Shown one piece after another: positions 1-64,000 of a stretch of DNA of 64,000 nt. The stretch comes from Thermoplasmatales archaeon (lineage in GTDB: Archaea; Thermoplasmatota; Thermoplasmata; Thermoplasmatales; GCA-001856825). Location: positions 1,417 to 65,416 of the forward strand of contig JAVYRX010000005.1 of the NCBI GenBank assembly GCA_038729485.1, in the 5' to 3' direction. A model generated the notes under the pieces. The model was not told where the DNA came from, did not search any database, and saw nothing but the letters and a program-made list of their open reading frames with translations. The translations under genes were made by a program, and so were the position numbers. Positions within the stretch are counted from its first letter, which is position 1. Every line of letters begins with the position of its first letter.

Positions 1-106
1 ATTATGGTACTTCTGATCGGGTCTCTCCTAAAATCTCTAATGTTTTGGAATAGTTGCATTTTGTAAATTATGTTAAACAATCAAAAATATTTAACCACTT
101 AGAGCA

Positions 107-1153
107 TTGAACCTTGTGAGGGATGTCATAGTTGAAGGCAACATATTCCATAATGGCCGTATGGTACACGGAAAATATAGCATGATGCAAGATATTTTCG
201 TGCAGGATTCATCCAGGCCGACGTTAAGGGGCACTCTTTTGAAAGGACCTATAAATTTTCATACTCATCTTGGCGATTCATTTATTTCTGAAGAGCCGAT
301 CGGGGATATCCCCTCCATCGTAGGACCTGGGGGATTCAAAATAAGAAAGCTCAATGAGGCCGGAATTAAAAAAATAAGAAAAGGAATGAGAAATGCGATA
401 GAATACATGAAAAATCTAGGAACAGCAGCCTTTTTTGACTTCAGAGAATCAGGTATTAGAGGCATTAAATCGGTCCCAGGATTCAAAGGAATAGAAGGAC
501 AATTTCTTACTAGGCCATCGGACCCTTCTGAAGTTAGGCATCTCCTGGATGTTTCCGCAGGTTTCGGTCTAAGTTCCATTTCAGATTACAGGGAATCTGA
601 GCTGACGAGACTGTCAAGCGAAGCTCATAAACGAGGCAAGATACTTGCGATTCATTTTAGTGAGAGCAAGAGAGAGGACGTTCAGACTCTAATAGATCTG
701 AAACCTGATTTCGTAGTCCACTGCGTAGAGGCCACTGAAAGGGATCTTGCTTTAATTAGGGCAGGGAAGATTCCAATCGTTGTTACTCCAAGGTCTAACG
801 TCTTTCATGGAAAGAGGCCAGACTACAATAAAATATTCAAGTCTGGTGCTGACGTCCTCCTAGGCACTGACAATGCATTTATTGTAGAACCTGACGTGCT
901 GGAAGAAGCGTCGTTCATATTTCAATATCAGCACAGTATTTCAAGGATAGACCCCGACTCTGTAATTTCTGCCATAACTGAGGCACCAAGGAATGTGATG
1001 AAGAAATTAGGCCTAACTATGAGATTTGAGACTTACCTATACTTCGAGGAAGAGCTCACCTCTTACCAAATACTTACGAGACCTCACTTGTATAGGATGC
1101 ATGTTTTGCATCTCAAATCTGGAAGGATAAATTTTTTTCCAAGGAGAGACTGA
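107..1153 (+). CDS. Amidohydrolase-superfamily metallo-hydrolase (chlorohydrolase/deaminase-like)
   Basis: HxH metal motif (INFHTHLGD), IHFSE, VVHC, and LGTDN Asp motif typical of TIM-barrel amidohydrolases. Confidence 0.8.
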   Translation: MNLVRDVIVEGNIFHNGRMVHGKYSMMQDIFVQDSSRPTLRGTLLKGPINFHTHLGDSFISEEPIGDIPSIVGPGGFKIRKLNEAGIKKIRKGMRNAIEYMKNLGTAAFFDFRESGIRGIKSVPGFKGIEGQFLTRPSDPSEVRHLLDVSAGFGLSSISDYRESELTRLSSEAHKRGKILAIHFSESKREDVQTLIDLKPDFVVHCVEATERDLALIRAGKIPIVVTPRSNVFHGKRPDYNKIFKSGADVLLGTDNAFIVEPDVLEEASFIFQYQHSISRIDPDSVISAITEAPRNVMKKLGLTMRFETYLYFEEELTSYQILTRPHLYRMHVLHLKSGRINFFPRRD

Positions 1154-1173
1154 AGATGGGAGTGAGAAGTTAA

Positions 1174-2418
1174 GTGGTCGGAAACGAATTCATTGAGGAA
1201 TCGATAAGGAGATTTTCGGAAGCCGTTCAAAACAACGCGCAGGCGATAGAGGAGTTCAAAAATCAGATCACCTTGCAGGGTCGCCCCCCACAGAAGGCGG
1301 CCGTTGACCTAATTAGGAAATATTCAGGAGATCTGAACACGTTCTTCAAGACGCCTCCTATAAATGCAATTTCTCTGGGATATAGAGGGAATGTACTTGG
1401 AGCGGTTTCATCCATAAGGTGCTCTGAATATGAGAAGGACGGCGCCAAGAAAATCAGGTGCATAGGGTCGTTGGAAGACAGGACTGGGCGCCTCCCGTTT
1501 ACGGAATTTCCCGAAGGTTCTAGCAGGTTGTCGAAAGGGGACCTAGTTCTCATTAGCAATGCTTACGTTGGAAGTTTTAACGATAGGCCGTATTTAACCC
1601 TCTCCTCTAGAATTGAGATAAGTATCATAGAGCATTCAGGTGCCGCAAACCAAAGCGGTAATTTGAAGATAAAAGACCTCCATCCCGATATGTACGATGT
1701 AAAGATCAAGGGCAGCCTGGCCTATATAGGCAAGGTGAATGACGTGGGGAAAACGCACTCAACCCTTTTCAAGGGGCTGCTCAAGGATGAAACTGGAAGC
1801 ATACCGGTAGAAAGTTGGGGGCTTGAATTGAAAGACGGAAACGTCGAGATAGTCGGGGCATCCGTGAAGCAGTTTAATAACAGGATATACCTGCACGTAG
1901 GCAACGGCACACAAATCAGGTATGAGACTTACGACGAGACCGGAGAGTTTGATAACCTTGAGCTTCTTATCAGTTCTTCAAGGGGTATTTTCAGGGGAAG
2001 CGGTATTATAATCAAAATAATAGACAAGAATTTGACCGTAAGGGTATGCACGACATGTCAGAGGGTCGTTAAAGGCGACAAATGTCAAAATCACCCTGAA
2101 TCGCCCGTTGAGAAGATACTTAGGCTATCTCTCATTTTGGATGATGGTCATGCTGCTCCCCTTGCTTACGCCTACCAGAAGGTTTTAGAAAAATACGTTG
2201 AGGGAGGAAAGGATAAAATAAGGGAGCACATAGAGAAAGGTACAGAGAATGAGCTGCTTCCACAACTGAAGGGGTCAATCGTTATGAAACCGGCGAAATT
2301 TACTATTTTTGGATTTAAGGGAGAGACTGGCAATTATTTGGAGTTACAGGAGCTTCAAATCCTGGAGGGAGAGGCCCTTGATTCCGAATATAACAAGATG
2401 ATAGAGGCGCTAAAATGA
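1174..2418 (+). CDS. rpa: Replication protein A large subunit (multi OB-fold with Zn finger)
   Basis: Repeated OB-fold signatures (GSLEDRTGR, GLLKDETGSI, LILDDGH) and a C-terminal CTTC...C..H zinc finger, as in euryarchaeal RPA. Confidence 0.8.
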   Translation: MVGNEFIEESIRRFSEAVQNNAQAIEEFKNQITLQGRPPQKAAVDLIRKYSGDLNTFFKTPPINAISLGYRGNVLGAVSSIRCSEYEKDGAKKIRCIGSLEDRTGRLPFTEFPEGSSRLSKGDLVLISNAYVGSFNDRPYLTLSSRIEISIIEHSGAANQSGNLKIKDLHPDMYDVKIKGSLAYIGKVNDVGKTHSTLFKGLLKDETGSIPVESWGLELKDGNVEIVGASVKQFNNRIYLHVGNGTQIRYETYDETGEFDNLELLISSSRGIFRGSGIIIKIIDKNLTVRVCTTCQRVVKGDKCQNHPESPVEKILRLSLILDDGHAAPLAYAYQKVLEKYVEGGKDKIREHIEKGTENELLPQLKGSIVMKPAKFTIFGFKGETGNYLELQELQILEGEALDSEYNKMIEALK

Positions 2419-3188
2419 AACCGAGGGAACCCGCTATAAGAATTACAACTACTGAACTGCTGGGCATTGATGAAATGGTTCCTGACTATGAAGGTCAGAC
2501 CTTGGGCTTGACAGAACTAGGATTGCCCCTTAGCAGATTCATTATGGCAGGCAGATATGTGGGAAGGTCTGACGAGAACGAGAGGGTCATGGTTCGCATT
2601 TCAGACGACCTTAACGAAGTTACTATGTTAGTCGGAAACTATTTCTCCGAGAGCCTGGAAATTTTCGAAGAGTTTGAGGCAAACGATCCTTTAGTAATAA
2701 TTGGAAAGGTCTCATTTCTTACGGGTCAGACGCAACTGTCCAAGAGATTTTATTTGGAGAATATCAGGAAAATATCCGATGTAGAAATGAGGTATTTTCA
2801 GGCAAGCGCAATCTTATTTCTAAAGGAGAGGATAGACAAGATAGCGAAAGCTGTTTCATCGGGGATGAAGGAAAAGCAGGAACTTTCCGCGCTCATGGAT
2901 TCAGAAAGGCTTGGTCTTGGTCTCTCAAAAAGATTCGAGCTGAAGGGGTCGGTGGACGTGGAGAAATTTATCTCTTTGGTCAATTCATTTACCGAAGGAC
3001 TTTCAAAGAAAAATAAGCAGATAGTTCTTGAGGAGATAAAAGGAAACAGAGAAATATCGCTGGAAGAACTGGTCAGCAGGCTTGGGGATAAGCTGAGCAG
3101 GGAAAGCATAGAAGAGGAGCTTAGAAATCTGCTTAATGAGGGAGAATTAATGGAAGTCAGAACAGGCATTTACAGGTATGTTTCCTGA
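2415..3188 (+). CDS. RPA-associated / RPA2-like subunit (OB-fold plus C-terminal winged helix)
   Basis: ATGA overlap with rpa. OB-like N-terminus (RISDD); C-terminal wHTH-like 'IEEELRNLLNEGELMEVRTGIYRYV'. Confidence 0.65.
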   Translation: MKPREPAIRITTTELLGIDEMVPDYEGQTLGLTELGLPLSRFIMAGRYVGRSDENERVMVRISDDLNEVTMLVGNYFSESLEIFEEFEANDPLVIIGKVSFLTGQTQLSKRFYLENIRKISDVEMRYFQASAILFLKERIDKIAKAVSSGMKEKQELSALMDSERLGLGLSKRFELKGSVDVEKFISLVNSFTEGLSKKNKQIVLEEIKGNREISLEELVSRLGDKLSRESIEEELRNLLNEGELMEVRTGIYRYVS

Positions 3189-3189
3189 A

Positions 3190-4659
3190 TCAATGCTTGA
3201 AACCTCTTTCCCCAACATCTATAAAATTCATTCCGTATTTGTTCGCAAGGGAGATCACCTCATCATCCCTCACAGACCCTGTAGGTGCTGCCACGTTATG
3301 AATTCCATTAGACCACATGTATTCTATTGAATCCGGGAAAGGGAAAAATCCGTCTGAGATCAATAGGGAATCATTTGTTATCCTCCCTTTCTCCTTTGCC
3401 CTATCTATTGCGATTTTCACGGAATCAACTCTGTTAGGTTGGCCACCACAAGAGGAGATCAACCAGCCATCGCTCACTATAACTATTGCGTTACTCTTAA
3501 CTGATTTCACGATCTCCCACCCGAATTTTACATCTTCAATGATCCGCTGCGACGCTTCCCCAGATTTTATCTCGATCTTCAGGTTAGATTTCCTGTTCCA
3601 TTCCTGAACCAGAAGTAGATTTCCGGCCGACCTAATATCCGGGATCTTGTATGCTTCCTCTCTTCCTCTTAGGACCCTGAGGTTCTTCCTCTTCAGTAGA
3701 GCATCCAGTGCATTTCCTGAAAAATCCTTTGCGATTAGAACTTCAATGTATTTTCCTTTCAAGTATTCGGTCACAGCTTCGTCAACTTGTGAATTGACCG
3801 CGACTACCCCACCATAGGCAGAGATTGGATCTGACTCGAATGCTTTTCTCAGGCTGTCATGTCCTATGGCCGCACCGCATGGGGCAGCGTGCTTGATGAC
3901 AGAACTTGAGCCTTGTCCCAGCCTAAGGACAAGGTCCCATGATGCCCATGCATCCATGATGTTGTTGAAGCTAATTTCCTTCCCTTCCTTCACGATTTCA
4001 AAAAATGGATTGTAGGTGGCATAGGCGTGCGCTTTCTGGTGCGGATTCTCCCCGTACCTCAAGTCAGAAATAGATTGCCCGGCTACAGAAAAAATGTTGC
4101 CTTCTCCCCCAAACCATTCAGATACGACGAAGTCGTACCAAGAGGTGAACCTAAAAACTTCAGAAGCTAAGAACCTTCTCAAATCTAATGAAACCTCACC
4201 ATCTTTCATTTCTGCAGTAACCTTTTCCATATTCTTTCTACCAACAACTGGAATTACCCTGGAAAAGTTTTTAGCTGCTGATCTAAGGAGTGTGATGCCT
4301 CCGATATCTATAAATTCAGTTAGGTCTGTCTCTCCTGCCAAGAATTTCCCCCTAAAATCGTAAGGTTCTACATAAACTAGATCTATGGGCTTGCATCCAA
4401 ATTTTCTTATCTCTTCATCATCTCTAGTCCTTGCAAGTATCCCAGCAAGGAGGTTAAACGAGAGAGTCTTGATCCTGCCTCCCAGAATTTCAGGGGTTAA
4501 CGTTATTTTCTCAATTGGCTCGCATTTGACCCCTTTATCATCAAGATAGGCTTTAGTACCGCTGGTACAAAATAGATTGTATCCCTGGTCTATCAGGAAA
4601 AAAGATGACCTTTCTAAATCAGATTTATCGGATGTGGAAATAATTGCATTCCTTTCCAA
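3190..4659 (-). CDS. purH: Bifunctional AICAR transformylase/IMP cyclohydrolase
   Basis: GGRIKTL, IDIGGITLLRSAAKN, LRYGENPHQ, IKHAAPCG, KSNAIV, SDGFFPF motifs. Confidence 0.95.
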   Translation of the reverse strand: MERNAIISTSDKSDLERSSFFLIDQGYNLFCTSGTKAYLDDKGVKCEPIEKITLTPEILGGRIKTLSFNLLAGILARTRDDEEIRKFGCKPIDLVYVEPYDFRGKFLAGETDLTEFIDIGGITLLRSAAKNFSRVIPVVGRKNMEKVTAEMKDGEVSLDLRRFLASEVFRFTSWYDFVVSEWFGGEGNIFSVAGQSISDLRYGENPHQKAHAYATYNPFFEIVKEGKEISFNNIMDAWASWDLVLRLGQGSSSVIKHAAPCGAAIGHDSLRKAFESDPISAYGGVVAVNSQVDEAVTEYLKGKYIEVLIAKDFSGNALDALLKRKNLRVLRGREEAYKIPDIRSAGNLLLVQEWNRKSNLKIEIKSGEASQRIIEDVKFGWEIVKSVKSNAIVIVSDGWLISSCGGQPNRVDSVKIAIDRAKEKGRITNDSLLISDGFFPFPDSIEYMWSNGIHNVAAPTGSVRDDEVISLANKYGMNFIDVGERGFKH

Positions 4660-4786
4660 GTTGGATCACATTGAGACATTCACTAATCGTTAAAATAATT
4701 TTCAAAAACAACCCAAAAAATTACTGGCAGAGTCACAAAAATTTTAATCATATGAGAAATTGTAGAAGATAACGGAGGAATCCTTA

Positions 4787-5983
4787 ATGGCGAAAAATAT
4801 AATCGTTGAATCTTTGCCACAGGCCCCGGTAGAGCAGAGAGAGGTGGAGATAGTCGAACGTAAAGGAATCGGCCATCCAGACTCAGTATCTGACGGAATT
4901 GCTGAAGCAGTAAGTAGGTCTCTTTCCAAATATTACTTGGAAAATTACGACCGAATTCTTCATCATAATACAGATCAGGTGGAGGTCGTGGGTGGGCAGT
5001 CTCAGCCAGAGTTTAACGGCGGTATTATATTGGAACCTGTGTATATTTTACTGTCAGGAAGAGCCACAACACAGGTGAACGGAAAAAGGATACCGTATAG
5101 GAGCATAGCTATCAAAGCTGCATCAGATTATCTCAAGGAGAGATTTGATACATTGAATATAGAAAGTGACGTAATGATTGACTGCAGGATAGGTCACGGG
5201 TCCGTTGATCTTAGGTCTCTCTATGATACCAGGAAACTGCTGTCAAACGACACGTCTTTCGGCGTTGGCTTTGCTCCATTTTCTGAAACCGAAACTGCCG
5301 TACTTGCTGCAGAGAAATATATTAATGGAGACCTGAAAAAGACAGTTCCGTCTCTAGGTTATGACGTCAAGGTTATGGGCTTTAGAAATAAAGGGACTAT
5401 AAACCTGACGATTGCGGCTGCCATGATCGGAAAATACATCAACAACAAGGAGGATTATACGGACAAGAAGGAAAAGGCCAGAGAGCTCATAGAGAGCCAT
5501 GTGCAGAAAAGAACAAAAAGGGAGGTCAAGGTGTTCGTAAATACCGCAGATAATCCGAATGATAACATCTATTATCTCACAGTAACGGGGCTCTCAATGG
5601 AAAATGGTGATGACGGTTCTGTCGGAAGGGGGAACAGAGTTACTGGCCTGATCACGCCGTATCGCCCAATGAGCATGGAAGCAGCTGCAGGCAAGAATCC
5701 GGTCACGCACGTTGGAAAGCTGTACAACATAGCAGCTATGAAGATAGCGGAAGAAGCGATTAAGGAATCAGGCGGAGACATTCCAGAAATTCATGTAAGG
5801 ATCGTTTCACAAATAGGGAGGCCCATTGATGACCCCCACGTTGCGAACATACAAATTGTCGGAGCATCTGAACAGATGGCAAAAAAGTATTCTGGAAAGT
5901 TCACGTCAATTGCGGATGATTGGCTTTCCAATCTTGATCGCATAACGAAGGGTCTCGTTGCGGGAGAAATAAATACATTCTGA
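4787..5983 (+). CDS. mat: Archaeal-type S-adenosylmethionine synthetase
   Basis: VERKGIGHPDS, HHNTD, NDTSFGVG, GDDGSVGRGNR, EAAAGKNPVTHVGKLYN motifs. Confidence 0.95.
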   Translation: MAKNIIVESLPQAPVEQREVEIVERKGIGHPDSVSDGIAEAVSRSLSKYYLENYDRILHHNTDQVEVVGGQSQPEFNGGIILEPVYILLSGRATTQVNGKRIPYRSIAIKAASDYLKERFDTLNIESDVMIDCRIGHGSVDLRSLYDTRKLLSNDTSFGVGFAPFSETETAVLAAEKYINGDLKKTVPSLGYDVKVMGFRNKGTINLTIAAAMIGKYINNKEDYTDKKEKARELIESHVQKRTKREVKVFVNTADNPNDNIYYLTVTGLSMENGDDGSVGRGNRVTGLITPYRPMSMEAAAGKNPVTHVGKLYNIAAMKIAEEAIKESGGDIPEIHVRIVSQIGRPIDDPHVANIQIVGASEQMAKKYSGKFTSIADDWLSNLDRITKGLVAGEINTF

Positions 5984-5988
5984 CCCAT

Positions 5989-6444
5989 ATGTTTGTGCAG
6001 TTCCACTCATTTAGCACTTCCCAACTGGACGAAGTAGTTGAGTTGGCCAGAAGAAACCTAACTGAGAGGTACAGCGATTTTGTTTTCCTCGACATCCAGA
6101 GGGCCTGGCCCTCTGGTTTTATTGTTGCCATTGCGGACAGCAGCATTGCCGGGTTTATCTGCGGCGGATTATCAGGCGACAGGGAGGCTAGAATATTGAT
6201 GCTTGCGGTTGATGCACCATACAGGAGGAAGGGGATAGGTTCCGCGCTGATGTCCCTTTTTGAGCAGGAAGCCATAAAGGTCAGGGTGAGGAGAATAAAG
6301 CTAGAGGTCAGAACTGACAGCGAAGGAGCCATAGCTTTCTACAGAAATCACAGTTACTCCGTCAGCGGTCTACTACCTTCATATTACAACGATGGCACGG
6401 ATGCCTTCACGATGGAAAAAGTGATCGCAGGAGGCCAAGACTAA
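5989..6444 (+). CDS. GNAT N-acetyltransferase, RimI/Ard1 family
   Basis: LAVDAPYRRKGIGSALM acetyl-CoA motif; LEVR...AIAFY...YYNDG.DA. Confidence 0.85.
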   Translation: MFVQFHSFSTSQLDEVVELARRNLTERYSDFVFLDIQRAWPSGFIVAIADSSIAGFICGGLSGDREARILMLAVDAPYRRKGIGSALMSLFEQEAIKVRVRRIKLEVRTDSEGAIAFYRNHSYSVSGLLPSYYNDGTDAFTMEKVIAGGQD

Positions 6445-6635
6445 AATTTCAGGAATATATATTTGTCAACTTTTTCAGAGAGGTCACGATCGAACTTATC
6501 GGGATATTGCCCTCTGTACCCCGCAAGCGCGATTGCCATTGTCCGATTTTCAGTGAGTATTTGGTAGTACTTGAATCTCAGTGAAGCAAGCCTTCCCTCA
6601 AGTGCAATTACCTTTCCTTGACCTGAGTTCGGCAT
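6441..6635 (-). CDS. Small hypothetical protein (64 aa); may be the C-terminal half of a gene frameshifted with the 6608-6751 ORF
   Basis: In the ORF track. GGAGG lies ~11 nt upstream of its ATG. It overlaps the upstream small ORF by 28 nt, and the heptad pattern continues (KVIALEGRLASLRFKYYQIL). Confidence 0.5.
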   Translation of the reverse strand: MPNSGQGKVIALEGRLASLRFKYYQILTENRTMAIALAGYRGQYPDKFDRDLSEKVDKYIFLKF

Positions 6636-6751
6636 TTTTCAAATTCCTCCAGTTTCTTGGACAATATTAGATGGTCGTCCTGTGCTATCTTTATTTTTTC
6701 CTCAAGATTACGAACCTCAAGCTCCAACTGGTCTATCTCCGTATTATCCAT
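6608..6751 (-). CDS. Unannotated 47-aa coiled-coil protein directly downstream of the candidate fluoride riboswitch
   Basis: Hand-translated: MDNTEIDQLELEVRNLEEKIKIAQDDHLILSKKLEEFEKCRTQVKER. SD-like AAGGTG just upstream of the ATG. Confidence 0.65.
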   Translation of the reverse strand: MDNTEIDQLELEVRNLEEKIKIAQDDHLILSKKLEEFEKCRTQVKER

Positions 6752-6763
6752 TATCACACCTTA

Positions 6764-6828
6764 GTTTAGGAATCATCATCCCAAAGGGTGTTTGGCTCTT
6801 TTGGAGCTCAGGAGGATCCCATCTCCTA
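6764..6828 (-). promoter_or_regulatory. Candidate fluoride riboswitch (crcB motif)
   Basis: Minus strand reads AGGAG-ATGGGATC-CTCCT-GAGCTCCAAAAGAGCC-AAACA-CCCTTTGGG-A-TGATG-ATTCC-TA. P1 is AGGAG/CTCCT, the pseudoknot is GGGAT/ATTCC, and P2 is CCC/GGG. The conserved GAUG, AAAC, UGAUG and 3' CUA elements are in the canonical order. Confidence 0.8.
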
Positions 6829-6865
6829 CAGTGAATCAAAGAATGGTATTTCAAGATTTCCAAGA

Positions 6866-7642
6866 TTAGATTATGAATTCGTCCTGATCAGGCTTTATTT
6901 CTGGGACAGGTAATGTATCCCTCTCTTTTGAAAGTACGCTAACCCATATGTCCCCATACGGCATTTCCTGGTTAAGGTAGATCCTACCGTAAAACGCAAG
7001 GAATAATGAAGACTGGAAGACGTCTATGAAGTCGTCAGCTCCTCCTCTCACCAATGATTCCATTGAGAAATGATCTACGTTATGGGCTACCATCCTGCTC
7101 CATACTTCAGATATTATTGCATGGAGGTCCTCGGGATGTGCAGTTTCCTGGAATATGATTTTCTTTGCCTTTCTTACAGAGTTCTTTATAAAATTCAATG
7201 GGGTATTCCTTATTGCGTTGACTATGTCGTCAACCGTCACGCTTCTCTTCTCTACGGGGAGGTAATCAATTGAAATAGGGGCCTCTTCAGATGGCTGCTC
7301 GTCAACGAACAACGGGTCCTCAACAGAATCGTCCTCCACTTCAGGTGGTGGTATCAGAAGATCACTCTTACTCCTTATGTTAACCCAAGCTAGATAAATG
7401 ATCTTTCCAGCAACAGGAAGGTCCCTAAAATTCTCATTGATTTCGTTAATAAAAATGGAAGTAAACTTGTCAAGGTCAATATTCCAGGGATCAAGATTGA
7501 ATTTTTCGACTACTTCGAACACCTTCAATACGAGTTCAGACTTCCTTTGTTCCAGATCAGCCGTGATCTCCTTCTCTATAATTTTCTCTATCACAGCCTG
7601 ATCCTTGTCACTATCAACAATCTGCATTATCAGCTCTGTCAT
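6866..7642 (-). CDS. scpA: Segregation and condensation protein A (kleisin)
   Basis: LDPWNIDL motif, C-terminal FQSSLFLAFYGRIYLNQEMPYGDIWV, and ATGA overlap with smc. Confidence 0.9.
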   Translation of the reverse strand: MTELIMQIVDSDKDQAVIEKIIEKEITADLEQRKSELVLKVFEVVEKFNLDPWNIDLDKFTSIFINEINENFRDLPVAGKIIYLAWVNIRSKSDLLIPPPEVEDDSVEDPLFVDEQPSEEAPISIDYLPVEKRSVTVDDIVNAIRNTPLNFIKNSVRKAKKIIFQETAHPEDLHAIISEVWSRMVAHNVDHFSMESLVRGGADDFIDVFQSSLFLAFYGRIYLNQEMPYGDIWVSVLSKERDTLPVPEIKPDQDEFII

Positions 7643-10600
7643 GTTGTAGCTACGCCCCCATCCAAATCCTTGACAAAGACAGTACTGCTCTTGTCTTGGA
7701 AGGTAACACCTATTATTTGATTGGCATATTTCATAGTGGCTTTTCTAAGCGTCACCGCAATTATCTGCGCATTCTCTGAATTTTTTCTAAAGAGACTACC
7801 AACGTTTTCAGCATTCACCCCGTCCAAGAACATGTCAACTTCGTCCATGAAGTAAATAGGAGATGGTTCATAGTTTTGTATAGCAATTATAAACGACAGT
7901 GCAGCTATGCTTTTTTCTCCGCCGCTCAATGAAGCTAAGTTATCTGCTTTCTTTGCCTTGGAAGAGGCTTTTATGAAGAGGCCTCCCTGGAACGGGTTGG
8001 TAACGTTCTCCAATTCAAGATAACCCTCATTTCCGTTAGTTAGTTCCTTGTATATCTGTATGAAATTCTTATTGACAGCCTCGAACACCTCCAGGAACAC
8101 CACCTTCTTCTGTTCTTCGAGCTTTCCTTGAAGCTCATCGAGTTTCCTCATTTCTTCTTCAAGTCTAGTTTTCTTGGAGACAAGTTCTTCCAACCTTGTA
8201 TTTTCCGCTTCGTAATCTGAGATGCTCTTCAAATTTACCGGCTCCATCTGCTTCAGTTGCGATTCTAGATTTGTTATTTCTCTCTTTATTTCTTCGTGAG
8301 TTCGTTGATCTTCAGAAAATTCCACCTTGCTTTCTTCAATTTCTCTTGTCATTTCTTGTATTCTGGAAAATGCATCCTCCATCTTAGTCCTGAGAGAAAT
8401 CAAGAAATCTGCCTTTGCCTTCTTTATTGCACCTTTTGATTCTAAATCGGATGTAACTTTATATCTTTCATTCGAAAGCTTGTCTATCTCTGCTCCCATT
8501 TTCTTTAGTTTCTCCTCCTCCGAACGATAGAGGGCCGATATAGCTTCAATTTCAGCCTTAGTCTTATTTATTTGAGAAGAAGATTCTTCAAGCCTATTTT
8601 TCGCATCAGCAAGGTCCTCTTGCTTTCTTTCCAAGTTTTCCTGTACCGATTCCCTGTTGGTCTTCAACACACTTCCGTTTGTGCGGAGTTCAGCGAGCCT
8701 TTTGTTGTCCTCTTCTATCTTGCCTTTGGAATCCTCAAGTCTTCCTCTGAGCTCCCTTATCTCTTCCCTAGTCTTCTTATCAAGGGTCTTTTCCTTATCG
8801 AGTTCTACTTTTTGGATCTCGCCAGATAACTCCTTCACCTCAGACTCCATCTTGGCAAGATCCGCTTTATTCTTTTCAAGCTCCTGCTGTCCTGCCTGAA
8901 GAATTTTTTTCCTTTCTTCTAGATATACCCTCTTTTTCCTCATTTCTTCTTCGAGTTCCTTTTTCCTGCTGAGAATCTGCTCCAGTTCACCTTGGCTTTT
9001 GCCGGTCTGGATGCTTATCCTATTAAGTTGTTCAGCAATGTTCCTAAGATCCTTATCTAGCTTGGTCAAATTTTCTTTTATTTCGGATCTTCTTTCTTTG
9101 AGAGATGAAAGCCTTGAAGATAGTCCTTCGATATCCTTATTTACTTCTCTCTTTGGAAGCAGTCCCCCGGTCATGGCATTGCTCGGATCGATGAGGTCAC
9201 CGTCAAGCGTGACAAGCCTGACCCCTCCCATTACGCTTCTCGCTATCTCCAAATCTTTTACAAGAAGAGTATCGGAAAATACGTAACTTATTATGTCCTT
9301 TAAAGTTTGGTCAGAGTTTATTCTGTCTGCCAGGAAGCCCAGTGTACTCCCATTCTGAGAAAGCATTACTGCTTTTCCGCGGGGCCTGATGGGTATAATT
9401 TTGTTCAAAGGAAGGAATGTCAGCCTTCCTTTCCCTTTTCTCTTAAGGAGTTCTATGGCTCCCTGAGCGTTTTCGTCGCTGTCTACAACTATGCTGAATA
9501 GTCTGTTTCCACCAGCAGCCCTAACAGCCTTTTCAAATTCTGGCTCATAAGATATCAAGGAATCGACGGCTCCCCTAATACCCTTAATGTTTCCCTTTGA
9601 AGCCTCTGAAGAAATAAAATTTATGCTCTCCCAGATACCAGAAACCTTGACCCCCTGCATCTTTCCGAGTTCGCCTTCCACTTTTTCTATTTCAGATGTC
9701 AGTCTTTCTTCCTCTTCCCTGAGCTCTTCAATCTTCTTTTTAGTCTGAAGGTATAATTTATTAAGATTTTCAGACTCTGGGTCGCCTTTCTTCAAGTTCT
9801 TAGCCCTCCATTCCGCATCCTTCACGGAGAACTCGAGATTGGAGATCTCCTCCTCTATCCTCGAGACTTCCTCGATTATCGATGAGTTCTTCGTCTCTGC
9901 CGCGGATATTGTGGAATTCATTTTTGAAATGTTCTCAAGCAATTTTTCCTTTTTTGCCGAAAGTTCCTTTGACGCCTTTACTAGGGCATCGTACTTGTCG
10001 AGAGACGTGGACGATTTATTTTCCATGTCAAGTATTGTGAGCTCAAGTTCCTTGGCTTCATCCTCTCTCTTTCCAATTGCAGCTATAAGCTGATTCGCCT
10101 GTTCCTCATTCTTCTTTTCTTCTTCCTCCAACTTTTTCTTTTTTGCAACGAGTTCAAATATTTCCCTTTTCAAGCTAGTTATCTTAGATTCCAAGTTATC
10201 TTTTTCCATCTCGTGCTTCGCAAATTCAATCTTTTTAGCATCTAGATCCTCTTTTATCTTATTTAAGCCTTCAATTTCCTTGTTGTTTCCTTTTATTTCT
10301 TTTATTTTCTTATCTAATTCGTCGCCTCGTGAAGTGAGTTGCCCTATTTCGTTGTCGATGTTAGTGATTTCTGAATTAATCTTTTCCATCTGTTCCTTAA
10401 TGACTTCGATTTCCTTTTCAGTCTCTCTCTTTCTTCTAAAGAGTAATATGGCTTGATCCCTGTCTATTTCTTTTTTCTTTGCAAGATAAACCTCCGCAAT
10501 CTCCTTTTCCCGTTGTAGTAAAGACACTCTACCTGAAAGTTCTGTTATCAATGCCTGAACAGTTACCATATTCTCATTTGTCTTCTCCTTCTCCTTGTCA

Positions 10601-11154
10601 GCCTTTTCTATCTCCTCGTTGTACTGTGCTATCCCCCCAACTTCCTCTAAAATCCCTCTTCTCTCTGCCGGCGTCATCTCTACTATGCTTGTAATGTCTC
10701 CCTGTCTGACAAAATTATAACCGTCAGCAAATATTTTGACTTTCTCTAGGAGATATTCAAAATCCTGCAGTCTAGCCCTGTCATCATTTATGTAATAATA
10801 GGATGAGAATTCCTGGTCGTTGCTCTCTGATAATTTTACGACTCTCGTGAAAGTAACCTCGTTGGAATCTAAAGGGATCATCTTATCGGTGTTGTCAAAA
10901 GTAACACTGGCTTTCAAGTAAGGAGAGGGTTTGCCTGATTGGTTCTTGTGAATTAGATCAGTGAGCTTTTGCGCCCTGATCGATTTGTTGCTTTTTGTAC
11001 CAAGGACAAATAAAAGTGCATCTCCTATGTTGCTCTTCCCAGACGCATTCGGTCCGGTCACCGATGTATAACCCTGCTTGAACTCAATTACAGTCCTCCT
11101 TCCAAACGACTTGAAATTCTCCATTTCTATTCTTTTTAGGAACATGTTTTTCAC
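7639..11154 (-). CDS. smc: Chromosome segregation protein SMC
   Basis: NFKSF, Walker A GPNASGKSN, two long coiled coils, hinge (GRLTFLPL, LVTLDGD...MTGG), LSGGEKS signature, Walker B DEVD. Confidence 0.97.
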   Translation of the reverse strand: MKNMFLKRIEMENFKSFGRRTVIEFKQGYTSVTGPNASGKSNIGDALLFVLGTKSNKSIRAQKLTDLIHKNQSGKPSPYLKASVTFDNTDKMIPLDSNEVTFTRVVKLSESNDQEFSSYYYINDDRARLQDFEYLLEKVKIFADGYNFVRQGDITSIVEMTPAERRGILEEVGGIAQYNEEIEKADKEKEKTNENMVTVQALITELSGRVSLLQREKEIAEVYLAKKKEIDRDQAILLFRRKRETEKEIEVIKEQMEKINSEITNIDNEIGQLTSRGDELDKKIKEIKGNNKEIEGLNKIKEDLDAKKIEFAKHEMEKDNLESKITSLKREIFELVAKKKKLEEEEKKNEEQANQLIAAIGKREDEAKELELTILDMENKSSTSLDKYDALVKASKELSAKKEKLLENISKMNSTISAAETKNSSIIEEVSRIEEEISNLEFSVKDAEWRAKNLKKGDPESENLNKLYLQTKKKIEELREEEERLTSEIEKVEGELGKMQGVKVSGIWESINFISSEASKGNIKGIRGAVDSLISYEPEFEKAVRAAGGNRLFSIVVDSDENAQGAIELLKRKGKGRLTFLPLNKIIPIRPRGKAVMLSQNGSTLGFLADRINSDQTLKDIISYVFSDTLLVKDLEIARSVMGGVRLVTLDGDLIDPSNAMTGGLLPKREVNKDIEGLSSRLSSLKERRSEIKENLTKLDKDLRNIAEQLNRISIQTGKSQGELEQILSRKKELEEEMRKKRVYLEERKKILQAGQQELEKNKADLAKMESEVKELSGEIQKVELDKEKTLDKKTREEIRELRGRLEDSKGKIEEDNKRLAELRTNGSVLKTNRESVQENLERKQEDLADAKNRLEESSSQINKTKAEIEAISALYRSEEEKLKKMGAEIDKLSNERYKVTSDLESKGAIKKAKADFLISLRTKMEDAFSRIQEMTREIEESKVEFSEDQRTHEEIKREITNLESQLKQMEPVNLKSISDYEAENTRLEELVSKKTRLEEEMRKLDELQGKLEEQKKVVFLEVFEAVNKNFIQIYKELTNGNEGYLELENVTNPFQGGLFIKASSKAKKADNLASLSGGEKSIAALSFIIAIQNYEPSPIYFMDEVDMFLDGVNAENVGSLFRKNSENAQIIAVTLRKATMKYANQIIGVTFQDKSSTVFVKDLDGGVATT

Positions 11155-11499
11155 CGGTATGACAGATGTCTGTTATATAGCATCAATATGTCATACTCAA
11201 TATAAATAGTTTTCCGTTTAAACATGTATTATAATCACGCCTTGGTGCTGACATTTCGGTAGGTCAGTCAATATTGGGCGTCGGTGTTTTGCATTAATTT
11301 AGACTCCTTTTAGCTCATGGGGAGATAAACAATCACAGTCTAACATTAATCTCATTTTGCTTTGGCTTAATTGAGTCTCCCCCCTAATGAGTTTAAGTCA
11401 TAAGGCAAAGCATCCCTAATGCGGAAAGAAGTGAAGGTCTTTCTAAATAACTGCTAAATATTGTGGTTCACAGCTTCTCATATGGAGAAACGTGAATGT

Positions 11500-13770
11500 T
11501 CATTCCCCGTCGGTTTGTCCCTTTTTACTTGTCTTGCTCCTTGTCTTGCACTTAGGATTTATGCATTGTTCTATCTGTTTTTTGCCATAGGTGAATATTG
11601 CTATTGGAAAATTGTCCTCACTGCAGTATTTTCCCGTTGGCTCTAGTTGAGCTTTGAAGGGTACCGGCAGTGTTACCGTGCATTTCGGATAGTTGGAACA
11701 ACCGATGAATTTTTGTCCTTTCCTGCTTCTTCTGATCACAAGATTCCCTCCATCCTGAGGGCATTTCCCTAATATTTCCCTGCTCGTGTTGTATGAACAA
11801 TTGTTGTTCACGCATCTAATTTCCGGGGGCTCATTTTTTCTTATAACCTTTATGAGGAAAAGACCACATACGGGGCATTTCTGGTCTGTCACCTCTATTT
11901 TTCCTACTTTCGGTACGAATTGGAAGAAATCAGCTGACGGCCCTATACACTTTATAAATCTCGCATTTCTGGTTGAATCTATGATGAGATCAGAGCCGCA
12001 GTTTGGGCATTTGCCAACGACTTTCTCCTTATTTAGAGTGTCATAAAATTTAGCCTTTATTTTTTCAGAATTCTTGTTGAGTTCATGCAATAAAGTTAAC
12101 AGCAGTTTCCTGCTATCGTCAACGACATCCTTCTCTTTCCTCTTGCCGTTTGCTATGAGATCCATCTCCTTCTCCAGCTGCGCGGTCATGTTTGGCTTTG
12201 CGATTGCGATAGAGTTAAGCAACAGGGACTCGCCCATAGCCATTCCGAGAGGCTTAACTCTTACCGGGTTTCCTTCTATAAAACCTCTGTCGTACAACTT
12301 CTGTATGATTTCATGTCTTGTACTCTTGGTTCCGAGCATTTCTTTGTCCATTTTTTCAATGAGACTACCCTGCGTATACCTTGGAGGTGGCAAAGTCTTC
12401 TTTTCATCCATTGTCGGATCCAGGAACTCTTTTTCCTCCCCTATAGTTAGTAGGGGGTCTTCCTTCTCTTGATAGTATACGAGATTGTAATATCGCATCC
12501 ATCCTGGGTTAGTTGTTTTTGATGCGGTGTAGCTAAAATCAAAACCTGCAATATTCACCTTATAGATGGTATCAATCACGTCTGCATTTTCGGCTATGGT
12601 CGAAATGAACCTTCTAGCTATCAGATCGTATATCCTGAAATAGTCTCCTTTCATTTCAGTTTTCTTGATTGCAGCCGTTGGATAAATCGGCGGATGGTCT
12701 GTCGTCTCTATCCTTCCCCTTGAGGGAATGAGGCTACTCTCCTTTTTAAGTTGAGAAATTTCCGGCTTGAGATAAGAATCCTCTAGCTGTCCCAATACGT
12801 TCTTCATGCTAAGGGTTCTGGGGTAAACGGTGTTGTCAGTCCTTGGATAGGATATTACCCCGTGTTGATACAAAGATTCTGCTATTTCCATAGCCTTTTC
12901 CACGTATATCCCGAGTTTGTTTGCTTCCCTCAGGAATTCTGTGGTCGAAAAAGGTGTCGGTCTATAGATTTTCCTCTCTTTTTCATCCTTTCCAGTTACA
13001 ACAGCCCTCTGCGAATTTTTTATTTTTTCAAGAATTTTGCCTGCCTCTTCTTTGTCTTTGATTGGGTTTCCATCGTAGCTGAACTTTACCCCATTAATCC
13101 TTACGCTCAATTCGTAGTAACTTTCTGGGACGAACTCCCTGATCTCTAACTCTCTTTCGACGAGCATCGTAAGGGTAGGGCTCTGTACCCTCCCCACTGA
13201 GACAAAGCTACTGCCAAGGCGACCAGTAGCTATACTAAAAAATCTTGTGAGAACGGCTCCCCAAAGGAGATCTATTATTTCCCTGGCCTCGGCAGAACGG
13301 GCCAAATTGTAATCTATTTCAGCAAGATTGTTAAAGGAATTGACCAAGTCTGGTTTGGTGAGGGCGCTGAACCTTGCTCTCCTTGCGGTCCCGTTCCAGT
13401 TCATGAGGCGTAATGTTTCTACTCCAATCAGTTCCCCTTCCCTGTCATAATCAGTTGCGATTATAATCTCACGTGCGTCCTTAGTAAGTTTACCAAACGT
13501 ATCCTCTATTCCCTTGATCTTAATGTGTTCCTCTGGATCTGCATAAATCATTTCGTTAAGCTTTTCCATTTTCCAATCTGCGTATTTCGAGGGAAAATCC
13601 AATTCCACTATGTGCCCTCTCAGTGAAAGGACAGAATAATCCTCGTTATCCCGGCGGAATCTAAAAACTATGATGGGACCCACCTTGACCCTTTCAACCT
13701 TATCGGCGGAAAGTGAATATGCTATCCTCATTGCTACGTTAGATTTCTCCGCAACTACTAAATTAACCAC
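11500..13770 (-). CDS. topA: DNA topoisomerase I (type IA) with C-terminal Zn ribbons
   Basis: VAEK TOPRIM start, ATDYDREGE, SVGRVQSPTL, catalytic ISYPRTD, and multiple CPxC zinc ribbons. Confidence 0.95.
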   Translation of the reverse strand: MVNLVVAEKSNVAMRIAYSLSADKVERVKVGPIIVFRFRRDNEDYSVLSLRGHIVELDFPSKYADWKMEKLNEMIYADPEEHIKIKGIEDTFGKLTKDAREIIIATDYDREGELIGVETLRLMNWNGTARRARFSALTKPDLVNSFNNLAEIDYNLARSAEAREIIDLLWGAVLTRFFSIATGRLGSSFVSVGRVQSPTLTMLVERELEIREFVPESYYELSVRINGVKFSYDGNPIKDKEEAGKILEKIKNSQRAVVTGKDEKERKIYRPTPFSTTEFLREANKLGIYVEKAMEIAESLYQHGVISYPRTDNTVYPRTLSMKNVLGQLEDSYLKPEISQLKKESSLIPSRGRIETTDHPPIYPTAAIKKTEMKGDYFRIYDLIARRFISTIAENADVIDTIYKVNIAGFDFSYTASKTTNPGWMRYYNLVYYQEKEDPLLTIGEEKEFLDPTMDEKKTLPPPRYTQGSLIEKMDKEMLGTKSTRHEIIQKLYDRGFIEGNPVRVKPLGMAMGESLLLNSIAIAKPNMTAQLEKEMDLIANGKRKEKDVVDDSRKLLLTLLHELNKNSEKIKAKFYDTLNKEKVVGKCPNCGSDLIIDSTRNARFIKCIGPSADFFQFVPKVGKIEVTDQKCPVCGLFLIKVIRKNEPPEIRCVNNNCSYNTSREILGKCPQDGGNLVIRRSRKGQKFIGCSNYPKCTVTLPVPFKAQLEPTGKYCSEDNFPIAIFTYGKKQIEQCINPKCKTRSKTSKKGQTDGE

Positions 13771-13881
13771 TGGCTACGAAATGCAATGTATGTATAAAAA
13801 GCGCTTGGATCAATTTTTAACTAGCTCGCCAGTATTCGGCTTTATTAAATCTTGTATAACAACTGAATAAAACATTCTCAT

Positions 13882-15552
13882 CTAATTCAGAATTTTGAAT
13901 ATTGTCAACGACAGCGCCAGGGAAAACAAAACGGCAAGGGCACTTAGAATCTTTGCCTTATTGGCCGACCTTTTTATTATATTGTTTAGCTTCTCCCACT
14001 GGTTCTCTCCAGCTATCTTTAACCAAAGGTCTCGTTTTATATGTTCTATTCTAGTGTCCTTTGTTTCACCTGTTGATTGAGCTAGCTGGGAAACAATATT
14101 TATTATGTCATCGTGGTTCGTAGACGCTCCAACTGGATTGACATTGAGCCCATTAATGTTGACTATGTGGTTGTCTGTCGTGCAAATGAGGATCTTATCA
14201 AATCCCTCTATCTTCGATTCTATTTTCTTTCTGAGTTCATATTGCATGTTGTTACCGTCAAACAGAATGACGGCTACTTTCTTACCCCCCATGCTGAGTG
14301 AGAGAAACGTGATACCTCCGGGACCTATATCCATGAACTTCGGTATAGATCTGGAAAAGGATGATTTAAGCGTCTTTTTTACCTTCCTCTTCTTCACTGC
14401 ATCATCTGCTTCCTTGAACAGGTAAGAAACATCCGTTAATTCTTCGGGTGTTTCCATATTGTTGTTGTGCTGATCTACTGTAACTGCCCACTTCAGTCCA
14501 AGCGATCTTGCCCTTCTTACAATTTTCTTTCCTTCCGATATTTTGACGTCATCAAATCTTGGATTGTCCGGAGAAAGAAAGAAAATCCCTCCCTCGCCGA
14601 GTGGGAGGAATGTCAGATGCTCCCCGAAATACGGCTCATAACAATAATTGAATTCTTCGCCGCCTAAACTCAGAACCTTAGAAATTTTTTCAACCTCCGA
14701 GTCTCCCGCGCAATTGTCGTCGTGCGTGGTCGTCGTATGGAACACCATCAGATTGTCTTCAGGATGCGCCCTCTGCAATTTGCCAGTTATGTTGGAGGAA
14801 CCAAGTTCTCCAAGCGGTCCCGGGTGCACGTACGGGAAAACGAGCGTGATCTTTGAATCATCAGTTCTGAATTTTAGAACCGAAACCTCCCTAGGAGCTA
14901 GAGTGGTATAGATATCTTCAAAGAATTTCTTTAGTACGGCATTGTATGAGATGTCAGAAGTGACGGAGTTTACAATTTCACTGAGAATATTGATCGGATC
15001 AGTGCTGAATTCACGCGCAAAGTTAGATAACGAGAATTTAACGAAAAGATGTGAGGAAATTGAATAAACTATGCTTGAAAGAATGATAGGGGCGATGAAA
15101 ATGTCAAGGCTTCTATCGAGAATGAAAACATAAAAAGAAAAAAACAGAGCAAATGCTATGCTAATCGAGTGTGTTAGAACGACTCTCCTGTTTGTGAACG
15201 TAAGGAATACCATCGTCCTTATGAATGGTATGGTTGTTACTGATAGCAGAAGTCCGAGTGAAGGTCCTAAGAAACGGATCGCAACAACTATGAGGTAAAA
15301 GAGCATCGCCGCGTAGAGGCTTACCGCGTTTAGGAAAAATACCCTATTTATTGGAAATTTGAATTTAAAGAGTCGCGGAGATACATAGTCCCAGATGATT
15401 GTGGAAACAATAGTTAAGGAATAGATTGAAGTTATGAGAATGCTCCGCGAGAGAACATATACTATAGGAACTAGTATTGATATTAGAGGTATAACGACAT
15501 AATACCTTGGAGAACGAAATGCATATCTCCTCAGCCTCTGACTTTCATTCAA
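13882..15552 (-). CDS. DUF2070-like archaeal membrane protein
   Basis: N-terminal TM helices, then VHPGP, FHTTTTHDDN, DQHN, DGNN and TTDNH motifs, and a C-terminal TM helix. Confidence 0.8.
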   Translation of the reverse strand: MNESQRLRRYAFRSPRYYVVIPLISILVPIVYVLSRSILITSIYSLTIVSTIIWDYVSPRLFKFKFPINRVFFLNAVSLYAAMLFYLIVVAIRFLGPSLGLLLSVTTIPFIRTMVFLTFTNRRVVLTHSISIAFALFFSFYVFILDRSLDIFIAPIILSSIVYSISSHLFVKFSLSNFAREFSTDPINILSEIVNSVTSDISYNAVLKKFFEDIYTTLAPREVSVLKFRTDDSKITLVFPYVHPGPLGELGSSNITGKLQRAHPEDNLMVFHTTTTHDDNCAGDSEVEKISKVLSLGGEEFNYCYEPYFGEHLTFLPLGEGGIFFLSPDNPRFDDVKISEGKKIVRRARSLGLKWAVTVDQHNNNMETPEELTDVSYLFKEADDAVKKRKVKKTLKSSFSRSIPKFMDIGPGGITFLSLSMGGKKVAVILFDGNNMQYELRKKIESKIEGFDKILICTTDNHIVNINGLNVNPVGASTNHDDIINIVSQLAQSTGETKDTRIEHIKRDLWLKIAGENQWEKLNNIIKRSANKAKILSALAVLFSLALSLTIFKILN

Positions 15553-16160
15553 GCTGAATCACAGGTTAATAGTGTGCTATTATTTATTTTGTCGTTTTAT
15601 AAAGTAATAATATTCGAACTTCCTACTATGCCAAATTTATGAAATTCGCATATTACAAAATATAAAAAGAGAGAAACCACTTTGCTTAAATTTCTCCTAT
15701 CGTCGATGCAATGAGTTTTCGTTTTCATCCACATTTAAACGCCTTGACGTTTGGGGTATTAAATCTTGAGTATTGGCTGTGACTACCAGTACGGCAGGGA
15801 ACAATTATGCGCAATAATTGAACTGAAAAATTCTGCGCCATATATAATGAAAGCTGTTTTTGGACCACATTAGTAGCGGGCAAAGGGCAAATGTTCGAAT
15901 GTTCTGTATGAAATTATATCGTAGGCATAATTCATCAGCATTTAGCTTCTATTCCACGTCTTTCAGATCCGTAGTAGGCACGTCCGTCTTGCTTCGAGGA
16001 GTCTCTCTCACAAGTTGTGACTGCAGAGCATAAAGCTACATTACATATGAAGAGAGTTCTGTGGAAAGTGCTCAAAGGAGCTGAAAAAGCATGACATGCA
16101 TACGAGGAAAGGCGTTGAGATTCCCTCGTAACATACAGAAATACGCTCAGCATTGCACGT

Positions 16161-17162
16161 TTACTTGGTCACAATTTTGTGTAGGGCAAACGACCCCAGA
16201 ATAATGTTAAAGTAGAACGTTATGAACCTCCAGATTATCACAAAAGCCACCAGCTGGCTGTGAGAGAGGAAAATCGAAAAAGTAGCGAACATCAATATTT
16301 CCATCAGTCCCGCTGAACCTGGAGTCAAGGGTATAAGGGATATCAGAACTAATACAACCTGGATGAAGATAATATAGATAAGGGAGGGCATGACTCCGAA
16401 TCCCAAAAGTAAGAACAAGGGAACTGAAAAATCGGAGAGCCACATCATGGAGGTGACTGTTATCCCGGCTGCTAGATAGGCGGGCTTGTTTATAAAAATC
16501 TTCCTTGTTGAAACCGAGTACGATTGCACTTCCCCAGCGACGTCCGGCATCTCGTTTTTTAACAGCCTCTTTCTAATGCCAGCCCTGTCAAGAAACCATT
16601 GCACTACTGAATTAATGTGACCCGCAATTTTGTGAGCTCGCATCGAAAGGAATAGAAAGACTATGAATGCCCCGAGAACCGCAATGCCAATGGTTGCGTA
16701 TAATCTAAGTTCCCCAGATATTATCTCTATGCCGGTGATTATCACAAGAAGGAATACAAATACGAAGAAAATCGAATCAAATCCCCTCTCACCAAGTGCG
16801 ATTGCAGTTGCAGTTCCTGCACTTGCACCATAATCTACGAGTTTCTTGATCCTCACCGGCTCTCCTCCAACGTATCCAGGGGTAAGGGAAGCAGCAAAAA
16901 GGGACGAAACAACGGCAACAAGGGATTTAGAAAACGGAACCTTCATCCCGTTGGCCCTTGAAAGCACCATGATCCTAGTAGCCCAAAACATGAAAGAAAG
17001 AATGTGAAGACACAGAGCCGCTAGAAAAAAAAGTATAAAGTAAGTGGGCAAAGAAGCGAACGTCCTCAGAAGATTGAAGGGTCCATATATGAATGCAAAT
17101 ACAGCAATGGTTATGACGGATACGCCGATGCCGATATACTTACCTTTTCCCTTTAGATTCAA
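16161..17162 (-). CDS. UPF0104 / lysylphosphatidylglycerol-synthase TM-domain (flippase-like) membrane protein
   Basis: LTPGYVGGEPVR, ERGFD, IPLTPGSAGLME and WRFITFY motifs; multiple TM helices. Confidence 0.85.
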   Translation of the reverse strand: MNLKGKGKYIGIGVSVITIAVFAFIYGPFNLLRTFASLPTYFILFFLAALCLHILSFMFWATRIMVLSRANGMKVPFSKSLVAVVSSLFAASLTPGYVGGEPVRIKKLVDYGASAGTATAIALGERGFDSIFFVFVFLLVIITGIEIISGELRLYATIGIAVLGAFIVFLFLSMRAHKIAGHINSVVQWFLDRAGIRKRLLKNEMPDVAGEVQSYSVSTRKIFINKPAYLAAGITVTSMMWLSDFSVPLFLLLGFGVMPSLIYIIFIQVVLVLISLIPLTPGSAGLMEILMFATFSIFLSHSQLVAFVIIWRFITFYFNIILGSFALHKIVTK

Positions 17163-18213
17163 TCAATTCACCGTAAAGTTTTTCCAGCGCGTCAGTGGTT
17201 TTCTCGATAGAATACTCCCTGCTAGAGTTGAAAGCATTTTTCATTATCGGGGCCAAATCAAGTCTCTCTATTTGGGAAATCTTTCTGACAAGGTCTTGCT
17301 CGTCACCGAATGCGACTGACCATCCATTGTATCCATCCTGCAGTATGCCTATCTCCCTGCTATCGTGAGATCCCACGACGGGAGTACCCGATGCCATCGC
17401 TTCAACATAGACCACTCCAAACGTTTCAGCCCTAGATGGAACTATTAAAAGTTTGGCTCTGCTCAGGAGATTTACCTTTTCATCCTCAGACACATAGCCA
17501 AGATATTCTAGGTTCCTATTTTTCCTTGCCCACTCCTCGACAATGGGTCTTAAAGGGCCAGTGCCTGCTATTTTGAATTTCCTATCGCTAAGGATCGAAG
17601 ATGCCTTAAGGAGTTCAAGGACACCTTTATCGTTTGTTAGTCTTCCGAGGAATAGATAAAAGTCATCTTTTTCAGGGCTGAATGTGAATTTCTTTAAGTC
17701 TATTCCAACTGGTATAGTTTCAGTTCTGCCAACGAATTGAGAGATGTACTTGTCTATAATCCTAGAAGGAGTGACAACCATGTCAACCTTGGCGTACAGA
17801 TGCATGTTGTACTGGAACCCTATATTCAGCAGGCTTTTGACAAACGGAAAATTAATGGTTCCATCCATGTTAACGAAATCTGTGTGATATGTGCCGACAG
17901 TAGGTATTCCTCTCTTACGTGCGAACCTGTATCCCATAGTCCCGAGGACAAATGGCGTATGGATATGGACAACGTCTGGTTTGAACCTTCCCATATCCCG
18001 ATAAAGTTCATAGACGGGTATTCCTATTCTGTATTCTTTATAAAGAGGAAACCTGTATGACGGAAGTCCGAAAACACCGTCGTTAGTCGAAAATACGGTA
18101 TAAACCCTAACAGCATGCCCTCGTTTTTCTAGCTCAGCCTTAAAATCGACAAGGTGCTTTGAAACTCCATCAGCTATCGGGTGGTACGTATCGCTGCATA
18201 GGGCGACTCTCAT
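17140..18213 (-). CDS. GT4 (GT-B) glycosyltransferase, glycolipid-synthase-like
   Basis: SDTYHP.ADGV start, DVVHIHTPF, TYHT, FLGRL..DKG, ETFGVVYVEAMASGTPVV. Confidence 0.9.
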   Translation of the reverse strand: MRVALCSDTYHPIADGVSKHLVDFKAELEKRGHAVRVYTVFSTNDGVFGLPSYRFPLYKEYRIGIPVYELYRDMGRFKPDVVHIHTPFVLGTMGYRFARKRGIPTVGTYHTDFVNMDGTINFPFVKSLLNIGFQYNMHLYAKVDMVVTPSRIIDKYISQFVGRTETIPVGIDLKKFTFSPEKDDFYLFLGRLTNDKGVLELLKASSILSDRKFKIAGTGPLRPIVEEWARKNRNLEYLGYVSEDEKVNLLSRAKLLIVPSRAETFGVVYVEAMASGTPVVGSHDSREIGILQDGYNGWSVAFGDEQDLVRKISQIERLDLAPIMKNAFNSSREYSIEKTTDALEKLYGELIESKGKR

Positions 18214-19120
18214 TTAGGTTCGTATGGCCATTATGTCTTTTATTATAAAGATATATCCGTGTAACCAAAGAAGCCTGTTCAAGATAGTTTCTCATAGATG
18301 GCTCCCTGAAACACTGGATAAAGCAATCATTACAGGAATTCTGATATTTTTCCCATCTTCTATTTTCATTCAATTTCTTTGTTGTTTTATAGAAACAGGG
18401 GTACACATCCCCCTTGTAGTCCGCATAGAAAACGACTTCTCCAGCCCTGCATCTCTGGACATTTCTTTTTTCCAGCCAGTCCACTGCTTCTTTATAGTAA
18501 GTTCTAGTGTTTCCGAATTCCAATTTTTTGTAGTTCTTGAAAGCGAAATCAAATGCTTCCTTTATTTGCGAGTTTTCCACCGGAACCCTCTCGTAATAGT
18601 AAGAGCTGTTGTCAGGAAAGCACATAGAAGCAGGAACGCCTATTTCCTCATTAACATACTTGGCATATTCTCCTATCTGGTTATAATTAAAGCCAGTGAC
18701 GAGAATGTTGGACGTAAGTACCTTGACCCTCGGCTTAAGATATTTCATGCTCTCTACGACTATGTCGAATATTTTTCTTCCTCTATACTCATTGTGAAGT
18801 TCCGGAACATGGCTATCCAGACTGATCGTAGCCGCATCTAGATACGGATAGATTTTGCTGAGCACATATTTGTTTGTCCCGTTAGTGGCAATGTGCGTTA
18901 TAAAACCTCTGTCTTTAAGTGTTTTAAGAATGCGCACAAGATCTGGATGTAGGGTTGGCTCTCCCCCGGTCACTGAGACTATCTTTACCTTGTTGTATTT
19001 CATTTCGTCTATGAAATCTTCTATCTTGTCTTTGGGAAACAGTACATTGCCCTCAAAGGCATTGCATCCCTTGCAGAGAAGGTTGCATTTAAAATCTATG
19101 TTCCAGATTACAGTCTTCAC
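18170..19120 (-). CDS. Radical SAM protein with C-terminal twitch/SPASM-like Cys cluster
   Basis: CNLLCKGC, TGGEPTL, TNG, ISLD motifs; C-terminal CRAG...GDVYPC...CNDCFIQC. Confidence 0.85.
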   Translation of the reverse strand: MKTVIWNIDFKCNLLCKGCNAFEGNVLFPKDKIEDFIDEMKYNKVKIVSVTGGEPTLHPDLVRILKTLKDRGFITHIATNGTNKYVLSKIYPYLDAATISLDSHVPELHNEYRGRKIFDIVVESMKYLKPRVKVLTSNILVTGFNYNQIGEYAKYVNEEIGVPASMCFPDNSSYYYERVPVENSQIKEAFDFAFKNYKKLEFGNTRTYYKEAVDWLEKRNVQRCRAGEVVFYADYKGDVYPCFYKTTKKLNENRRWEKYQNSCNDCFIQCFREPSMRNYLEQASLVTRIYLYNKRHNGHTNLNESRPMQRYVPPDS

Positions 19121-19171
19121 GGCTATCCTAGAAATTCTTTGTATTTAAAGAAAATTGAGCTACCAAAGCAA

Positions 19172-20143
19172 CTATTTTCTCATTCTCGCATAATGCTCCG
19201 TAAAGTAGCTAATAACAATATCGGCTCCGGCCCTGAATATTGCCGATAAAGACTCATCGACGACCGAATCTAGGTCTATGATCCCATTCTTTCCTGCATT
19301 TTCTATCATTGAATATTCTGCGCTGACACTATAAGCTGCGATCGGGAGATTAAAATTATTTCTTGCCTCTCTAATTAGGTCTAGGTAGAAAAGGGCAGGC
19401 TTTACCATAACTATGTCAGCCCCCTCCTCGATATCTTCCTCGATTTCCCTTAATGCCTCTCTCCTATTTCTAAAATTCATCTGGTAGGTCTTCCTGTCCC
19501 CAAATGACGGGGCCGAATTAACTGCCCCTCTGAATGGTGAATAGAGTGAGCTGGCGAACTTCGAGCTGTAAGCCAATATGATCGTATCCTCGTGCCCTTT
19601 AGAATCGAGCTCTTTCCTGATTCTCGCTACCTGCCCGTCCATCATGCCAGATGGGGCTACACCGTCCACTCCTGAATCCGCATAGCTTTTCGCAATTTTT
19701 GCATAGACTTCAAGCGTGGAATCGTTGTCGATTTTTCCATCTCTTACAAGACCGCAGTGTCCATGTTCAGTATATTCACACAAACAAAGGTCCGCCCAAA
19801 CAACCAAATTCGTTTCGTTCTTTATGCCGGAAATGGCCCTCTGTACAACACCATTCTGGTCATAAGAAGAAGAACCTGTGGCATCCTTGTACTTCGGAAC
19901 TCCAAACAACAGTATTGACCTGATCCCCAGACTTTCATATTCTTTTGCCTTTGAAACTGCTGCTTCAACAGGATATCTGTATATTCCATCCATGTTTTCA
20001 ATCTCTATAGGCTCTTTTATGTTTTCGTCAACGAAGACGGGCATCACCATCTTCGTAAGCTCAACGCTTGTTTCCGAAAGTATATCCCTAATCTCAATTG
20101 ATTTTCTTAGCCTTCTCAGTCTCACGTCTGGATATGTTTTCAT
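19172..20143 (-). CDS. hemB: Porphobilinogen synthase (Zn-type ALA dehydratase)
   Basis: DLCLCEYTEHGHCG, APSGMMDG, DRKTYQM, MVKPAL motifs. Confidence 0.97.
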   Translation of the reverse strand: MKTYPDVRLRRLRKSIEIRDILSETSVELTKMVMPVFVDENIKEPIEIENMDGIYRYPVEAAVSKAKEYESLGIRSILLFGVPKYKDATGSSSYDQNGVVQRAISGIKNETNLVVWADLCLCEYTEHGHCGLVRDGKIDNDSTLEVYAKIAKSYADSGVDGVAPSGMMDGQVARIRKELDSKGHEDTIILAYSSKFASSLYSPFRGAVNSAPSFGDRKTYQMNFRNRREALREIEEDIEEGADIVMVKPALFYLDLIREARNNFNLPIAAYSVSAEYSMIENAGKNGIIDLDSVVDESLSAIFRAGADIVISYFTEHYARMRK

Positions 20144-21317
20144 CCAAAATCTCCTCCATGTTCGACACAGCTTCGGACGATCTAACGTCTTTCGATCTCT
20201 TTATGCCGTTTATTACAAAACCTAGAAGCCTGTTCCTAGTAGATTCAAGCCCTTTTTTCATTAAATAAAGATCCTCCTTGGAATTTACTTTCCTCTCCAT
20301 GAAGCTAAGCTCTTCTCTAATTACCACATCGGAGAAATCTATAATCTTCCTGAGAATATCTTCTTTCTCCTTGTTCATCAGTCTTGTGGCAAATTTTTCG
20401 AATTCATCTTCAACTGTCTTGAGGGCCGTTCTCATAAACTCCTCCTTTTCCTCTTCCTTACTTTTAACTTTCGAGGAGAGGTGAGTCATGTTGATGAGCT
20501 GGACGCCCTCAGGAACTTCTTCCTCTACGTTTGGAGGGACTCCAAGATCCAGTATTTTAGAAACCTTGGAACCAACGATATCGTTGAGCTTAAGTAGTGG
20601 CGAATCTGTTTTCGTAGCCAATATCAAAACGTCATAATCCTTCCATTTCTCTTTGTCAAAATCCTCCACTTTGCAACCCCAAATTTGCGAAATGTGGATG
20701 GCCCTTTCCTTTGTTCTATTGGTTATGGAAAATTTGAGACCCCTTCTATTCAGTATGGAGGAAGTCTGTTTTCCAACATGTCCTGCCCCCACCACCAATA
20801 TTTTTTCGTCACCTCCAAGATGCATCTCGTCTATGGCAATGCTTGCAACACTTTTGTTGTGTCTCCCATTTCCGGAGGACCTCCTCACCTTCTTCCCTAT
20901 TTGCAGTGCTTTGTTTACCACAAAACTAAGATTCGTTCCAGCCAGCCCCTTTTCTTCGGACACCCTAAACGCATCCCTGATCTGGGATACTATCTCGTTT
21001 TCGCCTACGACCATAGAGTCCAAACCAGAGGCGACGATGAACAAATGTCTGATTGCCTCTAATCCATGAACTACTGAATGTTGACTTGTCTTTTCGTTTA
21101 TATAGTCTTCAATGAATTCGACCGTTTCTTTGTCACCTGGATAGAAGTATACCTCAAATCTGTTGCAGGTCCACAGAACAAGGGCCTCCTGTATTCTCTC
21201 ATTCTTCTTTATATATTCATAAACAGATTCAATTTCAAATGTCGGAACCGTGGAAAAGTAGAGGGAACCAAGTTCGTTATACGTAACCTTTACTAGGAAT
21301 AAGCCTCCCTTGTCCAA
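20094..21317 (-). CDS. hemA: Glutamyl-tRNA reductase
   Basis: TCNRFEVY, VASGLDSMVVGENEI, VVGAG, DLGVPPNV motifs. Confidence 0.95.
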   Translation of the reverse strand: MDKGGLFLVKVTYNELGSLYFSTVPTFEIESVYEYIKKNERIQEALVLWTCNRFEVYFYPGDKETVEFIEDYINEKTSQHSVVHGLEAIRHLFIVASGLDSMVVGENEIVSQIRDAFRVSEEKGLAGTNLSFVVNKALQIGKKVRRSSGNGRHNKSVASIAIDEMHLGGDEKILVVGAGHVGKQTSSILNRRGLKFSITNRTKERAIHISQIWGCKVEDFDKEKWKDYDVLILATKTDSPLLKLNDIVGSKVSKILDLGVPPNVEEEVPEGVQLINMTHLSSKVKSKEEEKEEFMRTALKTVEDEFEKFATRLMNKEKEDILRKIIDFSDVVIREELSFMERKVNSKEDLYLMKKGLESTRNRLLGFVINGIKRSKDVRSSEAVSNMEEILDENISRRETEKAKKIN

Positions 21318-21326
21318 GTTTAAACA

Positions 21327-21342
21327 CCCTTAAACCTAAGTG
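21327..21342. promoter_or_regulatory. Possible copy of the CTTA-N4-TAAG palindrome overlapping the hemA ribosome-binding region
   Basis: CCCTTA-AACC-TAAGTG, 10 nt upstream of the hemA TTG. It overlaps an SD-like AAGGGTG, so it may be coincidental. Confidence 0.3.
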
Positions 21343-21429
21343 CGAATTGAGTATTTACTTTTATGTCATTACCTTTAAGGGAAATACTCCCGGTAAGTTT
21401 CAAACTTAATAACTCACATCGGAGCAAAT

Positions 21430-22107
21430 TCAAGGATCTCTAAGTAGCGAATCTTTCTCAGAATCGTTCAATAGTATGTCAAGAATCTCATAAATTGACG
21501 GTCTTACGAAGTACCCCTCTGGATTAAACGATAGATTAACCATGGTAACGTAAGTGGGTTTGCCTATTGCATATATCTTTTTTCCTTTGATAAGATCTTT
21601 TGCCCTTCTATTTAAAATCTCAAAAGAAAATGAAGATCCTACCAATATTTTCTTTACCTTTTCGATATCATGATACTCCACGTTTTCGTTTTCTTCTATG
21701 TAATAGGCCGGAATGAAGATTACCTCCACACCACCGTTCTTAAGGTTCGATAGCAGCTGTTTAGACGTTCTGTTGCTCCCCACCACGGTAACTTTTCTCT
21801 CTTTCGAGACGATCATTCGTGCGAGGCCCTCAGAATTCTGGCTCTCTGGAACTAGACAGTCCAAAGAGTATAACGTCCTAAGGTATTGGGAGGTCTCACT
21901 GCCTATGCAGTATGCGCTTTTTGTATTTATCGCAACACGAGACATTTTTAGAGATATTACTGATCTTTTAGACGTAAGGGCTATGGGAGTATTGATCCTC
22001 CTTAAACCCGAGAGGTCTCTATAAACGATCTTTAGTACTGGAATTGCGACGACGCCAGGCGGCGCTATTTCCAGTGATGCACCCACGTAAGCAACATTAC
22101 CTTCCAA
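21430..22107 (-). CDS. hemD: Uroporphyrinogen-III synthase
   Basis: Follows and overlaps hemC. LTSKRSV, YCIG..T, PESQNSEGL and YAIGKPT motifs. Confidence 0.8.
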   Translation of the reverse strand: MEGNVAYVGASLEIAPPGVVAIPVLKIVYRDLSGLRRINTPIALTSKRSVISLKMSRVAINTKSAYCIGSETSQYLRTLYSLDCLVPESQNSEGLARMIVSKERKVTVVGSNRTSKQLLSNLKNGGVEVIFIPAYYIEENENVEYHDIEKVKKILVGSSFSFEILNRRAKDLIKGKKIYAIGKPTYVTMVNLSFNPEGYFVRPSIYEILDILLNDSEKDSLLRDP

Positions 22108-22942
22108 TTATATCCCTCATTTTCAAGATGTCTCCATTACCAATCTTCCCGGCAAAGGACAGATCAAATCTATTTTCTTCATTGGCGTAAGAGAATTTTA
22201 TCTTTTTTAGATTGAAATCCGCAAATACGCTGACGGCCTGATCGCATCCCAAATCAAGTTTCTCCATGATTTCTCTTTCTGTCTTTGCTTCCCATTCAGC
22301 TTGCGCTTCTTGAATCAAAGAGAGCGTTTCGGATGCGCTGCTTTTCTTGCGGGACACGACAGCTATGAAGCCCTGGTTGGGATCCGGCGGACAGATATTT
22401 ATCGGAATGGGGGCCCCGGGAACAGAAATACCCAGCCTATCGAGTGCAACCTTTGCAATGACAAGAGAGTCTACCTCGCCTTTTTTCCATTTATCTATCC
22501 TCGTATCAATGTTTCCCCTGATGTCACGGAATTGCAATTCGTTGTTGAACAATGATAGAAACGTCCTTCGCCTTATAGACGATGATCCGACAGTTCCCTT
22601 AAATGAATGCATTTCCGTCTCAGAGACAAAATAGTCCCTTGGGTCGCCCCTCTTAGAATAAAAGGAGATTTCAAGGTCGTCATCCATTCCAGTGGGTATG
22701 TCCTTTGCTGAATGCACCGCACCGTCAACTTCGCCCTGAAGAACGAGCTCGTTCAATTTTTTCACAAATATCCCTTTCTCACCCATTTTGTACAGGGGAG
22801 TGATGGTATCAATCTCTCCGTGGGATCTAATTACTACAGGTTCGGCCTTTATCCCTCGTTTATTCAGCGATTCAGAAACTATCTGAAATTGTGCGAGAGC
22901 CAGATTAGAGCCTCTGGTAGCAAGCTTCAAGAGCTTTTCCAT
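22097..22942 (-). CDS. hemC: Hydroxymethylbilane synthase
   Basis: ATRGSNLALAQ, KGIF, AVHSAKD, GSSSIRR, IRGNIDTR; cofactor Cys in LGC. Confidence 0.95.
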   Translation of the reverse strand: MEKLLKLATRGSNLALAQFQIVSESLNKRGIKAEPVVIRSHGEIDTITPLYKMGEKGIFVKKLNELVLQGEVDGAVHSAKDIPTGMDDDLEISFYSKRGDPRDYFVSETEMHSFKGTVGSSSIRRRTFLSLFNNELQFRDIRGNIDTRIDKWKKGEVDSLVIAKVALDRLGISVPGAPIPINICPPDPNQGFIAVVSRKKSSASETLSLIQEAQAEWEAKTEREIMEKLDLGCDQAVSVFADFNLKKIKFSYANEENRFDLSFAGKIGNGDILKMRDIIGR

Positions 22943-24114
22943 AATCTTTCAGCCTCCGCCCCCAAAAAGGAGAAACTATCCTTGATGTCCTTTTCATTAT
23001 GTGCGAACGAAATAAAAATTGTCTCGTCATAGGATGGGGGGACATATATTCCGTTGTCTATAGCAGCCCTGAAAAGTCTGAAATATAGATCTTTTCTCGA
23101 AGCCAAGACGTCCTCGTAATTTCTCACGGTGCCCTCCATGAAGAATATCGAGAGCATTCCGGTAAGACCATTAACTGAAAGACCGGACCTGGATAATTCT
23201 CCAATCGCCAGATCAGTAAGCCTGTTAAGTTTTCTGTAATCAATTTTAGATAGTATCCTGAGTGTTTCCAATCCTGCGGTTATAGAGACTGGATTTCCAG
23301 AAAAAGTACCTGCCTGTGGAAAGTTTCCCTCAGGGCGGACTTCTTTCATGAACCGCTCTCGCCCACCATAAACCGCAAGCGGAAATCCGCCACCAACTAT
23401 CTTCCCAAATGTAGCCAAATCTGGCTCTATCCCCTTTTTTTTGTAATAAGGATAGAAACCGCTTCTAAAACCTGTTATGACTTCATCCACTATAAAGGGA
23501 GTGCCATATCTTCTACATGCGTCTTCGATTTGCTCCAGATACCCGTCATCTGGAGGTATAACGCCTGCATTACCCATAACTGGCTCCACTATGAAAGCTC
23601 CCATTTCCCTCGTTGACAGTTTTGTTAGAGCAGAATCTAGGTCGTTGAATTCTACCTCATTTACGTACTCCGAAGGATAGTTGTAAGGATGGGTTCCATG
23701 ATATCCCCCCTTGATTTTAAGTACCTTTCTTCTCCCCGTAACGTGAAGAGCAAGACGTATCGCATGCATTGTCGCTTCAGTTCCGGTATTTACAATTCTC
23801 ATCATCTCAATTCCAGTTGCTTTCTTGAAAATTTCACCGAACTCCACCTCTGCTTCCACAGGTGCTCCAAAAAGGGTCCCGTTTTCAATCCTTTCTCTCA
23901 CTTTGCGAATTACCTCAGGGTTTGCATGACCTAGGATCAGTGGGCCGTATGCAAGAACAAAATCATTGTAAATTTTGCCGTCGACGTCTTCTATTTTCCC
24001 TCCGATCCCTCTTTTGAAGAAGAGTGGATAAGGCTGATAAAATCTGACTGGGCTGTTGACTCCTTTGGGATACAATTTAGCTGCTCTCTCGAAAAGCTCT
24101 TCGCTCCTAGTCAA
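22927..24114 (-). CDS. hemL: Glutamate-1-semialdehyde 2,1-aminomutase
   Basis: GVNSPVR, NTGTEATM, EPVMGN.G, DEVITGFR, FGKIVGGGFP, AGTFSGNP. Confidence 0.95.
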   Translation of the reverse strand: MTRSEELFERAAKLYPKGVNSPVRFYQPYPLFFKRGIGGKIEDVDGKIYNDFVLAYGPLILGHANPEVIRKVRERIENGTLFGAPVEAEVEFGEIFKKATGIEMMRIVNTGTEATMHAIRLALHVTGRRKVLKIKGGYHGTHPYNYPSEYVNEVEFNDLDSALTKLSTREMGAFIVEPVMGNAGVIPPDDGYLEQIEDACRRYGTPFIVDEVITGFRSGFYPYYKKKGIEPDLATFGKIVGGGFPLAVYGGRERFMKEVRPEGNFPQAGTFSGNPVSITAGLETLRILSKIDYRKLNRLTDLAIGELSRSGLSVNGLTGMLSIFFMEGTVRNYEDVLASRKDLYFRLFRAAIDNGIYVPPSYDETIFISFAHNEKDIKDSFSFLGAEAERLWKSS

Positions 24115-24614
24115 AAGAACACCCCCGCCAGGATCTCTGCAATAAGAACTATCGCAATCATTAGCCCAACGGTAATGAATGAAAGTACGTGCGCAATCTT
24201 CCTCACATTTTTCAGCTCCTCAAATTTACCTGCTTCAGCAAGTTTTGGTATTAGCTTCCCATGCCACAAATTGTTCCCGTATAGGATTGCATACATCGCT
24301 GCAACTGCGGATATCTTTATCGTAAGTATATAACCCCATCTTGTTTTTACCGCATATCCTATGTTATAGAAATAGACTGGATAGTAAAGGGCAACAAGGA
24401 GAAGACCTGTGATCGTTAAGAGGATAATTGTTATGTTTGTATAGAGAGCGTAACGCTTTCCCATGACGCTCATGAATCTGGTCCTCAGCTTCTCGTCTTT
24501 GATTGCAATCGAGCTGGCAGGCCAGATGACTATCCAAACGAATATTGAGGAACCTACAAGAAACACGGCTGAAATTACATGTATGAATAGCAGGAATATT
24601 ATTAGTGGTGTCAT
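24111..24614 (-). CDS. 4-TM membrane protein, CopD/DUF4149/HemJ-like, embedded in the heme operon
   Basis: Four hydrophobic segments with His in TM1 (HVISAVFLVG). Starts 3 nt after the radical SAM stop and overlaps the hemL start. Confidence 0.6.
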   Translation of the reverse strand: MTPLIIFLLFIHVISAVFLVGSSIFVWIVIWPASSIAIKDEKLRTRFMSVMGKRYALYTNITIILLTITGLLLVALYYPVYFYNIGYAVKTRWGYILTIKISAVAAMYAILYGNNLWHGKLIPKLAEAGKFEELKNVRKIAHVLSFITVGLMIAIVLIAEILAGVFF

Positions 24615-24617
24615 AGG

Positions 24618-25760
24618 CTAAACAAGCGATTGTTTTATGCTATTCAAGCTTTTTATCTCCTTTGGAATATAGAGGCACCTTGGGTCCTCCTGGAAAATAT
24701 CATTGAAGTAGCTAAATGCTCTCGCTCTAGAGCCACCGCATAGGTCGGCATATTCACATACTCCGCATCTCCCCTTTAGGTTTGCCGGGTCTCTCAGCTT
24801 GACGAGTGTTTCATTATTGCGGTAAATTTCTACAATGCTTTTCTCCCTCACGTTGCCGAGATTTATTGGTAGGAATCCGGAAGGATTCACCTCGCCGTTA
24901 TGAGCAACAAATATTACACCTTTCCCATCCCTTGTGAAAGTGGTATGGCCTCTTGATATTCCTGAAGGTTCTCCCAAGAGTTCAACAGTTCTCTTGACAA
25001 GGTTTTTATATAGCGTCCCCCCCGAATATTCTGTAACCTCCCTCTCTCTGAGTATTCTCCTGAAGAAAGGCGCTTCCACAGTCCTGATCGTTACAGAGTA
25101 TCTTGACGCGAATTCAAGGTAATTGAAAACGTCCTCATATTCTCTGGGCTCCAGATCTTCCCTGTCTATCCCCCTGCCAGTCCTTATGAGGGAGAAGACC
25201 TCCCACGTTTTCACTCCACTGTCAATAAGAATTTTAAGCAAATCCGGAAGTTCTCTGACATTTCTCTTGAATACGGTAGTGTTTATTTGAAGGGTAAATC
25301 CTTCCTTAACTATTTTTTTCATAAGGCCCAAGGTAAGTTCAAATGTACCGTTCAATCCTCTGAGCCAATCATGAGTGGATTTTGTTGCCCCATCCAAGCT
25401 TAAGGAGAGAGATCTAATGTTGAATTTTTTCATCATGATAAATGCGTCGTCGTTGAGGAGGGGTGTTGCGCTGGGAGCCATTGATGCAGGAATTCCAAGC
25501 TCATTGGCGTGGGCGAGTATCTGTTCCAACCCATTCCTTTTCATTATGTCTCCTCCTGTTAGAATAACTACAGGATAGGGTCTTCCGAAGCCTGTAATCT
25601 GATCCAGGAACGAAAGCGCCTCTTCTGTATTCAGCTCGTCTGGAAGGGGGTTCAACAAAGCTGAAGCCCTGCAGTGTTTGCAAGCCAGGTCACACGCTTT
25701 TGTAGTTTCCCAAAATATTAGAATTGGCTTCATGTTGAAGTCGATTGGAGCTCTGTTCAT
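24618..25760 (-). CDS. Heme-biosynthesis radical SAM/SPASM protein (AhbD/NirJ-like)
   Basis: IFWETTKACDLACKHCRA, LTGGD, SPASM half-motif KGRCGVCEYADLCGGSRARA...DPRC; heads the hem operon. Confidence 0.85.
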   Translation of the reverse strand: MNRAPIDFNMKPILIFWETTKACDLACKHCRASALLNPLPDELNTEEALSFLDQITGFGRPYPVVILTGGDIMKRNGLEQILAHANELGIPASMAPSATPLLNDDAFIMMKKFNIRSLSLSLDGATKSTHDWLRGLNGTFELTLGLMKKIVKEGFTLQINTTVFKRNVRELPDLLKILIDSGVKTWEVFSLIRTGRGIDREDLEPREYEDVFNYLEFASRYSVTIRTVEAPFFRRILREREVTEYSGGTLYKNLVKRTVELLGEPSGISRGHTTFTRDGKGVIFVAHNGEVNPSGFLPINLGNVREKSIVEIYRNNETLVKLRDPANLKGRCGVCEYADLCGGSRARAFSYFNDIFQEDPRCLYIPKEIKSLNSIKQSLV

Positions 25761-25847
25761 TGGCTCTCCATGGTACCATCATATTTAAGAGAAATGTACT
25801 GTCTTAAGGAAATGCAAATAATAAATATCCATTGCAATTACTCGAGG

Positions 25848-26816
25848 ATGCCTCGAAAAGTCATACTAAGAATATCAAGGGGTGATTTTGATGATAATGC
25901 AGTCTGGTTTATGAGGCAGGCAGGAAGGTACATTCCAGAATATGAGGAGATAAAGAGGGGAAGAAAGTTTAGCGATATCCTTGCAGATGAAGATGCAATA
26001 TATCGTCTTTCGATTCTCCCGATGAAGTACATTAAGACAGACGGTATAGTAATGTTCACGGATATTCTAGTTCCACTCAGGTCGATGGGCTTTAATGTGA
26101 CTTACGAAAATGGAATCGAAGTAACTAAGGAGGAATCAGTCTCTCCTTTTTCATACAACGGCCTTTCGAGTGCGATAAAAAGGGTATCCGAGAACTATGG
26201 TGATATGACAATCATTGGTGTAATGGGGGGCCCATTCACCACACTTTCCTACGTTTACGACAAGGGGCGATCTGGATATCACCTTACAAAAAGAGAGGTC
26301 TTGGAGAAAGGCGATGTGCTCCTGTCAAATATAATAGAGAGCATACTTGGCTTCGGTAAACTGCAGGCCGATTCGGGAGTTGACGTGATTCAAATATTCG
26401 ATAGCTGGCTTGGAAGTCTGTCAGAGACATTTTACGAAATGCACGTAAGAAAATGGGAAGAATATTTCGTTGAAAAGGTAAAAGAGCTTGGAAAGCCAGT
26501 AATCTTCTTTAGCGAGGGTGCTTCTCATCTTTCGGATGTGTTATCTAGGCTAGATGTGGACGTTTTTTCCGTAGATTGGAGGCGAACCTTGGGAAAATAT
26601 GCAAGCGTGTTTAACAATCATGCAATACAGGGAAACCTTGATCCGAATCTTCTGGATTCGCCAGATTTGTACCTAAAGAAGGAGGTCAGAAGGATAATGA
26701 ATGACGGAAAACTATTCCGAGGTCATGTTTTCAATCTAGGGCACGGAGTTCCATATTGGGCGGATTGGAAAAAGTTATCTATGATAGCTAACGAGGTGCA
26801 CAGCTATGAGCGATAA
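25848..26816 (+). CDS. hemE: Uroporphyrinogen decarboxylase
   Basis: VWFMRQAGRY.PEY, FTDIL, GGPFT, QIFDSW, QGNLDP, FNLGHG. Start moved to ATG 25848. Confidence 0.95.
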   Translation: MPRKVILRISRGDFDDNAVWFMRQAGRYIPEYEEIKRGRKFSDILADEDAIYRLSILPMKYIKTDGIVMFTDILVPLRSMGFNVTYENGIEVTKEESVSPFSYNGLSSAIKRVSENYGDMTIIGVMGGPFTTLSYVYDKGRSGYHLTKREVLEKGDVLLSNIIESILGFGKLQADSGVDVIQIFDSWLGSLSETFYEMHVRKWEEYFVEKVKELGKPVIFFSEGASHLSDVLSRLDVDVFSVDWRRTLGKYASVFNNHAIQGNLDPNLLDSPDLYLKKEVRRIMNDGKLFRGHVFNLGHGVPYWADWKKLSMIANEVHSYER

Positions 26817-27651
26817 GGCAGCAGTGCTCATGTACTATGGATTCCCAGATAAGAAAGAGGAGATGAGGGAGTACTTAAGGGACATTCTTCACGGAAAGGA
26901 TCCGCCGGAGTATCTGTTGAATGAAAATTTGTCAAAGCTGGAAATAATCGGAGGATCAACACCATCTGGGCGCATAGTTCGTAGTATTAGGAATAAGGTA
27001 GAGGAAAGGCTGAGAGGAATGGGTTTTTCTGTATACCTCCTTTCAAAGCATTACAGGCCTTCCTTAAAAGACGCAGCAGCAATTGTTAGAGAAAACTTGA
27101 TTTTTGAAATTCCCCTCTTTCCGATTTATTCGGACTACATTTTCAAGGGATATTTTGAGCCCTTAGAGTCATCCCTAGAAGGAAGGAGGTTCACAAGAAT
27201 TTCGAACATAGGATTCGAGAATGAGATACTTGACCATTACAGAAGATCCATAGACGCAAATAATGATCTGCTTCTCGTTTTTGCAGCCCATAGCATCCCC
27301 CTAGAAGGATCAGATCAGTATCCGGCTCTTGTGGAGAGGATGTCAAAGATTCTTTCCGGCGACAAGGAATACATAAATATATACCATAGTCAGGGGCCAT
27401 TCCATGACAAGTGGTTGTCCCCATACCCTGAATTTTCGATCAGATACGCAAAAGAGAAAGGTTACTCAGGCATAAAAATAGTACCCATTGGATTCATTTA
27501 CGACCATATCGAAGTGCTCTATGATCTTGATTACTTGTTGAAGAATCAGGCCATCGCGGCGGGTTTAAGATATGAAAGGGTGCCACTTCCGAACGATTCT
27601 CAAAGCGTAATAGATTCGATAGTTGCAGCAATAGAAAGAAGCACTCCCTGA
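26806..27651 (+). CDS. hemH: Ferrochelatase (HemH/CpfC family)
   Basis: IGG.TP, PLFPIYS, FAAHSIP, SQG...WL.P, PIGF.YDHIEVLYDLD. Confidence 0.92.
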   Translation: MSDKAAVLMYYGFPDKKEEMREYLRDILHGKDPPEYLLNENLSKLEIIGGSTPSGRIVRSIRNKVEERLRGMGFSVYLLSKHYRPSLKDAAAIVRENLIFEIPLFPIYSDYIFKGYFEPLESSLEGRRFTRISNIGFENEILDHYRRSIDANNDLLLVFAAHSIPLEGSDQYPALVERMSKILSGDKEYINIYHSQGPFHDKWLSPYPEFSIRYAKEKGYSGIKIVPIGFIYDHIEVLYDLDYLLKNQAIAAGLRYERVPLPNDSQSVIDSIVAAIERSTP

Positions 27652-27689
27652 ATGAAGAAACAATAAAGTACGCGTTTCGATAACAGGTT

Positions 27690-30107
27690 ATGTTGGATCA
27701 GGAGTTCAAGCCATTTGCACTTCAGGGGTACTCGCTCACATTGGAAAGAGAAAAGCAATTTGAGGTTAAGAAGACGGTCATAGACATAAAGATAAATTTT
27801 GAAGACAAAGCCATAGAAGGTAAAGTGGAGTTGCACGTAAAAATCAATGCACTGAAGCAGAACCACTTAGACATTGACGCAGAGGACATGGAAATTTATA
27901 ACGTATCGGTAAGGGGCGTGCCTTCTCAATTTGAGACTAGGGGCAAAAAAATAGTCTTATTCGGGGACTTTAATCCTTACTCAGAATATACAATTACCAT
28001 AACTTACAAGGCATATCCAACGAAAGGTGCCTATTTCTTCGAAGATGACGGGGTTCCTCAGTTCTGGACCCATGGGGAGAGCGAAGACAACCATTCTTGG
28101 TTCCCATGCTTTGATTATCCCAACAATAGGAGCGAGTATGAGATTAGGGTGACTGTCCCCCCTGATTTCAGCGTTATAAGCAACGGAAAATTGATCTCCA
28201 AAGTAGAGGGGGATTTTACGACTTATACTTTTCAGGAGGATTTCAAGTTTCCGTCATATCTGGTAAGCGTAATAGCAGGGAAATTTTCAAAATACGAGCA
28301 GGAATGGAACGGCATAAAAATCAGCTCAAATTTTCTCCCGAAATTTTCAGATTATGCAGAAAGGGCGTTTAAGAACACCCCAGACATGATGCAGTTTATA
28401 AGCGAAAAGACAGGAGTGAAGTATCCTTATTCGAAATACGATCAGACCTGCGTCACGAACTTCTTGATGGGTGGAATGGAGAACATTACTGCCACCACAT
28501 TGACTGACAGGGTTTTTCACGACGAAATAGCTCATCTCGATTATCAATCTGAACGTCTCTTGTGCCATGAATTAGCCCATCAGTGGTTTGGAGATTTTGT
28601 CACATGCAAGGATTGGTCCCACGCCTGGCTTAACGAGGGATTTGCAACGTACATTGCCATGTTGTACGTTGAGAGATTTAGGGGTAGAGACGATTTCCTT
28701 GCAGAAGTCGAAGGAATCCGTGAGACATACATAAAAGAATTTAAAGAAAGATACGGAAGGCCCATAGTTGAAAAGCAATATAAAGAACCAGAGGAGCTTT
28801 TCGACAGGCATCTATACCAGAAGGCAAGCCTATTCCTCAGATATCTGAACTATCTCCTTGGCGAGAGAACATTCTGGGCGGGAGTCAAATTGTACCTTGA
28901 AAAAAATAAGATGACGAGCGTATCTACCGAGGACTTCAGAGAAGCGTTATCCAACGTATCCGGTCTGTCACTTGAGCAGACGTTCCATGAATTCCTTGAA
29001 GCACCGGGCCATCCGGAGCTTGACGTAAGCCAATCAGTAAGGGGAGGAAAAGTATTAATAAAAATAGTCCAAACCGGAAGGTTGTTCAATTTAAGAATCC
29101 CCGTAAGGGCCTACTACGATGAAAGAAAATTGGATTTTGATATTTCAATTGACGAAAAGGTCACTCCGCTAGAATTAGATGGAAAAGGTTTCAGGGCATT
29201 CTCCATTGACCCTGAAAGCAAGGTACTTTCCATTATCAAAGTAGATACATCCAGGGAAGTCCTACGTTACTTGCTGAAAGGCGGGGAGACTGTTATAGAA
29301 AGGGCCAGGGCAGCTACTGCTCTTAGGTCTTTCGGTCAATCAGAAATCTCGTTCCTTGAAAATGCTTTCTGGGAGGAAAAATCATGGTATGTGAAATCAA
29401 AAATCGCAGAAAGTATTTCAATTATCGGAGGAGATAAAGCGTCACGTGCACTTGAGAGAATGCTTGAAGATCAGGATTACAACACACGAAGGGAGGTAGT
29501 CAGTTCAATATCCAACACGAGGGACCCTGCTTTTCTTAAGAAATTGGTGGAAGTCTTCGAGAAGGAAAAAGGGTACAAAATCAGGGCAGTGGCATTGTCG
29601 TCTGCGGCGAAGGTCGGAAAAGGGGATGCAAGGGATATCTTGGTTAGAGCGCTTTCAGTTACATCATATGACAGCTGGATAAGAACAGCAGCACTCAATT
29701 CACTGGGCGAATTGAATGATGCATCAAGCGTCGCAGTAATAAAGGAATATCTACAGAAGAAGTATGATTGGCAGACGAGAGCAACTGCTGTTTCTGCGGT
29801 GTCGAAGCTGTATTGGCAGGACAGGTCAGTGGGTCAATATCTTATTGAGGCTTTAAGAGACGAATTTCCGGCTGTGAGGTCGGCAGCAGTCAACGCAATA
29901 AAGGGTATAATGGAGCCACATCTTCTTGAGGAACTGCGGGGCTCATATGACACCGAAAAGAATGGATTTGTAAGAAGAATTATGAGGGAAAGTTTTGAGT
30001 TGAGGGGAGTTCCAATGCCCGAGGACTATCTGCAGTTAAAGGAGGAAGTATCAAGGTTGGGGGACAGGATTTCAAAACTCGAGCTGAACAAAGTCAAGAA
30101 AAGATGA
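27690..30107 (+). CDS. M1 family aminopeptidase with C-terminal HEAT repeats and coiled tail
   Basis: WFPCFD, GGMEN, HELAHQWFG, WLNEGFA and LYQK motifs; HEAT-like repeats in the last ~270 aa. Confidence 0.92.
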   Translation: MLDQEFKPFALQGYSLTLEREKQFEVKKTVIDIKINFEDKAIEGKVELHVKINALKQNHLDIDAEDMEIYNVSVRGVPSQFETRGKKIVLFGDFNPYSEYTITITYKAYPTKGAYFFEDDGVPQFWTHGESEDNHSWFPCFDYPNNRSEYEIRVTVPPDFSVISNGKLISKVEGDFTTYTFQEDFKFPSYLVSVIAGKFSKYEQEWNGIKISSNFLPKFSDYAERAFKNTPDMMQFISEKTGVKYPYSKYDQTCVTNFLMGGMENITATTLTDRVFHDEIAHLDYQSERLLCHELAHQWFGDFVTCKDWSHAWLNEGFATYIAMLYVERFRGRDDFLAEVEGIRETYIKEFKERYGRPIVEKQYKEPEELFDRHLYQKASLFLRYLNYLLGERTFWAGVKLYLEKNKMTSVSTEDFREALSNVSGLSLEQTFHEFLEAPGHPELDVSQSVRGGKVLIKIVQTGRLFNLRIPVRAYYDERKLDFDISIDEKVTPLELDGKGFRAFSIDPESKVLSIIKVDTSREVLRYLLKGGETVIERARAATALRSFGQSEISFLENAFWEEKSWYVKSKIAESISIIGGDKASRALERMLEDQDYNTRREVVSSISNTRDPAFLKKLVEVFEKEKGYKIRAVALSSAAKVGKGDARDILVRALSVTSYDSWIRTAALNSLGELNDASSVAVIKEYLQKKYDWQTRATAVSAVSKLYWQDRSVGQYLIEALRDEFPAVRSAAVNAIKGIMEPHLLEELRGSYDTEKNGFVRRIMRESFELRGVPMPEDYLQLKEEVSRLGDRISKLELNKVKKR

Positions 30108-30218
30108 AAACCGGCATTTGTTGGCATCTGAAAGCGAATTTGAAGTTGACGAAAAATTAGAATGATATCTGTATGTGATTTTTTTTATGTTCCCTCAATG
30201 ATCTTTAAGGAATTATGA

Positions 30219-30249
30219 TGCTTACAGGTAAGGGTACCAGATTAATATT
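30219..30249 (+). promoter_or_regulatory. Palindromic operator candidate plus TATA-like box upstream of the SatP-family gene
   Basis: TGCTTA-CAGG-TAAGGG (30219-30234), 7 nt gap, then TTAATATT. Confidence 0.5.
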
Positions 30250-30286
30250 CAATAGAATATTATTTAAAGTTAAGGAGGTATCTTTA

Positions 30287-30913
30287 ATGACAGACGAAAT
30301 GAAAAAGGGTGACCCAACGGCCCTGGGTGTATTTTCCTATGGCTTCGGACTGATGATTTTGTCTCTTTACGCACTGGGTGTATTCAGTTGGAACGAGAGT
30401 GCGGCATTAATGGCTCCCGCATTGGTGTTTAGCGGACTGTTACTACTAGTTGCGGCAAACTGGGAATACAACAACGGAAACACTTTCGGAGCCACAGCAT
30501 TTGGGGTTTACGCCGGTTTCTTCTTAACGTTCGCAGTTGCCACATTTGCACTGAAGCTCGGATGGATGACGGGCATTGCGCATACGCATCTTGTAGGCAT
30601 GATGGCACTTGCCTTTGTTTTCATGACGTTCTTTTTATGGCTTGGAAGCTTTAAGATAACTCTGATTCATAACATCATGCTTTTCTTCCTTCTGGTGACA
30701 TTTATACTTTGGGCAATTCCGCTTTTGAGCATGACTGCTACTGGATCCATTTTTGGCAGCATGCCAGGAGCCGTGTTTCCTGCGGGGATTGCGGGTATAA
30801 TAGACGTAGTATTCACGACCTATCTAGCCGGTGCAGTAATAGTGAATGACCGGTGGGCAACTGCGGGACTGAAGCCACCGCTTCCGCTATGGCCATTAGG
30901 CAAGAAAAATTAA
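30287..30913 (+). CDS. SatP/YaaH/Gpr1/Fun34-family small anion (acetate/succinate) channel
   Basis: GDPTALG (family NPAPLG) and GNTFGATAFGVYAGFF motifs; ~6 TM helices; AGGAGG SD before ATG 30287. Confidence 0.88.
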   Translation: MTDEMKKGDPTALGVFSYGFGLMILSLYALGVFSWNESAALMAPALVFSGLLLLVAANWEYNNGNTFGATAFGVYAGFFLTFAVATFALKLGWMTGIAHTHLVGMMALAFVFMTFFLWLGSFKITLIHNIMLFFLLVTFILWAIPLLSMTATGSIFGSMPGAVFPAGIAGIIDVVFTTYLAGAVIVNDRWATAGLKPPLPLWPLGKKN

Positions 30914-30940
30914 AATTTTTTTAACCTTTCTTTTTTTTAC
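30914..30940 (+). terminator. Oligo-T tract, probable archaeal terminator
   Basis: TTTTTTT...TTTCTTTTTTTT directly after the stop codon, between convergent genes. Confidence 0.55.
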
Positions 30941-30955
30941 GTAAGTATTTCCATG

Positions 30956-31597
30956 TCATCTGCTTTTTAATTTAAGGGTCTTGAAGACGTTAAGTGCGTA
31001 AGTGAACGCTGCATCATCCTGTCCTTTGTCTACTAGCTTCCAGAAATTATCGTCTTCAAATAGGCGTTGAAAATAGATTGCTTTGGTGCTATGCTCTGTA
31101 GCGATTATTTCATTCCTTACCTTCTCCAGAATTGGCAGAGCGCAAGAGTAAGAATTCACCACCGACGATATCTTCTTTCTTAGAAACCTGGATAGTGAAG
31201 GAGATTTTCCCTCCGTTGAAACGCTAACGATGACTCCATTAGAGTCCAACACAGCTGGGAAAATGAACGGGCTGTCTCTCCTGTCGACGCTGTTGAAAAG
31301 GACACCTTTTCTTTCGCAATAATCTCTAATCTCTTCATTTAGTTCAGGCTCATCGCTGGCAATAACCACGATTGTGTTTCTTTCAATGAATTTATCCAAT
31401 TGAGACGGTTCAGTGATATGGAGTCGCACGGTTTCAACGTTCTTGCCCTCTATCATCTCCTTGAATTCATCGGCTACCACGATTATTCTATCGAACTTGG
31501 AAGACAGATTATTCAACTTCTGTGCGGCAGCTTTTCCTCCGCCGATTATCAGCAATTTCTTCCCTGTGACATTGAGCATTATTGGAATGAATTTCAT
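30956..31597 (-). CDS. sirC: Precorrin-2 dehydrogenase / sirohydrochlorin ferrochelatase (SirC/Met8/CysG-N)
   Basis: MKFIPIML..TGKKLLIIGGG, NSVD, FIFPA, VSTEGKSP. Confidence 0.9.
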   Translation of the reverse strand: MKFIPIMLNVTGKKLLIIGGGKAAAQKLNNLSSKFDRIIVVADEFKEMIEGKNVETVRLHITEPSQLDKFIERNTIVVIASDEPELNEEIRDYCERKGVLFNSVDRRDSPFIFPAVLDSNGVIVSVSTEGKSPSLSRFLRKKISSVVNSYSCALPILEKVRNEIIATEHSTKAIYFQRLFEDDNFWKLVDKGQDDAAFTYALNVFKTLKLKSR

Positions 31598-31598
31598 T

Positions 31599-32456
31599 TC
31601 ATCTTCCTCTTGTGGTGGCTTCCTGCGAGACCTGGGGTTCAACCAGCTCGATTAACGCATCTCCGGTAGCACGAGATAAATTACGCGATGGTAGAATTCC
31701 TTCGTCAATAAGCGCGTTAACTACTTTCCCTATGACAATGATGCTAGGTGATCTTATTCTATGTTTTTCTATTACGCTTGGCAGTTCGCGAAGATAGCAA
31801 AAGAATGTGCGTTCCCGCCTAGTAGTTCCGTTTTCGATAACGGCGACGCCCATCAATTGATCCATTCCACCCTCAATGAGATGAGACACTATTTCTGAGG
31901 CAGTTGCAACGCCCATTAAAATAACTATTGTTCCGTCGAATCTCGAAATTTCATTCCAATCGTTTTCCGTTCCAGTGGATTTTCTATGGCCGGATATAAT
32001 CAACAATGATGAAGAGTAATTCCTGTGCGTTAATGGTATCCCTAAGGCGCTGGGAACTGATATTGCAGACGTGAGTCCAGGAACAACCTCGAATGGAACG
32101 TTGTTTTTCTTTAAAAACTCTATCTCCTCTCCTCCCCTGCCGAATATAAAAGGGTCGCCTGATTTCAATCTTATAATGATTTTTCCAACCTTAAAGTATT
32201 GAAGCATTAGCTCGTTTATTCTATCCTGTTTGGATCCAGGCTCAACTCCATGTTTAGTTCCAACGCAAATCCTTTTACATGATGCCGGAGAGAGTTTGAC
32301 AATACTTCGATCAACGAGCCTGTCATAAAGAAGCACATCGCATTTCTTTATCAATTTCAAAGCCCTTACTGTAAGGTAATCCGGATTTCCCGGGCCCGCT
32401 CCCACTAAATATATTTTTTTAGAAATTTTTAAATGTTCACCTTTTTTTCGTTCCAT
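31599..32456 (-). CDS. cobA: Uroporphyrinogen-III C-methyltransferase (SUMT)
   Basis: [43 protein letters not shown]. Confidence 0.95.
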
Positions 32457-32468
32457 GTTCTTATCCTT

Positions 32469-33854
32469 TTATAGCTCAATAGCGTAGCCTACCAGATCCA
32501 TCAATCCATGATTTTGCATGTCTACCTTGTGATAGTTCATTACAAATGGGAATTGTGCTTTGTCTATTGCACAAGGCGATACCATGTGGTGTGAGCCCGT
32601 TTTCCAGGAAAAGTACACTGCGGGCCATCCGGCCCAAGCCCTGTACTCATTCCATTCTTTTTCATCCGCAAGAAGGCCTCCTCCTGCACCACAGCAGAAT
32701 GTTTTCTCTTTGGTGAATTCCGATTCTACAGTTTCCCTTACTACTGCGTTAAGGACGAACCGCGGCTCATTTACAAGGTTGCCGCCTCTCGCGAGGTTGC
32801 ACGGATCGTGATAGTTGTAAAGGTCGTCATTCTTGTTTTTGTCTACCTTAATTTTCCCCCTTTCAATTGCCTTCCACGTAACCTGATGTATATGCCTTAG
32901 CTGTATCCCCTTTTTTTCCAGTTCATACCTGACATAGTTATTCGCCGTTCTCCATCCATGACCGCACTCTCCCCAAACGACGAGCTTAACTCCTCTTTTA
33001 ACAGCTTCGTTAACTACAATGTCTCCAAATTCTCTCATGTGTCGTTCGCTCGCAAACGTTCCAAAGTTTGCAGCCTCAGTTGCGGCTGAGGATAGAGTCC
33101 AATCAGTGCCGAGGGCAAATAGCGTCTTTGCATAACCCTTAAGTGTGTCGTTGTTTACAGCTATGTCTGCAGAAGAGGGAACTACAAGAACTTCGGAATG
33201 GGAAATATCTACTGGTATTTTGATTTCCTTCCCAGTCTCTGAAAGCATCTCTTCCTCAAGAAATCCAGTTACATTTTTTATGAATTTATCCTTAAGACCC
33301 ATGTTGTTACCCGTCTTGTAGACCTGAGACATAGTTGCTGCAACGTACTCAGGTATCAGTCCCATATCTGTTAAAATATTCCTAATATTTCTTGTTATTT
33401 CAGATTGGTCAATTCCCGAAGGGCAAAAAACAGAACATCTCCTGCACTCCGTACACTGATAATAGTAAGAATAGAGGCGATTTAGATCTATCTGATCTTT
33501 CTTAATCCTCCCTCTTGCCCTGTAGATGTCTCTTACAAGATTAGCTCTCCCTACTGGTGAGTTGTTTGGATCTCCGGTAGCTATGAACATCTGGCACTTG
33601 TCGATGCATTCGCCGCAACGTACGCAGCTCTCCATAAATGTTACGAAGGCCTTACTTTTCCTAAGTTCTTCAAACCTCTTAATGAAATAGTCATTGTCTT
33701 CCTCCCTGCTTACTTTGATGTCCTTAAGAAGTGGTTCTTTTGCAGGCCTTTCAAAGGTAGACTGAGCCCACTCGAGTGTTTTCTGTTTTGATAGCCACTC
33801 CTCTGCCTTTCCGCTGGGACTTTCTAGAATTATGTTCCTAATTTTTGGATTCAT
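32469..33854 (-). CDS. dsrK: DsrK, HdrD-like Fe-S/CCG protein
   Basis: CVRCGECIDKC and CTECRRCSVFCP ferredoxin motifs, GECGHGWR, YHDPCN, FCCGAGGG, PCAIDKAQ. Confidence 0.93.
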   Translation of the reverse strand: MNPKIRNIILESPSGKAEEWLSKQKTLEWAQSTFERPAKEPLLKDIKVSREEDNDYFIKRFEELRKSKAFVTFMESCVRCGECIDKCQMFIATGDPNNSPVGRANLVRDIYRARGRIKKDQIDLNRLYSYYYQCTECRRCSVFCPSGIDQSEITRNIRNILTDMGLIPEYVAATMSQVYKTGNNMGLKDKFIKNVTGFLEEEMLSETGKEIKIPVDISHSEVLVVPSSADIAVNNDTLKGYAKTLFALGTDWTLSSAATEAANFGTFASERHMREFGDIVVNEAVKRGVKLVVWGECGHGWRTANNYVRYELEKKGIQLRHIHQVTWKAIERGKIKVDKNKNDDLYNYHDPCNLARGGNLVNEPRFVLNAVVRETVESEFTKEKTFCCGAGGGLLADEKEWNEYRAWAGWPAVYFSWKTGSHHMVSPCAIDKAQFPFVMNYHKVDMQNHGLMDLVGYAIEL

Positions 33855-34596
33855 TTATCTCACCAGGATGGAAAATCGAGTACATCGTTGGATTTGTGAA
33901 GAATGAATATGGGTGCATAAATTTGCTAAACGGAAAGTAAATTAGAAGTGTGGAAGCAATGAGAAAATGTACCACGAATTGAATTGCGGTCGGAACGAAT
34001 ACGGGTGACAAGTGTATGAGGGAATATATGAAAGGCGTTACTTCGTTATAAGCGTAAAGCGGAGGAAGTGTAAATCTCATAATTATTCCGGATACTCCAA
34101 GAGCAAGTATCAGTAGGATTGAAAAATAATCGGACAAGTAGCTTATTTTTCTCATATATATGCTGCTATTCCTTCTGATAAACAAGTAGGCCCCAAATCC
34201 CACCATCACTATGGCCAGTGAAGTTCCGAGGTAGTCTCCAATTGCGGACATTGCCTTTTCGCTCACGCCTATTGATGAAAAATAAGGCATTAGCACTATG
34301 TCAAGATGGGCTGCTATTACTATCCATAGCGTCCAGTGAAAGATGGCGGATGAAATTCTAAGTGAGGGATCGTTTTTCATACTAGAGAATAGAAATATCC
34401 TAGAGAGAATGTTCTTGAACGCAAGTAATCTTGTGTTATTCCCAGGATATGTGAAAAGGTAAGGATACCCCAGAAACGTTCCGGAGGGTCCTTTTGGGAC
34501 GAATATCCATCTTATCAAGGTGACTATTGTTCCAATGACGAATACTATAACTGCAATGTATGCATACGCGACAATGGCCCAATCTACAGGACTCAT
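33838..34596 (-). CDS. dsrM: DsrM, NarI-like membrane b-type cytochrome
   Basis: Several TM helices with heme His residues (FHW...AAH; VHF...YFPFSKFMH); lies between dsrB and dsrK. Confidence 0.92.
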   Translation of the reverse strand: MSPVDWAIVAYAYIAVIVFVIGTIVTLIRWIFVPKGPSGTFLGYPYLFTYPGNNTRLLAFKNILSRIFLFSSMKNDPSLRISSAIFHWTLWIVIAAHLDIVLMPYFSSIGVSEKAMSAIGDYLGTSLAIVMVGFGAYLFIRRNSSIYMRKISYLSDYFSILLILALGVSGIIMRFTLPPLYAYNEVTPFIYSLIHLSPVFVPTAIQFVVHFLIASTLLIYFPFSKFMHPYSFFTNPTMYSIFHPGEINESKN

Positions 34597-34624
34597 ACCA
34601 CGTCACGCCATCCATCTGGAATGC

Positions 34625-35695
34625 CTAAGCAGTCCCTCCATCCCTAAGAGTCATTATTCCCCTGATGTCTAGATATTCCATGTTTTGTTCAAAGTAGGGA
34701 ATACCGGTCTTTTCAAAGAATTTCTCCCACCCTATTCTGTCAACCCAGTCCGCGATCCTTTCTCCTTTCCTGGCATCCTTCTTCCAGGTATCAACAATCC
34801 TGACCACTGCAGCTACGGTTTTAGGATAGTATGGTGGCTCATTAGGAAGGTAAGGTATTACAATCCTCGAGAGAGTGGTGCCAACCCTTGATGGAACGGC
34901 CTTCCCTCCAATTGCGATTGCGTGTCCGTCTGTTTTTTCAGGTGTTTCAAATATTATTCCAGCACATGCCCCTACGCATAGGCCACAGCCTATGCACAGA
35001 TTTCCCCTAATTTCAAGGGTTTTGGAACCGTCCGGCAGCTGCTTTATCTGAATTGCCCCTACCGGGCAGGTATATGCCGTTCCCTGGAGATCGCATTTTG
35101 CCACGTCTGGCGTTATTATGGGAATTTCAGTATGAATGCCACTTATAGATATATCTGTAAGGAAGCTGTTTCCACAGGAACTAGGACATCCGGATGCAGC
35201 AACGGTCAATTTTGCAGGCAATTCTTCCTTGTTGAAGTATTTGCCAAGCGCGTTTGCAATATTTTGAACAATGGACGGCGCGTCTGTTGCCGCCAAAGCA
35301 CAGTGAAAATAACCGGCACAGGACGTCAGGCTCCACAGGTGTCCGTCCCATCCTCCAACGGGAAAACCGAGGGCCATGAGATCAGTCCTCAATGCGATTG
35401 CATCCTTCAAGTCCTTAGTTATGAATTCCATGTTGATCGCTCCGGTGAATCTCATACTACCTCCGGAATATTTACGAGCAAGAGCAGAAATTTTCCTCAT
35501 CGTTTCAGTACTGTATCTCCCATTTGGGGTTGAACCCGCCCTCACTGTGTATATCTTATTTCCGTTTATATCTACATGCTCAACTATTCCAGGTTCCACT
35601 ATCTTATGCGATTTCCATTTGCCGATGGAATCTTTTAAATAAGTGGGTATGAAGTTTGTGTATGGTCTGGGTGGCCCTTCCTGCAATTTAATCAC
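34625..35695 (-). CDS. dsrB: Dissimilatory sulfite reductase beta subunit
   Basis: GKWKSH...PG, YTVRAG, GFPVGG, CAGYFHC (CX5C), SGCPSSC, CIGCGLC, GERIADWVDRIGWEKFFEKTG. Confidence 0.95.
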   Translation of the reverse strand: MIKLQEGPPRPYTNFIPTYLKDSIGKWKSHKIVEPGIVEHVDINGNKIYTVRAGSTPNGRYSTETMRKISALARKYSGGSMRFTGAINMEFITKDLKDAIALRTDLMALGFPVGGWDGHLWSLTSCAGYFHCALAATDAPSIVQNIANALGKYFNKEELPAKLTVAASGCPSSCGNSFLTDISISGIHTEIPIITPDVAKCDLQGTAYTCPVGAIQIKQLPDGSKTLEIRGNLCIGCGLCVGACAGIIFETPEKTDGHAIAIGGKAVPSRVGTTLSRIVIPYLPNEPPYYPKTVAAVVRIVDTWKKDARKGERIADWVDRIGWEKFFEKTGIPYFEQNMEYLDIRGIMTLRDGGTA

Positions 35696-36872
35696 CTCCC
35701 ACAGCTTTGTTTACTTCTTTCGGAATTTCCTCTCTGGCTTTCTCATCCACGGCATAGAATACATTTGTCCTTAGGTCTTTAGAATTCATCGCCCTTGGTT
35801 TTTCTTTCAGCATATCTAAGAATCCCTTCATTCCAACTCTCAATAGCATATCTCCAATCCTCTCTTTCCTGGCTGCCTGATCAATGTAAACCTCAACTAT
35901 CCTGTCAATAATGTCAAGTGCTTCATCAGGCGAGTTGAGCTTAGTTAGTAATTTTCCAGTCAGCGGTCCCTTCTTTCCTCTTAATTTTCCCCCGATGTAA
36001 ATGAGGTATTCTTTCTCCTTTCCGGGCATTATTGCGCCTTTACTCTTCCTAACGCACAACATGCATTGATTGCAGTCTTCTCCTCTGATGCTTATCGTAT
36101 TTCCAAGGCGGGAGATTGCACCTGTAGGACAATTGTTCACAATCCGATCGATTTCCTCGTTTGTCAAATTTTTGATAAGGCTTTCATTCACGTCTGGAGC
36201 GCCCTTCCATGACCCTACTATCCCGATATCTGCTTTTTGAGTTGCTCTTCCGCAGTCAATAGGGCAACCGGAAACCTTAACCTTCACCTTGTGGGGAAAT
36301 GTTGGATACTTGGCAAAATCGTTGTATCTATCATAAAATTTATCTCTGAACTCTTCCGTATTTAGATTAGAATATTCACACAGAGCGCTCCCAACACAGG
36401 TAGTCGTTGCCCTAAATGCATCGCCTGTTGAACCACATTCGTAGCCATTTTGTCTTAGTTCGGCAATGAAATCCCTTATTTTTTCCTTAGGTATTCCGGG
36501 CACTTCTATATCCTCTCCAGTGCTTATGGCGTGAATAAGGCCAACTCCATACTTATCCGCAAGTTCACATAACTTGTCTAGCATGTCGGAAGTCACAAAA
36601 TTTCCGGAGGGAATCAGAATTCTTACGATGTTAGCACTCTCTCCGATGTCAGGCCTGCTCGTTACTCTCATGAGGATTCCGGTTGGGGCTCCTGGCACAG
36701 AAACGTAGCCACCGGTCGTAAATAAATCACGTTTCAATGCTAAAGAAGCCCCGTACAAATCCACGGGATATCGAGTCTTTTGTGCCTCTTTTACGAAATT
36801 TGGCCATTCGCCCTTCTTGAGGTCGTCTAGTATTTTTCTTCCTCTAACAACTTCTTCTGGCAATTCCGTCAT
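35688..36872 (-). CDS. dsrA: Dissimilatory sulfite reductase alpha subunit
   Basis: LDDLKKGEWPNFV, CVGSALCEY (CX5C), FPHKVKVKVSGCPIDC, CPTGAI...CNQCMLC, ERIGD. Confidence 0.95.
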   Translation of the reverse strand: MTELPEEVVRGRKILDDLKKGEWPNFVKEAQKTRYPVDLYGASLALKRDLFTTGGYVSVPGAPTGILMRVTSRPDIGESANIVRILIPSGNFVTSDMLDKLCELADKYGVGLIHAISTGEDIEVPGIPKEKIRDFIAELRQNGYECGSTGDAFRATTTCVGSALCEYSNLNTEEFRDKFYDRYNDFAKYPTFPHKVKVKVSGCPIDCGRATQKADIGIVGSWKGAPDVNESLIKNLTNEEIDRIVNNCPTGAISRLGNTISIRGEDCNQCMLCVRKSKGAIMPGKEKEYLIYIGGKLRGKKGPLTGKLLTKLNSPDEALDIIDRIVEVYIDQAARKERIGDMLLRVGMKGFLDMLKEKPRAMNSKDLRTNVFYAVDEKAREEIPKEVNKAVGGD

Positions 36873-37171
36873 TTTTTTCCACCCCTAAACTCATCTAAGG
36901 CAAATTTTGTTCCAACAACGTAACCTTTATTTTTTAGATATTGAGAAAACTGGTTTTGTTCGTCCTGGCCTAGTTCTACCTTTATGATTGGTATCTCACT
37001 TTCGTTGGCTTCTATCTTTTCGCATTTAGGAATAACATTAATGCAATTTGGGCATATCTGGTCCCTCGTGAGAAGGTACTTCATTCTTTTTGATCTCACG
37101 GGATTTGAGGCCTCCTCCTCCGTAAAGATATCGATTGCGTATCCGCATATTGGACATACAAGATAGATCAT
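36869..37171 (-). CDS. Unknown 100-aa Cys-rich (CPIC...CPNC) protein inside the dsr operon
   Basis: ATG abuts the dsrC stop and its stop overlaps the dsrA ATG. Two CxxC motifs. Confidence 0.75.
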   Translation of the reverse strand: MIYLVCPICGYAIDIFTEEEASNPVRSKRMKYLLTRDQICPNCINVIPKCEKIEANESEIPIIKVELGQDEQNQFSQYLKNKGYVVGTKFALDEFRGGKK

Positions 37172-37522
37172 CTACACACACCCCGTAGGTTTAGGAGCCC
37201 CAGCCATCCTACAGGCTCCCTTTGCAGGGCCCGTTGGGAATAGCTGGTATATGGTCTTAAGATCAAATCCAGTACTTTTTGTAAGCATCCTAATCGGTGG
37301 GCAACTGTCGTAGGTTAGATAATATTCACGCAGATAATTTATGATCTTCCAGTGCTCGTCTGTGAGCGTTGAAATGCCCTCTTCTGCAGAAATCGCATTC
37401 ACAAATTCTGGGCACCAGTCTGCTGGGTTTAAGATAAAACCATCCTCGTCAATTTGTATGTCCTTGTAAGACCCATCTTTCAGCTTAACTTTTACAACTT
37501 TATTGTTGCTTTGCTCGGCCAT
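37172..37522 (-). CDS. dsrC: DsrC sulfur-carrier protein, both C-terminal cysteines present
   Basis: IDEDGF, LTDEHW.II.YLR.YY, LFP.GPAKGACRMAGAPKPTGCV (CX10C). AGGTG SD before ATG 37522. Confidence 0.96.
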   Translation of the reverse strand: MAEQSNNKVVKVKLKDGSYKDIQIDEDGFILNPADWCPEFVNAISAEEGISTLTDEHWKIINYLREYYLTYDSCPPIRMLTKSTGFDLKTIYQLFPTGPAKGACRMAGAPKPTGCV

Positions 37523-37550
37523 AAATAGCACCTAGCTTAGCATAGTAAAA

Positions 37551-37583
37551 TTAATTATCAATTGGACACCTTACAGATTAGGT
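37551..37583 (-). promoter_or_regulatory. Palindromic operator candidate plus TATA-like box of the dsr operon
   Basis: Minus strand: ACCTAA-TCTG-TAAGGT (37583-37568), 6 nt gap, then TTGATAATTAA. Confidence 0.55.
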
Positions 37584-38003
37584 AAAATACGACAGAATTG
37601 GCTTTAATCGCGTTGACGGTTGCGGCCTGGTCTAAAAAATTATATTCTATCTCAGCTGAAGCTTAAAAGTAATTACGCAGCCTTATTTTGTTTAACAGAG
37701 TATAATCCTTAAGAGATTATCAAAGTGTTCAAAGGATCTGAATAGGCTGCAGAATGATATTATTAAATACGAGACGTGGATAGTTCGCAACCGGATTATT
37801 AGAACGTTAAACAGTATTCTCACGACTGTAATTCTAGGCACATCGTAGCTTATTGATGTGACAGATCTAATTACTGCGTTAATAACCAGATGCGATGAAA
37901 CGTAGACCGATTGATTTCGTATACAAATTAAACAAATGGTTATAATTTATAGCAAATCTTCTGGATTGAACTCTAAAAACAAGCACAATTTTATTTTTCT
38001 CTG

Positions 38004-38023
38004 AATCCAGATTACTCTGGATT
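38004..38023. repeat. 8-bp perfect inverted repeat in the dsrC-dsrE intergenic region
   Basis: AATCCAGA-TTAC-TCTGGATT. Confidence 0.5.
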
Positions 38024-38171
38024 TTCAGTCTAGCTAGTTTTACTTTTTTCAATATGAAGAAATCAATGAATGAATAGATCTAAATTTCATAAAGAATCCA
38101 AGTGGATCAATTTCATAAATTTTATAGAATGGGCCTTGAATTATGTGGGGCTGTACCAAACCTTGGCGGTA

Positions 38172-38227
38172 CTTAAGCATTGGGCTATTATGCTTATTTC
38201 CCGAATGCTTAAGGGAGTGGATTAAAC
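38172..38227 (+). promoter_or_regulatory. 10-bp inverted repeat and operator-like site upstream of the DsrE-like gene
   Basis: CTTAAGCATT (38172-38181) / AATGCTTAAG (38204-38213). The right arm lies within CCCGAA-TGCT-TAAGGG, followed 6 nt later by TTAAAC, ~28 nt before the ATG. Confidence 0.5.
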
Positions 38228-38249
38228 TCTTAGATCAACATTTTAAACC

Positions 38250-38624
38250 ATGAGCCAAGGAGAGATCTCAAAGAACAAGAAGATAGCATTTTTTTCCATG
38301 GTTCCTCCAAGTGACAATGCAAGACTAGAAACAATGTTGGGCTATGCTAACGCAGCTGCGTTAATGGACTATGAAACTTTGATTTTCTTCTATCTAGATG
38401 GAGCCATAATAGGAAAGAAGCAGGTCTTTGAAAAATTGGATCAAAAAATTAGGGACAGAGTTAAGGAATCCCTGGACAACGAAGTCATATTACGAATATG
38501 CTCACTTGCAGCCAAGACGTTCGGAATAGACAAGTCCAATTTAGTCCCAGGGTTTGAAATAGCGGGAATAGCGTTTTTCTTTGCCTACGCTGAGGATGCC
38601 GATATAGTTCTTTCTTGGAGTTAA
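38250..38624 (+). CDS. DsrE/F-like (peroxiredoxin-family) sulfur relay protein
   Basis: IFFYLDGA, one Cys in RICSLAAKTFG, PGFEIAG...AEDADIVLSW; 124 aa DsrE-fold pattern. Confidence 0.8.
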   Translation: MSQGEISKNKKIAFFSMVPPSDNARLETMLGYANAAALMDYETLIFFYLDGAIIGKKQVFEKLDQKIRDRVKESLDNEVILRICSLAAKTFGIDKSNLVPGFEIAGIAFFFAYAEDADIVLSWS

Positions 38625-38659
38625 TAGAAGTACCAATTGAAGTGTTATCCCGGGTAATG

Positions 38660-39265
38660 TCACGACTCGTAAAGGTAGTTAGATACAGTTTTCTTTAATC
38701 CTCTTCTGAGCAGTTCTGAGAGAGAAGCGGGAGTAACGCCTAGGAAGTGAGAAAGCTCCGTCAATGATATCCTGCCTTCTATGTCAAAATAGCCTTTCCT
38801 AAGAGCTTCTTCCAATGCATATCTTTCCTTTTGGGTCAATTCCTGATGCATAAATGGTGAAACGCTCATTATTGTATATTTCAATCCCGTGTTATCCAAT
38901 TCCTTCTTGAAAAGCTTGAGATCCCCTCTTGAAGCAATTAGGAACCTGACTTGCACATGATTTTTGCCTATTGAATGTGTTCCGATAGGGTTTATGAAGT
39001 GGATTTTTGAGACCAAGCTGCAAACAGAGCAGCTAGGACTTTCTATCCAGAATGCTCCATTTCCGACCCTGCGGAGCTTGAGGTTTTTTAATCTGGAAAC
39101 ATCTATGGGGTCGCATGAGTCCGTCGGCTTAACTCTATGAAGCGTATAGTCAGGTCTCATGAGAAGCCTAACTATAGTGCAATTGACGTCGGCCAAGGCA
39201 TTTGTAACTATGCAGTCTTCCCTTTCAATTTCGACAACTACTTCCAGGGCAGTTTTGGCTGTCAT
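38660..39265 (-). CDS. Bat/HTH-10 family archaeal transcriptional regulator with CxxC in the N-terminal domain
   Basis: C-terminal LTQKE..ALEEALRKGYFD..GRISLTELS..LGVTPASLSELLRRG; SCSVC motif. Confidence 0.9.
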   Translation of the reverse strand: MTAKTALEVVVEIEREDCIVTNALADVNCTIVRLLMRPDYTLHRVKPTDSCDPIDVSRLKNLKLRRVGNGAFWIESPSCSVCSLVSKIHFINPIGTHSIGKNHVQVRFLIASRGDLKLFKKELDNTGLKYTIMSVSPFMHQELTQKERYALEEALRKGYFDIEGRISLTELSHFLGVTPASLSELLRRGLKKTVSNYLYES

Positions 39266-39448
39266 ATCACTTTACTACCCCTATGTATATTCCATTCATA
39301 AACCTTTTAGCATGTAATGTGGCAGAATTAACTTACGAACTTCGGTCAATCAAAATTCTTCATTCGAAATACAACCTCCAATAAATGTAGAGAATGAGAA
39401 AAATATGTCACATCACGCTTCTATAATTGGCAATTTTTAGAGCAGCAA

Positions 39449-39509
39449 GCCTTACGGATAAAGGTATAGTCTTTTATAATTTTCGTAAATTTAACCTTAT
39501 AGACTAGCT
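39449..39509 (+). promoter_or_regulatory. Two palindromic operator candidates flanking the TATA box of aprBA-qmoABC
   Basis: GCCTTA-CGGA-TAAAGG (39449-39464), 7 nt gap, TTTTATAA (39472-39479). Second copy ACCTTA-TAGA-CTAGCT (39494-39509) is 13/16 identical to the dsrC site. Confidence 0.55.
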
Positions 39510-39572
39510 TGGCCGTGCGTAAATCAACGCATGCCAATAGAAGAGGCTAGACTATAGGAGTTGTAGATAATA

Positions 39573-40025
39573 ATGCCGACTTATGTAAACCCAGAGAAAT
39601 GTGATGGTTGTAAAGCGCTAGCTAGAACTGCCTGTCAGTACATATGTCCAAACGACCTGATGCTGCTGGACATGACGAAAATGAAGGCATATAATCAGGA
39701 GCCAGATATGTGCTGGGAGTGCTTTTCATGTATAAAGACATGCCCAAAGGATGCAATTGAGGCAAGGGGATATGCGGATTTTGTCCCCCTTGGAGCAAAG
39801 GTTACACCTAAAAGAGGGACCGACTCAATTTTGTGGACCGTTAGGTTCAGAAACGGGAAGATCCTGAGATTCAAGTTTCCAATTAGGTCAACACCTTGGG
39901 ATTCTATTGATCCATTTCAGGGTTTTGAATCTCCCACTTTGAACATGCTAAAAGGTCCCGAATTAGCGGGTGGCCATGAATGCAAAGATCCCCAAAAGAT
40001 CACGCTAAAGAAAAAGGGAGCCTAA
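39573..40025 (+). CDS. aprB: Adenylylsulfate reductase beta subunit
   Basis: MPTYVNPEKCDGC...ACQYICPNDLM...CWECFSCIKTCP...RGYADFVP...WTVRFRNG..LRFKFPIR. Confidence 0.97.
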   Translation: MPTYVNPEKCDGCKALARTACQYICPNDLMLLDMTKMKAYNQEPDMCWECFSCIKTCPKDAIEARGYADFVPLGAKVTPKRGTDSILWTVRFRNGKILRFKFPIRSTPWDSIDPFQGFESPTLNMLKGPELAGGHECKDPQKITLKKKGA

Positions 40026-40039
40026 GGGGTGAAAAATAT

Positions 40040-41980
40040 ATGGCTGTTGAATCTTATAAGAAAATTGAAACCTATAAGGCATCCGATGTTCAGACAAAGG
40101 TAGTCGAGACTGATGTCTTGATAATAGGGGGAGGGATGTCAGGCTGCGGAGCGGCTTATGAAGCAGCTTACTGGGCTAAGGCAGCGGGAAAGAACGTAAC
40201 TCTTGTCGAGAAGGCCGCCATAGAAAGAAGTGGGGCAGTCGCCCATGGCCTCTCTGCAATAAATTGTTATCTTGGACTGTCAGGAAGGTCACAATTTACA
40301 AATAATAAACCAATAACGCTTGAAGAATTCGCCAGATACGTAACCCTTGATATGATGGGAGTCTCAAGAGAAGACCTTGTTGTAGACTATGCGAGAAACG
40401 TGGATGATTCTGTTCATCTCTTTGAGAAATGGGGCCTCCCGATATGGAAGGATGAGAACGGAAAATATGTCAGAGAGGGAAGATGGCAGATAATGATCAA
40501 CGGGGAATCGTACAAGCCTATAGTGGCAGAGGCAGCCAAGAAAGCAATAGGTGAAGCGAACATATACGAGAGGGTCTACATAACGCATCTCCTATTGGAT
40601 AAGGATGACAGGAGCAAGGTTGCTGGTGCGGTGGGATTCAGCGTGAGGGATCCGATATTCTACGTCTTTAAGGCTAAGGCCGTTATCATTGCCACAGGGG
40701 GAGCTACCGGCCTGTTTAGACCTAAGAGCACCGGTGAGGGAATGGGAAGAATATGGTACGCTGTTTTCAATACCGGCTCAGGTTACGCAATGGCAATAGA
40801 GGCAGGTGCACACACTACTCAGATGGAACACAGATTCATACCGACTAGATTCAAGGATGGTTACGGACCAGTTGGAGCATGGTTCCTCCTATTCAAGAGC
40901 AGGGCTACGAACGCGTATGGAATGGATTACACAGAAAATACAGCTGCAATAGAAAAATACAAGCCCTACGCCAACGCATCACCTGTACCTACGCCGCTTA
41001 GGAATCATCAGATGATTGAAGAGATGGTTCAGGGGCGCGGCCCAATATACATGAGAACTGAAGAAGCCCTCCAGAAGCTTTCAGCAGGTGACCCAAAGAA
41101 TACTAAAAAGTTGCTCGAAGATGCATGGGAGGATTTCCTAGATATGACAATAGATCAGGCACTCCTTTGGGCAGCCACCAATACGGAGCCAGAAAATGCA
41201 CCTTCTGAGATTGTTGCTGCGGAGCCATACCTGATGGGTTCGCACTCTGGATGTGCAGGCCTATGGGTGTGCGGTCCTGAAGATTTAATGCCAGATGAAT
41301 ACAAGAAATTGTTTCCCCTTTCGTATAACAGGATGACAACCCTAAAGGGGTTGTTTGCAATAGGCGACAACGCAGGTGCGAGCCCTCATAAATTCTCTAG
41401 CGGTTCATTTACTGAAGGAAGAATAGCGGGAAAGGAGGCAATAAGGTACGCAGTTGAACAGGGCGATGCAACAGTTGACGACTCTAAGATAGAAGAGCTG
41501 AAGAAGAAAATATTCAAACCGATGGAAACGTACGATCAATTCAAAAATGCTACGACCGCTGAGGAGGTTAATCCAAACTACCTATTTCCTAAGCAGACAT
41601 TATGGAGGCTCCAGAAACTCATGGACGAATATGCAGGCGGCCCTTCTACCTGGTTCAGGACAAATGACCACATGCTCAATGAGGGTCTTAAGAAATTGCG
41701 CCTTCTGAGGGAGGACATGGATAAGGTTGCAGCAAGAAACCTGCATGAGCTGATGCGAGCGTGGGAAATGAACCACAGGATAACCGTTGCTGAGGCACAC
41801 ATGGAGCACCTTAGATTCAGAAAAGAAACTAGATGGCCCGGGTATTACTATAGGACGGACTATCCGGAAATAAACGACAATGAATGGAAATGTTTCACCG
41901 TGGGGAGGAAGAATCCTGCAACAGGAAACTGGGACATTCAAAAGGTGCCTTTCATTCAGGTGGCAGATTACACAATCTGA
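40040..41980 (+). CDS. aprA: Adenylylsulfate reductase alpha subunit
   Basis: ERSGAVAHGLSAIN, WQIMINGESYK, RFKDGYGPVGAWFL, WEDFLDMT, HKFSSGS, ETRWPGYYYR. GGGGTGA SD before ATG 40040. Confidence 0.98.
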   Translation: MAVESYKKIETYKASDVQTKVVETDVLIIGGGMSGCGAAYEAAYWAKAAGKNVTLVEKAAIERSGAVAHGLSAINCYLGLSGRSQFTNNKPITLEEFARYVTLDMMGVSREDLVVDYARNVDDSVHLFEKWGLPIWKDENGKYVREGRWQIMINGESYKPIVAEAAKKAIGEANIYERVYITHLLLDKDDRSKVAGAVGFSVRDPIFYVFKAKAVIIATGGATGLFRPKSTGEGMGRIWYAVFNTGSGYAMAIEAGAHTTQMEHRFIPTRFKDGYGPVGAWFLLFKSRATNAYGMDYTENTAAIEKYKPYANASPVPTPLRNHQMIEEMVQGRGPIYMRTEEALQKLSAGDPKNTKKLLEDAWEDFLDMTIDQALLWAATNTEPENAPSEIVAAEPYLMGSHSGCAGLWVCGPEDLMPDEYKKLFPLSYNRMTTLKGLFAIGDNAGASPHKFSSGSFTEGRIAGKEAIRYAVEQGDATVDDSKIEELKKKIFKPMETYDQFKNATTAEEVNPNYLFPKQTLWRLQKLMDEYAGGPSTWFRTNDHMLNEGLKKLRLLREDMDKVAARNLHELMRAWEMNHRITVAEAHMEHLRFRKETRWPGYYYRTDYPEINDNEWKCFTVGRKNPATGNWDIQKVPFIQVADYTI

Positions 41981-42007
41981 ATTTTCCTTTTTATCCGGTG
42001 ACACCTA

Positions 42008-43255
42008 TTGAACGTGGATCTCCTGGTCATAGGGGCTGGGCCTTCCGGAATAACCGCCTCCCTTGAAGCTGCTGAATTGGGCTTAACAGTAGCCTTGGCG
42101 GAAAGAAACCCGTACATAGGAGGCCGGGTAGTCCAGTTTTTCAAATATTTTCCAAAGCTGTGCCCGCCACAGTGTGGTCTTGAGATATTCACTAAGAGAA
42201 TGAAGGCTTTAGGCAACATAAAGCTCTTAACAAATGCATCCGTGAAGAGCATCGTAAGGGATGGAGAATATTTAGATGCTAGAGTTCTGGTTCATCCAAG
42301 ATTTGTCAACGATAGATGTACGGCGTGTGGAAAGTGCGTTGATGTGTGTCCAGTAACGAGACCCGATAGCTTCAATCTTTCGTTGGGAAACACGAAAGCC
42401 ATATACCTCCCAAATTCCTATGCATACCCGTTCATTTATTCTATAGACGATAAATACTGCAAGGGAAAGGAATGTTCAAAGTGCGTCGAGGCCTGTCCGT
42501 ATGATGCCATTGACCTTGACGAAAGGGAAGAGGCAATAAAAATTGTATCTAAGTCCGTAGTTATAGCGACCGGTTGGGAACCATATGATGCAACAAAAAT
42601 TTATGGTCTAGGGTTTGGAAAGTATCGTAACGTCATTACAAATTTAATGCTGGAAAGGATGGCGTCTCCTAATGGCCCAACCAGAGGGAAGATTGTTAGG
42701 TTGTCTGACGGAAAAGAGCCTAAGAGAATTGCGTTCGTTCAGTGTGCTGGGTCTAGGGACGAGAATAATCTTCCTTACTGTTCCCAGATATGCTGTTTAG
42801 CTTCTATGAAGGAAGCGCAGTATATTCGTAGCCAGTGTAAAGAGTCTGAAGTGGAAATATTCTACATAGACCTTAGAGCATATGGTCTTAATGAAAATTT
42901 CCTGAGAAAGATCGTATCTGACAATTCCATTAAATTGACTAGAGGCAAGGTAACCAGGATAGCTGAAAATGAAACAGAAAACCTCCTAGTTAGAGCAGAA
43001 GACACTATTACTGGTAAGAAAATAACCGAGGAATTTGATCTTGTCGTTCTAGCGACCGGTATGGAGCCGACAGCCAAAAAAGAAGGCATAGAAGGCGTTA
43101 GCTATGACGAGTGGGGGTTTGTCGTAGATCAAGATGGAATATTCGGTTCGGGTGTAGCGGGGAGGCCAATGGACGTCAAGCAGTCTAATGAAATGGCTAC
43201 TGGAGTCGTATTAAAAGCCTTGCAGAAGGTCGCTGAGGTAAGGGGTAAGAAATGA
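42008..43255 (+). CDS. qmoA: QmoA (HdrA-like flavoprotein)
   Basis: IGAGPSG, YFPKLCPP.CG, VQCAGSRDE..LPYCS.ICC.AS.K; directly follows aprA. Confidence 0.93.
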   Translation: MNVDLLVIGAGPSGITASLEAAELGLTVALAERNPYIGGRVVQFFKYFPKLCPPQCGLEIFTKRMKALGNIKLLTNASVKSIVRDGEYLDARVLVHPRFVNDRCTACGKCVDVCPVTRPDSFNLSLGNTKAIYLPNSYAYPFIYSIDDKYCKGKECSKCVEACPYDAIDLDEREEAIKIVSKSVVIATGWEPYDATKIYGLGFGKYRNVITNLMLERMASPNGPTRGKIVRLSDGKEPKRIAFVQCAGSRDENNLPYCSQICCLASMKEAQYIRSQCKESEVEIFYIDLRAYGLNENFLRKIVSDNSIKLTRGKVTRIAENETENLLVRAEDTITGKKITEEFDLVVLATGMEPTAKKEGIEGVSYDEWGFVVDQDGIFGSGVAGRPMDVKQSNEMATGVVLKALQKVAEVRGKK

Positions 43256-45480
43256 AAGATGATGCAAGGGCATTCATATGTAAAGGGTGTGGCATTGGTG
43301 AAAGGTTGGACTTGGTAAAGTTGAAGGAGATAGCAGAAAAGGAATACTCTGCACAGACAGTGATCTGCGATCAACTTTGTAATGAATCTAGTGTGATCAG
43401 AGAGTGCTTGGCAAACGGAGCTAAAAAGGTGCTAATTGCGGCATGCACACAGCGTGAAAAAATACCAAATTTTCAATTTGAAAATGCAATCATTGAAAGG
43501 GTTAATCTGAGGGAAGGCGTAGTCTGGTCTCATAAGGGCGAGGATGATCAGCAGGGAATGGCAGAGGATTATATAAGGATGGGATTTGCCTCCCTCAAAA
43601 ATAAATCTCCCCCCAATCAACTCGAATTGGCTCAGTCTAAAGACATTTTGGTCATAGGAGGAGGGATCACAGGCATCACAGCCGCGTCAGAAATTTCAAT
43701 GGCTGGATATAATGCTTTCCTGGTGGAAAAAGAGGAGAAATTGGGTGGCAAATTGAACTTCTACGATAAAATACTCCCTATCCATTTCCCGTATACTGAT
43801 CTCATCGATGCTAAAAAATTCCTTGAAGAAAAGATGAAAGAGGTCAGCCAGCATAGCAATTTGAAAATATTGACGTCAAGCACAGTCACTAGCGTTACCG
43901 GTCAGCCTGGAGCTTTCTCTGTCGTTGTGAAGAACCCTAGTGGCGAGTTGAATCTTAATGTCGGAGCTATTGTTGTGGCGACAGGATGGAATCCATACGA
44001 TGCTAAGAAGATTACAAAATTAAAATATGGTCAAAGTCCGCTAATCATGACAAACGTAGAAATAGAAAGATACCTCTGCAAGAAGAAGAGCGAGCTGAAT
44101 TCGCAGGGATCTCCGAAATCGTTTGCTTTCGTTCTCTGTGCTGGTCAAAGGGACACAGAGAATATACCTTATTGTTCCTCTGTTTGCTGCCTCACTTCTT
44201 TGAAGGAAGCCCTCATGCTACGGAATAAGGTTAAGGAATCAAAGGTGTACATTTTTTACAAGGATATAAGGGCGCTTGGCATATATGAGGAGTTCTACAA
44301 AAAGGTGCAGAGGGATCCAAACATATTCCTTGCCAAAGCAAACGTAGAAGACATATCTTTTGAGGAAAATGAAAACAAGGTCATTCTGACGGTTCGTGAT
44401 ACGACCCTCAATGTTGATTTGGATGTTAGGGTTGACAGGGCCGTTCTTGCGGTTGGAATTCTTTCATCCATGTTAGGTCTATATAATGTGAAGGAAGAGC
44501 ATCCAGATTCGGGGCCCTTGATTTACGATCATCTCAACCCGGTACCGCTAAGTGAAGGTAATAGTGCTTTAGGAGGAGAGAGAATACTGAACTTGAAATA
44601 TAGACAGGGACCAGAACTGCCAACACTTAGCGACGGGTTCCCTGATTCACATTACATCTGTTTCCCCTACGAGTCTAGGAGAACTGGCATTTTCCCTGCA
44701 GGTACTGTTCGTTCTCCGTCTACGATTCTTGAATGCATGGAGGATGCAAGGGGTGCTGCATTGAAGGCGATAAAAACTGTGGAGCTTGCATTTAAGGGGG
44801 AGATAGTAGAACCTCCACGGGTCCTGGAAGCAGATCACATAACGATATCTCTTCAGAGATGCACACAATGTAGAAGATGTACGGAAGAATGCCCATTTGG
44901 CGCTCTCGACGAGGACGATAAGACATATCCACTCTATAATCCGTTGAGGTGTCGAGATTGCGGAATATGCATGGGAGCGTGTCCTGTACAGGCGATATCA
45001 TTCAATCTGTATTCCGTAGAGCAAATGCATAGCATGATAAAATCAATAAAAACCCCGGAAAAAGAAGACAAATTAAGGATACTTGTATTTGCTTGCGAAA
45101 ATGACGCTTATCCTGCACTAGATATAGCCGCGCAGAATGGCATAAAATATTCAGACGAAGTCAGGATCATTCCCGTAAGATGTCTTGGTTCTGTTAATTC
45201 AGTCCTTATAGCGGACGCACTTTCTGCAGGGATCGACGGGATCCTCATGTTAGGCTGCAAATATGGCAAGGATTACCAATGTCACTTCATAAGGGGCTCG
45301 GAACTCGCAAGCCTTCGCCTTGAAGGTCTCAAGGGTACGTTCGAAAATCTAGCTCTTGAGCCAGAACGTCTCAGTCTTCAACAAATTGAACTTTCCGACT
45401 GGAACAAGCTGTCAGGTGTCATAGATCAATTCGTCGGAACCGTAAGAACATTTGGACCAAATCCATATAGGGGGTTCTGA
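43252..45480 (+). CDS. qmoB: QmoB (HdrA-MvhD fusion)
   Basis: ERVNLREG, CAGQRD, YRQGPELP, SHYICFPYE.RRTGI, CTQCRRCTEECPFG, and MvhD-like CENDAYPA...CLGS...YQCHF. Confidence 0.95.
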   Translation: MKDDARAFICKGCGIGERLDLVKLKEIAEKEYSAQTVICDQLCNESSVIRECLANGAKKVLIAACTQREKIPNFQFENAIIERVNLREGVVWSHKGEDDQQGMAEDYIRMGFASLKNKSPPNQLELAQSKDILVIGGGITGITAASEISMAGYNAFLVEKEEKLGGKLNFYDKILPIHFPYTDLIDAKKFLEEKMKEVSQHSNLKILTSSTVTSVTGQPGAFSVVVKNPSGELNLNVGAIVVATGWNPYDAKKITKLKYGQSPLIMTNVEIERYLCKKKSELNSQGSPKSFAFVLCAGQRDTENIPYCSSVCCLTSLKEALMLRNKVKESKVYIFYKDIRALGIYEEFYKKVQRDPNIFLAKANVEDISFEENENKVILTVRDTTLNVDLDVRVDRAVLAVGILSSMLGLYNVKEEHPDSGPLIYDHLNPVPLSEGNSALGGERILNLKYRQGPELPTLSDGFPDSHYICFPYESRRTGIFPAGTVRSPSTILECMEDARGAALKAIKTVELAFKGEIVEPPRVLEADHITISLQRCTQCRRCTEECPFGALDEDDKTYPLYNPLRCRDCGICMGACPVQAISFNLYSVEQMHSMIKSIKTPEKEDKLRILVFACENDAYPALDIAAQNGIKYSDEVRIIPVRCLGSVNSVLIADALSAGIDGILMLGCKYGKDYQCHFIRGSELASLRLEGLKGTFENLALEPERLSLQQIELSDWNKLSGVIDQFVGTVRTFGPNPYRGF

Positions 45481-45481
45481 G

Positions 45482-46606
45482 ATGTCTGTAAGCAATGTAA
45501 GGGGAAATAGACCGAGACTGGACGATTCATTCGTAAGGGATGTCATCAGGTTCGGGGGTTCGGATCTAAAGATATGCATGCAATGCTCTGTATGCACTGT
45601 TGCCTGTCCGCTTAGCCCAGATCTGAATCCATTCCCTAGGAAGGAAATGATATGGTCCCAGTGGGGGTTGAAAGATAAACTTCTGAAAGACGCAGACATT
45701 TGGATGTGTCACGAATGCGGCGATTGCTCAAAGGAATGCCCGAGAAACGCGAAGCCAGGCACTGTGATGACTGCACTTAGGACGGTGGCGGTCTCTCATT
45801 ACTCATGGCCAAGATTTATGGGAAAAGCTTTCAGGGAAAAATGGTTCCTCCCATTATTCACCATAATTCCGATAGCTCTTTTCTTCCTTGTTTACTTTCT
45901 CTTTGGCCTATCAATACCTGCTACTGGGCCGGTTTATTTTTCTTCTTTTATCCCTTTTAATCTGGTGGATGAAGCTGGCATTATTGTTGGTATATTCGCA
46001 ATATTCTCTCTCAGCTACGGCTCGTGGAGGTACTACAAAGGGATCAGTGAGGAGAAAAAGGGGGAACTTTCCTTTTTGAGGTCAGCGCTAATCACGCTCA
46101 AAATATTCCTGTTGCATTCAAATTTCAGCAAATGCGTATCAAACCACAAGAGGTACTATTCTCATTTCCTAATATTCTATGGTTTCTTAGTCCTTCTTTT
46201 GGCGACATTTATCGGTGCACTCGAGATTCATCTATTTGGCTTTTCTCACCTTTTGATCGGAGAACCTCAGAACATAATTGGAAACGTAGGTTTAATAGTG
46301 ATATTCCCTGGGATAGTGATTGCGTTGTTAAATAGATCCTCCAAGAAAGTTCCAAAGAAGGAGACATATTTCGATTGGTACTTCCTTGTTTTGCTTTCTC
46401 TCGTCGTCATTACGGGCTTTACTATCGAAATACTTAGGCTGATTGACAGCATTAGCGCATATTACGTTTACGCGTCTCATTTGGTATTCGTCTTCATGCT
46501 TATTGCATACGCACCCTACTCAAAATTGGCCCACGTTTTTTACAGGTTCTTTGCCCTAACCTACCTCACATCTATAGGCAGGAATCCAACTGAGGCGTTG
46601 CCATAA
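45482..46606 (+). CDS. qmoC: QmoC (HdrC-like Fe-S plus membrane cytochrome b)
   Basis: CMQCSVCTVACP, PFPRKEM.W.QWG, CHECGDCSKECPR, TM region ending PYSKLAH. Confidence 0.94.
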   Translation: MSVSNVRGNRPRLDDSFVRDVIRFGGSDLKICMQCSVCTVACPLSPDLNPFPRKEMIWSQWGLKDKLLKDADIWMCHECGDCSKECPRNAKPGTVMTALRTVAVSHYSWPRFMGKAFREKWFLPLFTIIPIALFFLVYFLFGLSIPATGPVYFSSFIPFNLVDEAGIIVGIFAIFSLSYGSWRYYKGISEEKKGELSFLRSALITLKIFLLHSNFSKCVSNHKRYYSHFLIFYGFLVLLLATFIGALEIHLFGFSHLLIGEPQNIIGNVGLIVIFPGIVIALLNRSSKKVPKKETYFDWYFLVLLSLVVITGFTIEILRLIDSISAYYVYASHLVFVFMLIAYAPYSKLAHVFYRFFALTYLTSIGRNPTEALP

Positions 46607-46615
46607 TTTTTTAAT

Positions 46616-47173
46616 TTATTTCCTTAGAATTGCAGCAAGTATCTCTTTGGAAGCTTCATTTGCCATTCCTGTTCTATTTTTCACGATCATGAATGGGCAT
46701 CCAGACATTGCTGAGTATGAAACTCCGTACATCCTGTTTATTTCTAAATGCGCTTGTATGTCGTCCTCAGAATCGCTGTCTCTGGATCTAGTAGAATCAT
46801 TGGCTCTCCTGAGAAATATATCGTGCGGATCAGCTTCCAAGGAGACTATCAAATCAGGTTTCAATATTTCCAGAATATGCCAAGGGATGCCGGGAAGGAA
46901 TCCGCTAGTAGTTTTTATTGAAAGATGCGTATCTATGATGACAGATTTTTTCTTAGAAAAGTAATCCGCAGCACCCTTTTGAATCTCAAGCTGAAGTTTA
47001 GGCGGCATCTTTCTCATCTCGTCCCTATCATTTACGTAGCCCTTCGAGACGGCCTGCTTGAGCATAATGTCTCCAAAATTCTCAACCGTCAATCCCGCAT
47101 TTACCAGATTTCCCAGGACAGTCGTCTTTCCAACCCCTGGAATCCCGCCTATGACAACCTTCGTACTAACCAC
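46616..47173 (-). CDS. adkA: Archaeal-type adenylate kinase
   Basis: GIPGVGKTT, NFGD.M, RDEMRK, IDTH...GFLPG.P, RR..D.TR.RD. Likely start is GTG 47173, not the longer ORF-track start. Confidence 0.9.
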   Translation of the reverse strand: MVSTKVVIGGIPGVGKTTVLGNLVNAGLTVENFGDIMLKQAVSKGYVNDRDEMRKMPPKLQLEIQKGAADYFSKKKSVIIDTHLSIKTTSGFLPGIPWHILEILKPDLIVSLEADPHDIFLRRANDSTRSRDSDSEDDIQAHLEINRMYGVSYSAMSGCPFMIVKNRTGMANEASKEILAAILRK

Positions 47174-47181
47174 CTTACGCG

Positions 47182-47239
47182 TTGCTTGATGTTGAGGACT
47201 TCCACAGGTACGTTTATTGCAGTGGATCCCTTCAAGCAA
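47182..47239 (-). promoter_or_regulatory. Multi-stem hairpin in the probable 5' leader of adkA
   Basis: Nested pairings TTGCTTGA/TCAAGCAA, GGGA/TCCT and TCCAC/GTGGA. ATATATAT TATA-like box at ~47263-47270. Confidence 0.45.
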
Positions 47240-47346
47240 GACGTTTTTGATTGTGGATTGCAATATATATGTTGAACCTCATCGATAAGGGAAACTGAAC
47301 TGTCAGTAACCTCGAAATGAAATTATAGTTGCTTTGTCCCTAATTC

Positions 47347-47733
47347 TTAGACCAATAGCTGTTGCAGTTTATTTATTAATCCTTTTTCAACGTGTATTGA
47401 CCAAAGGGTTTCAGGTACGTCAACGGCGAGAAAGAGTTCTGAAAGAAGTATGGCCTCTATTGCCATGACGGCGAGATTCTGAACAAACTTTCCTACGCCG
47501 ATTCTTACGGTAAAGTCATCAGGCTCTCCAGAAATTAATATCGTGAAGGCCCTTTCCGCAGTAATTATGTCCCTCAATATTCCAGCTTTTTGGGCCTGTA
47601 TCACGAAACTTCCAGGCATCTGTTTTGTCTGAACCTTATAACCTTCGTCCTCTAGCGTCTTCGCAAAAGTTGATCCTAGATCATTTATGTCCCTGTTTTT
47701 TCCTTGAAATCTTAAGGTTTTCTCCGCAACCAT
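47347..47733 (-). CDS. Conserved-looking hypothetical protein
   Basis: 128 aa ORF with clean start and coding-like composition; one hydrophobic segment near the C-terminus. Confidence 0.7.
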   Translation of the reverse strand: MVAEKTLRFQGKNRDINDLGSTFAKTLEDEGYKVQTKQMPGSFVIQAQKAGILRDIITAERAFTILISGEPDDFTVRIGVGKFVQNLAVMAIEAILLSELFLAVDVPETLWSIHVEKGLINKLQQLLV

Positions 47734-47862
47734 TTTGAATGCAACGAAAATTCGAATTAAATGTTTTCGGAAATTTTATCGAAAAATCAATCGTTTCCCA
47801 CAGGAAGGATGCTTGTAGCCCAAGACAATGCCTAAAATAAAAAAAAGGAATGGAGGTCTGGT

Positions 47863-49140
47863 TTAATACCAGCCTCTCACTTTCATTGCCTTTGAAACCC
47901 TATCTACTGCCAGGATGTATGCTGCCATCCTAGGATTTGTATTGTATTTTCCCATAGTTTCAACAGTGTCATGGAAGCTCTTGGATATTTTCTTGTCAAG
48001 CCTCTGATACACTTCGTCTATGTCCCAGTAGTAGCCCCCTATGTTCTGAACCCATTCAAAGTATGACACTATTACCCCGCCAGAGTTAGCAAGAAAGTCA
48101 GGGACGTCGAAAACCTTGTTCTTTACCAATATGTCGTCTGCGTCCGGAGTAGTTGGTCCGTTCGCCAGTTCAAGAACAATTTTCGCCTTAACGCTGGACG
48201 CATTTTTACTCGTTATCTGATTTTCCAGTGCAGCGGGTATCAAAACATCTACGTCTAGCTTCAGAAGTTCCTCGTTGGAAATGTCCTTAGCTCCCTTGAG
48301 GCCTACAACGCTTCCCGTTTTCATCTTGTGCTCTTTTACCTCGTCGAAGCTTAATCCTTCCTTCTTATATATGCCCCCTTTGCTGTCGGAAACTGCTACG
48401 ACTTTCGAATGGAACATCTCTGTTACAAGTTTGTGAGCAAATTCCCCTGCATTACCAAATCCCTGTATTGCTACTGTAGCTCTTGAAAGATCTATTTTAA
48501 GGTGCTTAGCCGCCTCTCTCAGTACGTACATGCCTCCCTTTGCGGTGGCATCTCCCCTGCCAAGAGAGCCGCCGATTTCAAGGGGCTTGCCAGTAATCAT
48601 ACCCGGCTCATTGTGCCCTATCATCGTAGAATATTCATCCATCATCCAGGCCATTATCTGAGGCGTGGTGTAAACATCAGGCGCCGGAATATCTATCTCA
48701 GGTCCAACGTACTCTCCTATCGCCCTAACATACCCCCTTGACAGTCGCTCCAGTTCACCTGCGCTCATTGACTTTGGATCGCAGATAATGCCTCCCTTCG
48801 CCCCGCCGTAAGGGATGTCCGCCAGAGATGTTTTCCATGTCATCCAGGCAGCCAGCGCCTTTACTGTTGAAAGACTTTCCTGGGGATGGAATCTGATTCC
48901 ACCCTTTGTAGGTCCCCTTGCCCAGTTGTAGTGGACCCTGAATCCAGTGAAGACTTTTGTAGATCCATTATCCATCTTCACGGGAATCTGAACCTGAAGA
49001 ATGCTTTGCGGCTCCCTCAAAATCGCGTGAGCCTGCGGGTCTAGGTTCATTATTTTGGCAGCTTCATCCAATTGTTTCTGCGCAATCTTAAATGGGTCTA
49101 GTTCTTCATTCTTACTTTCATTCTTTGGTTGTTGCATCAT
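47863..49140 (-). CDS. gdhA: Glutamate dehydrogenase
   Basis: [32 protein letters not shown]...[37 protein letters not shown]. Confidence 0.97.
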
Positions 49141-49263
49141 GATTTCACCCAGAATGCAGGTCGACATTGCTTTGTAATTCATAAAGGTTGTCCATAAACC
49201 CGAATTCCAAAAAAACTTATTCCGGATTCACAAAAGTTATTTCACACTTCAACATAAAGAGTT

Positions 49264-50097
49264 ATGAAGCCTGAGCTGTGGTTTTCGGAGTTGCAAAACG
49301 AAGACACAAAATTCAGCGTGCGAATAAGATCGCACCTTTTTTCTAAAGAATCGAAATATCAGAGAATCGATGTCTTTGAAACGGATTTCTTCGGTAAGGT
49401 ACTCACGCTCGACGGTTGCTTTATGATTACGGAGAAAGACGAGTTCATGTATCAGGAGATGATATCGCATCCGGCAATGATGTCCCACAAGGACCCAAGG
49501 GACGTTCTTATCATAGGCGGTGGGGATGGCGGAGTGGCAAGGGAAGTATTGAAATATCCTGTGAAAAGCCTGCACTTAGTCGAAATAGACGAGGATGTCA
49601 TTTCTGCATCCAAAGTTCATCTGCCAGAAATAGCGTCATCCTTTGAAGATAAGAGGGTCAAGGTTTTCAACCAGGATGCTTTTGAATTCGTTGACTCCGC
49701 TGGAAAGTATGATGTTATAATAGTAGATTCGACAGATCCTATTGGTTTCGCCGCATCCCTCTTCTCTTCCGTATTTTATATGAAGGCAAGGAACATTCTG
49801 AGAGAAGATGGGATAATAGTTACCCAAAGCGGATCGCCATTCATGAACCCGAGCCATATACAAAAAGCATTCAAGGGTTTATCTGAACACTTCAAATTTG
49901 TGAAGCCATACCTGTCGTTCGTTCCTTCTTATCCTTCTGGAATGTGGTCGTACATCATCGCGTCAAATAGTGAAATATCAATGCGCAGAAAATTCACAGG
50001 TCAATATATGAACGAGGAGATATACAAGTCTCTGTTTAATCTTCCAGAATTCGTTAAGAAGATAATTTACGAAAAAGATGGGGCTACTTTATCCTGA
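49264..50097 (+). CDS. speE: Polyamine aminopropyltransferase (spermidine synthase)
   Basis: LDG..MITEKDEF.YQEM, VLIIGGGDGG..RE, VEIDE, DVIIVDSTDP. Confidence 0.95.
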   Translation: MKPELWFSELQNEDTKFSVRIRSHLFSKESKYQRIDVFETDFFGKVLTLDGCFMITEKDEFMYQEMISHPAMMSHKDPRDVLIIGGGDGGVAREVLKYPVKSLHLVEIDEDVISASKVHLPEIASSFEDKRVKVFNQDAFEFVDSAGKYDVIIVDSTDPIGFAASLFSSVFYMKARNILREDGIIVTQSGSPFMNPSHIQKAFKGLSEHFKFVKPYLSFVPSYPSGMWSYIIASNSEISMRRKFTGQYMNEEIYKSLFNLPEFVKKIIYEKDGATLS

Positions 50098-50461
50098 ATT
50101 GCTCCTTCTTTTCTCGTAATCTCTTGGTGAACGATGGCCCCAGTTTCGCCGCTATACTTTCCAAATCTTTAGAGTTCTTCACTATTACGGCCTTGCTGTC
50201 CGAGGCGATAAGTTCCTCGAATCTCCTTCTGTACCACACTGTGGAAACGAAAAGGTACAGAAAGTAGAGCAGGACTACTAGCGATAGCGCAAATATGTAG
50301 TATGACCATCCGCTAGCAGAATCAAGCAGTGCTTGAAACGTTAGAGGCAGAATACCCAGGTCAAAGAAATAAATGACGGTAATTATGAAAAAGAAAAGAG
50401 ACACAGCTATGAGAACCAAAGAAACTGGAATTTTGAATTCCTTGTATTTTCCTTTTTCCAC
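50084..50461 (-). CDS. Small 2-TM membrane protein (DUF3198-like)
   Basis: Two TM helices followed by RRRFEELI.SDSKA...KN.KDLE.IA.KLG. Confidence 0.65.
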   Translation of the reverse strand: MEKGKYKEFKIPVSLVLIAVSLFFFIITVIYFFDLGILPLTFQALLDSASGWSYYIFALSLVVLLYFLYLFVSTVWYRRRFEELIASDSKAVIVKNSKDLESIAAKLGPSFTKRLREKKEQFRIK

Positions 50462-50481
50462 AAGACCCGGATTTTGAATTC

Positions 50482-51030
50482 CTATTTGTCCTTTTTCTTG
50501 AGAAAATTAACAAAAAGGGTAGCTGCAAGGAACCTATGGGATATTGAATTCTTTTCTTCTACTGACATTTCCGCGTAAGTCTTCTCACTTCCCTCAGGTA
50601 TGAAAATGGGATCAAAGCCGAATCCGTTGGTACCTTTTCCGCTTTCAGATATTCGTCCCTTTCTTACTCCGAGAAATGTATTTATCTTCCCGTCGTAGTA
50701 TGCTATGCAGGTCATGAATTCTGCTGTTCTGTCCCTATTACCATCCATTAGTTTGATTATGCCGTCATTCCCAATAGTCTTGAAGGCGTATGATGAGTAT
50801 ACTCCTGGAAAACCGTTTAGCGTGTCTATAAATAACCCGGAATCGTCGATGAAGAAATCCTCTTTTATAAAGCCAGTTAGATAACACAAAGATCTCTTTG
50901 CGACCTCTTCTATTGAACTCAACTGTTCCTCTGGATAGCTCATCAATTTTAATTCCAGATTTAAACCGTTTTCTTTGAATATGGCTGCATATTCCATATA
51001 TTTTCCCTTGTTGGACGTGACTAACATCAT
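50482..51030 (-). CDS. RdgB/HAM1 non-canonical purine NTP pyrophosphatase
   Basis: TSNKGK..E, DDSGL, GFPGVYS, GFGFDPIF, KN.ISHR. Confidence 0.95.
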   Translation of the reverse strand: MMLVTSNKGKYMEYAAIFKENGLNLELKLMSYPEEQLSSIEEVAKRSLCYLTGFIKEDFFIDDSGLFIDTLNGFPGVYSSYAFKTIGNDGIIKLMDGNRDRTAEFMTCIAYYDGKINTFLGVRKGRISESGKGTNGFGFDPIFIPEGSEKTYAEMSVEEKNSISHRFLAATLFVNFLKKKDK

Positions 51031-52598
51031 AGATATCTCCTCCTGCCTTCTATTTCTCTCACCTTATTTAGAACTTCATCATATTTGGAAAATTTGGCGT
51101 ATCCTTCAAGAAAATTATCGAAGGACCATTTCTTGCCCAGCGAAGACAATGATTCTTTCATAAGATGAACGTCCACCCCAAAATCCTCGATCTCAGGAGA
51201 GGTATTTCCCATGGATGGATCGATTATGCTTATCCCGTCATCCACAATAAGATTTCCCGCATTTATGTCTCCGTGGCTTATACCAGCCTCGTGCATGCTT
51301 GCAACTATTCTACCTGATTCCTCCACAAGGCGGTCAAACTCCGGTTTATCAAGCATCAGACTTAGAGATTTACCTCTAATTTTTGTCATGACTATGCTGG
51401 CCTCATCCAAATCAACATAGAGGACCAGAGGTGCCTTTATTCCCGCCTCTTTAATAGCGTGAAGCAGCCTAACCTCCTTTTTAACTCTAGATTTATTAAT
51501 TATGCTATCTAATTCTGGATTCCTATATTCTTTTCCCTTTCTTACCTTTAAGATACAGTCAAAACCATGAAATTTTATTTCGCTAACAACACTTTCACCA
51601 CCTTGCATAGCCTTGGGTGTTACTTTCCTTCTCCCGATCCAGGAAGCTTCATAGGAGTCTATCCTTTCATATTGGTCCACTCTTACTTCTTCTGCCTTCA
51701 TGACATTTGATGAAAAGAAACCGGCGAGCGCAATCATGGCACCATTATCAGAAAGAAACTTATCTTCAGGGAAAAAGTACGAGTATCCCCTGTGCTCAGC
51801 CATTTGAAGGAGAATCTGCCTAAGCCTCCTGTTCCTAGCAACTCCCCCTGTTATGGCAAATTCGTCTAATCCGAAATGTGCCATGCCCCTTTCCACTATT
51901 TCAGCCAGCGCCGTGAATGCATATTCCTGTGCATTGAACGCAATGTCGCTATCTTCTTTCTTGCCTATCATGTTCCTCAGGTGAGTGTAAAGACCCGAGT
52001 AAGCTACGTCCATTCCCCTTATTGTGTAGGGGGAATCGAATATTTCTTTTCCTTTAAGCGCAATTTGTTCAAGTTTTGGGGCCCCGGGAAACGGTATTCC
52101 CATATCCCTAGCTAGTTTGTCCAGGAAATTACCTACCCCTATGTCAAGCGTTTCCCCTAGAATCGAGTATTTTCCATTTCCTATAATTTCAATTTGAGTG
52201 TTCCCTCCTGATACGTACAGAAAAAGGGGATGCTCGAATTTTGACATGCTCCTTGCAATTTCAAGGTGCGCAACCCCGTGATTTACAGGGACGATCTGCT
52301 TACCGTATTTTATTGAAAGGAATCTTGCCAATTCCACCCCTGTCTTTAGTGCTGGGCCGAGACCTGGCCCAGTTGCAACCGATATCCTGTCTATCTCGCT
52401 AATATCAATTTTGTTCTTCTCCAGCAATAGAGCAAGAATCCTGGGGAAGGCTTTCATGTGGTGAGCGGCTGCCTCTCTGGGATTTATGCCTCCTTTGAGC
52501 GGTTTATAGGAATCAGATATGAAGTCAACTATATTGCCGTCTTCTACGATCCCAACTGAAGCAGTATGTGCAGTACTTTCTATTCCTAGAACTATCAT
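51027..52598 (-). CDS. kae1: Bifunctional Kae1-Bud32 (t6A synthase / kinase) fusion
   Basis: LGIESTAHT, GPGLG, VNHGVAH, LYVSGG.T, DNGAMIA, then kinase domain with HGD and C-terminal RRRY. Confidence 0.95.
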   Translation of the reverse strand: MIVLGIESTAHTASVGIVEDGNIVDFISDSYKPLKGGINPREAAAHHMKAFPRILALLLEKNKIDISEIDRISVATGPGLGPALKTGVELARFLSIKYGKQIVPVNHGVAHLEIARSMSKFEHPLFLYVSGGNTQIEIIGNGKYSILGETLDIGVGNFLDKLARDMGIPFPGAPKLEQIALKGKEIFDSPYTIRGMDVAYSGLYTHLRNMIGKKEDSDIAFNAQEYAFTALAEIVERGMAHFGLDEFAITGGVARNRRLRQILLQMAEHRGYSYFFPEDKFLSDNGAMIALAGFFSSNVMKAEEVRVDQYERIDSYEASWIGRRKVTPKAMQGGESVVSEIKFHGFDCILKVRKGKEYRNPELDSIINKSRVKKEVRLLHAIKEAGIKAPLVLYVDLDEASIVMTKIRGKSLSLMLDKPEFDRLVEESGRIVASMHEAGISHGDINAGNLIVDDGISIIDPSMGNTSPEIEDFGVDVHLMKESLSSLGKKWSFDNFLEGYAKFSKYDEVLNKVREIEGRRRYL

Positions 52599-52610
52599 CC
52601 ATTAACTATC

Positions 52611-52826
52611 TTACTTTTGGGAGATCCTTACCACGTTGCTTCCCCTGAGTATAACTGTACCTAGCTTTCTCTTGTTATTTTCAGTTATTTCCTCTGTATT
52701 CGAGATAACCATATTCATGTAGTCGTCATAACTTTCCAGCACGCCCTCAAGAACGGTATTATCTTTCAGCAGAAGGGAGACGGGCTTTTGGACCATAGTT
52801 TGCATTACAGCCATCGGAACTGCCAT
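52611..52826 (-). CDS. Archaeal Sm-like (Lsm) protein
   Basis: Sm1 motif (G.L..YD.YMN.V) and Sm2 motif (LG.VILRGSNV). Confidence 0.93.
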   Translation of the reverse strand: MAVPMAVMQTMVQKPVSLLLKDNTVLEGVLESYDDYMNMVISNTEEITENNKRKLGTVILRGSNVVRISQK

Positions 52827-52834
52827 TTTATCAC

Positions 52835-52996
52835 CTATGTGTATTCATAATAATCGTCTTCTTCTTCATTTTCCATAACAACCTGCAGCAAACCTCTAAG
52901 GATTGTCTTCATATTCTCTACTTCCTTCCTGAGATTGCGGACTTCCATATCCAGTTTTTCTACTCTCATTCTGCTGTCATTCTCATCTATCTTCAT
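52835..52996 (-). CDS. Unannotated 53-aa coiled-coil protein with acidic tail between csl4 and lsm
   Basis: Hand-translated: MKIDENDSRMRVEKLDMEVRNLRKEVENMKTILRGLLQVVMENEEEDDYYEYT. GGGGTG SD; overlaps the csl4 end and stops 8 nt before lsm. Confidence 0.75.
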   Translation of the reverse strand: MKIDENDSRMRVEKLDMEVRNLRKEVENMKTILRGLLQVVMENEEEDDYYEYT

Positions 52997-53558
52997 TTAT
53001 CACACACCCCTTCGGAATCTCCCCATATTTTCTGGAGACCTTCCTTAGCTCACTCTTCTGACAATAGGTACAGTAAAGTTCGCTATTAATCCTTTCCAAC
53101 GGTCTCCTACATCTGGAGCAGTATGCATATATCACACCGTAATCTGGCGGTTCTAGTGTCAGGTCTATCTTTCCCCTGATCGAAACAACTTTGCCCCTGA
53201 TCACATCCCTTACTTTGACCACTTTTGAGCACATATCAAGATATTGCCCCATTATCCTGCTTGCATGTACTAGTGCTCTGGTTTTTGCCTCGTACACATT
53301 TTCCCCTCTTATTACATATTCACCCGAAACGACTACAAGCGGCTCATTTATTTCAGTCACGACGCCTATTATTTCGTCCCCAGGTTGCACTATAATGTCC
53401 TTCCTTTCGCTTTTCACCATTATCTTATAGTCATCCCCAACGGTCACCTCCCCCACCGATGACGAAAATATGCGCCCGTCTTCTTGATATGTACCCGGGC
53501 CGGGAATAAACTCCTCTTCAGTACCTAGATATTCTCCGGGAAGTACGAACTTGTTCAC
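52983..53558 (-). CDS. csl4: Exosome RNA-binding subunit Csl4
   Basis: VLPGE.LG..EEF.PG.GTY, S1 domain, GVIYAYCSRC...CTYC..SELRKVS..YG. Confidence 0.93.
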   Translation of the reverse strand: MNKFVLPGEYLGTEEEFIPGPGTYQEDGRIFSSSVGEVTVGDDYKIMVKSERKDIIVQPGDEIIGVVTEINEPLVVVSGEYVIRGENVYEAKTRALVHASRIMGQYLDMCSKVVKVRDVIRGKVVSIRGKIDLTLEPPDYGVIYAYCSRCRRPLERINSELYCTYCQKSELRKVSRKYGEIPKGCVINEDR

Positions 53559-54169
53559 GCTAGATCAACCCTTGCAATTCTCACGGGGATTGGAATCTTC
53601 TCTTTCGTATGAAATTTGTATAAACGTGGTATTTCAATGAAGCTCTTCTCCTCCCATACAACGGTGCCCACCGGTCTGATTAGTTTGCTCAGAAAATCAC
53701 CCGCGTTGTAATCAAGGATGATATAAAAATGTTTAGACAATTCGATTGCCTTTTGAATAAAAGGCATGTCCAATCCTCTCTTATGGACTCCGAAGGGCGG
53801 ATTCATTATAACGGTATCCACTTTAACATTAAATTCGGAGACATCCGAATTTATTAGCTCAATTTGAATGCCCATCATTTCTGCATTTTTTGATGCTGAA
53901 TCCAGAATTTTTTTATCCTTATCTATTCCATATACCTTCCTAGCTCCCAAGAGAGCTGCACCTACGGCAAATATGCCATTTCCGCAACCGAGATCAGCTA
54001 CTTTCCTTCCAATAACGTTTCCCTCCTGTGCGGCACGAAACAAGAGCGCAGAAGCGAGAGAAGGAGAAGTATTGTACTGCTCAAGTGAAATGTTGTAGTT
54101 TTCAGGGACATGCAATTTCGACAGAGCCATTTCAAGGCTGCTTTTCTTAATCGTAACAGATTCATTCAT
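53555..54169 (-). CDS. METTL5-like N6-adenine RNA methyltransferase
   Basis: LEQY.T, DLGCGNG and MNPPFG motifs; C-terminal FH. Confidence 0.88.
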   Translation of the reverse strand: MNESVTIKKSSLEMALSKLHVPENYNISLEQYNTSPSLASALLFRAAQEGNVIGRKVADLGCGNGIFAVGAALLGARKVYGIDKDKKILDSASKNAEMMGIQIELINSDVSEFNVKVDTVIMNPPFGVHKRGLDMPFIQKAIELSKHFYIILDYNAGDFLSKLIRPVGTVVWEEKSFIEIPRLYKFHTKEKIPIPVRIARVDLA

Positions 54170-54196
54170 TCGTTTATCCTTTCCGCAGATTTCAGT

Positions 54197-54469
54197 CTAT
54201 TCCAGCACAGTCTTTACAAGTTCACGTGCCTCTTTTTCTGCCTCCTCTTTAGGCTCGCCTTTCATCTTTAATAGTGTTGCTATGTATTTTTCCGCCCTTG
54301 TGACCTTCCAGGTGCTTCTCTCGTGAACAATTTTTACAATTACTTCTGCAATGTCACTGTCAACTTCCAGTCCAAACTTTTCCTTTATTCTGATCTGCCA
54401 TAGCTTAATCAGGAAACGGGGAACGTAATCGCCCTCCCTCCTAAGTCTCTGGTATATCCCGTTACTCAT
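54197..54469 (-). CDS. Hypothetical protein (90 aa, helical)
   Basis: Fills the gap, co-oriented with neighbours, TATA-like TTTAAA upstream. Confidence 0.7.
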   Translation of the reverse strand: MSNGIYQRLRREGDYVPRFLIKLWQIRIKEKFGLEVDSDIAEVIVKIVHERSTWKVTRAEKYIATLLKMKGEPKEEAEKEARELVKTVLE

Positions 54470-54514
54470 TACGTTTTGAGTATATCATGCTTTAAATATG
54501 TTATGGAACAAAAA

Positions 54515-55438
54515 TCAAGTGCCCACCATGACCTTCTTGAGTATTATCTTCTCTGCATGTAGTCTATTTTCTGCTTCAGAAAATATGACGCTGTTTGGTG
54601 AATCGGCAACGTCGTCAGTGACTTCCTGTCCGCGATGTGCGGGAAGGCAGTGCATGAAAATATAGTCCTTCTTTGCTATTGAAACCATCTTCCTGTTTAT
54701 TTGATATGGGTTGAACGCTTTCAACCTTTCTTTTTCCTCTTTTTCCTCGCCCATGGAAACCCAAACATCCGTATAAACCACGTCAGCCCCAGCAACGGCC
54801 TCCTTGAATTCATTAGTTACAACTACCTCTGATTTGCGTTCTCTTGACAGCGAGAGTGCCTTATTCACCATTTTCTTGTCCGGTTCATATCCCTCAGGTG
54901 TTGCTATCCAGAAATCAGCTCCTACAAGCGCTGATGCAAGCATTAGGGAATTGGCAGTGTTGTTGCCATCTCCGACATATGCTATTTTGAGGCCTTCAAG
55001 CTTCCCCTTGTTTTCCTTAATTGTCATAAAGTCTGCAACGATCTGCGTCGGATGTTCCACGTCGTCCAGTCCGTTTATCACTGATACAGTGGAATTCTTA
55101 GCCAGCTCTAGCACATTCTCATGCTTATATGCTCTGTAAAGTATGCTATCTACCATTCCAGAGAGAACCTTGGCAGTGTCAGCTATTGTTTCTCCACGCC
55201 CCATTTGCATATCGCGTGGAGAAAGGTATATAGCATGACCGCCCAACTGTGTCATAGCAGTTTCAAAGCTTACTCTTGTCCTCGTCGACGCCTTCTCGAA
55301 TATCATTGCGAGCGTTTTTCTGTCAAGGGACGAATCTTTTTTTCCCGCCTTGAATGATCTCTTTAGTTTCAATCCTTCATCTACGAATTCCACGAAATCG
55401 TCTTTCATGTCCAAAACTGAAATTATATCCCTTTTCAT
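54515..55438 (-). CDS. argF: Ornithine carbamoyltransferase
   Basis: FEKASTRTR, HPTQ, GDGNN, YTDVWVSMG, MHCLPAHRG, EAENR. Confidence 0.96.
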   Translation of the reverse strand: MKRDIISVLDMKDDFVEFVDEGLKLKRSFKAGKKDSSLDRKTLAMIFEKASTRTRVSFETAMTQLGGHAIYLSPRDMQMGRGETIADTAKVLSGMVDSILYRAYKHENVLELAKNSTVSVINGLDDVEHPTQIVADFMTIKENKGKLEGLKIAYVGDGNNTANSLMLASALVGADFWIATPEGYEPDKKMVNKALSLSRERKSEVVVTNEFKEAVAGADVVYTDVWVSMGEEKEEKERLKAFNPYQINRKMVSIAKKDYIFMHCLPAHRGQEVTDDVADSPNSVIFSEAENRLHAEKIILKKVMVGT

Positions 55439-56301
55439 CCCAACACCTCTTTCAAAAGGCCCGGAATTTCATAGGGGTAGGAACCGACTAGAACCCCAGC
55501 CTCCTTAAGAGCATTGACCTTGGACTCTGCTGTTCCACGTCCTCTGGTGATTATCGCCCCGGCATGACCCATTCTTTTTCCTGGAGGCGCGCTTCTACCT
55601 GTTATGTACGCAACTACGGGCTTGTTGAAATTATGTTTTATGTATTCTGCGGCTTCCTCCTCTTCTGTGCCTCCTATCTCGCCAACGATCACGACTGCTT
55701 CCGTTTCTTCATCCTTCTTAAACCTCTCCAGGACGTCTATGAAGTCTAGCCCAGTTACAGGATCTCCTCCGAGACCAATAACGGTGCTTTCTCCCAACCC
55801 GCTCTCCGTTATAAGGTTCACTATTTCGTATGTTAGTGTTCCGCTCCTTGAGATCACTCCAACGTTGCCCTTCCTGAATATCTGGTTGGGCATAATGCCC
55901 AACTTGCACGTAAATGGCGTTGCCGCACCAGGTCCGTTTGGGCCAAGGACAGTCTTTCCCATCTTCCTGGCAAGACTAACAATATGCATGGTATCTTGAT
56001 ACGGTACCTTCTCGGTAAGTATGTATATTAGGTCTATGCCGTTGTATAAAGCTTCCTTCGCTGCATCGAGTACATAAGGCGCTGCCACTGAAATGAACGT
56101 CGCATTCGGTTCCTCTTTCATTCCCTCTTCCACCGAATTGTAGACCTTTATCCCTCCGACATCTGTTCCGCCTTTTCCTGGCGAGGTACCAGCGACGACT
56201 TTCGATCCGAACTTTTGCATCTGCATTGCATTAAAAGAGCCCTGATGACCTGTTATTCCTTGAACGATTATTCTCGTATCCTCTCCAACTATTATGCCCA
56301 T
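55435..56301 (-). CDS. sucD: Succinyl-CoA synthetase alpha subunit
   Basis: QGITG, GPNGPG, SRSGTLTYE, GEIGG..EE, RMGHAGA (phospho-His). Confidence 0.95.
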   Translation of the reverse strand: MGIIVGEDTRIIVQGITGHQGSFNAMQMQKFGSKVVAGTSPGKGGTDVGGIKVYNSVEEGMKEEPNATFISVAAPYVLDAAKEALYNGIDLIYILTEKVPYQDTMHIVSLARKMGKTVLGPNGPGAATPFTCKLGIMPNQIFRKGNVGVISRSGTLTYEIVNLITESGLGESTVIGLGGDPVTGLDFIDVLERFKKDEETEAVVIVGEIGGTEEEEAAEYIKHNFNKPVVAYITGRSAPPGKRMGHAGAIITRGRGTAESKVNALKEAGVLVGSYPYEIPGLLKEVLG

Positions 56302-57402
56302 TTAGTTCACCACCCTTTTAACTTCGTCTATTGCTTGCATCATGTTGGAATATGCAGATATCCCGTTTTCTTTAAGCATCTGCCTTCCTACGTCCTCATT
56401 GACCCCCGAAAGCCTCACAACTATGGGTGCAGAGAGTCCGACCCTCTTCTTGGCCTCAATAATTCCCTTTGCAACTGTGTCGCACCTAGTCACTCCCCCG
56501 AATATGTTAATGAATAGTGCAACTATATTTGCCTCTTTTAGAATTTCAAATGCACCAACTACCTTCTCTACATCGTCTGTGCCTCCGAGATCAAGAAAAT
56601 TTCTGGGCTTAAGACCCTTGAGCGTTAATCCGTCCAACGTAGCCATCGTGAGACCAGCACCATTGGCTATGACTCCTACATGCCCGTCAAGTTCAACAAG
56701 AGCGTATCCTCTGGAATGCGCTAGCTGTTCCAGTTTCGTCATGTCTGCGGGATTGTCTGGAATGTCCTTGTGTCTGAAGAGGGAATCGGAATCAATAATT
56801 ACTTTTGCGTCTCCTGCTACCACTCTTCCGTCCTTTAGAGCCGTAAGCGGATTCACCTCTACGAGTTCGCAGTCGTATGTTTCATAAAGGGAGTACATCT
56901 TCTGAACTATGTCCTGAAATTGTTTTGTTTGATTCTGATCCAAGTTTAATTTCGCAGCCAGGGCTCTTCCTATAAATCCTGAATATCCTACCACTGGATC
57001 GATCCAGTATTTTTCTATGTCAGAATCTGGGACTTCCTCTATCTCCATTCCGCCTGCCTTGGAAGCCATAATCAGAGGCTCCTTCTTGCTTCTGTCTAAA
57101 GTTATGGAAACATAGAGCTCCCTTGCAATATCCAATTTTTCTTCAAGGAGGACTCCTTTAACTTTCAGACCCTTTATAGTCATTCCAAGAACCTCCTTTC
57201 CTTTTTCCTCCAGTTCCTTCTCGTCCGAAGCAAATTTTATTCCTCCAGCTTTGCCCCTTCCTCCCGTGAGCACCTGAGCCTTTACGACAACTGGAAATTT
57301 GTTCCAAGAGAGTTGCTGGACGGACTCACAGTATATGCCATCTGGAATGGGGATTCCAAATTTTCGGAACAAGGCCTTAGCCTGATATTCATATAGATTC
57401 AT
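56302..57402 (-). CDS. sucC: Succinyl-CoA synthetase beta subunit
   Basis: MNLYEYQAK, KAQV.TGGRGKAGG, EVNPL, NGAGL.MAT.D, NFLD.GG, NIFGG. Confidence 0.95.
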   Translation of the reverse strand: MNLYEYQAKALFRKFGIPIPDGIYCESVQQLSWNKFPVVVKAQVLTGGRGKAGGIKFASDEKELEEKGKEVLGMTIKGLKVKGVLLEEKLDIARELYVSITLDRSKKEPLIMASKAGGMEIEEVPDSDIEKYWIDPVVGYSGFIGRALAAKLNLDQNQTKQFQDIVQKMYSLYETYDCELVEVNPLTALKDGRVVAGDAKVIIDSDSLFRHKDIPDNPADMTKLEQLAHSRGYALVELDGHVGVIANGAGLTMATLDGLTLKGLKPRNFLDLGGTDDVEKVVGAFEILKEANIVALFINIFGGVTRCDTVAKGIIEAKKRVGLSAPIVVRLSGVNEDVGRQMLKENGISAYSNMMQAIDEVKRVVN

Positions 57403-57437
57403 TGTTCATCCACCCAATATTAACGGTTATTATAAAT

Positions 57438-59795
57438 TCATTTTCTTGTAATCTTCGAGATTAGGTTCTCGTTCACCTCTAATTTTTCCAGCCCGTTCTT
57501 TATGCCAGCTGAAGCTTCGGGGATGCTGTTAGATTTGATGAAAGCCTCAACCTCTCTCCTATGGCCTATGCCATCAATAGATATAATTATCTCAAGGAGT
57601 CTTGAAACTGAGCTGCTTCCTTTGTAAATTTCCCTTATTACATTCAGGTTTGATGGAAGCCACTTCCATATTTCGCCGCGGAAATTTTTATTCATTGTCG
57701 CACCGCGCAGCGCATAGAGCAAATTTCCTCTCATTTCCGTCCTGGACACTGAGAAGTTCAGGAACTCGTTGACTGCCTGGATATCCGGAAACATGCCCAT
57801 TGCAAACATAACTCTTGCCGATTCGGTGTCGTTCTCGGGAGATCTTGCCATATCCCATAATTTTCCTTTTTCGTAGTTGCTCATTGCAGACGAAATTAAA
57901 ACAGACATTCTTCTTTCCGGAGGCACGCTCTTGAAATCATTTATCTTTTGCTTTTCACTCTCCCTGAATTTTGGATCTATTATTGCTAGCACAGTGGACA
58001 AGTTATCAACTATGGCTTTAGAATTCTCGTCTTTTTCATTGCTGAATAAGGACAATTTGTCGTTTAGGTATTGGGATGCAGTAGAAATGATGCCATCTGA
58101 GTCTAATATCAGGGCAAGTTGTTCAAGGATGTCGCCAAGCCTTTGGACTAGCGTGTAGTCATTGCGTTCCCTGAGTAGTGCTATAAGTTTTGAGAACTCT
58201 TCGAATTCTATGTCTCCGGATAGTAGAAATGAAAAATAGTCGTCTATGAGTTTTGCCAAAAACTCTGAAGATGGACCGGCGGCAAGAATCCTATCCAGCA
58301 AATTACCCTTAAACAAGATTCTGTAATAGCCAGCAGCCTTTGTATCGAATAGAGTATCCAGACTTCCTCTGAATTTCTTTTCCTTGTCCTTAAATAGAAT
58401 TTTTGTCGTTCTATTTCCTTTTTTTAGAAATAGAGGGATCTCCCAGATATAATCGTCGTGGTTTTTCAAGAACGTGAATCTCCTTTGAGAAACTCTGATA
58501 GTATCATTTTCTGAAGATACGGTCACGACGGGGAGACCTTCCTTTTCCAACCAAGATTTCATTAAAGAGGAAATATCCTTCTTGCTTACCTCGGAGAGGG
58601 AGGTCCAGAGATCTTCTGAAGTTGCGTTTGAATATTCAAAATGCTTCAAGTATCTATAAACGCCTTCCCTGAATTTTTCCTCTCCGATATACTCTTCTAT
58701 CATCCTTAATACTGAAGCTCCCTTCCCGTAGCTTATCTCGTCAAATATCTCGGATATCTCATCCGGGCTTTTGACCGGAACCCTTACGGGATGCGTTCCC
58801 ATCAGGCTATCTTTAGACATGGACGACAGCGTTTCTTCCCTCAAAAAGTCCTGCCATAGATTCCATTCGGGGTATAGCTTTGAAAGTATCTTGTATCCTA
58901 CGAATGTTGCAAACGACTCATTTAGCCATAAGTCATCCCACCATTTCATAGTAACTAAATCTCCGAACCATTGGTGGGCAAATTCATGCGAAACCGTGTA
59001 GGCGATCTGCTTTTTTTGACCAAAGCTTACTGATTCGTTGAACAGCAGAGCCAGTTCCCTGAATGTAATTGCTCCCCAGTTCTCCATGGCCCCTGCACCA
59101 AATTGGGGAAGTGCAATGAGGTGAACCTTATCGAAGGGGTATTTAATCTTGTAATAACGTTCATACCGTGGCAGGAGTCTTTGGAGAAGTTTCAGAGAAA
59201 ATTGCCCCTCGTGTGCTTTTCCAGGAGAGGTTGCGACAGCAATAGTTCTCCCCTGCTTCGTGCGAGATATTATGTCAAAGTCACCTATGCCGATATAAAC
59301 AAGATATGTCGACATCGGGGGGGTCTCTTCAAATATGAAATGCGATTTTCCGTCACTCACCTCTCTAACGGCGGGTCGTCTGTTGCTGATCACCTCAACC
59401 CTAGAATCTACATTTACCTCTATCTTGAATTTAGCCTTCTCGTCAGGTCTGTCCACGCACGGAAATACTGACCTTGCGCCTGTTGGTTCCATCTGCGTAG
59501 TGATTATTCTCCCAGTTTCGTATCTGCTCTCATGAATCCCCATCAGGGACATGCTTGATACTTTCCCTGAAAATGTTATGACTACTGAGTTTGAATCTAG
59601 TGCGGGGATCTTCAGCACGCTGCCGTCAAGTTGATATGCAACCTTTTTCCCGTTGCTCTCGATATCTTCGATCAAGAGGCCTTCACTGTCCAGGCTAAGA
59701 CCGTCGTCAAACGTCCCGCTAATTGTTTCTACGCATTTGTATTTAAGCTCATTGAAGCTAAAATAAAATTTGAGGTCATAACCTTCTACCTTCAT
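57438..59795 (-). CDS. M1 aminopeptidase, tricorn-interacting factor F2/F3-like
   Basis: TQMEPTGAR..FPC, TPPMSTYL, GAMENWG, HEFAHQWFG, WLNESFA, FDEISYGKG; ERAP1-like C-terminus. Confidence 0.93.
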   Translation of the reverse strand: MKVEGYDLKFYFSFNELKYKCVETISGTFDDGLSLDSEGLLIEDIESNGKKVAYQLDGSVLKIPALDSNSVVITFSGKVSSMSLMGIHESRYETGRIITTQMEPTGARSVFPCVDRPDEKAKFKIEVNVDSRVEVISNRRPAVREVSDGKSHFIFEETPPMSTYLVYIGIGDFDIISRTKQGRTIAVATSPGKAHEGQFSLKLLQRLLPRYERYYKIKYPFDKVHLIALPQFGAGAMENWGAITFRELALLFNESVSFGQKKQIAYTVSHEFAHQWFGDLVTMKWWDDLWLNESFATFVGYKILSKLYPEWNLWQDFLREETLSSMSKDSLMGTHPVRVPVKSPDEISEIFDEISYGKGASVLRMIEEYIGEEKFREGVYRYLKHFEYSNATSEDLWTSLSEVSKKDISSLMKSWLEKEGLPVVTVSSENDTIRVSQRRFTFLKNHDDYIWEIPLFLKKGNRTTKILFKDKEKKFRGSLDTLFDTKAAGYYRILFKGNLLDRILAAGPSSEFLAKLIDDYFSFLLSGDIEFEEFSKLIALLRERNDYTLVQRLGDILEQLALILDSDGIISTASQYLNDKLSLFSNEKDENSKAIVDNLSTVLAIIDPKFRESEKQKINDFKSVPPERRMSVLISSAMSNYEKGKLWDMARSPENDTESARVMFAMGMFPDIQAVNEFLNFSVSRTEMRGNLLYALRGATMNKNFRGEIWKWLPSNLNVIREIYKGSSSVSRLLEIIISIDGIGHRREVEAFIKSNSIPEASAGIKNGLEKLEVNENLISKITRK

Positions 59796-59847
59796 ACACA
59801 CGAAGGTTGCTTATGGATAAAAATTTTTATAAATAAAATTAAAAATT

Positions 59848-60870
59848 TTATTTCCTTCTCTTAATGGTCAAAGCTGCTATTAAAGCGATGGCAACAATTG
59901 CCACGACAGCTATAGCTAGATACTCACCATTGGAGGCAGAAGTGCTTGCTTTCGTCTGAACTATGGCAAGTTCGTTGGCAGAGATCGGTTGTGCATCTCC
60001 GGTTATAGCCAAAGTTGCGGATGGATCCTGGATCATCTTGAGAGTATAGTTCATGCCATTGACATTTTCTGTTGAGTTGTAAGATATCTCGTTGCTCGAG
60101 TTATAGTACAGGTATGTGGTATTTGTCGAGGGGTCATAGTGAGATGTCCATTGATTAAGCGGTACTGAGAATACGTTGAAGTTTATCGTATCCCTATTAA
60201 CAGCGAAATGATCTCCAAGCACCTGCGAAAGACTGAAGAGATCTGAACCTTCATTCATGGAGAGATCTCCAAGTTCGTTGATGTCCATGCTTTCGTGAAA
60301 TTTATGTTCGTGGGAATTGAAGTTAAGAATACCGTCGAACGTGCCCATTAATTCGCCCTGCACCTGGAACGCCCTCCAGGACATATCTACGATTGTCTTA
60401 TTTCCGACCTTCTCTGTTACATTGGTTATTTTTATGTTTAAGGTCAAATTTCTAAATACTGTGAGATTAGTGCTATTGGCGTGAATGTGGAGCTGGTATA
60501 AGATGGTTGCATTCACGACGTGAATTTGCTGTGCCGGCTGGGTAAGATTTGATATATTATCAGGCTGGTTGTCGGAACCATTGCCCCTGGAGAAGTTTCC
60601 ATTGGCAAATTTCATGTCTTTCTGCAGCTCAAATCTGCCTGATGAATTTAGTGAAGCTGTACCGTTGAACCATATGGTAGTTCCGTTCAGAATTTGGGAT
60701 TGCTCTGAATCGTTGGGATAGGTGTAGAACAGTCTGTAATCGCTTGACGCATTTATTGTTGCAACGTTCGTAGTGGTGTTCACGGTCGCATGTATTACAG
60801 TCGCTGAACTGGTTGGGACCATAACCACGGCAATTGCCACTGCGGCAATTAGAAGAACTAAAGCCTTCAT
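59848..60870 (-). CDS. Secreted, C-terminally membrane-anchored Asn/Thr-rich surface glycoprotein
   Basis: Signal peptide (MKALVLL...SSA), many N-x-S/T sequons, C-terminal TM helix followed by KRRK. Confidence 0.8.
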   Translation of the reverse strand: MKALVLLIAAVAIAVVMVPTSSATVIHATVNTTTNVATINASSDYRLFYTYPNDSEQSQILNGTTIWFNGTASLNSSGRFELQKDMKFANGNFSRGNGSDNQPDNISNLTQPAQQIHVVNATILYQLHIHANSTNLTVFRNLTLNIKITNVTEKVGNKTIVDMSWRAFQVQGELMGTFDGILNFNSHEHKFHESMDINELGDLSMNEGSDLFSLSQVLGDHFAVNRDTINFNVFSVPLNQWTSHYDPSTNTTYLYYNSSNEISYNSTENVNGMNYTLKMIQDPSATLAITGDAQPISANELAIVQTKASTSASNGEYLAIAVVAIVAIALIAALTIKRRK

Positions 60871-60903
60871 AGGGTTTGATTTACCCTAATATTAACTATT
60901 TGC

Positions 60904-60938
60904 TGGTACAACATTCAAAAATTGGTACAAAATTGAAA
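60904..60938. repeat. Tandem 16-bp direct repeat upstream of the surface glycoprotein gene
   Basis: TGGTACAACATTCAAA (60904-60919) and TGGTACAAAATTGAAA (60923-60938), 14/16 identical. Confidence 0.6.
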
Positions 60939-61877
60939 CTAGGGATATTTCTCGACAGACTTTATTTCAAGCTGAGACTCTAGGAATTCCTTATCGCTTA
61001 ATTTTCCTATCGACTTAAAGAAGGAGTCAAGACTGCTCTTTTCAAAGATCATTGTGACCTTTGATTTCTCCCCTTCGACCTCAAGCAAATAATTGAATGG
61101 AAGGTCTGTGTCAGACAGCTTATATGGATCTATCAGAATACCCTGTTCAGGTACGACTGCGTGGAACACCCTTCCCCCTGTTTCATCTTTGTAAACAAGC
61201 TGGTATTCCTTTGCTTCATTTTGAAGCTCTTTTTCCCAGTCAGGAAACTCACCGTCCACGTGGTAAAACACATCTAGAAATCCATTTCTATCGACGCTTC
61301 TTACTGAAATAATTGCCTTAAATTTAGGATTCTTGCTTGCATACTTTAGAGTGAATGAGTTTGTAGGTAGAACATAAAACGTGAGCTTCTTCATTTCCCA
61401 GCCTCTTTCGTTCTCTAAGATCCAGTCCTTGTCGTTTCTTACAGGGCCCAGATAATCAATACTGAAGAAATCTCTCCTCTCCGAGTCTTTAAAAACAATT
61501 CTCTGCAATTCCGACGAGGACCTGAAGAACTTGATTCTTAAAATTACCTCGCCATCGGTAACAAAAATGGGGACATCTATGATTGCGTTCTTAACTTCCA
61601 ACAGTGAGTTTATCAACTCACAGACATAGCACTCTTCCTTCACGTTAATCGTTGCACCTGCCTTTCTGTCCATCATTTCATAACCACGGTTTCTTATGGC
61701 TTTCCTAAGCTCGTCCATAGTCTTTCCTTCCCGAAGGTACGTAACAACCGCTTCAATTGCTTTTCCTCTCCTGTAGAAGTTGAGATAGCCGTTGAAGCCA
61801 TAAACCTTGGAAAAATAGCTCACTGGGGACCTCATATCCTGAAATCTGATAACCATCTCGCTGTCAGGTTCAACCAT
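60939..61877 (-). CDS. Hypothetical soluble protein (312 aa, CxxC)
   Basis: Long ORF with SD-like GAGG upstream; no recognised family motif. Confidence 0.7.
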   Translation of the reverse strand: MVEPDSEMVIRFQDMRSPVSYFSKVYGFNGYLNFYRRGKAIEAVVTYLREGKTMDELRKAIRNRGYEMMDRKAGATINVKEECYVCELINSLLEVKNAIIDVPIFVTDGEVILRIKFFRSSSELQRIVFKDSERRDFFSIDYLGPVRNDKDWILENERGWEMKKLTFYVLPTNSFTLKYASKNPKFKAIISVRSVDRNGFLDVFYHVDGEFPDWEKELQNEAKEYQLVYKDETGGRVFHAVVPEQGILIDPYKLSDTDLPFNYLLEVEGEKSKVTMIFEKSSLDSFFKSIGKLSDKEFLESQLEIKSVEKYP

Positions 61878-62037
61878 GATTTCCTCAGTATTTTCTAAAT
61901 TTTATAATTTCCTATACCCATTTCTGCGGAAAAGCGAGCATTATTAATGTTGCCGATAGGTTAGTTCGTTGCGTTGAATACCTAGGACTAAGTTTATAAA
62001 CTTTTTTGTACTATCGTATAGGTTAAGTGACCTCTGA

Positions 62038-62454
62038 ATGACGCTAGTAGAACAATCGTACACCGATGGACCTATTACGGTAGACCTAATGGCTAGGGCA
62101 ATTTCGAATGGGATGAGTAGACAGAGCAAGAAGATGAGCGAACAGGAAGCCTACGACATAGCCTTCCATGTTTTGAACTTCTTCGGGTATAGCAGGTATG
62201 TAATAGACAATATGTTAGAGCCGGAGGACAGGGATGCATTCTATATGCTTGAGGACCTTGGAATACTGGATACTGAAAGAGAGGAGACAACCCTGTTTGA
62301 TGGAAGGGAATGGAGGATTCATTACTGGCTGATCAAGCCCGAGAATGTAAGAAAACTTGCAATGAGCAACGGCACAAGAACTGAAGAAGCGCAATCTGGT
62401 GAATCCTTGCTTTACGATGGACTACCTGATGATGTATGGAGGATGAAAGCCTAG
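62038..62454 (+). CDS. Thermoplasmata-type conserved winged-helix-like protein (DUF6015-like)
   Basis: FFGY...IDN.LEPEDRDAFYMLED.GIL.TEREETTL.DGREWRIHYW pattern. Confidence 0.7.
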   Translation: MTLVEQSYTDGPITVDLMARAISNGMSRQSKKMSEQEAYDIAFHVLNFFGYSRYVIDNMLEPEDRDAFYMLEDLGILDTEREETTLFDGREWRIHYWLIKPENVRKLAMSNGTRTEEAQSGESLLYDGLPDDVWRMKA

Positions 62455-62458
62455 AGTT

Positions 62459-64000
62459 ATGCACGTTGCTGTCATCGATTATGATAAGTGTCATTTCAAA
62501 AAGTGTAGACAGGAGTGTCAGTTTTATTGCCCGCCCGTGAGAAACGATATAATGGCTGTAGACTTTCTGCCTACGGGTTTCCCTCAGATACATGAAGACC
62601 TGTGTATTGGTTGCGGGATTTGTGCACACAGGTGCCCGTTTGATGCAATAAAGATAATAGGTGTACCGGAAAGGGAAAAGGGGAAGGCGGTGCACAGATT
62701 TGGGAGCAACGGCTTTGTCTTGTACGGCCTCCCATCTCTCGAAGGAAAAGGTGTAATCGGCATTCTTGGACAGAACGGAACTGGCAAAAGCACCATACTC
62801 AATATATTGACCGGAAATGTTGTGCCCAATTTTGGATCCAGCAATGGAGAAAGGGAATTAGTTTTAGAGAAATACAATGGAACGTATTTGGGGGAATATT
62901 TCGAATCTCTGTATTCCGGAAAGATGAAGGTATCCCTTAAGCCGCAATACGTAGATTCGATCCCAAGGTATTTCAACGGAAAAATTAGCGACCTGATATC
63001 TCAATACGGAGAAGAAGGCAGGAATAAGCTTTATGAACTTGGCTACGGTGAAATTTATGACAAAGATATCAAGAACCTTTCAGGCGGAGAACTTCAGCTT
63101 ATAGCAATACTTGCTGCAATTCTTAAGCCAGCCAGCGTATATTTCTTTGATGAACCGTCTTCCTATCTCGATATCTCCCAGAGGCTAAAGGTTTCTAAAG
63201 TGATAAGAGCTCTATCAGAAAGCAAGAAGGTCATTGTTGTAGAACATGACTTGGCCATCCTGGACTTCATGACGGATTACGTCAGCCTGACGTACGGGGA
63301 ACCAAGAGGGTTTGGAATCGTTAGCAATTCGTACTCGACGAGACAGGCAATAAATTCGTATCTTACAGGCTACATTAAACAGGAAAACATGAAATTCAGA
63401 GATTATGAAATAAAATTCCTAAGGAAGCCCCCTGAAATTGATAAAAGCCTTGTTCCTGCAATTTCGTGGACTGATCTTGAGAAAAAATTTGAAAATTTTA
63501 AATTAGAAGTGCACAGCGGAACCCTCAGAAAGGGGCAGGTCGCTGGGGTCATAGGGCCAAATTCAACTGGTAAATCAACGTTCGTGAGAATGATTGCCGG
63601 CGAGTTTCTCCCAGATGCAGGGGAGATTTCGGGTCAAGTGAAGGCGTCATTCAAACCCCAGAGTCCCGACTCCGATTTTCGGATTACGGTTTATGAGTTC
63701 CTTCAGAAATCACTTGGCGACAGAACCTCAGATGTCCAGTTCAAGAATGAGATTCTAAAGCCGCTTTCTATAGATGGGATCGGGGACTCTAACGTGTCCG
63801 ACTTATCTGGAGGAGACCTCCAGAAGGTTTACATAGCGAAGACCCTAGGAGCGGAGGCAGACGTTTATGTTCTCGATGAACCTTCGGCCTACCTGGATGC
63901 AGATCAGAGAATGATAGTCGCCAGAATGATCAAGAGATTTGCCGAAAATAATAAAAATAGCGTTATGGTGGTTGACCACGACATATATTTCATAGATCTT
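62459..64000 (+). CDS. ABCE1/RLI ribosome-recycling ATPase (truncated at window end, missing from the ORF track)
   Basis: Hand-read start MHVAVIDYDKCHFKKCRQECQFYCPPVR; CIGCGIC...CPF; Walker A GQNGTGKST; LSGGELQ; FDEPSSYLD; second NBD GPNSTGKST, LSGGDLQ, LDEPSAYLD. Confidence 0.95.
   Translation, partial: MHVAVIDYDKCHFKKCRQECQFYCPPVRNDIMAVDFLPTGFPQIHEDLCIGCGICAHRCPFDAIKIIGVPEREKGKAVHRFGSNGFVLYGLPSLEGKGVIGILGQNGTGKSTILNILTGNVVPNFGSSNGERELVLEKYNGTYLGEYFESLYSGKMKVSLKPQYVDSIPRYFNGKISDLISQYGEEGRNKLYELGYGEIYDKDIKNLSGGELQLIAILAAILKPASVYFFDEPSSYLDISQRLKVSKVIRALSESKKVIVVEHDLAILDFMTDYVSLTYGEPRGFGIVSNSYSTRQAINSYLTGYIKQENMKFRDYEIKFLRKPPEIDKSLVPAISWTDLEKKFENFKLEVHSGTLRKGQVAGVIGPNSTGKSTFVRMIAGEFLPDAGEISGQVKASFKPQSPDSDFRITVYEFLQKSLGDRTSDVQFKNEILKPLSIDGIGDSNVSDLSGGDLQKVYIAKTLGAEADVYVLDEPSAYLDADQRMIVARMIKRFAENNKNSVMVVDHDIYFIDL

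What the first reader, a model, noticed from the sequence alone, without database searches (positions are those of the whole stretch)
6608..6828. Archaeal fluoride riboswitch candidate controlling an unknown coiled-coil gene, not a fluoride exporter
Seen: the gap after scpA on the minus strand contains every element of the crcB/fluoride aptamer in order. These are P1 AGGAG/CTCCT with a GAUG loop, AAAC, a short P2, UGAUG, pseudoknot GGGAU/AUUCC and CUA. An extra GCTC-CAAAA-GAGC hairpin is inserted between P1 and AAAC. The aptamer ends a few nt before an AAGGUG SD and the ATG of an unannotated 47-aa ORF, and a TTGAAATA box lies ~20-25 nt upstream. Established: fluoride riboswitches are among the few riboswitch classes in archaea and usually precede Fluc/CrcB or CLC-F exporters or fluoride-sensitive enzymes. 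No such gene is downstream here, because the unit ends head-to-head with the acetyltransferase gene. Inference: a translationally controlled soluble fluoride-response protein of unknown type, plausible in an acidophile exposed to HF.
Basis: partly seen in the sequence, partly recalled or inferred. Interest (0 to 1): 0.85.

Follow-up and report, generated by a model that had tools for sequence, protein, structure and literature searches.

The report
Fluoride riboswitch before two small coiled-coil genes
This acid-loving archaeon has a genuine fluoride-sensing RNA switch that sits in front of two tiny, conserved helical proteins of no known family rather than a fluoride exporter, which points to an undescribed part of the fluoride stress response.

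Summary
Window 6760-6835 (-) matches Rfam Fluoride RF01734 over the whole model at 32.8 bits. That is 1.2 bits under the cut-off of 34, with E 1.1e-6. The shortfall comes from a 14-nt inserted hairpin and a weak second stem.

The element is orthologous in 17 of 18 congeners. Order-wide, 11 of 13 base pairs, including the pseudoknot, show compensatory changes.

It precedes a translationally coupled pair of genes. ORF1 is 47 aa and ORF2 is 64 aa. Both are under purifying selection, and neither has a Pfam or NCBIfam family. The two are predicted to form a parallel heterodimeric coiled coil, with score 0.79 against a best control of 0.01.

In other Thermoplasmatales families the same riboswitch precedes longer homologues. 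The N-terminus of their ORF2 homologue models as a ribbon-helix-helix-like fold, with weak E-values.

CrcB was found in 1 of 41 relatives searched and not in this genome.

My reading is a fluoride-induced translational ON switch. The function of the protein pair is unknown, and my best guess is a regulator or adaptor. Nothing here was tested at the bench.

The parts
6847..6861 (-).
   Evidence: Sequence read. In 18 of 18 related leaders a GAAA-rich plus A/T-rich box sits at about the same distance upstream of P1, roughly -36 to -21 (aligned by eye). Its promoter function and the transcription start are inferred, not shown.
6760..6835 (-). Fluoride riboswitch aptamer (crcB motif, RF01734). It comprises P1 (6827-6810), the pseudoknot (6820-6815 with 6774-6769), the second stem (6788-6780) and UGAUGA (6778-6773).
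   Evidence: cmscan gives 32.8 bits against a gathering score of 34, E 1.1e-6, model positions 1-64. Covariation was counted.
6794..6809 (-). Extra hairpin inserted between P1 and the AAAC linker: G6809-C6794, A6808 bulged, stem GCUC/GAGC, loop CAAAA.
   Evidence: cmscan treats it as a 14-nt insertion. It is present in all 18 aptamers of alignment A1. In the per-pair table the two outer stem pairs are standard pairs in 17 and 16 of 18 sequences. The two inner pairs change on both sides in 3 sequences each (UA/UG/CG; CG/UG/AU/GC/UA). The innermost pair is unpaired in 7 of 16 sequences.
6755..6762 (-). Shine-Dalgarno region AAGGUGUG, 5 nt before the ATG. It is the target of the alternative (OFF) pairing.
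   Evidence: In the pseudoknot-free minimum-energy fold, G6760 G6759 U6758 G6757 U6756 pair with C6787 C6788 A6789 C6790 A6791. P(unpaired) is 0.0 for G6760, G6759 and G6757. That fold is -23.1 kcal/mol, against -12.7 for the aptamer helices alone.
6608..6751 (-). ORF1: 47 aa from ATG 6751, with an alternative GTG start at 6757 giving 49 aa. Predicted to be a single coiled-coil helix.
   Evidence: ORF list. Orthologues of 41-49 aa follow the aptamer in 16 related loci. dN is well below dS where it can be computed. No Pfam or NCBIfam family matched.
6441..6635 (-). ORF2: 64 aa, overlapping ORF1 by 28 nt, with its own GAGGA upstream. It carries the conserved core ASLRFxYY...N..LA..L.GYR..P..F......Y.
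   Evidence: The family is rare: 66 representatives at E <= 1e-3 among 1.84 billion proteins. No Pfam or NCBIfam family matched.

Best explanation
A genuine fluoride riboswitch of the crcB-motif class, carrying a lineage-specific extra hairpin, forms the 5' leader of a two-gene mRNA.

Inferred mechanism:
- Without fluoride, the leader folds so that the 5' strand of the second stem and its linker (ACACC) pair with the Shine-Dalgarno GGUGU. The 3' strand of that stem pairs with the 3' strand of the pseudoknot. ORF1 is then not translated.
- With fluoride, the pseudoknotted aptamer forms, the SD is released, and ORF1 is translated. ORF2 follows through coupling to the overlapping ORF1.

The two products, 47 and 64 aa, assemble into a parallel heterodimeric coiled coil. 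This pair is the short form of a Thermoplasmatales protein-pair family. The longer ORF2 homologues carry an N-terminal ribbon-helix-helix-like domain.

I therefore think the pair is a fluoride-induced regulatory or adaptor complex, not a transporter or enzyme. The lineage generally lacks the Fluc/CrcB channel.

What is shown: the aptamer's identity, conservation and covariation; the conserved coupled gene pair under purifying selection.

What is predicted only: heterodimer formation and the SD-sequestering fold.

What is inferred: fluoride binding, the ON direction, and the function of the pair.
For: Aptamer:
- RF01734 matches over the full model at 32.8 bits, E 1.1e-6.
- It is the best RF01734 hit in the whole 1.3-Mb genome.
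- RF01734 matched at E <= 0.01 in 34 of 41 genomes (the window's genome and 40 relatives). 21 of the 41 were over the cut-off, and 17 of 18 same-genus relatives matched.
- Genus-level alignment A1 (18 sequences): 95% of cells are paired, 0 of 500 shuffles reach that, and slid controls give 28-65%.
- Order-level alignment A7 (30 sequences): 97.4% paired, 11 of 13 pairs change on both sides, 84 such cells, 0 of 500 shuffles reach the paired percentage, the count of such cells or the covariation score. Slid controls give 37-60%.

Fluoride regulon context:
- A second, weaker aptamer lies in the same genome (20.5 bits, E 0.0016). It sits 30 nt before a MutS domain V gene.
- mutS and formate hydrogen lyase genes are published crcB-motif partners (PMC2864571, section 'crcB motif', passages read).
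- In relative L009 the aptamer precedes an NADHdh-family membrane protein.

Gene pair:
- 26 of the 30 aptamer loci fetched have an ORF2-family gene downstream on the same strand.
- ORF1 and ORF2 overlap by 4 nt (ATGA/GTGA/TTGA) in 11 of the 16 pairs listed.
- Going the other way, 13 of 13 loci found through ORF2 homology carry the aptamer upstream. These genomes largely overlap those.
- dS is saturated in most pairs while dN is 0.14-0.5. Where both can be computed, dN/dS is about 0.07-0.24.

Heterodimer:
- ipSAE 0.79, with best of 3 controls 0.01. That mark was reached by 58 of 80 solved complexes and by 2 of 110 mismatched pairs.
- The runs agree in at least 95% of contacts, and partner pLDDT is at least 82.
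- The conserved residues sit at the interface. ORF2 N30 and L19, invariant among the 12 short forms, contact ORF1 A23, D26 and L16, which are nearly invariant.

Expression platform:
- SD pairing with aptamer strands.
- No T-run follows the aptamer.
Against: - The window's own copy scores below Rfam's gathering cut-off (32.8 against 34). Its second stem is the weakest in the genus. In the family register it has a C.A mismatch. Alternatively it is a slipped 3-bp CCC/GGG stem with a 3-nt loop.
- Its closest relatives score as low as 27.5-28.6 bits.
- No transcript, fluoride-binding or translation data exist for this locus. No sequencing run was listed.
- SD sequestration is not seen uniformly. 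In a crude scan, only 10 of 17 related leaders had 3 or more SD-window nucleotides paired to aptamer nucleotides in the minimum-energy fold. That scan suffered from uncertain start codons.
- More distant members of the protein family (families f7, f14, f10, f35) show no aptamer within about 1.5 kb: 1 of 14 loci had one. The pair is therefore not intrinsically tied to fluoride.
- The window's proteins lack the RHH-like domain. No separate homologue of that domain was found in this 92%-complete genome. A DNA-binding role therefore cannot simply be carried over.
- All RHH fold matches have Foldseek E of 0.86 or more. No Pfam RHH model matched at E < 0.09.
Confidence: 0.75

Rival explanations
1. 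The aptamer in this particular genome is a decaying or non-responsive copy. The ancestral riboswitch is real in relatives, but here the weakened second stem has made expression of the pair constitutive or silent.
For: The score is under the cut-off. There is a C.A mismatch or slipped register in the second stem. The sub-clade of closest relatives scores 27.5-33.1 bits.
Against: All other core elements are intact: P1, the 6-bp pseudoknot, UGAUGA and CCUA. The CCC/GGG stem is kept in all 5 members of the sub-clade, while loop and linker bases differ. That is the pattern expected for a maintained structure. The downstream ORFs are under purifying selection.
Confidence: 0.12
2. The riboswitch acts on transcription (premature termination or RNA stability) rather than on translation initiation.
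For: Many bacterial fluoride riboswitches use terminators that overlap the motif (PMC2864571, passages read). How archaeal riboswitches act is barely studied.
Against: There is no oligo-T tract between the aptamer and the ATG. The SD lies 6 nt after the pseudoknot strand and is fully paired to aptamer nucleotides in the ligand-free fold.
Confidence: 0.08
3. The region encodes a C/D-box sRNA, or is a chance resemblance, and is not a riboswitch.
For: Weak cmscan hits overlap the UGAUGA stretch: sR60 at 21 bits (E 0.072) and sR5 at 12.9 bits.
Against: Both hits are far under their gathering scores of 50 and 40. I saw no D box (CUGA) in the sequence. The conservation and compensatory changes follow the fluoride-aptamer pairs exactly.
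Confidence: 0.02
4. The small ORFs are not the regulated cargo. They are leader peptides or noise, and the switch serves something else.
For: The ORFs are very short (47 and 64 aa) and have no known family.
Against: The next gene is convergent, so nothing else lies downstream on this strand. Both ORFs are conserved across genera, with dN well below dS. Their homologues reach 105-133 aa in other families. The complex prediction is confident.
Confidence: 0.03

Closest known systems
Fluoride riboswitch / crcB motif (Rfam RF01734; Weinberg et al. 2010, PMC2864571; Baker et al. 2012, cited from the review PMC7266159)
   Same: It has the same architecture: P1, a pseudoknot between the P1 loop and the 3' tail, a short second stem, and conserved GAUGG, AAC, UGAUGA and CCUA. 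It sits in a 5' leader. Sister copies precede MutS-like and formate-hydrogenlyase-type genes, as published.
   Different: It carries an extra 3-5 bp hairpin between P1 and the linker, which the Rfam model treats as an insertion. It scores 1.2 bits under the cut-off. Its cargo is a pair of small soluble helical proteins, a class not named among the partners in the passages I could read. Whether such an optional hairpin is already drawn in the published consensus I cannot say. The figures and supplements were not available.
Archaeal fluoride-responsive riboswitch of Thermococcus kodakarensis (Speed et al. 2018)
   Same: It is an archaeal fluoride riboswitch thought to act on translation. I know this only through a sentence in PMC8241225.
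   Different: That sentence says it presumably regulates fluoride-export genes. Here no exporter is downstream, and CrcB was not found in the genome. The paper itself was not held.
Ribbon-helix-helix regulators with a C-terminal helix (CopG, ParG, PutA N-domain, TacA/KacA/AtaR antitoxins)
   Same: The N-terminal 50 residues of the long-form ORF2 homologues model as beta-alpha-alpha. They superpose on CopG and PutA RHH domains at rmsd 1.0-1.1 A over 35-38 residues, with TM by target of 0.69-0.77. A profile hit to CopG has E 0.038. Atlas structure neighbours are RHH_1, TacA1 and ParG clusters with TM 0.40-0.57.
   Different: All of these matches are statistically weak. No Pfam RHH model matched. 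There is an extra N-terminal strand. The window's own ORF1 and ORF2 lack this domain entirely.
Leucine-zipper-type dimeric coiled coils with a buried Asn (GCN4-like)
   Same: The model is a parallel two-helix interface with a conserved Asn (ORF2 N30) at its centre. The long-form profile hits GCN4 zipper chains at E 1.4e-4.
   Different: That is only a compositional or heptad likeness. There is no basic DNA-binding region. ORF2 has an additional conserved C-terminal helix (GYR..P..F......Y) that packs back onto the coiled coil, with interface residues 40-59.

Membership tests
Fluoride riboswitch (RF01734) | Covariance-model score at or above Rfam's gathering score (34 bits) | tested here: not met
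   The window copy scores 32.8 bits, E 1.1e-6. RF01734 matches in 21 of the 41 genomes searched, own genome included, are over the cut-off at up to 46.4 bits.
Fluoride riboswitch (RF01734) | P1, the second stem and the pseudoknot supported by compensatory changes | tested here: met
   Alignment A7 (30 sequences): 97.4% of cells paired, 11 of 13 pairs with changes on both sides, and 0 of 500 shuffles reach the paired percentage or the covariation score. Slid controls give 37-60%. Within the genus.
Fluoride riboswitch (RF01734) | Conserved core nucleotides (GAUGG in the P1 loop, AAC linker, UGAUGA, CCUA) | tested here: met
   The cmscan alignment line shows them matched. They are invariant or nearly invariant columns in A1 and A7.
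Fluoride riboswitch (RF01734) | Location in the 5' leader of a co-oriented gene, with an expression platform | tested here: met
   The aptamer ends 8 nt before the ATG. The SD pairs with aptamer strands in the ligand-free fold. A promoter-like box lies upstream.
Fluoride riboswitch (RF01734) | Selective binding of fluoride with Mg2+ | not testable with these tools
   This needs in-line probing or ITC.
Fluoride riboswitch (RF01734) | Association with fluoride-toxicity genes (crcB, CLC-F, mutS-like, formate hydrogenlyase and others) | tested here: inconclusive
   This copy precedes only the unknown pair. The second copy in the genome precedes a MutS_V gene. Copies in relatives precede an NADHdh-type gene and, in one case, crcB.
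Ribbon-helix-helix DNA-binding proteins (for the protein pair) | An N-terminal beta-alpha-alpha domain | tested here: not met
   The window's ORF1 and ORF2 begin directly with the coiled coil. Only the long-form ORF2 homologues in other families have the domain, as a model with weak RHH matches. The long-form ORF1 gave no RHH hit by sequence profile.
   Downstream are the 47-aa and 64-aa ORFs, which matched no Pfam or NCBIfam family including CRCB and Voltage_CLC, followed by a convergent GNAT gene. PF02537 was not found in the genome. The one CLC gene lies on another contig, with no aptamer hit there.

The most novel reading that the evidence does not exclude
Extreme acidophiles of the Thermoplasmatales have dispensed with the Fluc channel. 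Instead they wire the fluoride riboswitch to a dedicated heterodimeric coiled-coil protein pair.

In its long form this pair would be a two-subunit RHH transcription factor. That would make a riboswitch-to-transcription-factor cascade governing a fluoride regulon.

In the window's genus the pair has lost its DNA-binding heads. It would then act as a new kind of fluoride-stress effector, for example by binding and protecting or inhibiting a fluoride-sensitive target, or by titrating a partner.
Probability: 0.3. Interest if true: 0.8.

Novelty: new variant of a known kind. Interest (0 to 1): 0.62.

Why it matters
Fluoride riboswitches have served as a guide to fluoride-defence genes. CrcB and CLC-F were recognised as exporters through them (review PMC7266159, passages read).

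Here the same guide points to a protein pair with no known family. The lineage lives at very low pH, where HF should enter cells freely (established chemistry; inference). CrcB was found in only 1 of 41 genomes searched.

If the pair is fluoride-induced, it marks an unexplored branch of the fluoride response. It would also give a concrete handle on how extreme acidophiles cope with fluoride.

It would add a natural translational riboswitch in archaea as well. One paper states that only one natural archaeal riboswitch had been shown experimentally by 2021 (PMC8241225).

Tried and rejected
Protein family and fold searches:
- Pfam and NCBIfam scans of ORF1, ORF2 and the long forms returned only sub-threshold coiled-coil noise.
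- Foldseek on the full long-form ORF2 model gave no match at E <= 0.001.
- VIA-align wide gave only generic long-helix matches, Z <= 6.7 over residues 50-132.
- A PDB profile search with the long-form ORF1 gave no RHH hit. My impression that its N-terminus is also RHH-like rests on reading the sequence only.
- The N-terminal domain profile (A6) found nothing in the window's genome, which proves nothing for a 52-residue profile.

Locus and context searches:
I repeated it with the genus-level alignment A3.
- Two of the 15 loci (L050, L051) were not scanned for the aptamer because of the base limit.
- Neighbours of distant family members gave no functional lead. I saw a radical-SAM-like gene, a GNAT, an aldo-keto-reductase-like gene and an alcohol-dehydrogenase-like gene by eye, not scanned.

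Expression platform and expression data:
- The SD-accessibility comparison across relatives necessarily rises when partners are removed, so I do not count it as evidence. The script also crashed after 15 rows.
- The partner-count version (10 of 17 leaders) is confounded by uncertain start codons.
- No RNA or DNA holder was listed for window 6300-7000.

The C/D-box sRNA reading was rejected because its scores are far under the cut-offs.

Literature:
- Four full-text searches found no paper linking a fluoride riboswitch to these small proteins.
- A 2026 preprint on a divergent fluoride riboswitch concerns crcB-linked loci.
- Baker 2012 (PMC4140402), Stockbridge 2012 (PMC3458365) and Speed 2018 (PMC5861836) were not held.
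- Supplements are closed. The gene tables of Weinberg 2010 and Baker 2012 may already list these hypothetical genes.

Full report
OBSERVATION

- P1 is AGGAG (6827-6823) paired with CUCCU (6814-6810). It encloses the loop AUGGGAUC.
- A hairpin GCUC-CAAAA-GAGC lies at 6807-6795.
- The AAAC linker is at 6793-6790.
- A short CCC/GGG stem spans 6788-6780.
- UGAUGA is at 6778-6773.
- The 3' pseudoknot strand AUUCC (6773-6769) is complementary to GGGAU (6820-6816).
- CUA follows, then AAGGUG (6762-6757), then ATG at 6751.

Infernal against all of Rfam aligns the complete Fluoride model RF01734 (positions 1-64) to 6760-6835 (-). The score is 32.8 bits and E is 1.1e-6, against a gathering score of 34. 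The model treats the extra hairpin as a 14-nt insertion and flags one non-canonical pair in the second stem. This is the best RF01734 match in the whole 1.31-Mb, 92%-complete genome.

IS IT MORE THAN CHANCE?

I searched RF01734 in the window's genome and 40 relatives. It matched in 34 of the 41 at E <= 0.01, in 21 of the 41 above the cut-off, and in 17 of 18 same-genus relatives.

The same-genus matches fetched as loci are nearly all 73-77 nt and carry the same insertion.

On an alignment of 18 such sequences:
- 95% of pair cells are standard pairs;
- 0 of 500 shuffles reach this;
- slid controls give 28-65%;
- both-side changes occur in the pseudoknot, the inserted hairpin and the second stem.

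On an order-wide alignment of 30 aptamers:
- 97.4% of cells pair;
- 11 of 13 pairs show changes on both sides, in 84 cells;
- 0 of 500 shuffles reach the paired percentage, the count of such cells or the covariation score;
- slid controls give 37-60%.

The window's second stem is the weakest of the genus. In the family register it has a C.A mismatch, or else it is a slipped CCC/GGG stem with a 3-nt loop. The CCC/GGG stem is kept in all 5 members of its sub-clade, while loops and linkers differ. This stem, together with the insertion, explains the sub-threshold score.

CONTEXT

The aptamer lies after the stop codon of scpA (6866-7642, PF02616). It is preceded by GGAAATCTTGAAATA (6861-6847). A comparable GAAA-rich plus A/T-rich box sits at the same distance from P1 in 18 of 18 related leaders (aligned by eye). 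The promoter role and a transcription start near P1 are inferences.

Two ORFs lie downstream on the same strand:
- ORF1, 6751-6608, 47 aa;
- ORF2, 6635-6441, 64 aa, overlapping ORF1 by 28 nt.

ORF2 then overlaps, tail to tail by 4 nt, a convergent GNAT acetyltransferase gene (5989-6444 +). No transporter lies downstream.

CrcB (PF02537) was not found in this genome. It was found in only 1 of 41 genomes searched, on a 2.3-kb contig of an assembly with 5% contamination. Four complete single-contig genomes were among those without it.

The one CLC gene is on another contig, with no aptamer hit. It has GREGP and a long C-terminal tail. From memory, that looks like a canonical CLC rather than CLC-F. 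I did not test this.

A second, weaker aptamer (20.5 bits) lies elsewhere in the genome, 30 nt before a MutS domain V gene. In relatives the aptamer also precedes an NADH-dehydrogenase/formate-hydrogenlyase-type membrane subunit (L009). mutS and formate hydrogen lyase genes are published partners of the crcB motif (PMC2864571, passages read). That places these archaeal copies in the ordinary fluoride regulon.

THE GENE PAIR

Of the 30 aptamer loci fetched, 26 have an ORF2-family gene downstream.
- In 18 loci, from the window's taxonomic family, the pair is short: ORF1 41-49 aa and ORF2 64-86 aa.
- In 8 loci, from two other families of the order, the pair is long: 72-117 aa plus 120-132 aa.

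The stop of ORF1 and the start of ORF2 overlap by 4 nt in 11 of the 16 pairs listed.

Both proteins align across short and long forms.
- ORF2 has the core ASLRFxYY...N..LA..L.GY.........Y.
- ORF1 has nearly invariant L16, A23 and D26.

Synonymous divergence is saturated in most pairs while dN is 0.14-0.5. Where both can be computed, dN/dS is about 0.07-0.24. Rows with mismatched start choices were ignored. Neither protein matches any Pfam or NCBIfam model.

A profile of ORF2 found only 66 representatives at E <= 1e-3 among 1.84 billion proteins. Most are 120-160 aa. A few are fused to DUF6062.

Fifteen loci in GTDB species genomes matched the genus-level profile. All are titled Thermoplasmatales or Thermoplasmata MAGs, and two are titled 'I-plasma'. 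The 13 of these that I scanned all carry the aptamer 121-183 nt upstream of the ORF2 match. They largely overlap the genomes, so this is not independent evidence.

Class-wide, 21 of 301 genomes have the family: f5 5/5, f4 3/3, f7 6/33 and f14 4/10. Of 14 further loci, only one, from f5, has an aptamer. Distant members are therefore not riboswitch-linked, although several of those I read still have a small upstream coiled-coil ORF.

WHAT THE PROTEINS LOOK LIKE

A complex prediction of ORF2 with ORF1, each supplied with its alignment, scored ipSAE 0.79. The best of three controls scored 0.01. That mark was reached by 58 of 80 solved complexes and by 2 of 110 mismatched pairs. The runs agree in at least 95% of contacts, and partner pLDDT is at least 82. 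This supports binding but does not show it.

The contacts run in parallel register: ORF2 residue i contacts ORF1 residue i-3. They place ORF2 N30 and L19 against ORF1 A23, D26 and L16. The conserved residues are therefore the interface.

The long-form ORF2 from L008 models with pLDDT 87. It has two strands, two helices, a 59-residue helix and a short C-terminal helix. Its first 52 residues, modelled alone (pLDDT 83), give ribbon-helix-helix proteins as the top 11 Foldseek rows: YiiF, ORF56, CopG, PutA, StnY and CopA-SO. TM by target is 0.50-0.79. For CopG and PutA the rmsd is 1.0-1.1 A over 35-38 residues. All E-values are 0.86 or higher.

Two further weak lines agree:
- a profile hit to CopG at E 0.038;
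- RHH_1, TacA1 and ParG clusters among the Atlas structure neighbours, TM 0.40-0.57.

I therefore regard the long forms as probable RHH-headed coiled-coil proteins. The window's short forms lack that head.

MECHANISM

The pseudoknot-free minimum-energy fold of the leader is -23.1 kcal/mol. In it, G6760-U6756 of the SD pair with C6787-A6791, which are the 5' strand of the second stem plus the linker. The 3' strand of that stem pairs with the 3' strand of the pseudoknot. P(unpaired) is 0.0 for three SD guanines. The aptamer helices alone score -12.7 kcal/mol.

The two states are mutually exclusive. Fluoride-stabilised docking of the pseudoknot should therefore free the SD, which makes this a translational ON switch. 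ORF2 would follow by coupling. No T-run terminator is present.

Across relatives, the same logic appears in some leaders. In L028, GCCCUUC pairs with the SD region GAAGGGU. My crude count was only 10 of 17, so conservation of the platform is not established.

COMPARISON AND NOVELTY

The RNA is a member-like variant of a well-known class. The new features are its extra hairpin and, above all, its cargo.

In the text I could read, the stated partners of the motif are transporters, mutS and formate hydrogen lyase. Four full-text searches found nothing on these small proteins. Key papers and all supplements were unavailable, so prior listing as 'hypothetical' cannot be excluded.

VERDICT

- The riboswitch identity and its control of a conserved bicistron: confidence about 0.75-0.8.
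- The heterodimer: predicted only.
- A regulatory or adaptor function for the pair: my best guess, about 0.3-0.4.

Interest is 0.62. This is a solid lead to an undescribed fluoride-response component in a lineage where CrcB was found in only 1 of 41 genomes searched.

Noticed in passing
outside the window: G000 contig C1:189722-189778 (+), locus L002:1501-1557: A second fluoride aptamer in the same genome (RF01734, 20.5 bits, E 0.0016). It lies 30 nt upstream of an ORF of at least 490 aa with a MutS domain V (PF00488, 2.4e-20). Similar matches of about 57 nt occur in several relatives.
   Followed up: partly
whole genomes G000-G040: CrcB (PF02537) was found in only 1 of 41 Thermoplasmatales genomes searched. 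It lay on a 2.3-kb contig next to an aptamer, in an assembly with 5% contamination. 34 of the 41 genomes have fluoride aptamers. The order seems to respond to fluoride largely without Fluc.
   Followed up: partly
outside the window: G000 contig C7, locus L036:1237-3045 (+): The only CLC-family gene of the genome (602 aa, PF00654, 2.6e-91). It has GREGP and a long C-terminal tail, and no aptamer hit nearby. From memory this looks like a canonical CLC rather than the fluoride-specific clade. Not tested.
   Followed up: no
window 5989-6444 (+), and loci L065-L067: A GNAT acetyltransferase gene converges on ORF2 with a 4-nt overlap. The same convergent arrangement of an ORF2-like gene with a GNAT-like gene (GNAT-like by eye, not scanned) recurs in another family of the order (f7), where no aptamer is present. 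This may be conserved gene order or a functional link.
   Followed up: no
proteins P0037, P0038, P0066 (also P0032): The conserved C-terminal module of ORF2 occurs fused to DUF6062 (PF19538), a Cys-rich domain of unknown function, in proteins of 356-400 aa from unnamed sources. The 186-aa P0032 carries only a DUF6062 fragment.
   Followed up: partly
locus L074:1432-1827 (genome G028, just upstream of its aptamer): A paralogous long-form ORF2 gene sits immediately upstream of the aptamer that controls the main pair. That genome therefore has tandem copies, one outside riboswitch control. G038 and G285 also have second copies.
   Followed up: no
window 6730-6783 (-): A weak cmscan hit to the C/D-box sRNA sR60 (21 bits against a gathering score of 50). 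It is caused by the UGAUGA of the aptamer and is probably meaningless.
   Followed up: yes
window 6866-11154 (-): smc (1171 aa) and scpA (258 aa, PF02616) overlap by 4 nt directly upstream of the riboswitch unit. The smc call is by eye from the translation. Only scpA was scanned.
   Followed up: partly
window 3190-4659 (-) and 4787-5983 (+): By eye, a PurH-like gene (489 aa) and an archaeal-type S-adenosylmethionine synthetase-like gene (398 aa) flank the GNAT gene. Neither was scanned.
   Followed up: no

Follow-up and report, generated by a model that had tools for sequence, protein, structure and literature searches.

A palindromic operator 6-7 nt upstream of TATA boxes marks a predicted sulfate-reduction regulon in a Thermoplasmatales archaeon, with a short HTH_10 protein as its candidate regulator

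In a 64,000-nt stretch of a Thermoplasmatales genome (the whole analysed DNA, hereafter the window), we found a 16-bp element that is probably the transcription-factor operator of a seven-unit sulfate-reduction regulon, most likely bound by a homodimer of a 201-aa HTH_10 protein (38660-39265) that would act as an activator. The units that it would mark are sat, aprBA-qmoABC, dsrC-orf100-dsrABMK with the sirohaem genes, a DsrE-like gene, adenylate kinase (adk), a TauE/SafE permease (tauE) and a SatP-like channel, which together would make up the dissimilatory sulfate-reduction pathway, with adk recycling the AMP released by APS reductase. The original prediction, that one palindromic operator, common to several promoters and set at constant spacing from their TATA boxes, defines a sulfur-respiration gene set, is thus supported by conservation, geometry and a filtered genome scan, and the predicted regulon is larger than the set first named, with adk, sat and tauE added. 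The features of the window are as follows.

30219-30234, plus strand: operator of the SatP/YaaH-like transporter gene, TGCTTACAGGTAAGGG; spacer 30235-30241 (+7); TATA-like box TTAATATT from 30242
30287-30913, plus strand: SatP/GPR1/FUN34/YaaH-family transporter gene (Pfam PF01184, 1.6e-21)
30956-37531, minus strand: dsr operon (ORFs and Pfam)
37568-37583, minus strand: operator of the dsrC operon, ACCTAATCTGTAAGGT; spacer 37562-37567 (+6); TATA box 37554-37561, minus strand TTGATAAT
38200-38215, plus strand: weaker operator of the DsrE-like gene, CCCGAATGCTTAAGGG; +6; TATA-like TTAAAC at 38222
38250-38624: DsrE-like gene, downstream of the 38200-38215 operator
38660-39265, minus strand: candidate regulator, 201 aa (Pfam HTH_10 PF04967, 1.3e-11)
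39449-39464, plus strand: operator of aprBA-qmoABC, GCCTTACGGATAAAGG; spacer 39465-39471 (+7); TATA box 39472-39479 TTTTATAA
39573-46606, plus strand: aprB, aprA, qmoA, qmoB and qmoC (Pfam; synteny)
46616-47173, minus strand: archaeal-type adenylate kinase gene (NCBIfam NF003122, 199.9 bits against a cut-off of 155)
47276-47291, minus strand: adk operator; spacer 47270-47275 (+6); TATA box 47262-47269 TATATATT

The four 16-mers first proposed (SatP, dsrC, DsrE and apr) were all located where they had been placed, with their spacers and TATA-like boxes, and the gene names given to the locus agree with the Pfam matches. The apr site is the best match genome-wide (22.1 and 20.2 bits with two matrices), and the dsrC site scored 18.0-19.0 bits with matrices made from other genomes' sites. 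The SatP site reached 10.0 bits with a matrix not trained on the source genome and 14.6 bits with the full matrix, and the DsrE site 10.9 bits with a matrix not trained on the source genome; on their own, these two sites are weak and unremarkable. The dsr operon comprises dsrC, a conserved 100-aa ORF, dsrA, dsrB, dsrM, dsrK, a uroporphyrinogen methylase-like gene and a sirC-like gene, in an order identical in the genomes G016, G001, G011 and G004 and also in family f7. For the SatP-like transporter, which scored 50.0 bits against NCBIfam AceTr_1, at the cut-off of 50, a longer ORF starting at 30215 was set aside, and the ATG at 30287, preceded by AAGGAGGT, was preferred.

The sites share the consensus (C/G/A)CC-T-(T/A)-A-(C/T)-N-G-A-TAAGG-(T/G), and the ideal operator, ACCTTAC-NN-GTAAGGT, is a 7-2-7 palindrome. 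All 32 sites collected lie upstream of the BRE/TATA region without overlapping it, each followed after a spacer of 6 nt (+6, 19 sites) or 7 nt (+7, 13 sites) by an A/T-rich box that begins with T, a box rule that is also satisfied by 15% of random intergenic positions. So placed, the operator would abut the BRE position and span roughly -54 to -38 from the predicted transcription start.

Conservation in orthologous promoters, which the original prediction had set as a check, was clear. Mean pairwise identity was 0.78 in the site and 0.67 in the spacer and TATA box, as against 0.26-0.31 in the four 16-nt bins upstream (28 pairwise comparisons over 7 promoters, leaving out G016 as a near-duplicate of G001). 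Conservation begins sharply at the 5′ edge of the operator, and the upstream flanks are randomised in four related genomes; the flanks of sites in different promoters within one genome are likewise unrelated sequences. Site, spacing and TATA box are kept together in the orthologous promoters of satP (4/4), dsrC (5/5), aprB (5/5) and dsrE (3/5). The satP site is kept at +7 in G016, G001 and G004, and the apr site even in G004, where apr sits elsewhere on the contig; the dsrE site is kept in G016 and G001 and weak in G011, and no site was found in the dsrE promoter of G004.

A further copy of the operator had been suggested downstream of the apr TATA box, at 39494-39509. Its match to the dsrC site, read on the plus strand, does amount to 13 of 16 positions; as a conserved operator it was rejected, with scores of no more than 4.7 and 6.5 bits and a left half retained in none of the three orthologous apr leaders compared, all from genomes other than G004. 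The right part, which is conserved, belongs to another conserved leader element.

To find sites elsewhere, we scanned 2.6 million positions with a first matrix of 8 unique sites, all from other genomes. The apr (22.1 bits) and dsrC (19.0 bits) sites were the top two of all positions, and the matrix also matched the promoters of adk (16.0 bits on the plus strand, 14.9 in gene sense) and sat (ATP sulfurylase; 15.1 bits, on another contig than the window), neither of which had been used in building it. A further matrix, made of 18 sites from genomes other than the source, picked up the tauE promoter as well (15.2 bits). The new members are kept in orthologous promoters: adk in 4 of the 4 that have their own site (at +6 in G016, G001 and G011), sat in 4 of 5, with only a doubtful site at +4 spacing in G004, and tauE in 4 of 4. 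The adk gene, whose likely GTG start lies near 47173 with some uncertainty, adjoins qmoC in G016, G001, G011 and G004.

Enrichment by plain genome-wide count, another check attached to the original prediction, was absent: 11 matches of at least 14.9 bits were observed among the 2.6 million positions and 9.6 expected, a count no better than chance, so the case for an operator rests on placement and conservation. When the scan was filtered by promoter geometry and intergenic location at an 11-bit threshold, six matches were left, namely apr, dsrC, adk, tauE and two weak ones judged to be chance. The sat site, with identical geometry, is missing from this list because a spurious crude ORF made it fail the intergenic test, and the satP and dsrE sites fall below or near the threshold. 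That the filtered matches are mostly regulon promoters speaks against the motif being a general BRE variant, the outcome named earlier as damaging to the proposal.

The candidate regulator carries a single Pfam match, HTH_10, at residues 143-194 (44.5 bits against a cut-off of 23.1). Its AF2 model (mean pLDDT 88.9) shows an N-terminal tandem alpha/beta domain of roughly 140 residues, which in structure matches the N-terminal part of Ta1207 best (5m86; Z 9.7, rmsd 3.5 Å over 131 aligned residues), and a C-terminal domain that superposes on the HTH domains of sigma-70 region 4 and LuxR type with Z 7-8. In an alignment of homologues, C18, C79 and C82 of the N-terminal domain are invariant and H43 is near-invariant. 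The homodimer model scored 0.50 compared with 0.00 for the best control; among proteins of solved structure, 20 of 30 same-chain pairs and 1 of 23 single chains attain this mark. Agreement between runs was at least 86% of contacts, with a partner pLDDT of at least 82. Such a predicted homodimer fits a palindromic site. Many proteins of about 210 aa also match the regulator profile, at positions of about 64-202.

On the model we prefer, the dimer would sit just upstream of TFB and TBP and help to recruit both, so that the protein would act as an activator. The main alternative, which we regard as unlikely but serious, is that the HTH_10 protein binds the same operator as a repressor, which would keep TFB/TBP from loading, for instance when conditions are oxic or sulfate is missing, until a signal releases it. 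With only 6-7 nt between its 3′ edge and the TATA box, the site abuts the BRE, where a bound dimer could clash with TFB. However, most characterised archaeal repressors bind over or downstream of the TATA box or the start, and factors that bind upstream of the BRE usually activate. In addition, none of the seven regulon promoters (read by eye) has A at -5 from the TATA start, whereas across 158 ordinary promoters its frequency there is 0.49; the A-rich signal is thus missing from the regulon's BRE positions, which suggests promoters that need help. The position upstream of the BRE and the absence of A at -5 give weak support to activation, which the site position leads us to favour over repression.

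It is improbable that the operator is bound by a different factor encoded elsewhere, with the clustered HTH_10 protein having another target or role. In the source genome, no site of the usual geometry stands in the promoter of the HTH_10 gene itself, and with the genome 92% complete such a factor could be unseen. Against this, the HTH_10 gene and the motif go together in two families and in several different gene contexts. Among 18 other genomes of the genus, HTH_10 orthologues of at least 66% identity occur in exactly the four with dsrA orthologues, and five genomes each of the genus and of family f7 have the gene clustered in syntenic order with respiratory genes. In the f7 genomes (G114, G113, G112, G165 and G119), homologues of 40-47% identity are divergent to dsrC-orf100-dsrA, and variant palindromes lie at +6 or +7 of the TATA box in 5/5 dsrC and 4/4 apr promoters. 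A paralogue in G011 (40% identical) stands beside a perfect palindrome preceding a DsrE-MvhD-HdrA-like operon, and in G133 and G134 the motif occurs near an HTH_10 homologue that has no adjacent dsr operon.

The association also follows the identity of the regulator. Sites of at least 14 bits occur within 3.5 kb around 7 of the 7 homologues of at least 39% identity (7 sites in 23.7 kb where 0.31 would be expected; Poisson P 4e-8, over only 4 genera), compared with 3 of the 24 loci of homologues below 36%. Conversely, the dsr/apr loci of G031, G034, G040 and G018, which lack an HTH_10 orthologue, have no promoter site. Apart from the HTH_10 gene, the only regulator-like gene seen beside the regulon was an ORF of 110 aa in G004, which resembles a winged helix by eye but has no Pfam match; the source genome has no counterpart of it. 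The HTH residues that contact DNA are conserved in distant homologues at motif-less loci, so specificity cannot be read from the sequence. A homologue of 33% identity in G036 has a 22-bit site within its coding sequence, and this site fits no promoter model. Because the genomes are kin, representing some four lineages of the genus and four f7 genera, they are less independent than the statistics suggest. Gene cluster and regulator may also have moved together, giving co-occurrence without regulation.

Two further readings can be set against the same data. A promoter-class signal for the basal machinery, such as an alternative TFB/TBP or an extended BRE, would fit the fixed distance from the TATA box in every case, but we consider it very improbable: the element is a two-fold symmetric 16-mer set off from the TATA box by a BRE-sized spacer, it occurs at only about seven promoters in 1.3 Mb, all of one pathway, and ordinary promoters show merely modest A enrichment at -6 and -5. 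A functionless chance similarity or leftover of recent promoter duplication, which would agree with the chance-level genome-wide count and the weakness of two of the first four sites, is scarcely credible given the sharp conservation boundary, the independent recovery of sat, adk and tauE by the matrices, the same architecture in another family with 40-47% identical regulators and the unrelated flanks.

Returning to the HTH_10 protein as an activator, a single operator would switch on sulfate activation (sat), reduction (apr-qmo and dsr), sirohaem supply, AMP recycling (adk), sulfur relay (DsrE) and transport (TauE and SatP). The signal, which may be redox state, a sulfur species, or a metal or Fe-S cluster, would be sensed by the N-terminal domain with its Cys3-His set. 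In its fullest form, which we put forward tentatively, the model describes a homodimeric activator gated by the Cys3-His set (as an Fe-S cluster or thiol switch) that reads redox or sulfur state and would be the first known master regulator of archaeal sulfate reduction. In this form, the operator-regulator pair, being common to two families, would be ancestral to the Thermoplasmatales dsr locus, with paralogues re-used for other redox operons; re-use is proposed for the DsrE-Hdr-like operon of G011 and for a membrane protein in G133 and G134.

Archaeal control of dissimilatory sulfate/sulfite reduction has so far been essentially undescribed. A search of a limited literature collection found no described archaeal dsr/apr regulator, in agreement with the original prediction, and in the available part of an Archaeoglobus transcriptome paper regulatory links are merely speculated on. 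The defined operator and the 201-aa candidate provide a testable pair from an uncultured lineage. The predicted regulon would tie adk, the TauE/SafE permease, the SatP-like channel, the DsrE-like protein and the conserved 100-aa ORF to the pathway, assignments that would aid the interpretation of similar genomes, and the motif could serve as an annotation marker for which Thermoplasmatales dsr loci fall under the predicted control.

Finally, we compared the predicted system with known regulators. Of these, the haloarchaeal NarO reportedly has four N-terminal cysteines. In Deltaproteobacteria, Rex and other regulators control the transcription of sat and other sulfate-reduction genes; these are bacterial, act at sigma-70 promoters and belong to unrelated protein families. 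SurR of Thermococcales is a redox-switched sulfur-response regulator with a CxxC switch, for which the site position relative to BRE/TATA decides between activation and repression. It resembles our candidate as an archaeal regulator of a sulfur-dependent energy pathway, but has an ArsR-type winged helix and another motif and governs S0 and hydrogen metabolism. Bat, the bacterio-opsin activator and namesake of HTH_10 (PF04967), shares the C-terminal HTH_10 domain (1.3e-11 in our protein); according to the available text of PMC11218638 it carries PAS and GAF domains, in place of which our protein has the tandem alpha/beta domain. The same text describes NarO (Haloferax volcanii) and DmsR (Halobacterium salinarum) as short Bat-type HTH_10 regulators of anaerobic respiration, and reports a semi-palindromic motif, CGAAYATDKTYG, common to the nar, nirK, nor and nos promoters of Haloferax mediterranei. 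By those descriptions, both are small proteins encoded beside respiratory genes, with a Bat-type HTH at the C terminus and lacking PAS/GAF; the 201-aa protein is likewise short, has HTH_10 only, and is clustered with its genes, with the motif in 7 promoters. The systems differ in pathway (denitrification or DMSO respiration versus sulfate/sulfite reduction), in phylum (Halobacteriota versus Thermoplasmatota) and in motif, here CCTTAC-NN-GTAAGG. The logic that they would share, as far as described there, is the switching-on of an entire terminal-electron-acceptor pathway by a single clustered regulator with a single motif. NarO and DmsR thus appear to be a close functional precedent for the predicted HTH_10 regulator, with which the control of anaerobic respiration by short Bat-type proteins would reach beyond the haloarchaea.

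Pfam and NCBIfam bore out the gene names of the original prediction for the window, which is contig C5 1417-65416 of a 1.31-Mb genome (G000; 23 contigs, 92% complete). The genes are as follows.

30287-30913, plus strand: SatP/YaaH-type channel gene (Pfam/NCBIfam)
37531-30956, minus strand: dsrC, a conserved 100-aa ORF, dsrA, dsrB, dsrM, dsrK, a tetrapyrrole methylase gene and a sirC-like gene (Pfam/NCBIfam, none for the 100-aa ORF)
38250-38624, plus strand: DsrE-like gene (Pfam/NCBIfam)
38660-39265, minus strand: HTH_10 protein gene, the candidate regulator (Pfam)
39573-46606, plus strand: aprB, aprA, qmoA, qmoB and qmoC (Pfam/NCBIfam)
about 46616-47173, minus strand: archaeal adenylate kinase gene, adk (NF003122, 199.9 bits against a cut-off of 155)

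The 100-aa ORF between dsrC and dsrA (36869-37171, minus strand), which has no Pfam or NCBIfam match, occupies the same place in all dsr loci examined of families f1, f4 and f7 with an identity of 47-80%; by eye, the DNA encodes an apparent CPICG-type cysteine pair near its N-terminus. The intergenic region between dsrC and dsrE (37584-38199) is unusually long, with ∼720 bp compared to ∼340-570 bp in four related genomes, and contains neither an ORF of at least 60 aa nor an Rfam match. An Rfam search of the whole window also gave no match.

The four 16-bp sites before the SatP, dsrC, DsrE-like and aprB genes, their spacers of 6-7 nt and the TATA-like boxes are present exactly as originally described. 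By themselves these sites would not be convincing, because matrix matches occur genome-wide at about the chance level and because two of the sites score low. The genome-wide enrichment proposed as a check is absent, with 11 matches of at least 14.9 bits observed against 9.6 expected, and when G000 sites are kept out of the matrix, the SatP site reaches 10.0 bits and the DsrE site 10.9 bits, both being weak in isolation. The orthologous promoters, the second place where the motif was to be sought, retain site, spacing and TATA box alike, and their upstream sequence is unalignable. The locus is syntenic in four other genomes of the genus, G016, G001, G011 and G004, whose regulators are 92%, 92%, 85% and 66% identical to the G000 protein. 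Anchored on the site, the mean pairwise identity is 0.78 within it and 0.67 in the 16 nt that follow (spacer and TATA), compared to 0.26-0.31 in each of four 16-nt bins upstream; these figures come from 28 pairs and seven promoters of few and mutually related genomes, with G016 omitted as a near-duplicate of G001. The site is conserved in 5/5 dsrC, 5/5 aprB, 4/4 satP and 3/5 dsrE promoters. In G004, it is still present in the promoter of apr, which lies ∼13 kb away, and is missing from that of dsrE.

A first matrix, built from eight unique orthologous sites that all come from genomes other than G000, ranked apr and dsrC at the top in G000 and also matched the promoters of adk and sat, which had been flagged by nobody before. 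The tauE promoter came up with a second matrix, made from 18 sites outside G000.

Window 47276-47291, minus strand: adk operator, CCCTTATCGATGAGGT, +6, TATATATT; before adenylate kinase
Contig C20 10009-10024, minus strand: sat operator, CCCAAACAGATAAGGT, +7, TTATATCA; before ATP sulfurylase (Pfam PF01747)
Contig C3 109278-109293, minus strand: tauE operator; before a TauE/SafE permease gene (PF01925)

For any single gene, the chance that the 150 nt upstream contain a match of at least 14.9 bits is ∼1e-3, as calculated from the genome-wide count. The adk site is preserved in G016, G001 and G011, and in G004 it stands before a 140-aa ORF with adk next. The sat site is preserved in G001, G016 and G011, the G004 sat promoter having only a doubtful site at +4, and the tauE site is preserved in G011, G001 and G004. 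In G004, a further site stands before a 110-aa ORF that immediately precedes the regulator gene. A T-starting A/T-rich box follows all 32 sites, at +6 in 19 and at +7 in 13, compared to 15% of random intergenic positions that satisfy the same rule. The consensus, (C/G/A)CC-T-(T/A)-A-(C/T)-N-G-A-TAAGG-(T/G), was drawn from 23 unique sequences among 29 tabulated sites and holds 19.2 bits of information; its ideal form is the palindrome ACCTTAC-NN-GTAAGGT. In summary, the conserved operator abuts the BRE position of seven promoters, and the regulon covers the full sulfate-reduction pathway together with AMP recycling and transport.

Several other matches were rejected. The extra operator copy that had been proposed downstream of the apr TATA box (39494-39509) did not hold up, as it scores weakly and its left half is lost from the three orthologous apr leaders compared. 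Its conserved right part overlaps the first arm of a different element. This element consists of two invariant arms, 39499-39509 (ATAGACTAGC) and 39546-39562 (GCTAGACTAT), the second directly preceding a Shine-Dalgarno-like AGGAG, which are able to pair in a 10-bp stem with one A-A mismatch and a variable loop of ∼40 nt. Both arms are preserved in 4/4 aligned apr leaders of the genus, and since they never vary, the stem shows no covariation. Geometry matches before an MBF1-like gene (contig C10, 12.9 bits) and a DtxR-like gene (contig C1, 11.3 bits) were judged, on the G000 sequence, to be chance. Two identical matches on contigs C7 and C4 belong to a repeated flank beside apparent tRNA 3′ ends rather than to promoters; the near-identical stretches of ∼70 nt that follow these ends (G000:C7:55688 and G000:C4:112603, TCGAATCCC-like) may be integration-site repeats. 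Finally, a degenerate pattern search was run on the four related genomes; its counts did not exceed those of the backwards control, and its one use was to point to the sat and tauE sites of G011.

Of the regulator genes in the locus, that of the HTH_10 protein alone is retained across all five genomes of the genus, and it co-occurs with the pathway as well as with the motif. The 110-aa ORF of G004, which by eye has a winged-helix look, was rejected as a common regulator, with no Pfam match and no G000 match by tblastn. Among 18 other genomes of the genus, orthologues of the regulator were found only in the four that hold dsrA orthologues, and the dsr/apr loci of genomes lacking an orthologue (G031, G034 and G040 of f4, and G018) have no promoter site. 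Two f4 loci (L047 in G034 and L048 in G031) carry dsr-qmoC-sat-aprBA-qmoAB with very A/T-rich intergenic regions, and as neither an HTH_10 orthologue nor an operator is found there, their pathway must be under different control.

A search of 169 genomes across the order found homologues of 40-47% identity in family f7, which are directly divergent to dsrC-orf100-dsrA in G114, G113, G112, G165 and G119; the full dsr operon with a convergent satP next to it is seen in the three f7 loci long enough to show it. The f7 dsrC promoters carry variant palindromes (GCTCAC..TGAGGT, CCTCATGTGTGAGGG and GCCTGATCGATTCGGT) at +6 or +7 from TATA, in which C3, A6, T11 and G14-15 are kept and position 2 is G or C. 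The aprB-aprA-sat operons of f7 have a variant palindrome in 4/4 examined, with positions 2-3 (CC), 6 (A), 11 (T) and 14-15 (GG) fixed. The idea that the CTCA/TGAG half-sites co-vary with the regulator sequence was dropped, canonical TTA/TAA sites being present in the same f7 genomes. A site of at least 14 bits, none of them used in matrix training, lies inside the 3.5-kb locus of 7/7 f7 homologues, i.e. seven sites in 23.7 kb compared to 0.31 expected (Poisson P 4e-8, from only four genera). Below 36% identity, sites occur at 3 of 24 loci against 1.0 expected. Just downstream of the regulator gene, two f7 loci (L075 8864-9487 and L076 8921-9544) encode a 207-aa multi-pass membrane protein, whose promoter contains a canonical operator spaced +6 from a TATA-like box; this gene is likely to be an extra member of the f7 regulon.

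Beyond these loci, a G011 paralogue of 40% identity has a perfect palindrome next to it, 44 nt upstream of the DsrE-family gene with which an MvhD/HdrA-like operon starts; the paralogue's own promoter has a weak site of 11.8 bits, spaced +7 from a TATA-like box.

L040 9599-16584 (G011:C1): G011 paralogue locus, with an operon of DsrE-family, MvhD, two HdrA/Qmo-like, ArsR-type HTH and HdrC/QmoC-like genes downstream of the paralogue

The homologues of G133 and G134, which have no dsr in the vicinity, are each preceded at ∼65 nt by a palindrome, perfect or nearly so, that faces a gene for a membrane protein. Movement of a gene cluster together with its neighbour could likewise produce such co-occurrence in the absence of any regulation. 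Because sites adjoin homologues at the f7 dsr, G011 and G133/G134 loci, the motif follows the regulator subfamily through differing gene contexts. The regulator's own promoter in G000 has no site. In G036, a 22-bit site (L050 9571-9586, G036:C15) falls inside the coding sequence of an HTH_10 homologue with 33% identity, whose gene is flanked by aprBA-sat and by a sirC-cobA-dsrK stretch; this site, a match by chance or else an internal one, was left out of the supporting evidence.

The regulator has 201 aa, with HTH_10 at residues 143-194 (Pfam) and no NCBIfam family. Across twelve homologues, C18, W73, C79 and C82 (CxxC) are invariant and H43 is nearly so. A profile search gave 55 clusters at E≤1e-30 and 591 at E≤1e-10, the closest named ones from Thermoplasma and other Thermoplasmatota. 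The AF2 model (mean pLDDT 88.9, pTM 0.76) has a tandem alpha/beta N-terminal domain, the best match of which is the N-terminal part of Thermoplasma Ta1207 (5m86; Z 9.7, rmsd 3.5 Å, 131 aligned), followed only by common ferredoxin-like or ACT-like arrangements; no function follows from these matches. A Foldseek search of the PDB with the whole model returned no clear match. The C-terminal domain is similar to sigma-70 region 4 and LuxR-type HTH domains (Z 7-8). The homodimer model passed its controls, scoring 0.50 compared to 0.00 for the best control, and its runs agree in at least 86% of contacts with pLDDT of at least 82; among solved proteins, 20 of 30 pairs of one chain and 1 of 23 single chains attain the mark for this score. 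The model supports, but does not show, binding of a dimer to the palindrome.

The most likely scheme is one in which an HTH_10 dimer binds the operator and, by recruiting TFB/TBP from its place upstream of BRE/TATA, would activate transcription; the Cys3-His site of the regulator would sense the signal. Of 158 ordinary G000 promoters, about half carry A at positions −6 and −5 relative to the TATA start, compared to 3/7 and 0/7 of the regulon promoters as read by eye, and this scarcity lends weak extra support to activation. As start codons in G000 lie a median of 30 nt from the TATA start in ordinary promoters, dsrC and dsrE are probably leaderless and apr would have a leader of about 95 nt. 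The operator-regulator pair is best regarded as a well-supported prediction of comparative genomics rather than an experimental fact.

No described archaeal dsr/apr regulator was found in a full-text literature search; the accessible text of the Archaeoglobus transcriptome and Thermoproteus genome papers names none, nor does that of the Diaforarchaea paper, where the word 'regulator' is absent. The nearest precedent is NarO and DmsR, described as short Bat-type haloarchaeal regulators that activate denitrification or DMSO respiration; the promoters of nar, nirK, nor and nos have a semi-palindromic motif, CGAAYATDKTYG, in common, and the regulator is encoded inside its respiratory cluster (PMC11218638). 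Judged from sequence, the HTH_10 system would belong to a kind already known from haloarchaea, in which a Bat-type regulator governs an anaerobic respiration and is encoded in its gene cluster. It shares with NarO and DmsR the same logic and DNA-binding family, but differs from them in pathway, phylum and motif.

Follow-up and report, generated by a model that had tools for sequence, protein, structure and literature searches.

A ~16-kb island at positions 30215-46606 of the window (the whole 64,000-nucleotide stretch of a Thermoplasmatales archaeon genome analyzed here), together with a sat-DUF6955 gene pair on a separate contig (C20) and a soluble pyrophosphatase, probably encodes a complete dissimilatory sulfate-to-sulfide pathway for facultative anaerobic respiration, with the island itself a chimera of two origins. 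The island is organized as two divergent gene sets, with sirC, cobA, dsrK, dsrM, dsrB, dsrA, a 100-aa zinc-ribbon ORF (orf100), and dsrC on the minus strand, and a dsrE-like gene, an HTH_10 regulator gene, and then aprB-aprA-qmoA-qmoB-qmoC in the opposite arm. All 13 genes named in the initial annotation are found as uninterrupted ORFs in the order and on the strands it gave, but its list omits the DsrE-family and HTH_10 genes between dsrC and aprB. The features are:

19172-27651: heme cluster hemB/A/D/C/L-rSAM-hemE-hemH, genus-wide
30215..30913, plus strand: satP-like GPR1/FUN34/YaaH (AceTr-family) anion channel, the leftmost island gene (PF01184, 79 bits; NF038013 AceTr_1, 49.5 bits, cut-off 50)
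30956..31642, minus strand: sirC, CysG-N-terminal-like precorrin-2 dehydrogenase (TIGR01470, 92.1 bits, cut-off 62.3; PF13241; Sirohm_synth_M)
31599..32456, minus strand: cobA, uroporphyrinogen-III C-methyltransferase, first siroheme step (TIGR01469, 280 bits, cut-off 185)
32469..33854, minus strand: dsrK, cytoplasmic FeS/CCG subunit of DsrMK (NF045796, 328 bits, below the cut-off of 400; Fer4 and CCG domains)
33838..34596, minus strand: dsrM, NarI-like membrane di-heme b subunit (PF02665, 64 bits; NF038037, 72 bits, below the cut-off of 300)
34625..35695, minus strand: dsrB (TIGR02066, 325.7 bits, below the cut-off of 341.5)
35688..36872, minus strand: dsrA, early-branching reductive-archaeal type (TIGR02064, 273.5 bits, below the cut-off of 392.85)
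36869..37171, minus strand: orf100, conserved zinc-ribbon CxxC...CxxC protein between dsrC and dsrA, outside any Pfam or NCBIfam family
37172..37531, minus strand: dsrC (PF04358, 121 bits; TIGR03342, 118 bits, cut-off 53.5)
37532..38249, no strand: divergent intergenic region of 718 bp, with a conserved element just upstream of dsrC
38250..38624, plus strand: DsrE-family putative sulfur carrier, a single gene and not DsrEFH (PF02635, 55.9 bits)
38660..39265, minus strand: HTH_10 transcription regulator with a Cys-rich N-terminal domain (PF04967, 44.5 bits)
39573..40025, plus strand: aprB (TIGR02060, 212.6 bits, cut-off 135.65)
40040..41980, plus strand: aprA (TIGR02061, 1010 bits, cut-off 641.75), probably starting at 40040 (M21 of the ORF) although the ORF opens at 39980
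42008..43255, plus strand: qmoA, HdrA-like flavoprotein (HdrA-family matches over residues 3-371)
43252..45480, plus strand: qmoB, HdrA-like with a C-terminal FlpD/MvhD domain (PF02662, 135 bits; homologues named QmoB by JGI)
45452..46606, plus strand: qmoC, membrane heme-b/FeS subunit (NF038018 equivalog, 344.7 bits, cut-off 300)
46616..47263, minus strand: archaeal adenylate kinase, abutting qmoC (NF003122, 199.8 bits, cut-off 155)

The left edge of the island falls at 30108-30214 by comparison with dsr-free relatives, and the satP-like gene is therefore counted within it. Similar genes lie beside the dsr cluster at six related loci (L027, L029, L030, L031, L035, and L037) and in genome G004, and none follows M1pep in dsr-free G007, G010, and G012. 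At the other end, the adjacency of adk and qmoC recurs in G004; the adenylate kinase may serve AMP recycling or may just be a flanking housekeeping gene. The tetrapyrrole cluster noted beside the island is real, but it is a heme cluster present also in dsr-free relatives and lies outside the island. The assignment of the genome to the Thermoplasmata holds: the nearest named MAGs with such a DsrA were deposited under the name "Thermoplasmatales archaeon", and synteny of the flanks extends to other genomes of the genus. In the divergent intergenic region, the ~60 alignment columns nearest dsrC are near-identical in five species and the remainder is not alignable; an Rfam scan of 30000-47500, this region included, gave no matches at E <= 0.1.

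DsrA and DsrB are paralogous alpha and beta subunits encoded side by side. Each finds its best match among its own kind, and their top PDB matches are the Archaeoglobus fulgidus proteins (3mm5_A, 167 bits, and 3mm5_B, 226 bits, respectively). Both contain the siroheme-[4Fe-4S] motif CX5C...CX3C and the ferredoxin-domain cysteines, seen for DsrB in the alignment; in DsrA, C159/C165/C203/C207 and C248/C267/C273 are invariant among 15 diverse sequences, and C270 is invariant in closer sets of 8 and 15 sequences. The NarI-like DsrM and CCG-domain DsrK adjoin dsrAB, as expected of a DsrMK complex in which JOP are optional, and DsrK is 62-91% identical across Thermoplasmata dsr loci. DsrC ends in ...GACRMAGAPKPTGCV, that is, Cys-x10-Cys-Val, and thus has both redox cysteines of DsrC rather than the arrangement of TusE/RspA. 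DsrA, DsrB, DsrK, and DsrM fall below the curated NCBIfam equivalog cut-offs; the whole Thermoplasmata DsrAB clade is divergent, with members labeled "hypothetical protein" by NCBI, and we read the low DsrA and DsrB scores as a probable limit of the models and not as evidence against DsrAB.

In trees built without labeled oxidative-type sequences, DsrAB groups in a 19-row Thermoplasmata clade of reductive-archaeal type (SH-aLRT 82) that includes MV2.Eury.2014 and ARK-15, apart from bacterial types; grouping with oxidative bacterial types had been named in the initial annotation as grounds for rejection. The nearest outgroups of DsrA are Rokubacteria/Hydrothermarchaeota (37-41% identity) and Thermocladium/Pyrobaculum (36-38%), and DsrA of the Desulfobaccales (bacterial reductive type) is just 26-30% identical. 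The Thermoproteota reducers (Vulcanisaeta, Caldivirga, Thermocladium, and Pyrobaculum) likewise combine reductive-archaeal DsrAB with a minimal DsrABCMK. Related loci were sought with two peptide patterns that catch only the Thermoplasmata and Rokubacteria/Hydrothermarchaeota types.

The siroheme gene cobA is closely tied to dsr. Within the genus, cobA is found in 5 of 18 genomes, which are exactly the five with dsr, so that the clustering of cofactor supply with the reductase is stronger than had been claimed. A CbiX-type chelatase was not found in this 92%-complete genome, and the sirC product may possibly double as sirohydrochlorin ferrochelatase.

Accessory genes of the island also occur at other dsr loci. 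The zinc-ribbon gene lies between dsrC and dsrA in all 18 Thermoplasmata loci (42-80% identity), with C6, C9, C40, C43, and C50 invariant among 16 sequences. In P0062, DsrA carries a homologous stretch as an N-terminal fusion, and weak matches (31-32% identity, 41-42 bits) occur in Rokubacteria L045 and L047 just upstream of dsrA, inside 469-aa DsrA ORFs. Its AF2 model is confident (pLDDT 93.6); a Foldseek search of the PDB returned no match at E <= 0.001 (the best being a rubredoxin, E 1.1), and VIA-align wide found no known fold (best Z 3.0), with no DsrD structure among the matches listed. The DsrE-family protein has a Cys in the context RICSLAAKTFGI; its gene adjoins dsr in L027-L030, and a version of 54% identity adjoins the type-2 dsr cluster of G018. 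A homologue of the HTH_10 regulator (35-92% identity) lies beside dsr in 9 of the 18 Thermoplasmata loci (L027-L031, L033-L035, and L043). The roles suggested here for the products of orf100, dsrE, HTH_10, and satP are predictions.

The second arm has a different affinity. Both AprBA subunits score above curated cut-offs, and AprA resembles the solved A. fulgidus structure over its full length (2fja_A, 1001 bits over residues 27-665). Downstream are two HdrA-like subunits, the second with an FlpD domain, and the membrane subunit QmoC, which together constitute QmoABC; the position of qmoA after aprA is shared with G004, G031, and G034. AprA is 75% identical to that of Archaeoglobus profundus, and in the AprA tree the Thermoplasmata clade (100/100) is sister to A. 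profundus (99/99) within the Archaeoglobus clade (100/100); an AU test rejects Archaeoglobus monophyly (p = 0.018), for a group chosen after the AprA tree had been seen. For QmoB, too, the sister lineage is that of the A. profundus group (SH-aLRT 100). The trees indicate that AprBA-QmoABC came from Archaeoglobi, close to A. profundus. A later spread of Apr/Qmo than of Dsr, argued from near-equal identities to G004 and to G031/G034, was dropped, as the QmoB topology agrees with that of DsrAB and AprA is unresolved there. With DsrAB of the early Thermoplasmata type and AprA and QmoB of the Archaeoglobus type, the island is, on its phylogeny, an evolutionary chimera of two archaeal modules: an early-branching Thermoplasmata DsrC-Zn-ribbon-DsrABMK and an Archaeoglobus-type AprBA-QmoABC. 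The DsrAB of Archaeoglobus, unlike that seen here with DsrMK only, is described in passages of PMC10504309 as a bacterial reductive type accompanied by DsrD and DsrMKJOP. The same source assigns Vulcanisaeta a more HdrA-like type II Qmo, whereas the Qmo of the island clusters with that of Archaeoglobus (type I there).

The sat gene lies beside the DUF6955 gene on the 10.3-kb contig C20. In G016, sat, dsr, and apr share one contig, and in G004, G031, and G034 sat-DUF6955 is inside the dsr/apr cluster, where the order sat-DUF6955-aprBA resembles sat-orf-aprBA, which we take to be the order in A. fulgidus. An Atlas search with Sat returned generic ATP-sulfurylase clusters only. Among 40 relatives, 7 have this DsrA type; in 6 of the 7 it is accompanied by AprA (81-92% identity) and Sat (60-85%) of the types seen here. 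The genome thus holds the complete sulfate-reduction gene set, namely, Sat, pyrophosphatase, AprBA, Qmo, DsrAB, DsrC, and DsrMK.

We infer the direction and electron route of the pathway as follows. Going by known family roles, Sat would turn sulfate into APS, with the pyrophosphatase pulling the reaction, and AprBA would reduce APS to sulfite with menaquinol electrons delivered by the membrane complex QmoABC. DsrAB, with siroheme from the island's cobA and sirC, would convert sulfite to a trisulfide on DsrC, which DsrMK would reduce with menaquinol, releasing sulfide; AMP would be recycled by adenylate kinase. The zinc-ribbon protein probably binds DsrA as an additional subunit, and the HTH_10 protein probably switches both divergent operons. 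NuoD is found in the genome, and a quinone-reducing complex therefore exists; no [NiFe] hydrogenase was found in the 92%-complete genome, so H2 is not an evident donor. Genes for two oxygen reductases, a heme-copper oxidase and a cytochrome bd oxidase, are also present, and for that reason the pathway is read as facultative anaerobic respiration; the island most likely supports sulfate or sulfite respiration in a facultative organism with oxygen reductases. Going by what papers state of its close relatives, this organism may be acidophilic.

The oxygen reductases, the island DsrE, and a TusA-DsrE pair on contig C3 would also fit a sulfur oxidizer, in which DsrE/TusA carriers would load DsrC, DsrAB would yield sulfite, and AprBA and Sat would form sulfate with a gain of ATP, electrons passing through DsrMK and QmoABC to the quinone pool and then to oxygen; sulfur disproportionation is a variant of this scheme. 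Oxygen reductases are common in sulfate reducers too, where they serve for protection. The oxidative Dsr hallmarks, DsrEFH, DsrL, and oxidative-type DsrAB, were not found in this genome, although it is 92% complete and absences from it are weak evidence. DsrH has no match, so there is no DsrEFH and only single DsrE-family genes; NrfD/DsrP has no match; and no DsrL-like gene is linked to dsr, the two GltD/NfnB-like genes (494 and 506 aa) being elsewhere. DsrD (PF08679) was unmatched here and in 14 control genomes alike, so that the search had no positive control. With that limit on DsrD, the minimal set dsrABCMK described in the initial annotation stands. Sat, AprAB, QmoABC, DsrC, and DsrMK are common to oxidizers and reducers according to passages of PMC10591310, and passages of PMC11094006 and PMC9326234 present the Thermoplasmatales of acidic springs and pit lakes as oxidizers of sulfide. 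However, DsrAB falls in the reductive-archaeal clade, archaeal Dsr pathways have so far been characterized as reductive only (PMC10591310), and the source of AprBA and QmoABC, Archaeoglobus, reduces sulfate. Operation of the pathway in reverse is therefore considered unlikely, though it is the strongest competitor of sulfate reduction.

Still less probable is respiration of sulfite only through DsrABC-MK, with Sat, AprBA, and Qmo serving sulfite detoxification or oxidation to sulfate, or sulfur assimilation. The precedent is the YNP-TEG/ARK-15 Diaforarchaea (MV2-Eury and SJ3-Eury; Colman et al. 2020, PMC7174415), the closest characterized Dsr relatives, which share with this genome the dsrC-orf100-dsrA-dsrB-dsrM-dsrK operon (L036 and L038; DsrA 62% identical), the early-branching DsrAB clade, and a small genome size (~1.3 Mb). 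In passages of that paper, neither DsrD nor DsrEFH is reported, Sat and bona fide AprAB are lacking, and the enrichments reduced sulfite and not sulfate, those of MV2 yielding sulfide from sulfite. In addition, aprBA-sat occurs without dsr or qmo in other Thermoplasmatales, namely, G036 and Thermoplasma sp. FL (PMC10504309 supplement). Beyond what YNP-TEG/ARK-15 have, the present genome possesses sat, aprBA, and qmoABC, and its dsr operon is fused with cobA-sirC. Against a sulfite-only role, this Apr type is accompanied by a full QmoABC, membrane subunit included, and is physically joined to dsr in seven genomes of two families, and none of the 13 dsr-free genomes of the genus has an AprA match at E <= 1e-30.

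The island is not an assembly chimera, because its composition matches that of the genome and its arrangement is seen again in independent assemblies. The draft genome consists of 23 contigs and sat is on a small contig of lower GC (C20, 39.6%), but a joining of sulfate-reducer DNA to a Thermoplasmatales contig in assembly or binning is exceedingly improbable, as the island sits within an 84-kb contig and is normal in its tetranucleotide, GC3, and codon usage (tetranucleotide ranks of 0.27-0.63 among 491 genome segments; pooled codon distance to the genome of 0.135 for the island versus 0.123 for the flanks), shows no compositional break at the borders, where chimeric edges had been named as grounds for rejection, and is repeated in gene order in three independently assembled named MAGs (L027, L028, and L029, with the satP-like gene in all except L028), with sat sharing the dsr and apr contig in G016.

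The initial annotation was right that dsr-bearing Thermoplasmata MAGs had been reported (PMC7174415, PMC11094006, and PMC12948486). Two papers have described Thermoplasmata that carry dsrAB and aprAB, one on Thermoplasmatales and ARK-15 MAGs of Tengchong acidic springs (Qi et al. 2024, PMC11094006) and one on Thermoplasmatota RA-DsrAB clades 1 and 5 (mLife 2026, PMC12948486), and this genome adds another such case; the papers credit Thermoplasmata with dissimilatory sulfate reduction in acidic springs and place RA-DsrAB in four Thermoplasmatota families. The nearest named loci (L027 and L029; DsrA 90-91%) have the same island and bear DRTY isolate names. In passages of the two papers, dsrAB, aprAB, and sat are treated as survey markers, and island anatomy, QmoABC, the zinc-ribbon gene, the cobA linkage, and an Archaeoglobus origin are not mentioned; neither "aprAB" nor "qmo" occurs in the wording of the mLife main text (PMC12948486). 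An Archaeoglobus origin of Thermoplasmata Apr/Qmo was not found in the literature searched.

The evidence seems evenly poised on whether the Thermoplasmatales are a third, independently assembled archaeal sulfate-respiring lineage, in which an early DsrABC-MK with a zinc-ribbon subunit, tied so far to sulfite-only reducers, was upgraded by intra-archaeal transfer of aprBA-qmoABC, and by inference sat, from A. profundus-like Archaeoglobi, in a facultatively aerobic lineage described as acidophilic. If so, the generalization that the capacity for sulfate reduction is missing from almost all organisms whose DsrAB is early-branching (PMC7174415) would need to be amended, as would the view, set out in passages of PMC10504309, that archaeal sulfate reduction goes back to two transfers between domains, one into Archaeoglobus and one into Vulcanisaeta. 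Debate continues on when and how the reduction of sulfate, rather than of sulfite, originated in Archaea. To our knowledge, cultivation of an acidophilic archaeal sulfate reducer has yet to be achieved, and the island points to conditions for enrichment: low pH, sulfate versus sulfite, and micro-oxic versus anoxic. The zinc-ribbon protein, DsrE-like carrier, AceTr-type channel, and HTH_10 regulator have been overlooked and are absent from current models of the Dsr pathway. The island would offer a compact, testable case in which a borrowed, quinone-linked APS-reducing module was added to an ancient core for sulfite reduction; it has its own siroheme supply, and there are natural variants with and without it in a single genus.

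The genome under study (G000; 1.31 Mb in 23 contigs, 92% complete), of which the window covers G000:C5:1417-65416, carries a sulfur-metabolism island at 30215-46606, running from a satP-like gene through qmoC. Scans of an ORF listing against Pfam and NCBIfam recovered every gene named in the initial annotation, which had described a dsr-cobA-sirC and apr-qmo supercluster beside a tetrapyrrole cluster.

Genes of the island and its surroundings (coordinates, strand, assignment; "above" and "below" refer to the curated family cut-off)
19172-27651, tetrapyrrole cluster hemB-hemA-hemD-hemC-hemL-(orf)-rSAM-hemE-hemH
30215-30913, +, satP-like, GPR1/FUN34/YaaH (acetate-channel) family; leftmost island gene
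30956-31642, -, sirC (SirC-like protein); above
31599-32456, -, cobA; above
32469-33854, -, dsrK; clear best match, below
33838-34596, -, dsrM; clear best match, below
34625-35695, -, dsrB; clear best match, below
35688-36872, -, dsrA; clear best match, below
36869-37171, -, orf100, a 100-aa zinc-ribbon ORF
37172-37531, -, dsrC; above
38250-38624, +, DsrE-family gene
38660-39265, -, HTH_10 regulator
39573-40025, +, aprB; above
39980-41980, +, aprA, likely start 40040; above
42008-43255, +, qmoA
43252-45480, +, qmoB
45452-46606, +, qmoC; above
46616-47263, -, archaeal adenylate kinase, abutting qmoC

DsrC ends in Cys-x10-Cys-Val, and DsrA retains the siroheme/[4Fe-4S] cysteines (CX5C...CX3C) and those of the ferredoxin domain, both of which are also seen in DsrB when it is aligned to Archaeoglobus fulgidus DsrB. 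The satP-like gene also lies beside dsr in several Thermoplasmata lineages (loci L027, L029, L030, L031, L035, and L037, and genome G004), and its product is a putative channel that could, conjecturally, carry bisulfite, hydrosulfide, or acetate.

The island is real and well integrated in the genome. In tetranucleotide composition, ranked against 491 windows by similarity to the genome as a whole, its 5-kb windows fall between 0.27 and 0.63, and its genes resemble the flanks in GC3 and codon use (pooled distance to the genome, 0.135 versus 0.123). The order qmoA, aprAB, HTH_10, dsrE, dsrC through dsrK, cobA, and sirC is shared with L027, L028, and L029, which are loci of named and independently assembled MAGs, the satP-like gene being present in L027 and L029 as well. 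The chimeric assembly that the initial annotation raised as an alternative is contradicted by this genome-like composition and recurrence in three independent MAGs, and an artefact is very unlikely. The hemB-to-hemH-M1 peptidase order is kept in three dsr-free genomes of the same genus (G007, G010, and G012), which have no window gene from 30215-52598 downstream of the M1 peptidase, placing the left border between 30107 and 30215. On the right side, gdh and the M1-peptidase gene are on different contigs in these three genomes, and the island therefore coincides with a rearrangement point. The tetrapyrrole cluster is present as described, but it lies outside the island and is lineage-wide, occurring in the same dsr-free genomes.

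The Dsr half has its close relatives within Thermoplasmata. A word-indexed search with DsrA returned 55 clusters at 53 to 90% identity, the named ones all labelled Thermoplasmata, Thermoplasmatales, Thermoplasmataceae, or Euryarchaeota, with the next identity at 36%; an exhaustive HMMER scan, covering 1.84 billion representatives, gave only 15 proteins at E <= 1e-30. Among the clade's named members are MV2.Eury.2014 (62% identity), ARK-15 (62%), and A_EUR_06 (65%). Nearest outside it are P0062, a DsrA with a fused orf100-like stretch (37%), and proteins of Rokubacteria and Hydrothermarchaeota (37 to 41%), followed by Thermocladium (38%) and then, each at 36%, by Pyrobaculum and a second type from Thermoplasmatota. 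In the tree of concatenated DsrA and DsrB, a kind of check that the initial annotation had named, the window groups with L027 to L030 (SH-aLRT 100) within a 19-row Thermoplasmata clade (SH-aLRT 82). Each of the 18 Thermoplasmata loci keeps the operon dsrC-orf100-dsrA-dsrB-dsrM-dsrK, to the extent that its contig covers it. Orf100 has five invariant cysteines and is fused to DsrA in P0062; a weak match (31 to 32% identity, 41 to 42 bits) inside 469-aa DsrA ORFs at two Rokubacteria loci, just upstream of dsrA, is apparently another such fusion. The confident orf100 model (pLDDT 93.6) has no look-alike in the PDB, and published Dsr gene lists omit the gene, with the table of PMC10504309 passing over it between DsrC and DsrA.

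The Apr/Qmo half is of Archaeoglobus type. AprA is 75% identical to that of A. profundus, 69% to A. veneficus, 60 to 67% to A. fulgidus sequences, and about 60% to Chloroflexota and others, and its match to the structure of A. fulgidus AprA reaches 1001 bits. In the AprA tree the Thermoplasmata clade (100/100) is sister to A. profundus (99/99) within an Archaeoglobus-type clade (100/100), and a constraint that holds the Archaeoglobus rows together lowers the log-likelihood by 50.7 units (p-AU 0.018, for a group named post hoc). QmoB agrees: with SH-aLRT 100, its Thermoplasmata rows are sister to a group that has the A. profundus protein in its cluster. The simplest history is that aprBA-qmoABC passed once from the lineage of A. 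profundus to Thermoplasmata.

Seven of 40 relatives have the window's DsrA type: G001, G004, G011, and G016 of the same genus (n=18), G031 and G034 of genus g7, and G040 of genus g14. Six of these also have its AprA (81 to 92%) and Sat (60 to 85%) types; G040 has neither, and in this it resembles published sulfite-only genomes. An even sample of the class has DsrA matches in 13 of 301 genomes (G000 included), eight of the window's type and five at 34 to 35% identity. Five genomes (G193, G232, G255, G088, and G082) have the window's DsrA type but only a different AprA type (53 to 58%), with a QmoC match in one of them (28% identity), so that within the genomes searched the Archaeoglobus-type Apr/Qmo is confined to part of the genus and g7. 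This second AprBA type (51 to 58% identical, ~610 aa) is widespread in Thermoplasmatales (L060 on G036:C15, L059 on G018:C3, and those five), often accompanied by a sat gene of its own and with no Qmo, and some carriers are without any dsr; possible roles are sulfite oxidation, assimilation, or Qmo-independent reduction. Another same-genus genome, G018, has a different dsr type (L058, G018:C7:226000-240000; DsrA 37.5%, DsrB 34%), followed by cobA and sirC, which share 61% and 51% identity with their counterparts in the window, and with a dsrE-like gene at 54%; the arrangement looks as though a dsr cassette had been swapped for another while the adjoining cofactor/carrier set stayed in place.

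CobA follows dsr closely: within the genus, all five dsr-bearing genomes have it and the 13 dsr-free ones lack it, as do six more genomes from the family. Such a distribution is consistent with a heme route bypassing siroheme (hemE, hemH, and a TIGR04053 radical SAM protein related to AhbD). Unusually for archaea, this genus seems to synthesise heme b with no siroheme intermediate. The SirC-like protein has its match in the N-terminal domain of CysG and may also insert iron, since that domain is bifunctional in CysG and Met8p. Two more tetrapyrrole-methylase paralogues, 31 to 33% identical to cobA, are on a small, low-GC contig of 38.6% GC (G000:C18:3681-9082).

The dsrC/dsrE-like spacer is 718 bp, ~150 to 370 bp longer than in relatives. 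Two non-coding elements, at ~37532-37600 upstream of dsrC and ~38190-38249 upstream of the dsrE-like gene, are near-identical in five species, across which the remainder is unalignable; they are candidate operator/promoter sites for the neighbouring HTH_10 regulator.

The sat gene is on contig C20, paired with a DUF6955 gene. The supercluster is even more complete in relatives, in which sat-DUF6955 adjoins apr/qmo: it is divergent from aprBA-qmoABC in G004, and G031 and G034 have qmoC-sat-DUF6955-aprBA-qmoAB divergent from the dsr operon. G000 also encodes a soluble pyrophosphatase, NuoD, heme-copper and cytochrome bd oxidases, two members of the CbiA/CobQ family, among which there could be a DsrN, and two genes of GltD/NfnB-like type that lie away from dsr. 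The gene for subunit I of the heme-copper oxidase is divided between two contig ends (G000:C11:26805-27506 and G000:C8:23-607), and these contigs are thus probably adjacent in the genome. [NiFe] hydrogenase, DsrH, NrfD, and CbiX were not found in this 92% complete genome, and a DsrD search run without a positive control gave no match.

Sulfate or sulfite respiration is the most likely reading. Sat and pyrophosphatase would form APS, menaquinol electrons would reach AprBA through QmoABC, DsrAB with DsrC would yield the trisulfide, and DsrMK would reduce this with menaquinol, the quinone pool being fed from organic substrates through Nuo; the oxygen reductases may make the organism facultative or merely protect it. 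Operation in the reverse, oxidative direction is unlikely, for although it would suit the two oxidases and the DsrE/TusA genes, DsrEFH and a dsr-linked DsrL were not found in the 92% complete genome and both modules have reductive relatives. TusA and a second DsrE-family protein are encoded by directly adjacent genes (G000:C3:16914-17524), forming a sulfur-relay pair of a type linked with sulfur oxidation. Respiration of sulfite only is less probable still, as Qmo is complete, membrane-anchored, and tightly linked to dsr.

Sulfate or sulfite respiration in this group is already a published trait. Colman et al. 2020 described the same DsrAB lineage in genomes without Sat and AprAB (PMC7174415), and Neukirchen et al. 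2023 (PMC10504309) concluded that archaeal sulfate reduction arose via two interdomain transfers, but nonetheless tabulated two incomplete 'Euryarchaeota' MAGs (SpSt-938 and SpSt-1258) that carry Dsr together with Apr and/or Qmo. Qi et al. 2024 assigned acidic-spring dissimilatory sulfate reduction to Thermoplasmata (ARK-15, Thermoplasmatales; PMC11094006), and a 2026 mLife paper reported RA-DsrAB in four Thermoplasmatota families (PMC12948486). The available text of papers found in full-text literature searches does not derive the Apr/Qmo module of Thermoplasmata from Archaeoglobus and does not describe the island anatomy or cobA linkage, points on all of which the supplements of PMC11094006 and PMC12948486 may bear. 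The island is an ordinary case of a recently recognised kind, and its evolutionary angle is modestly new.
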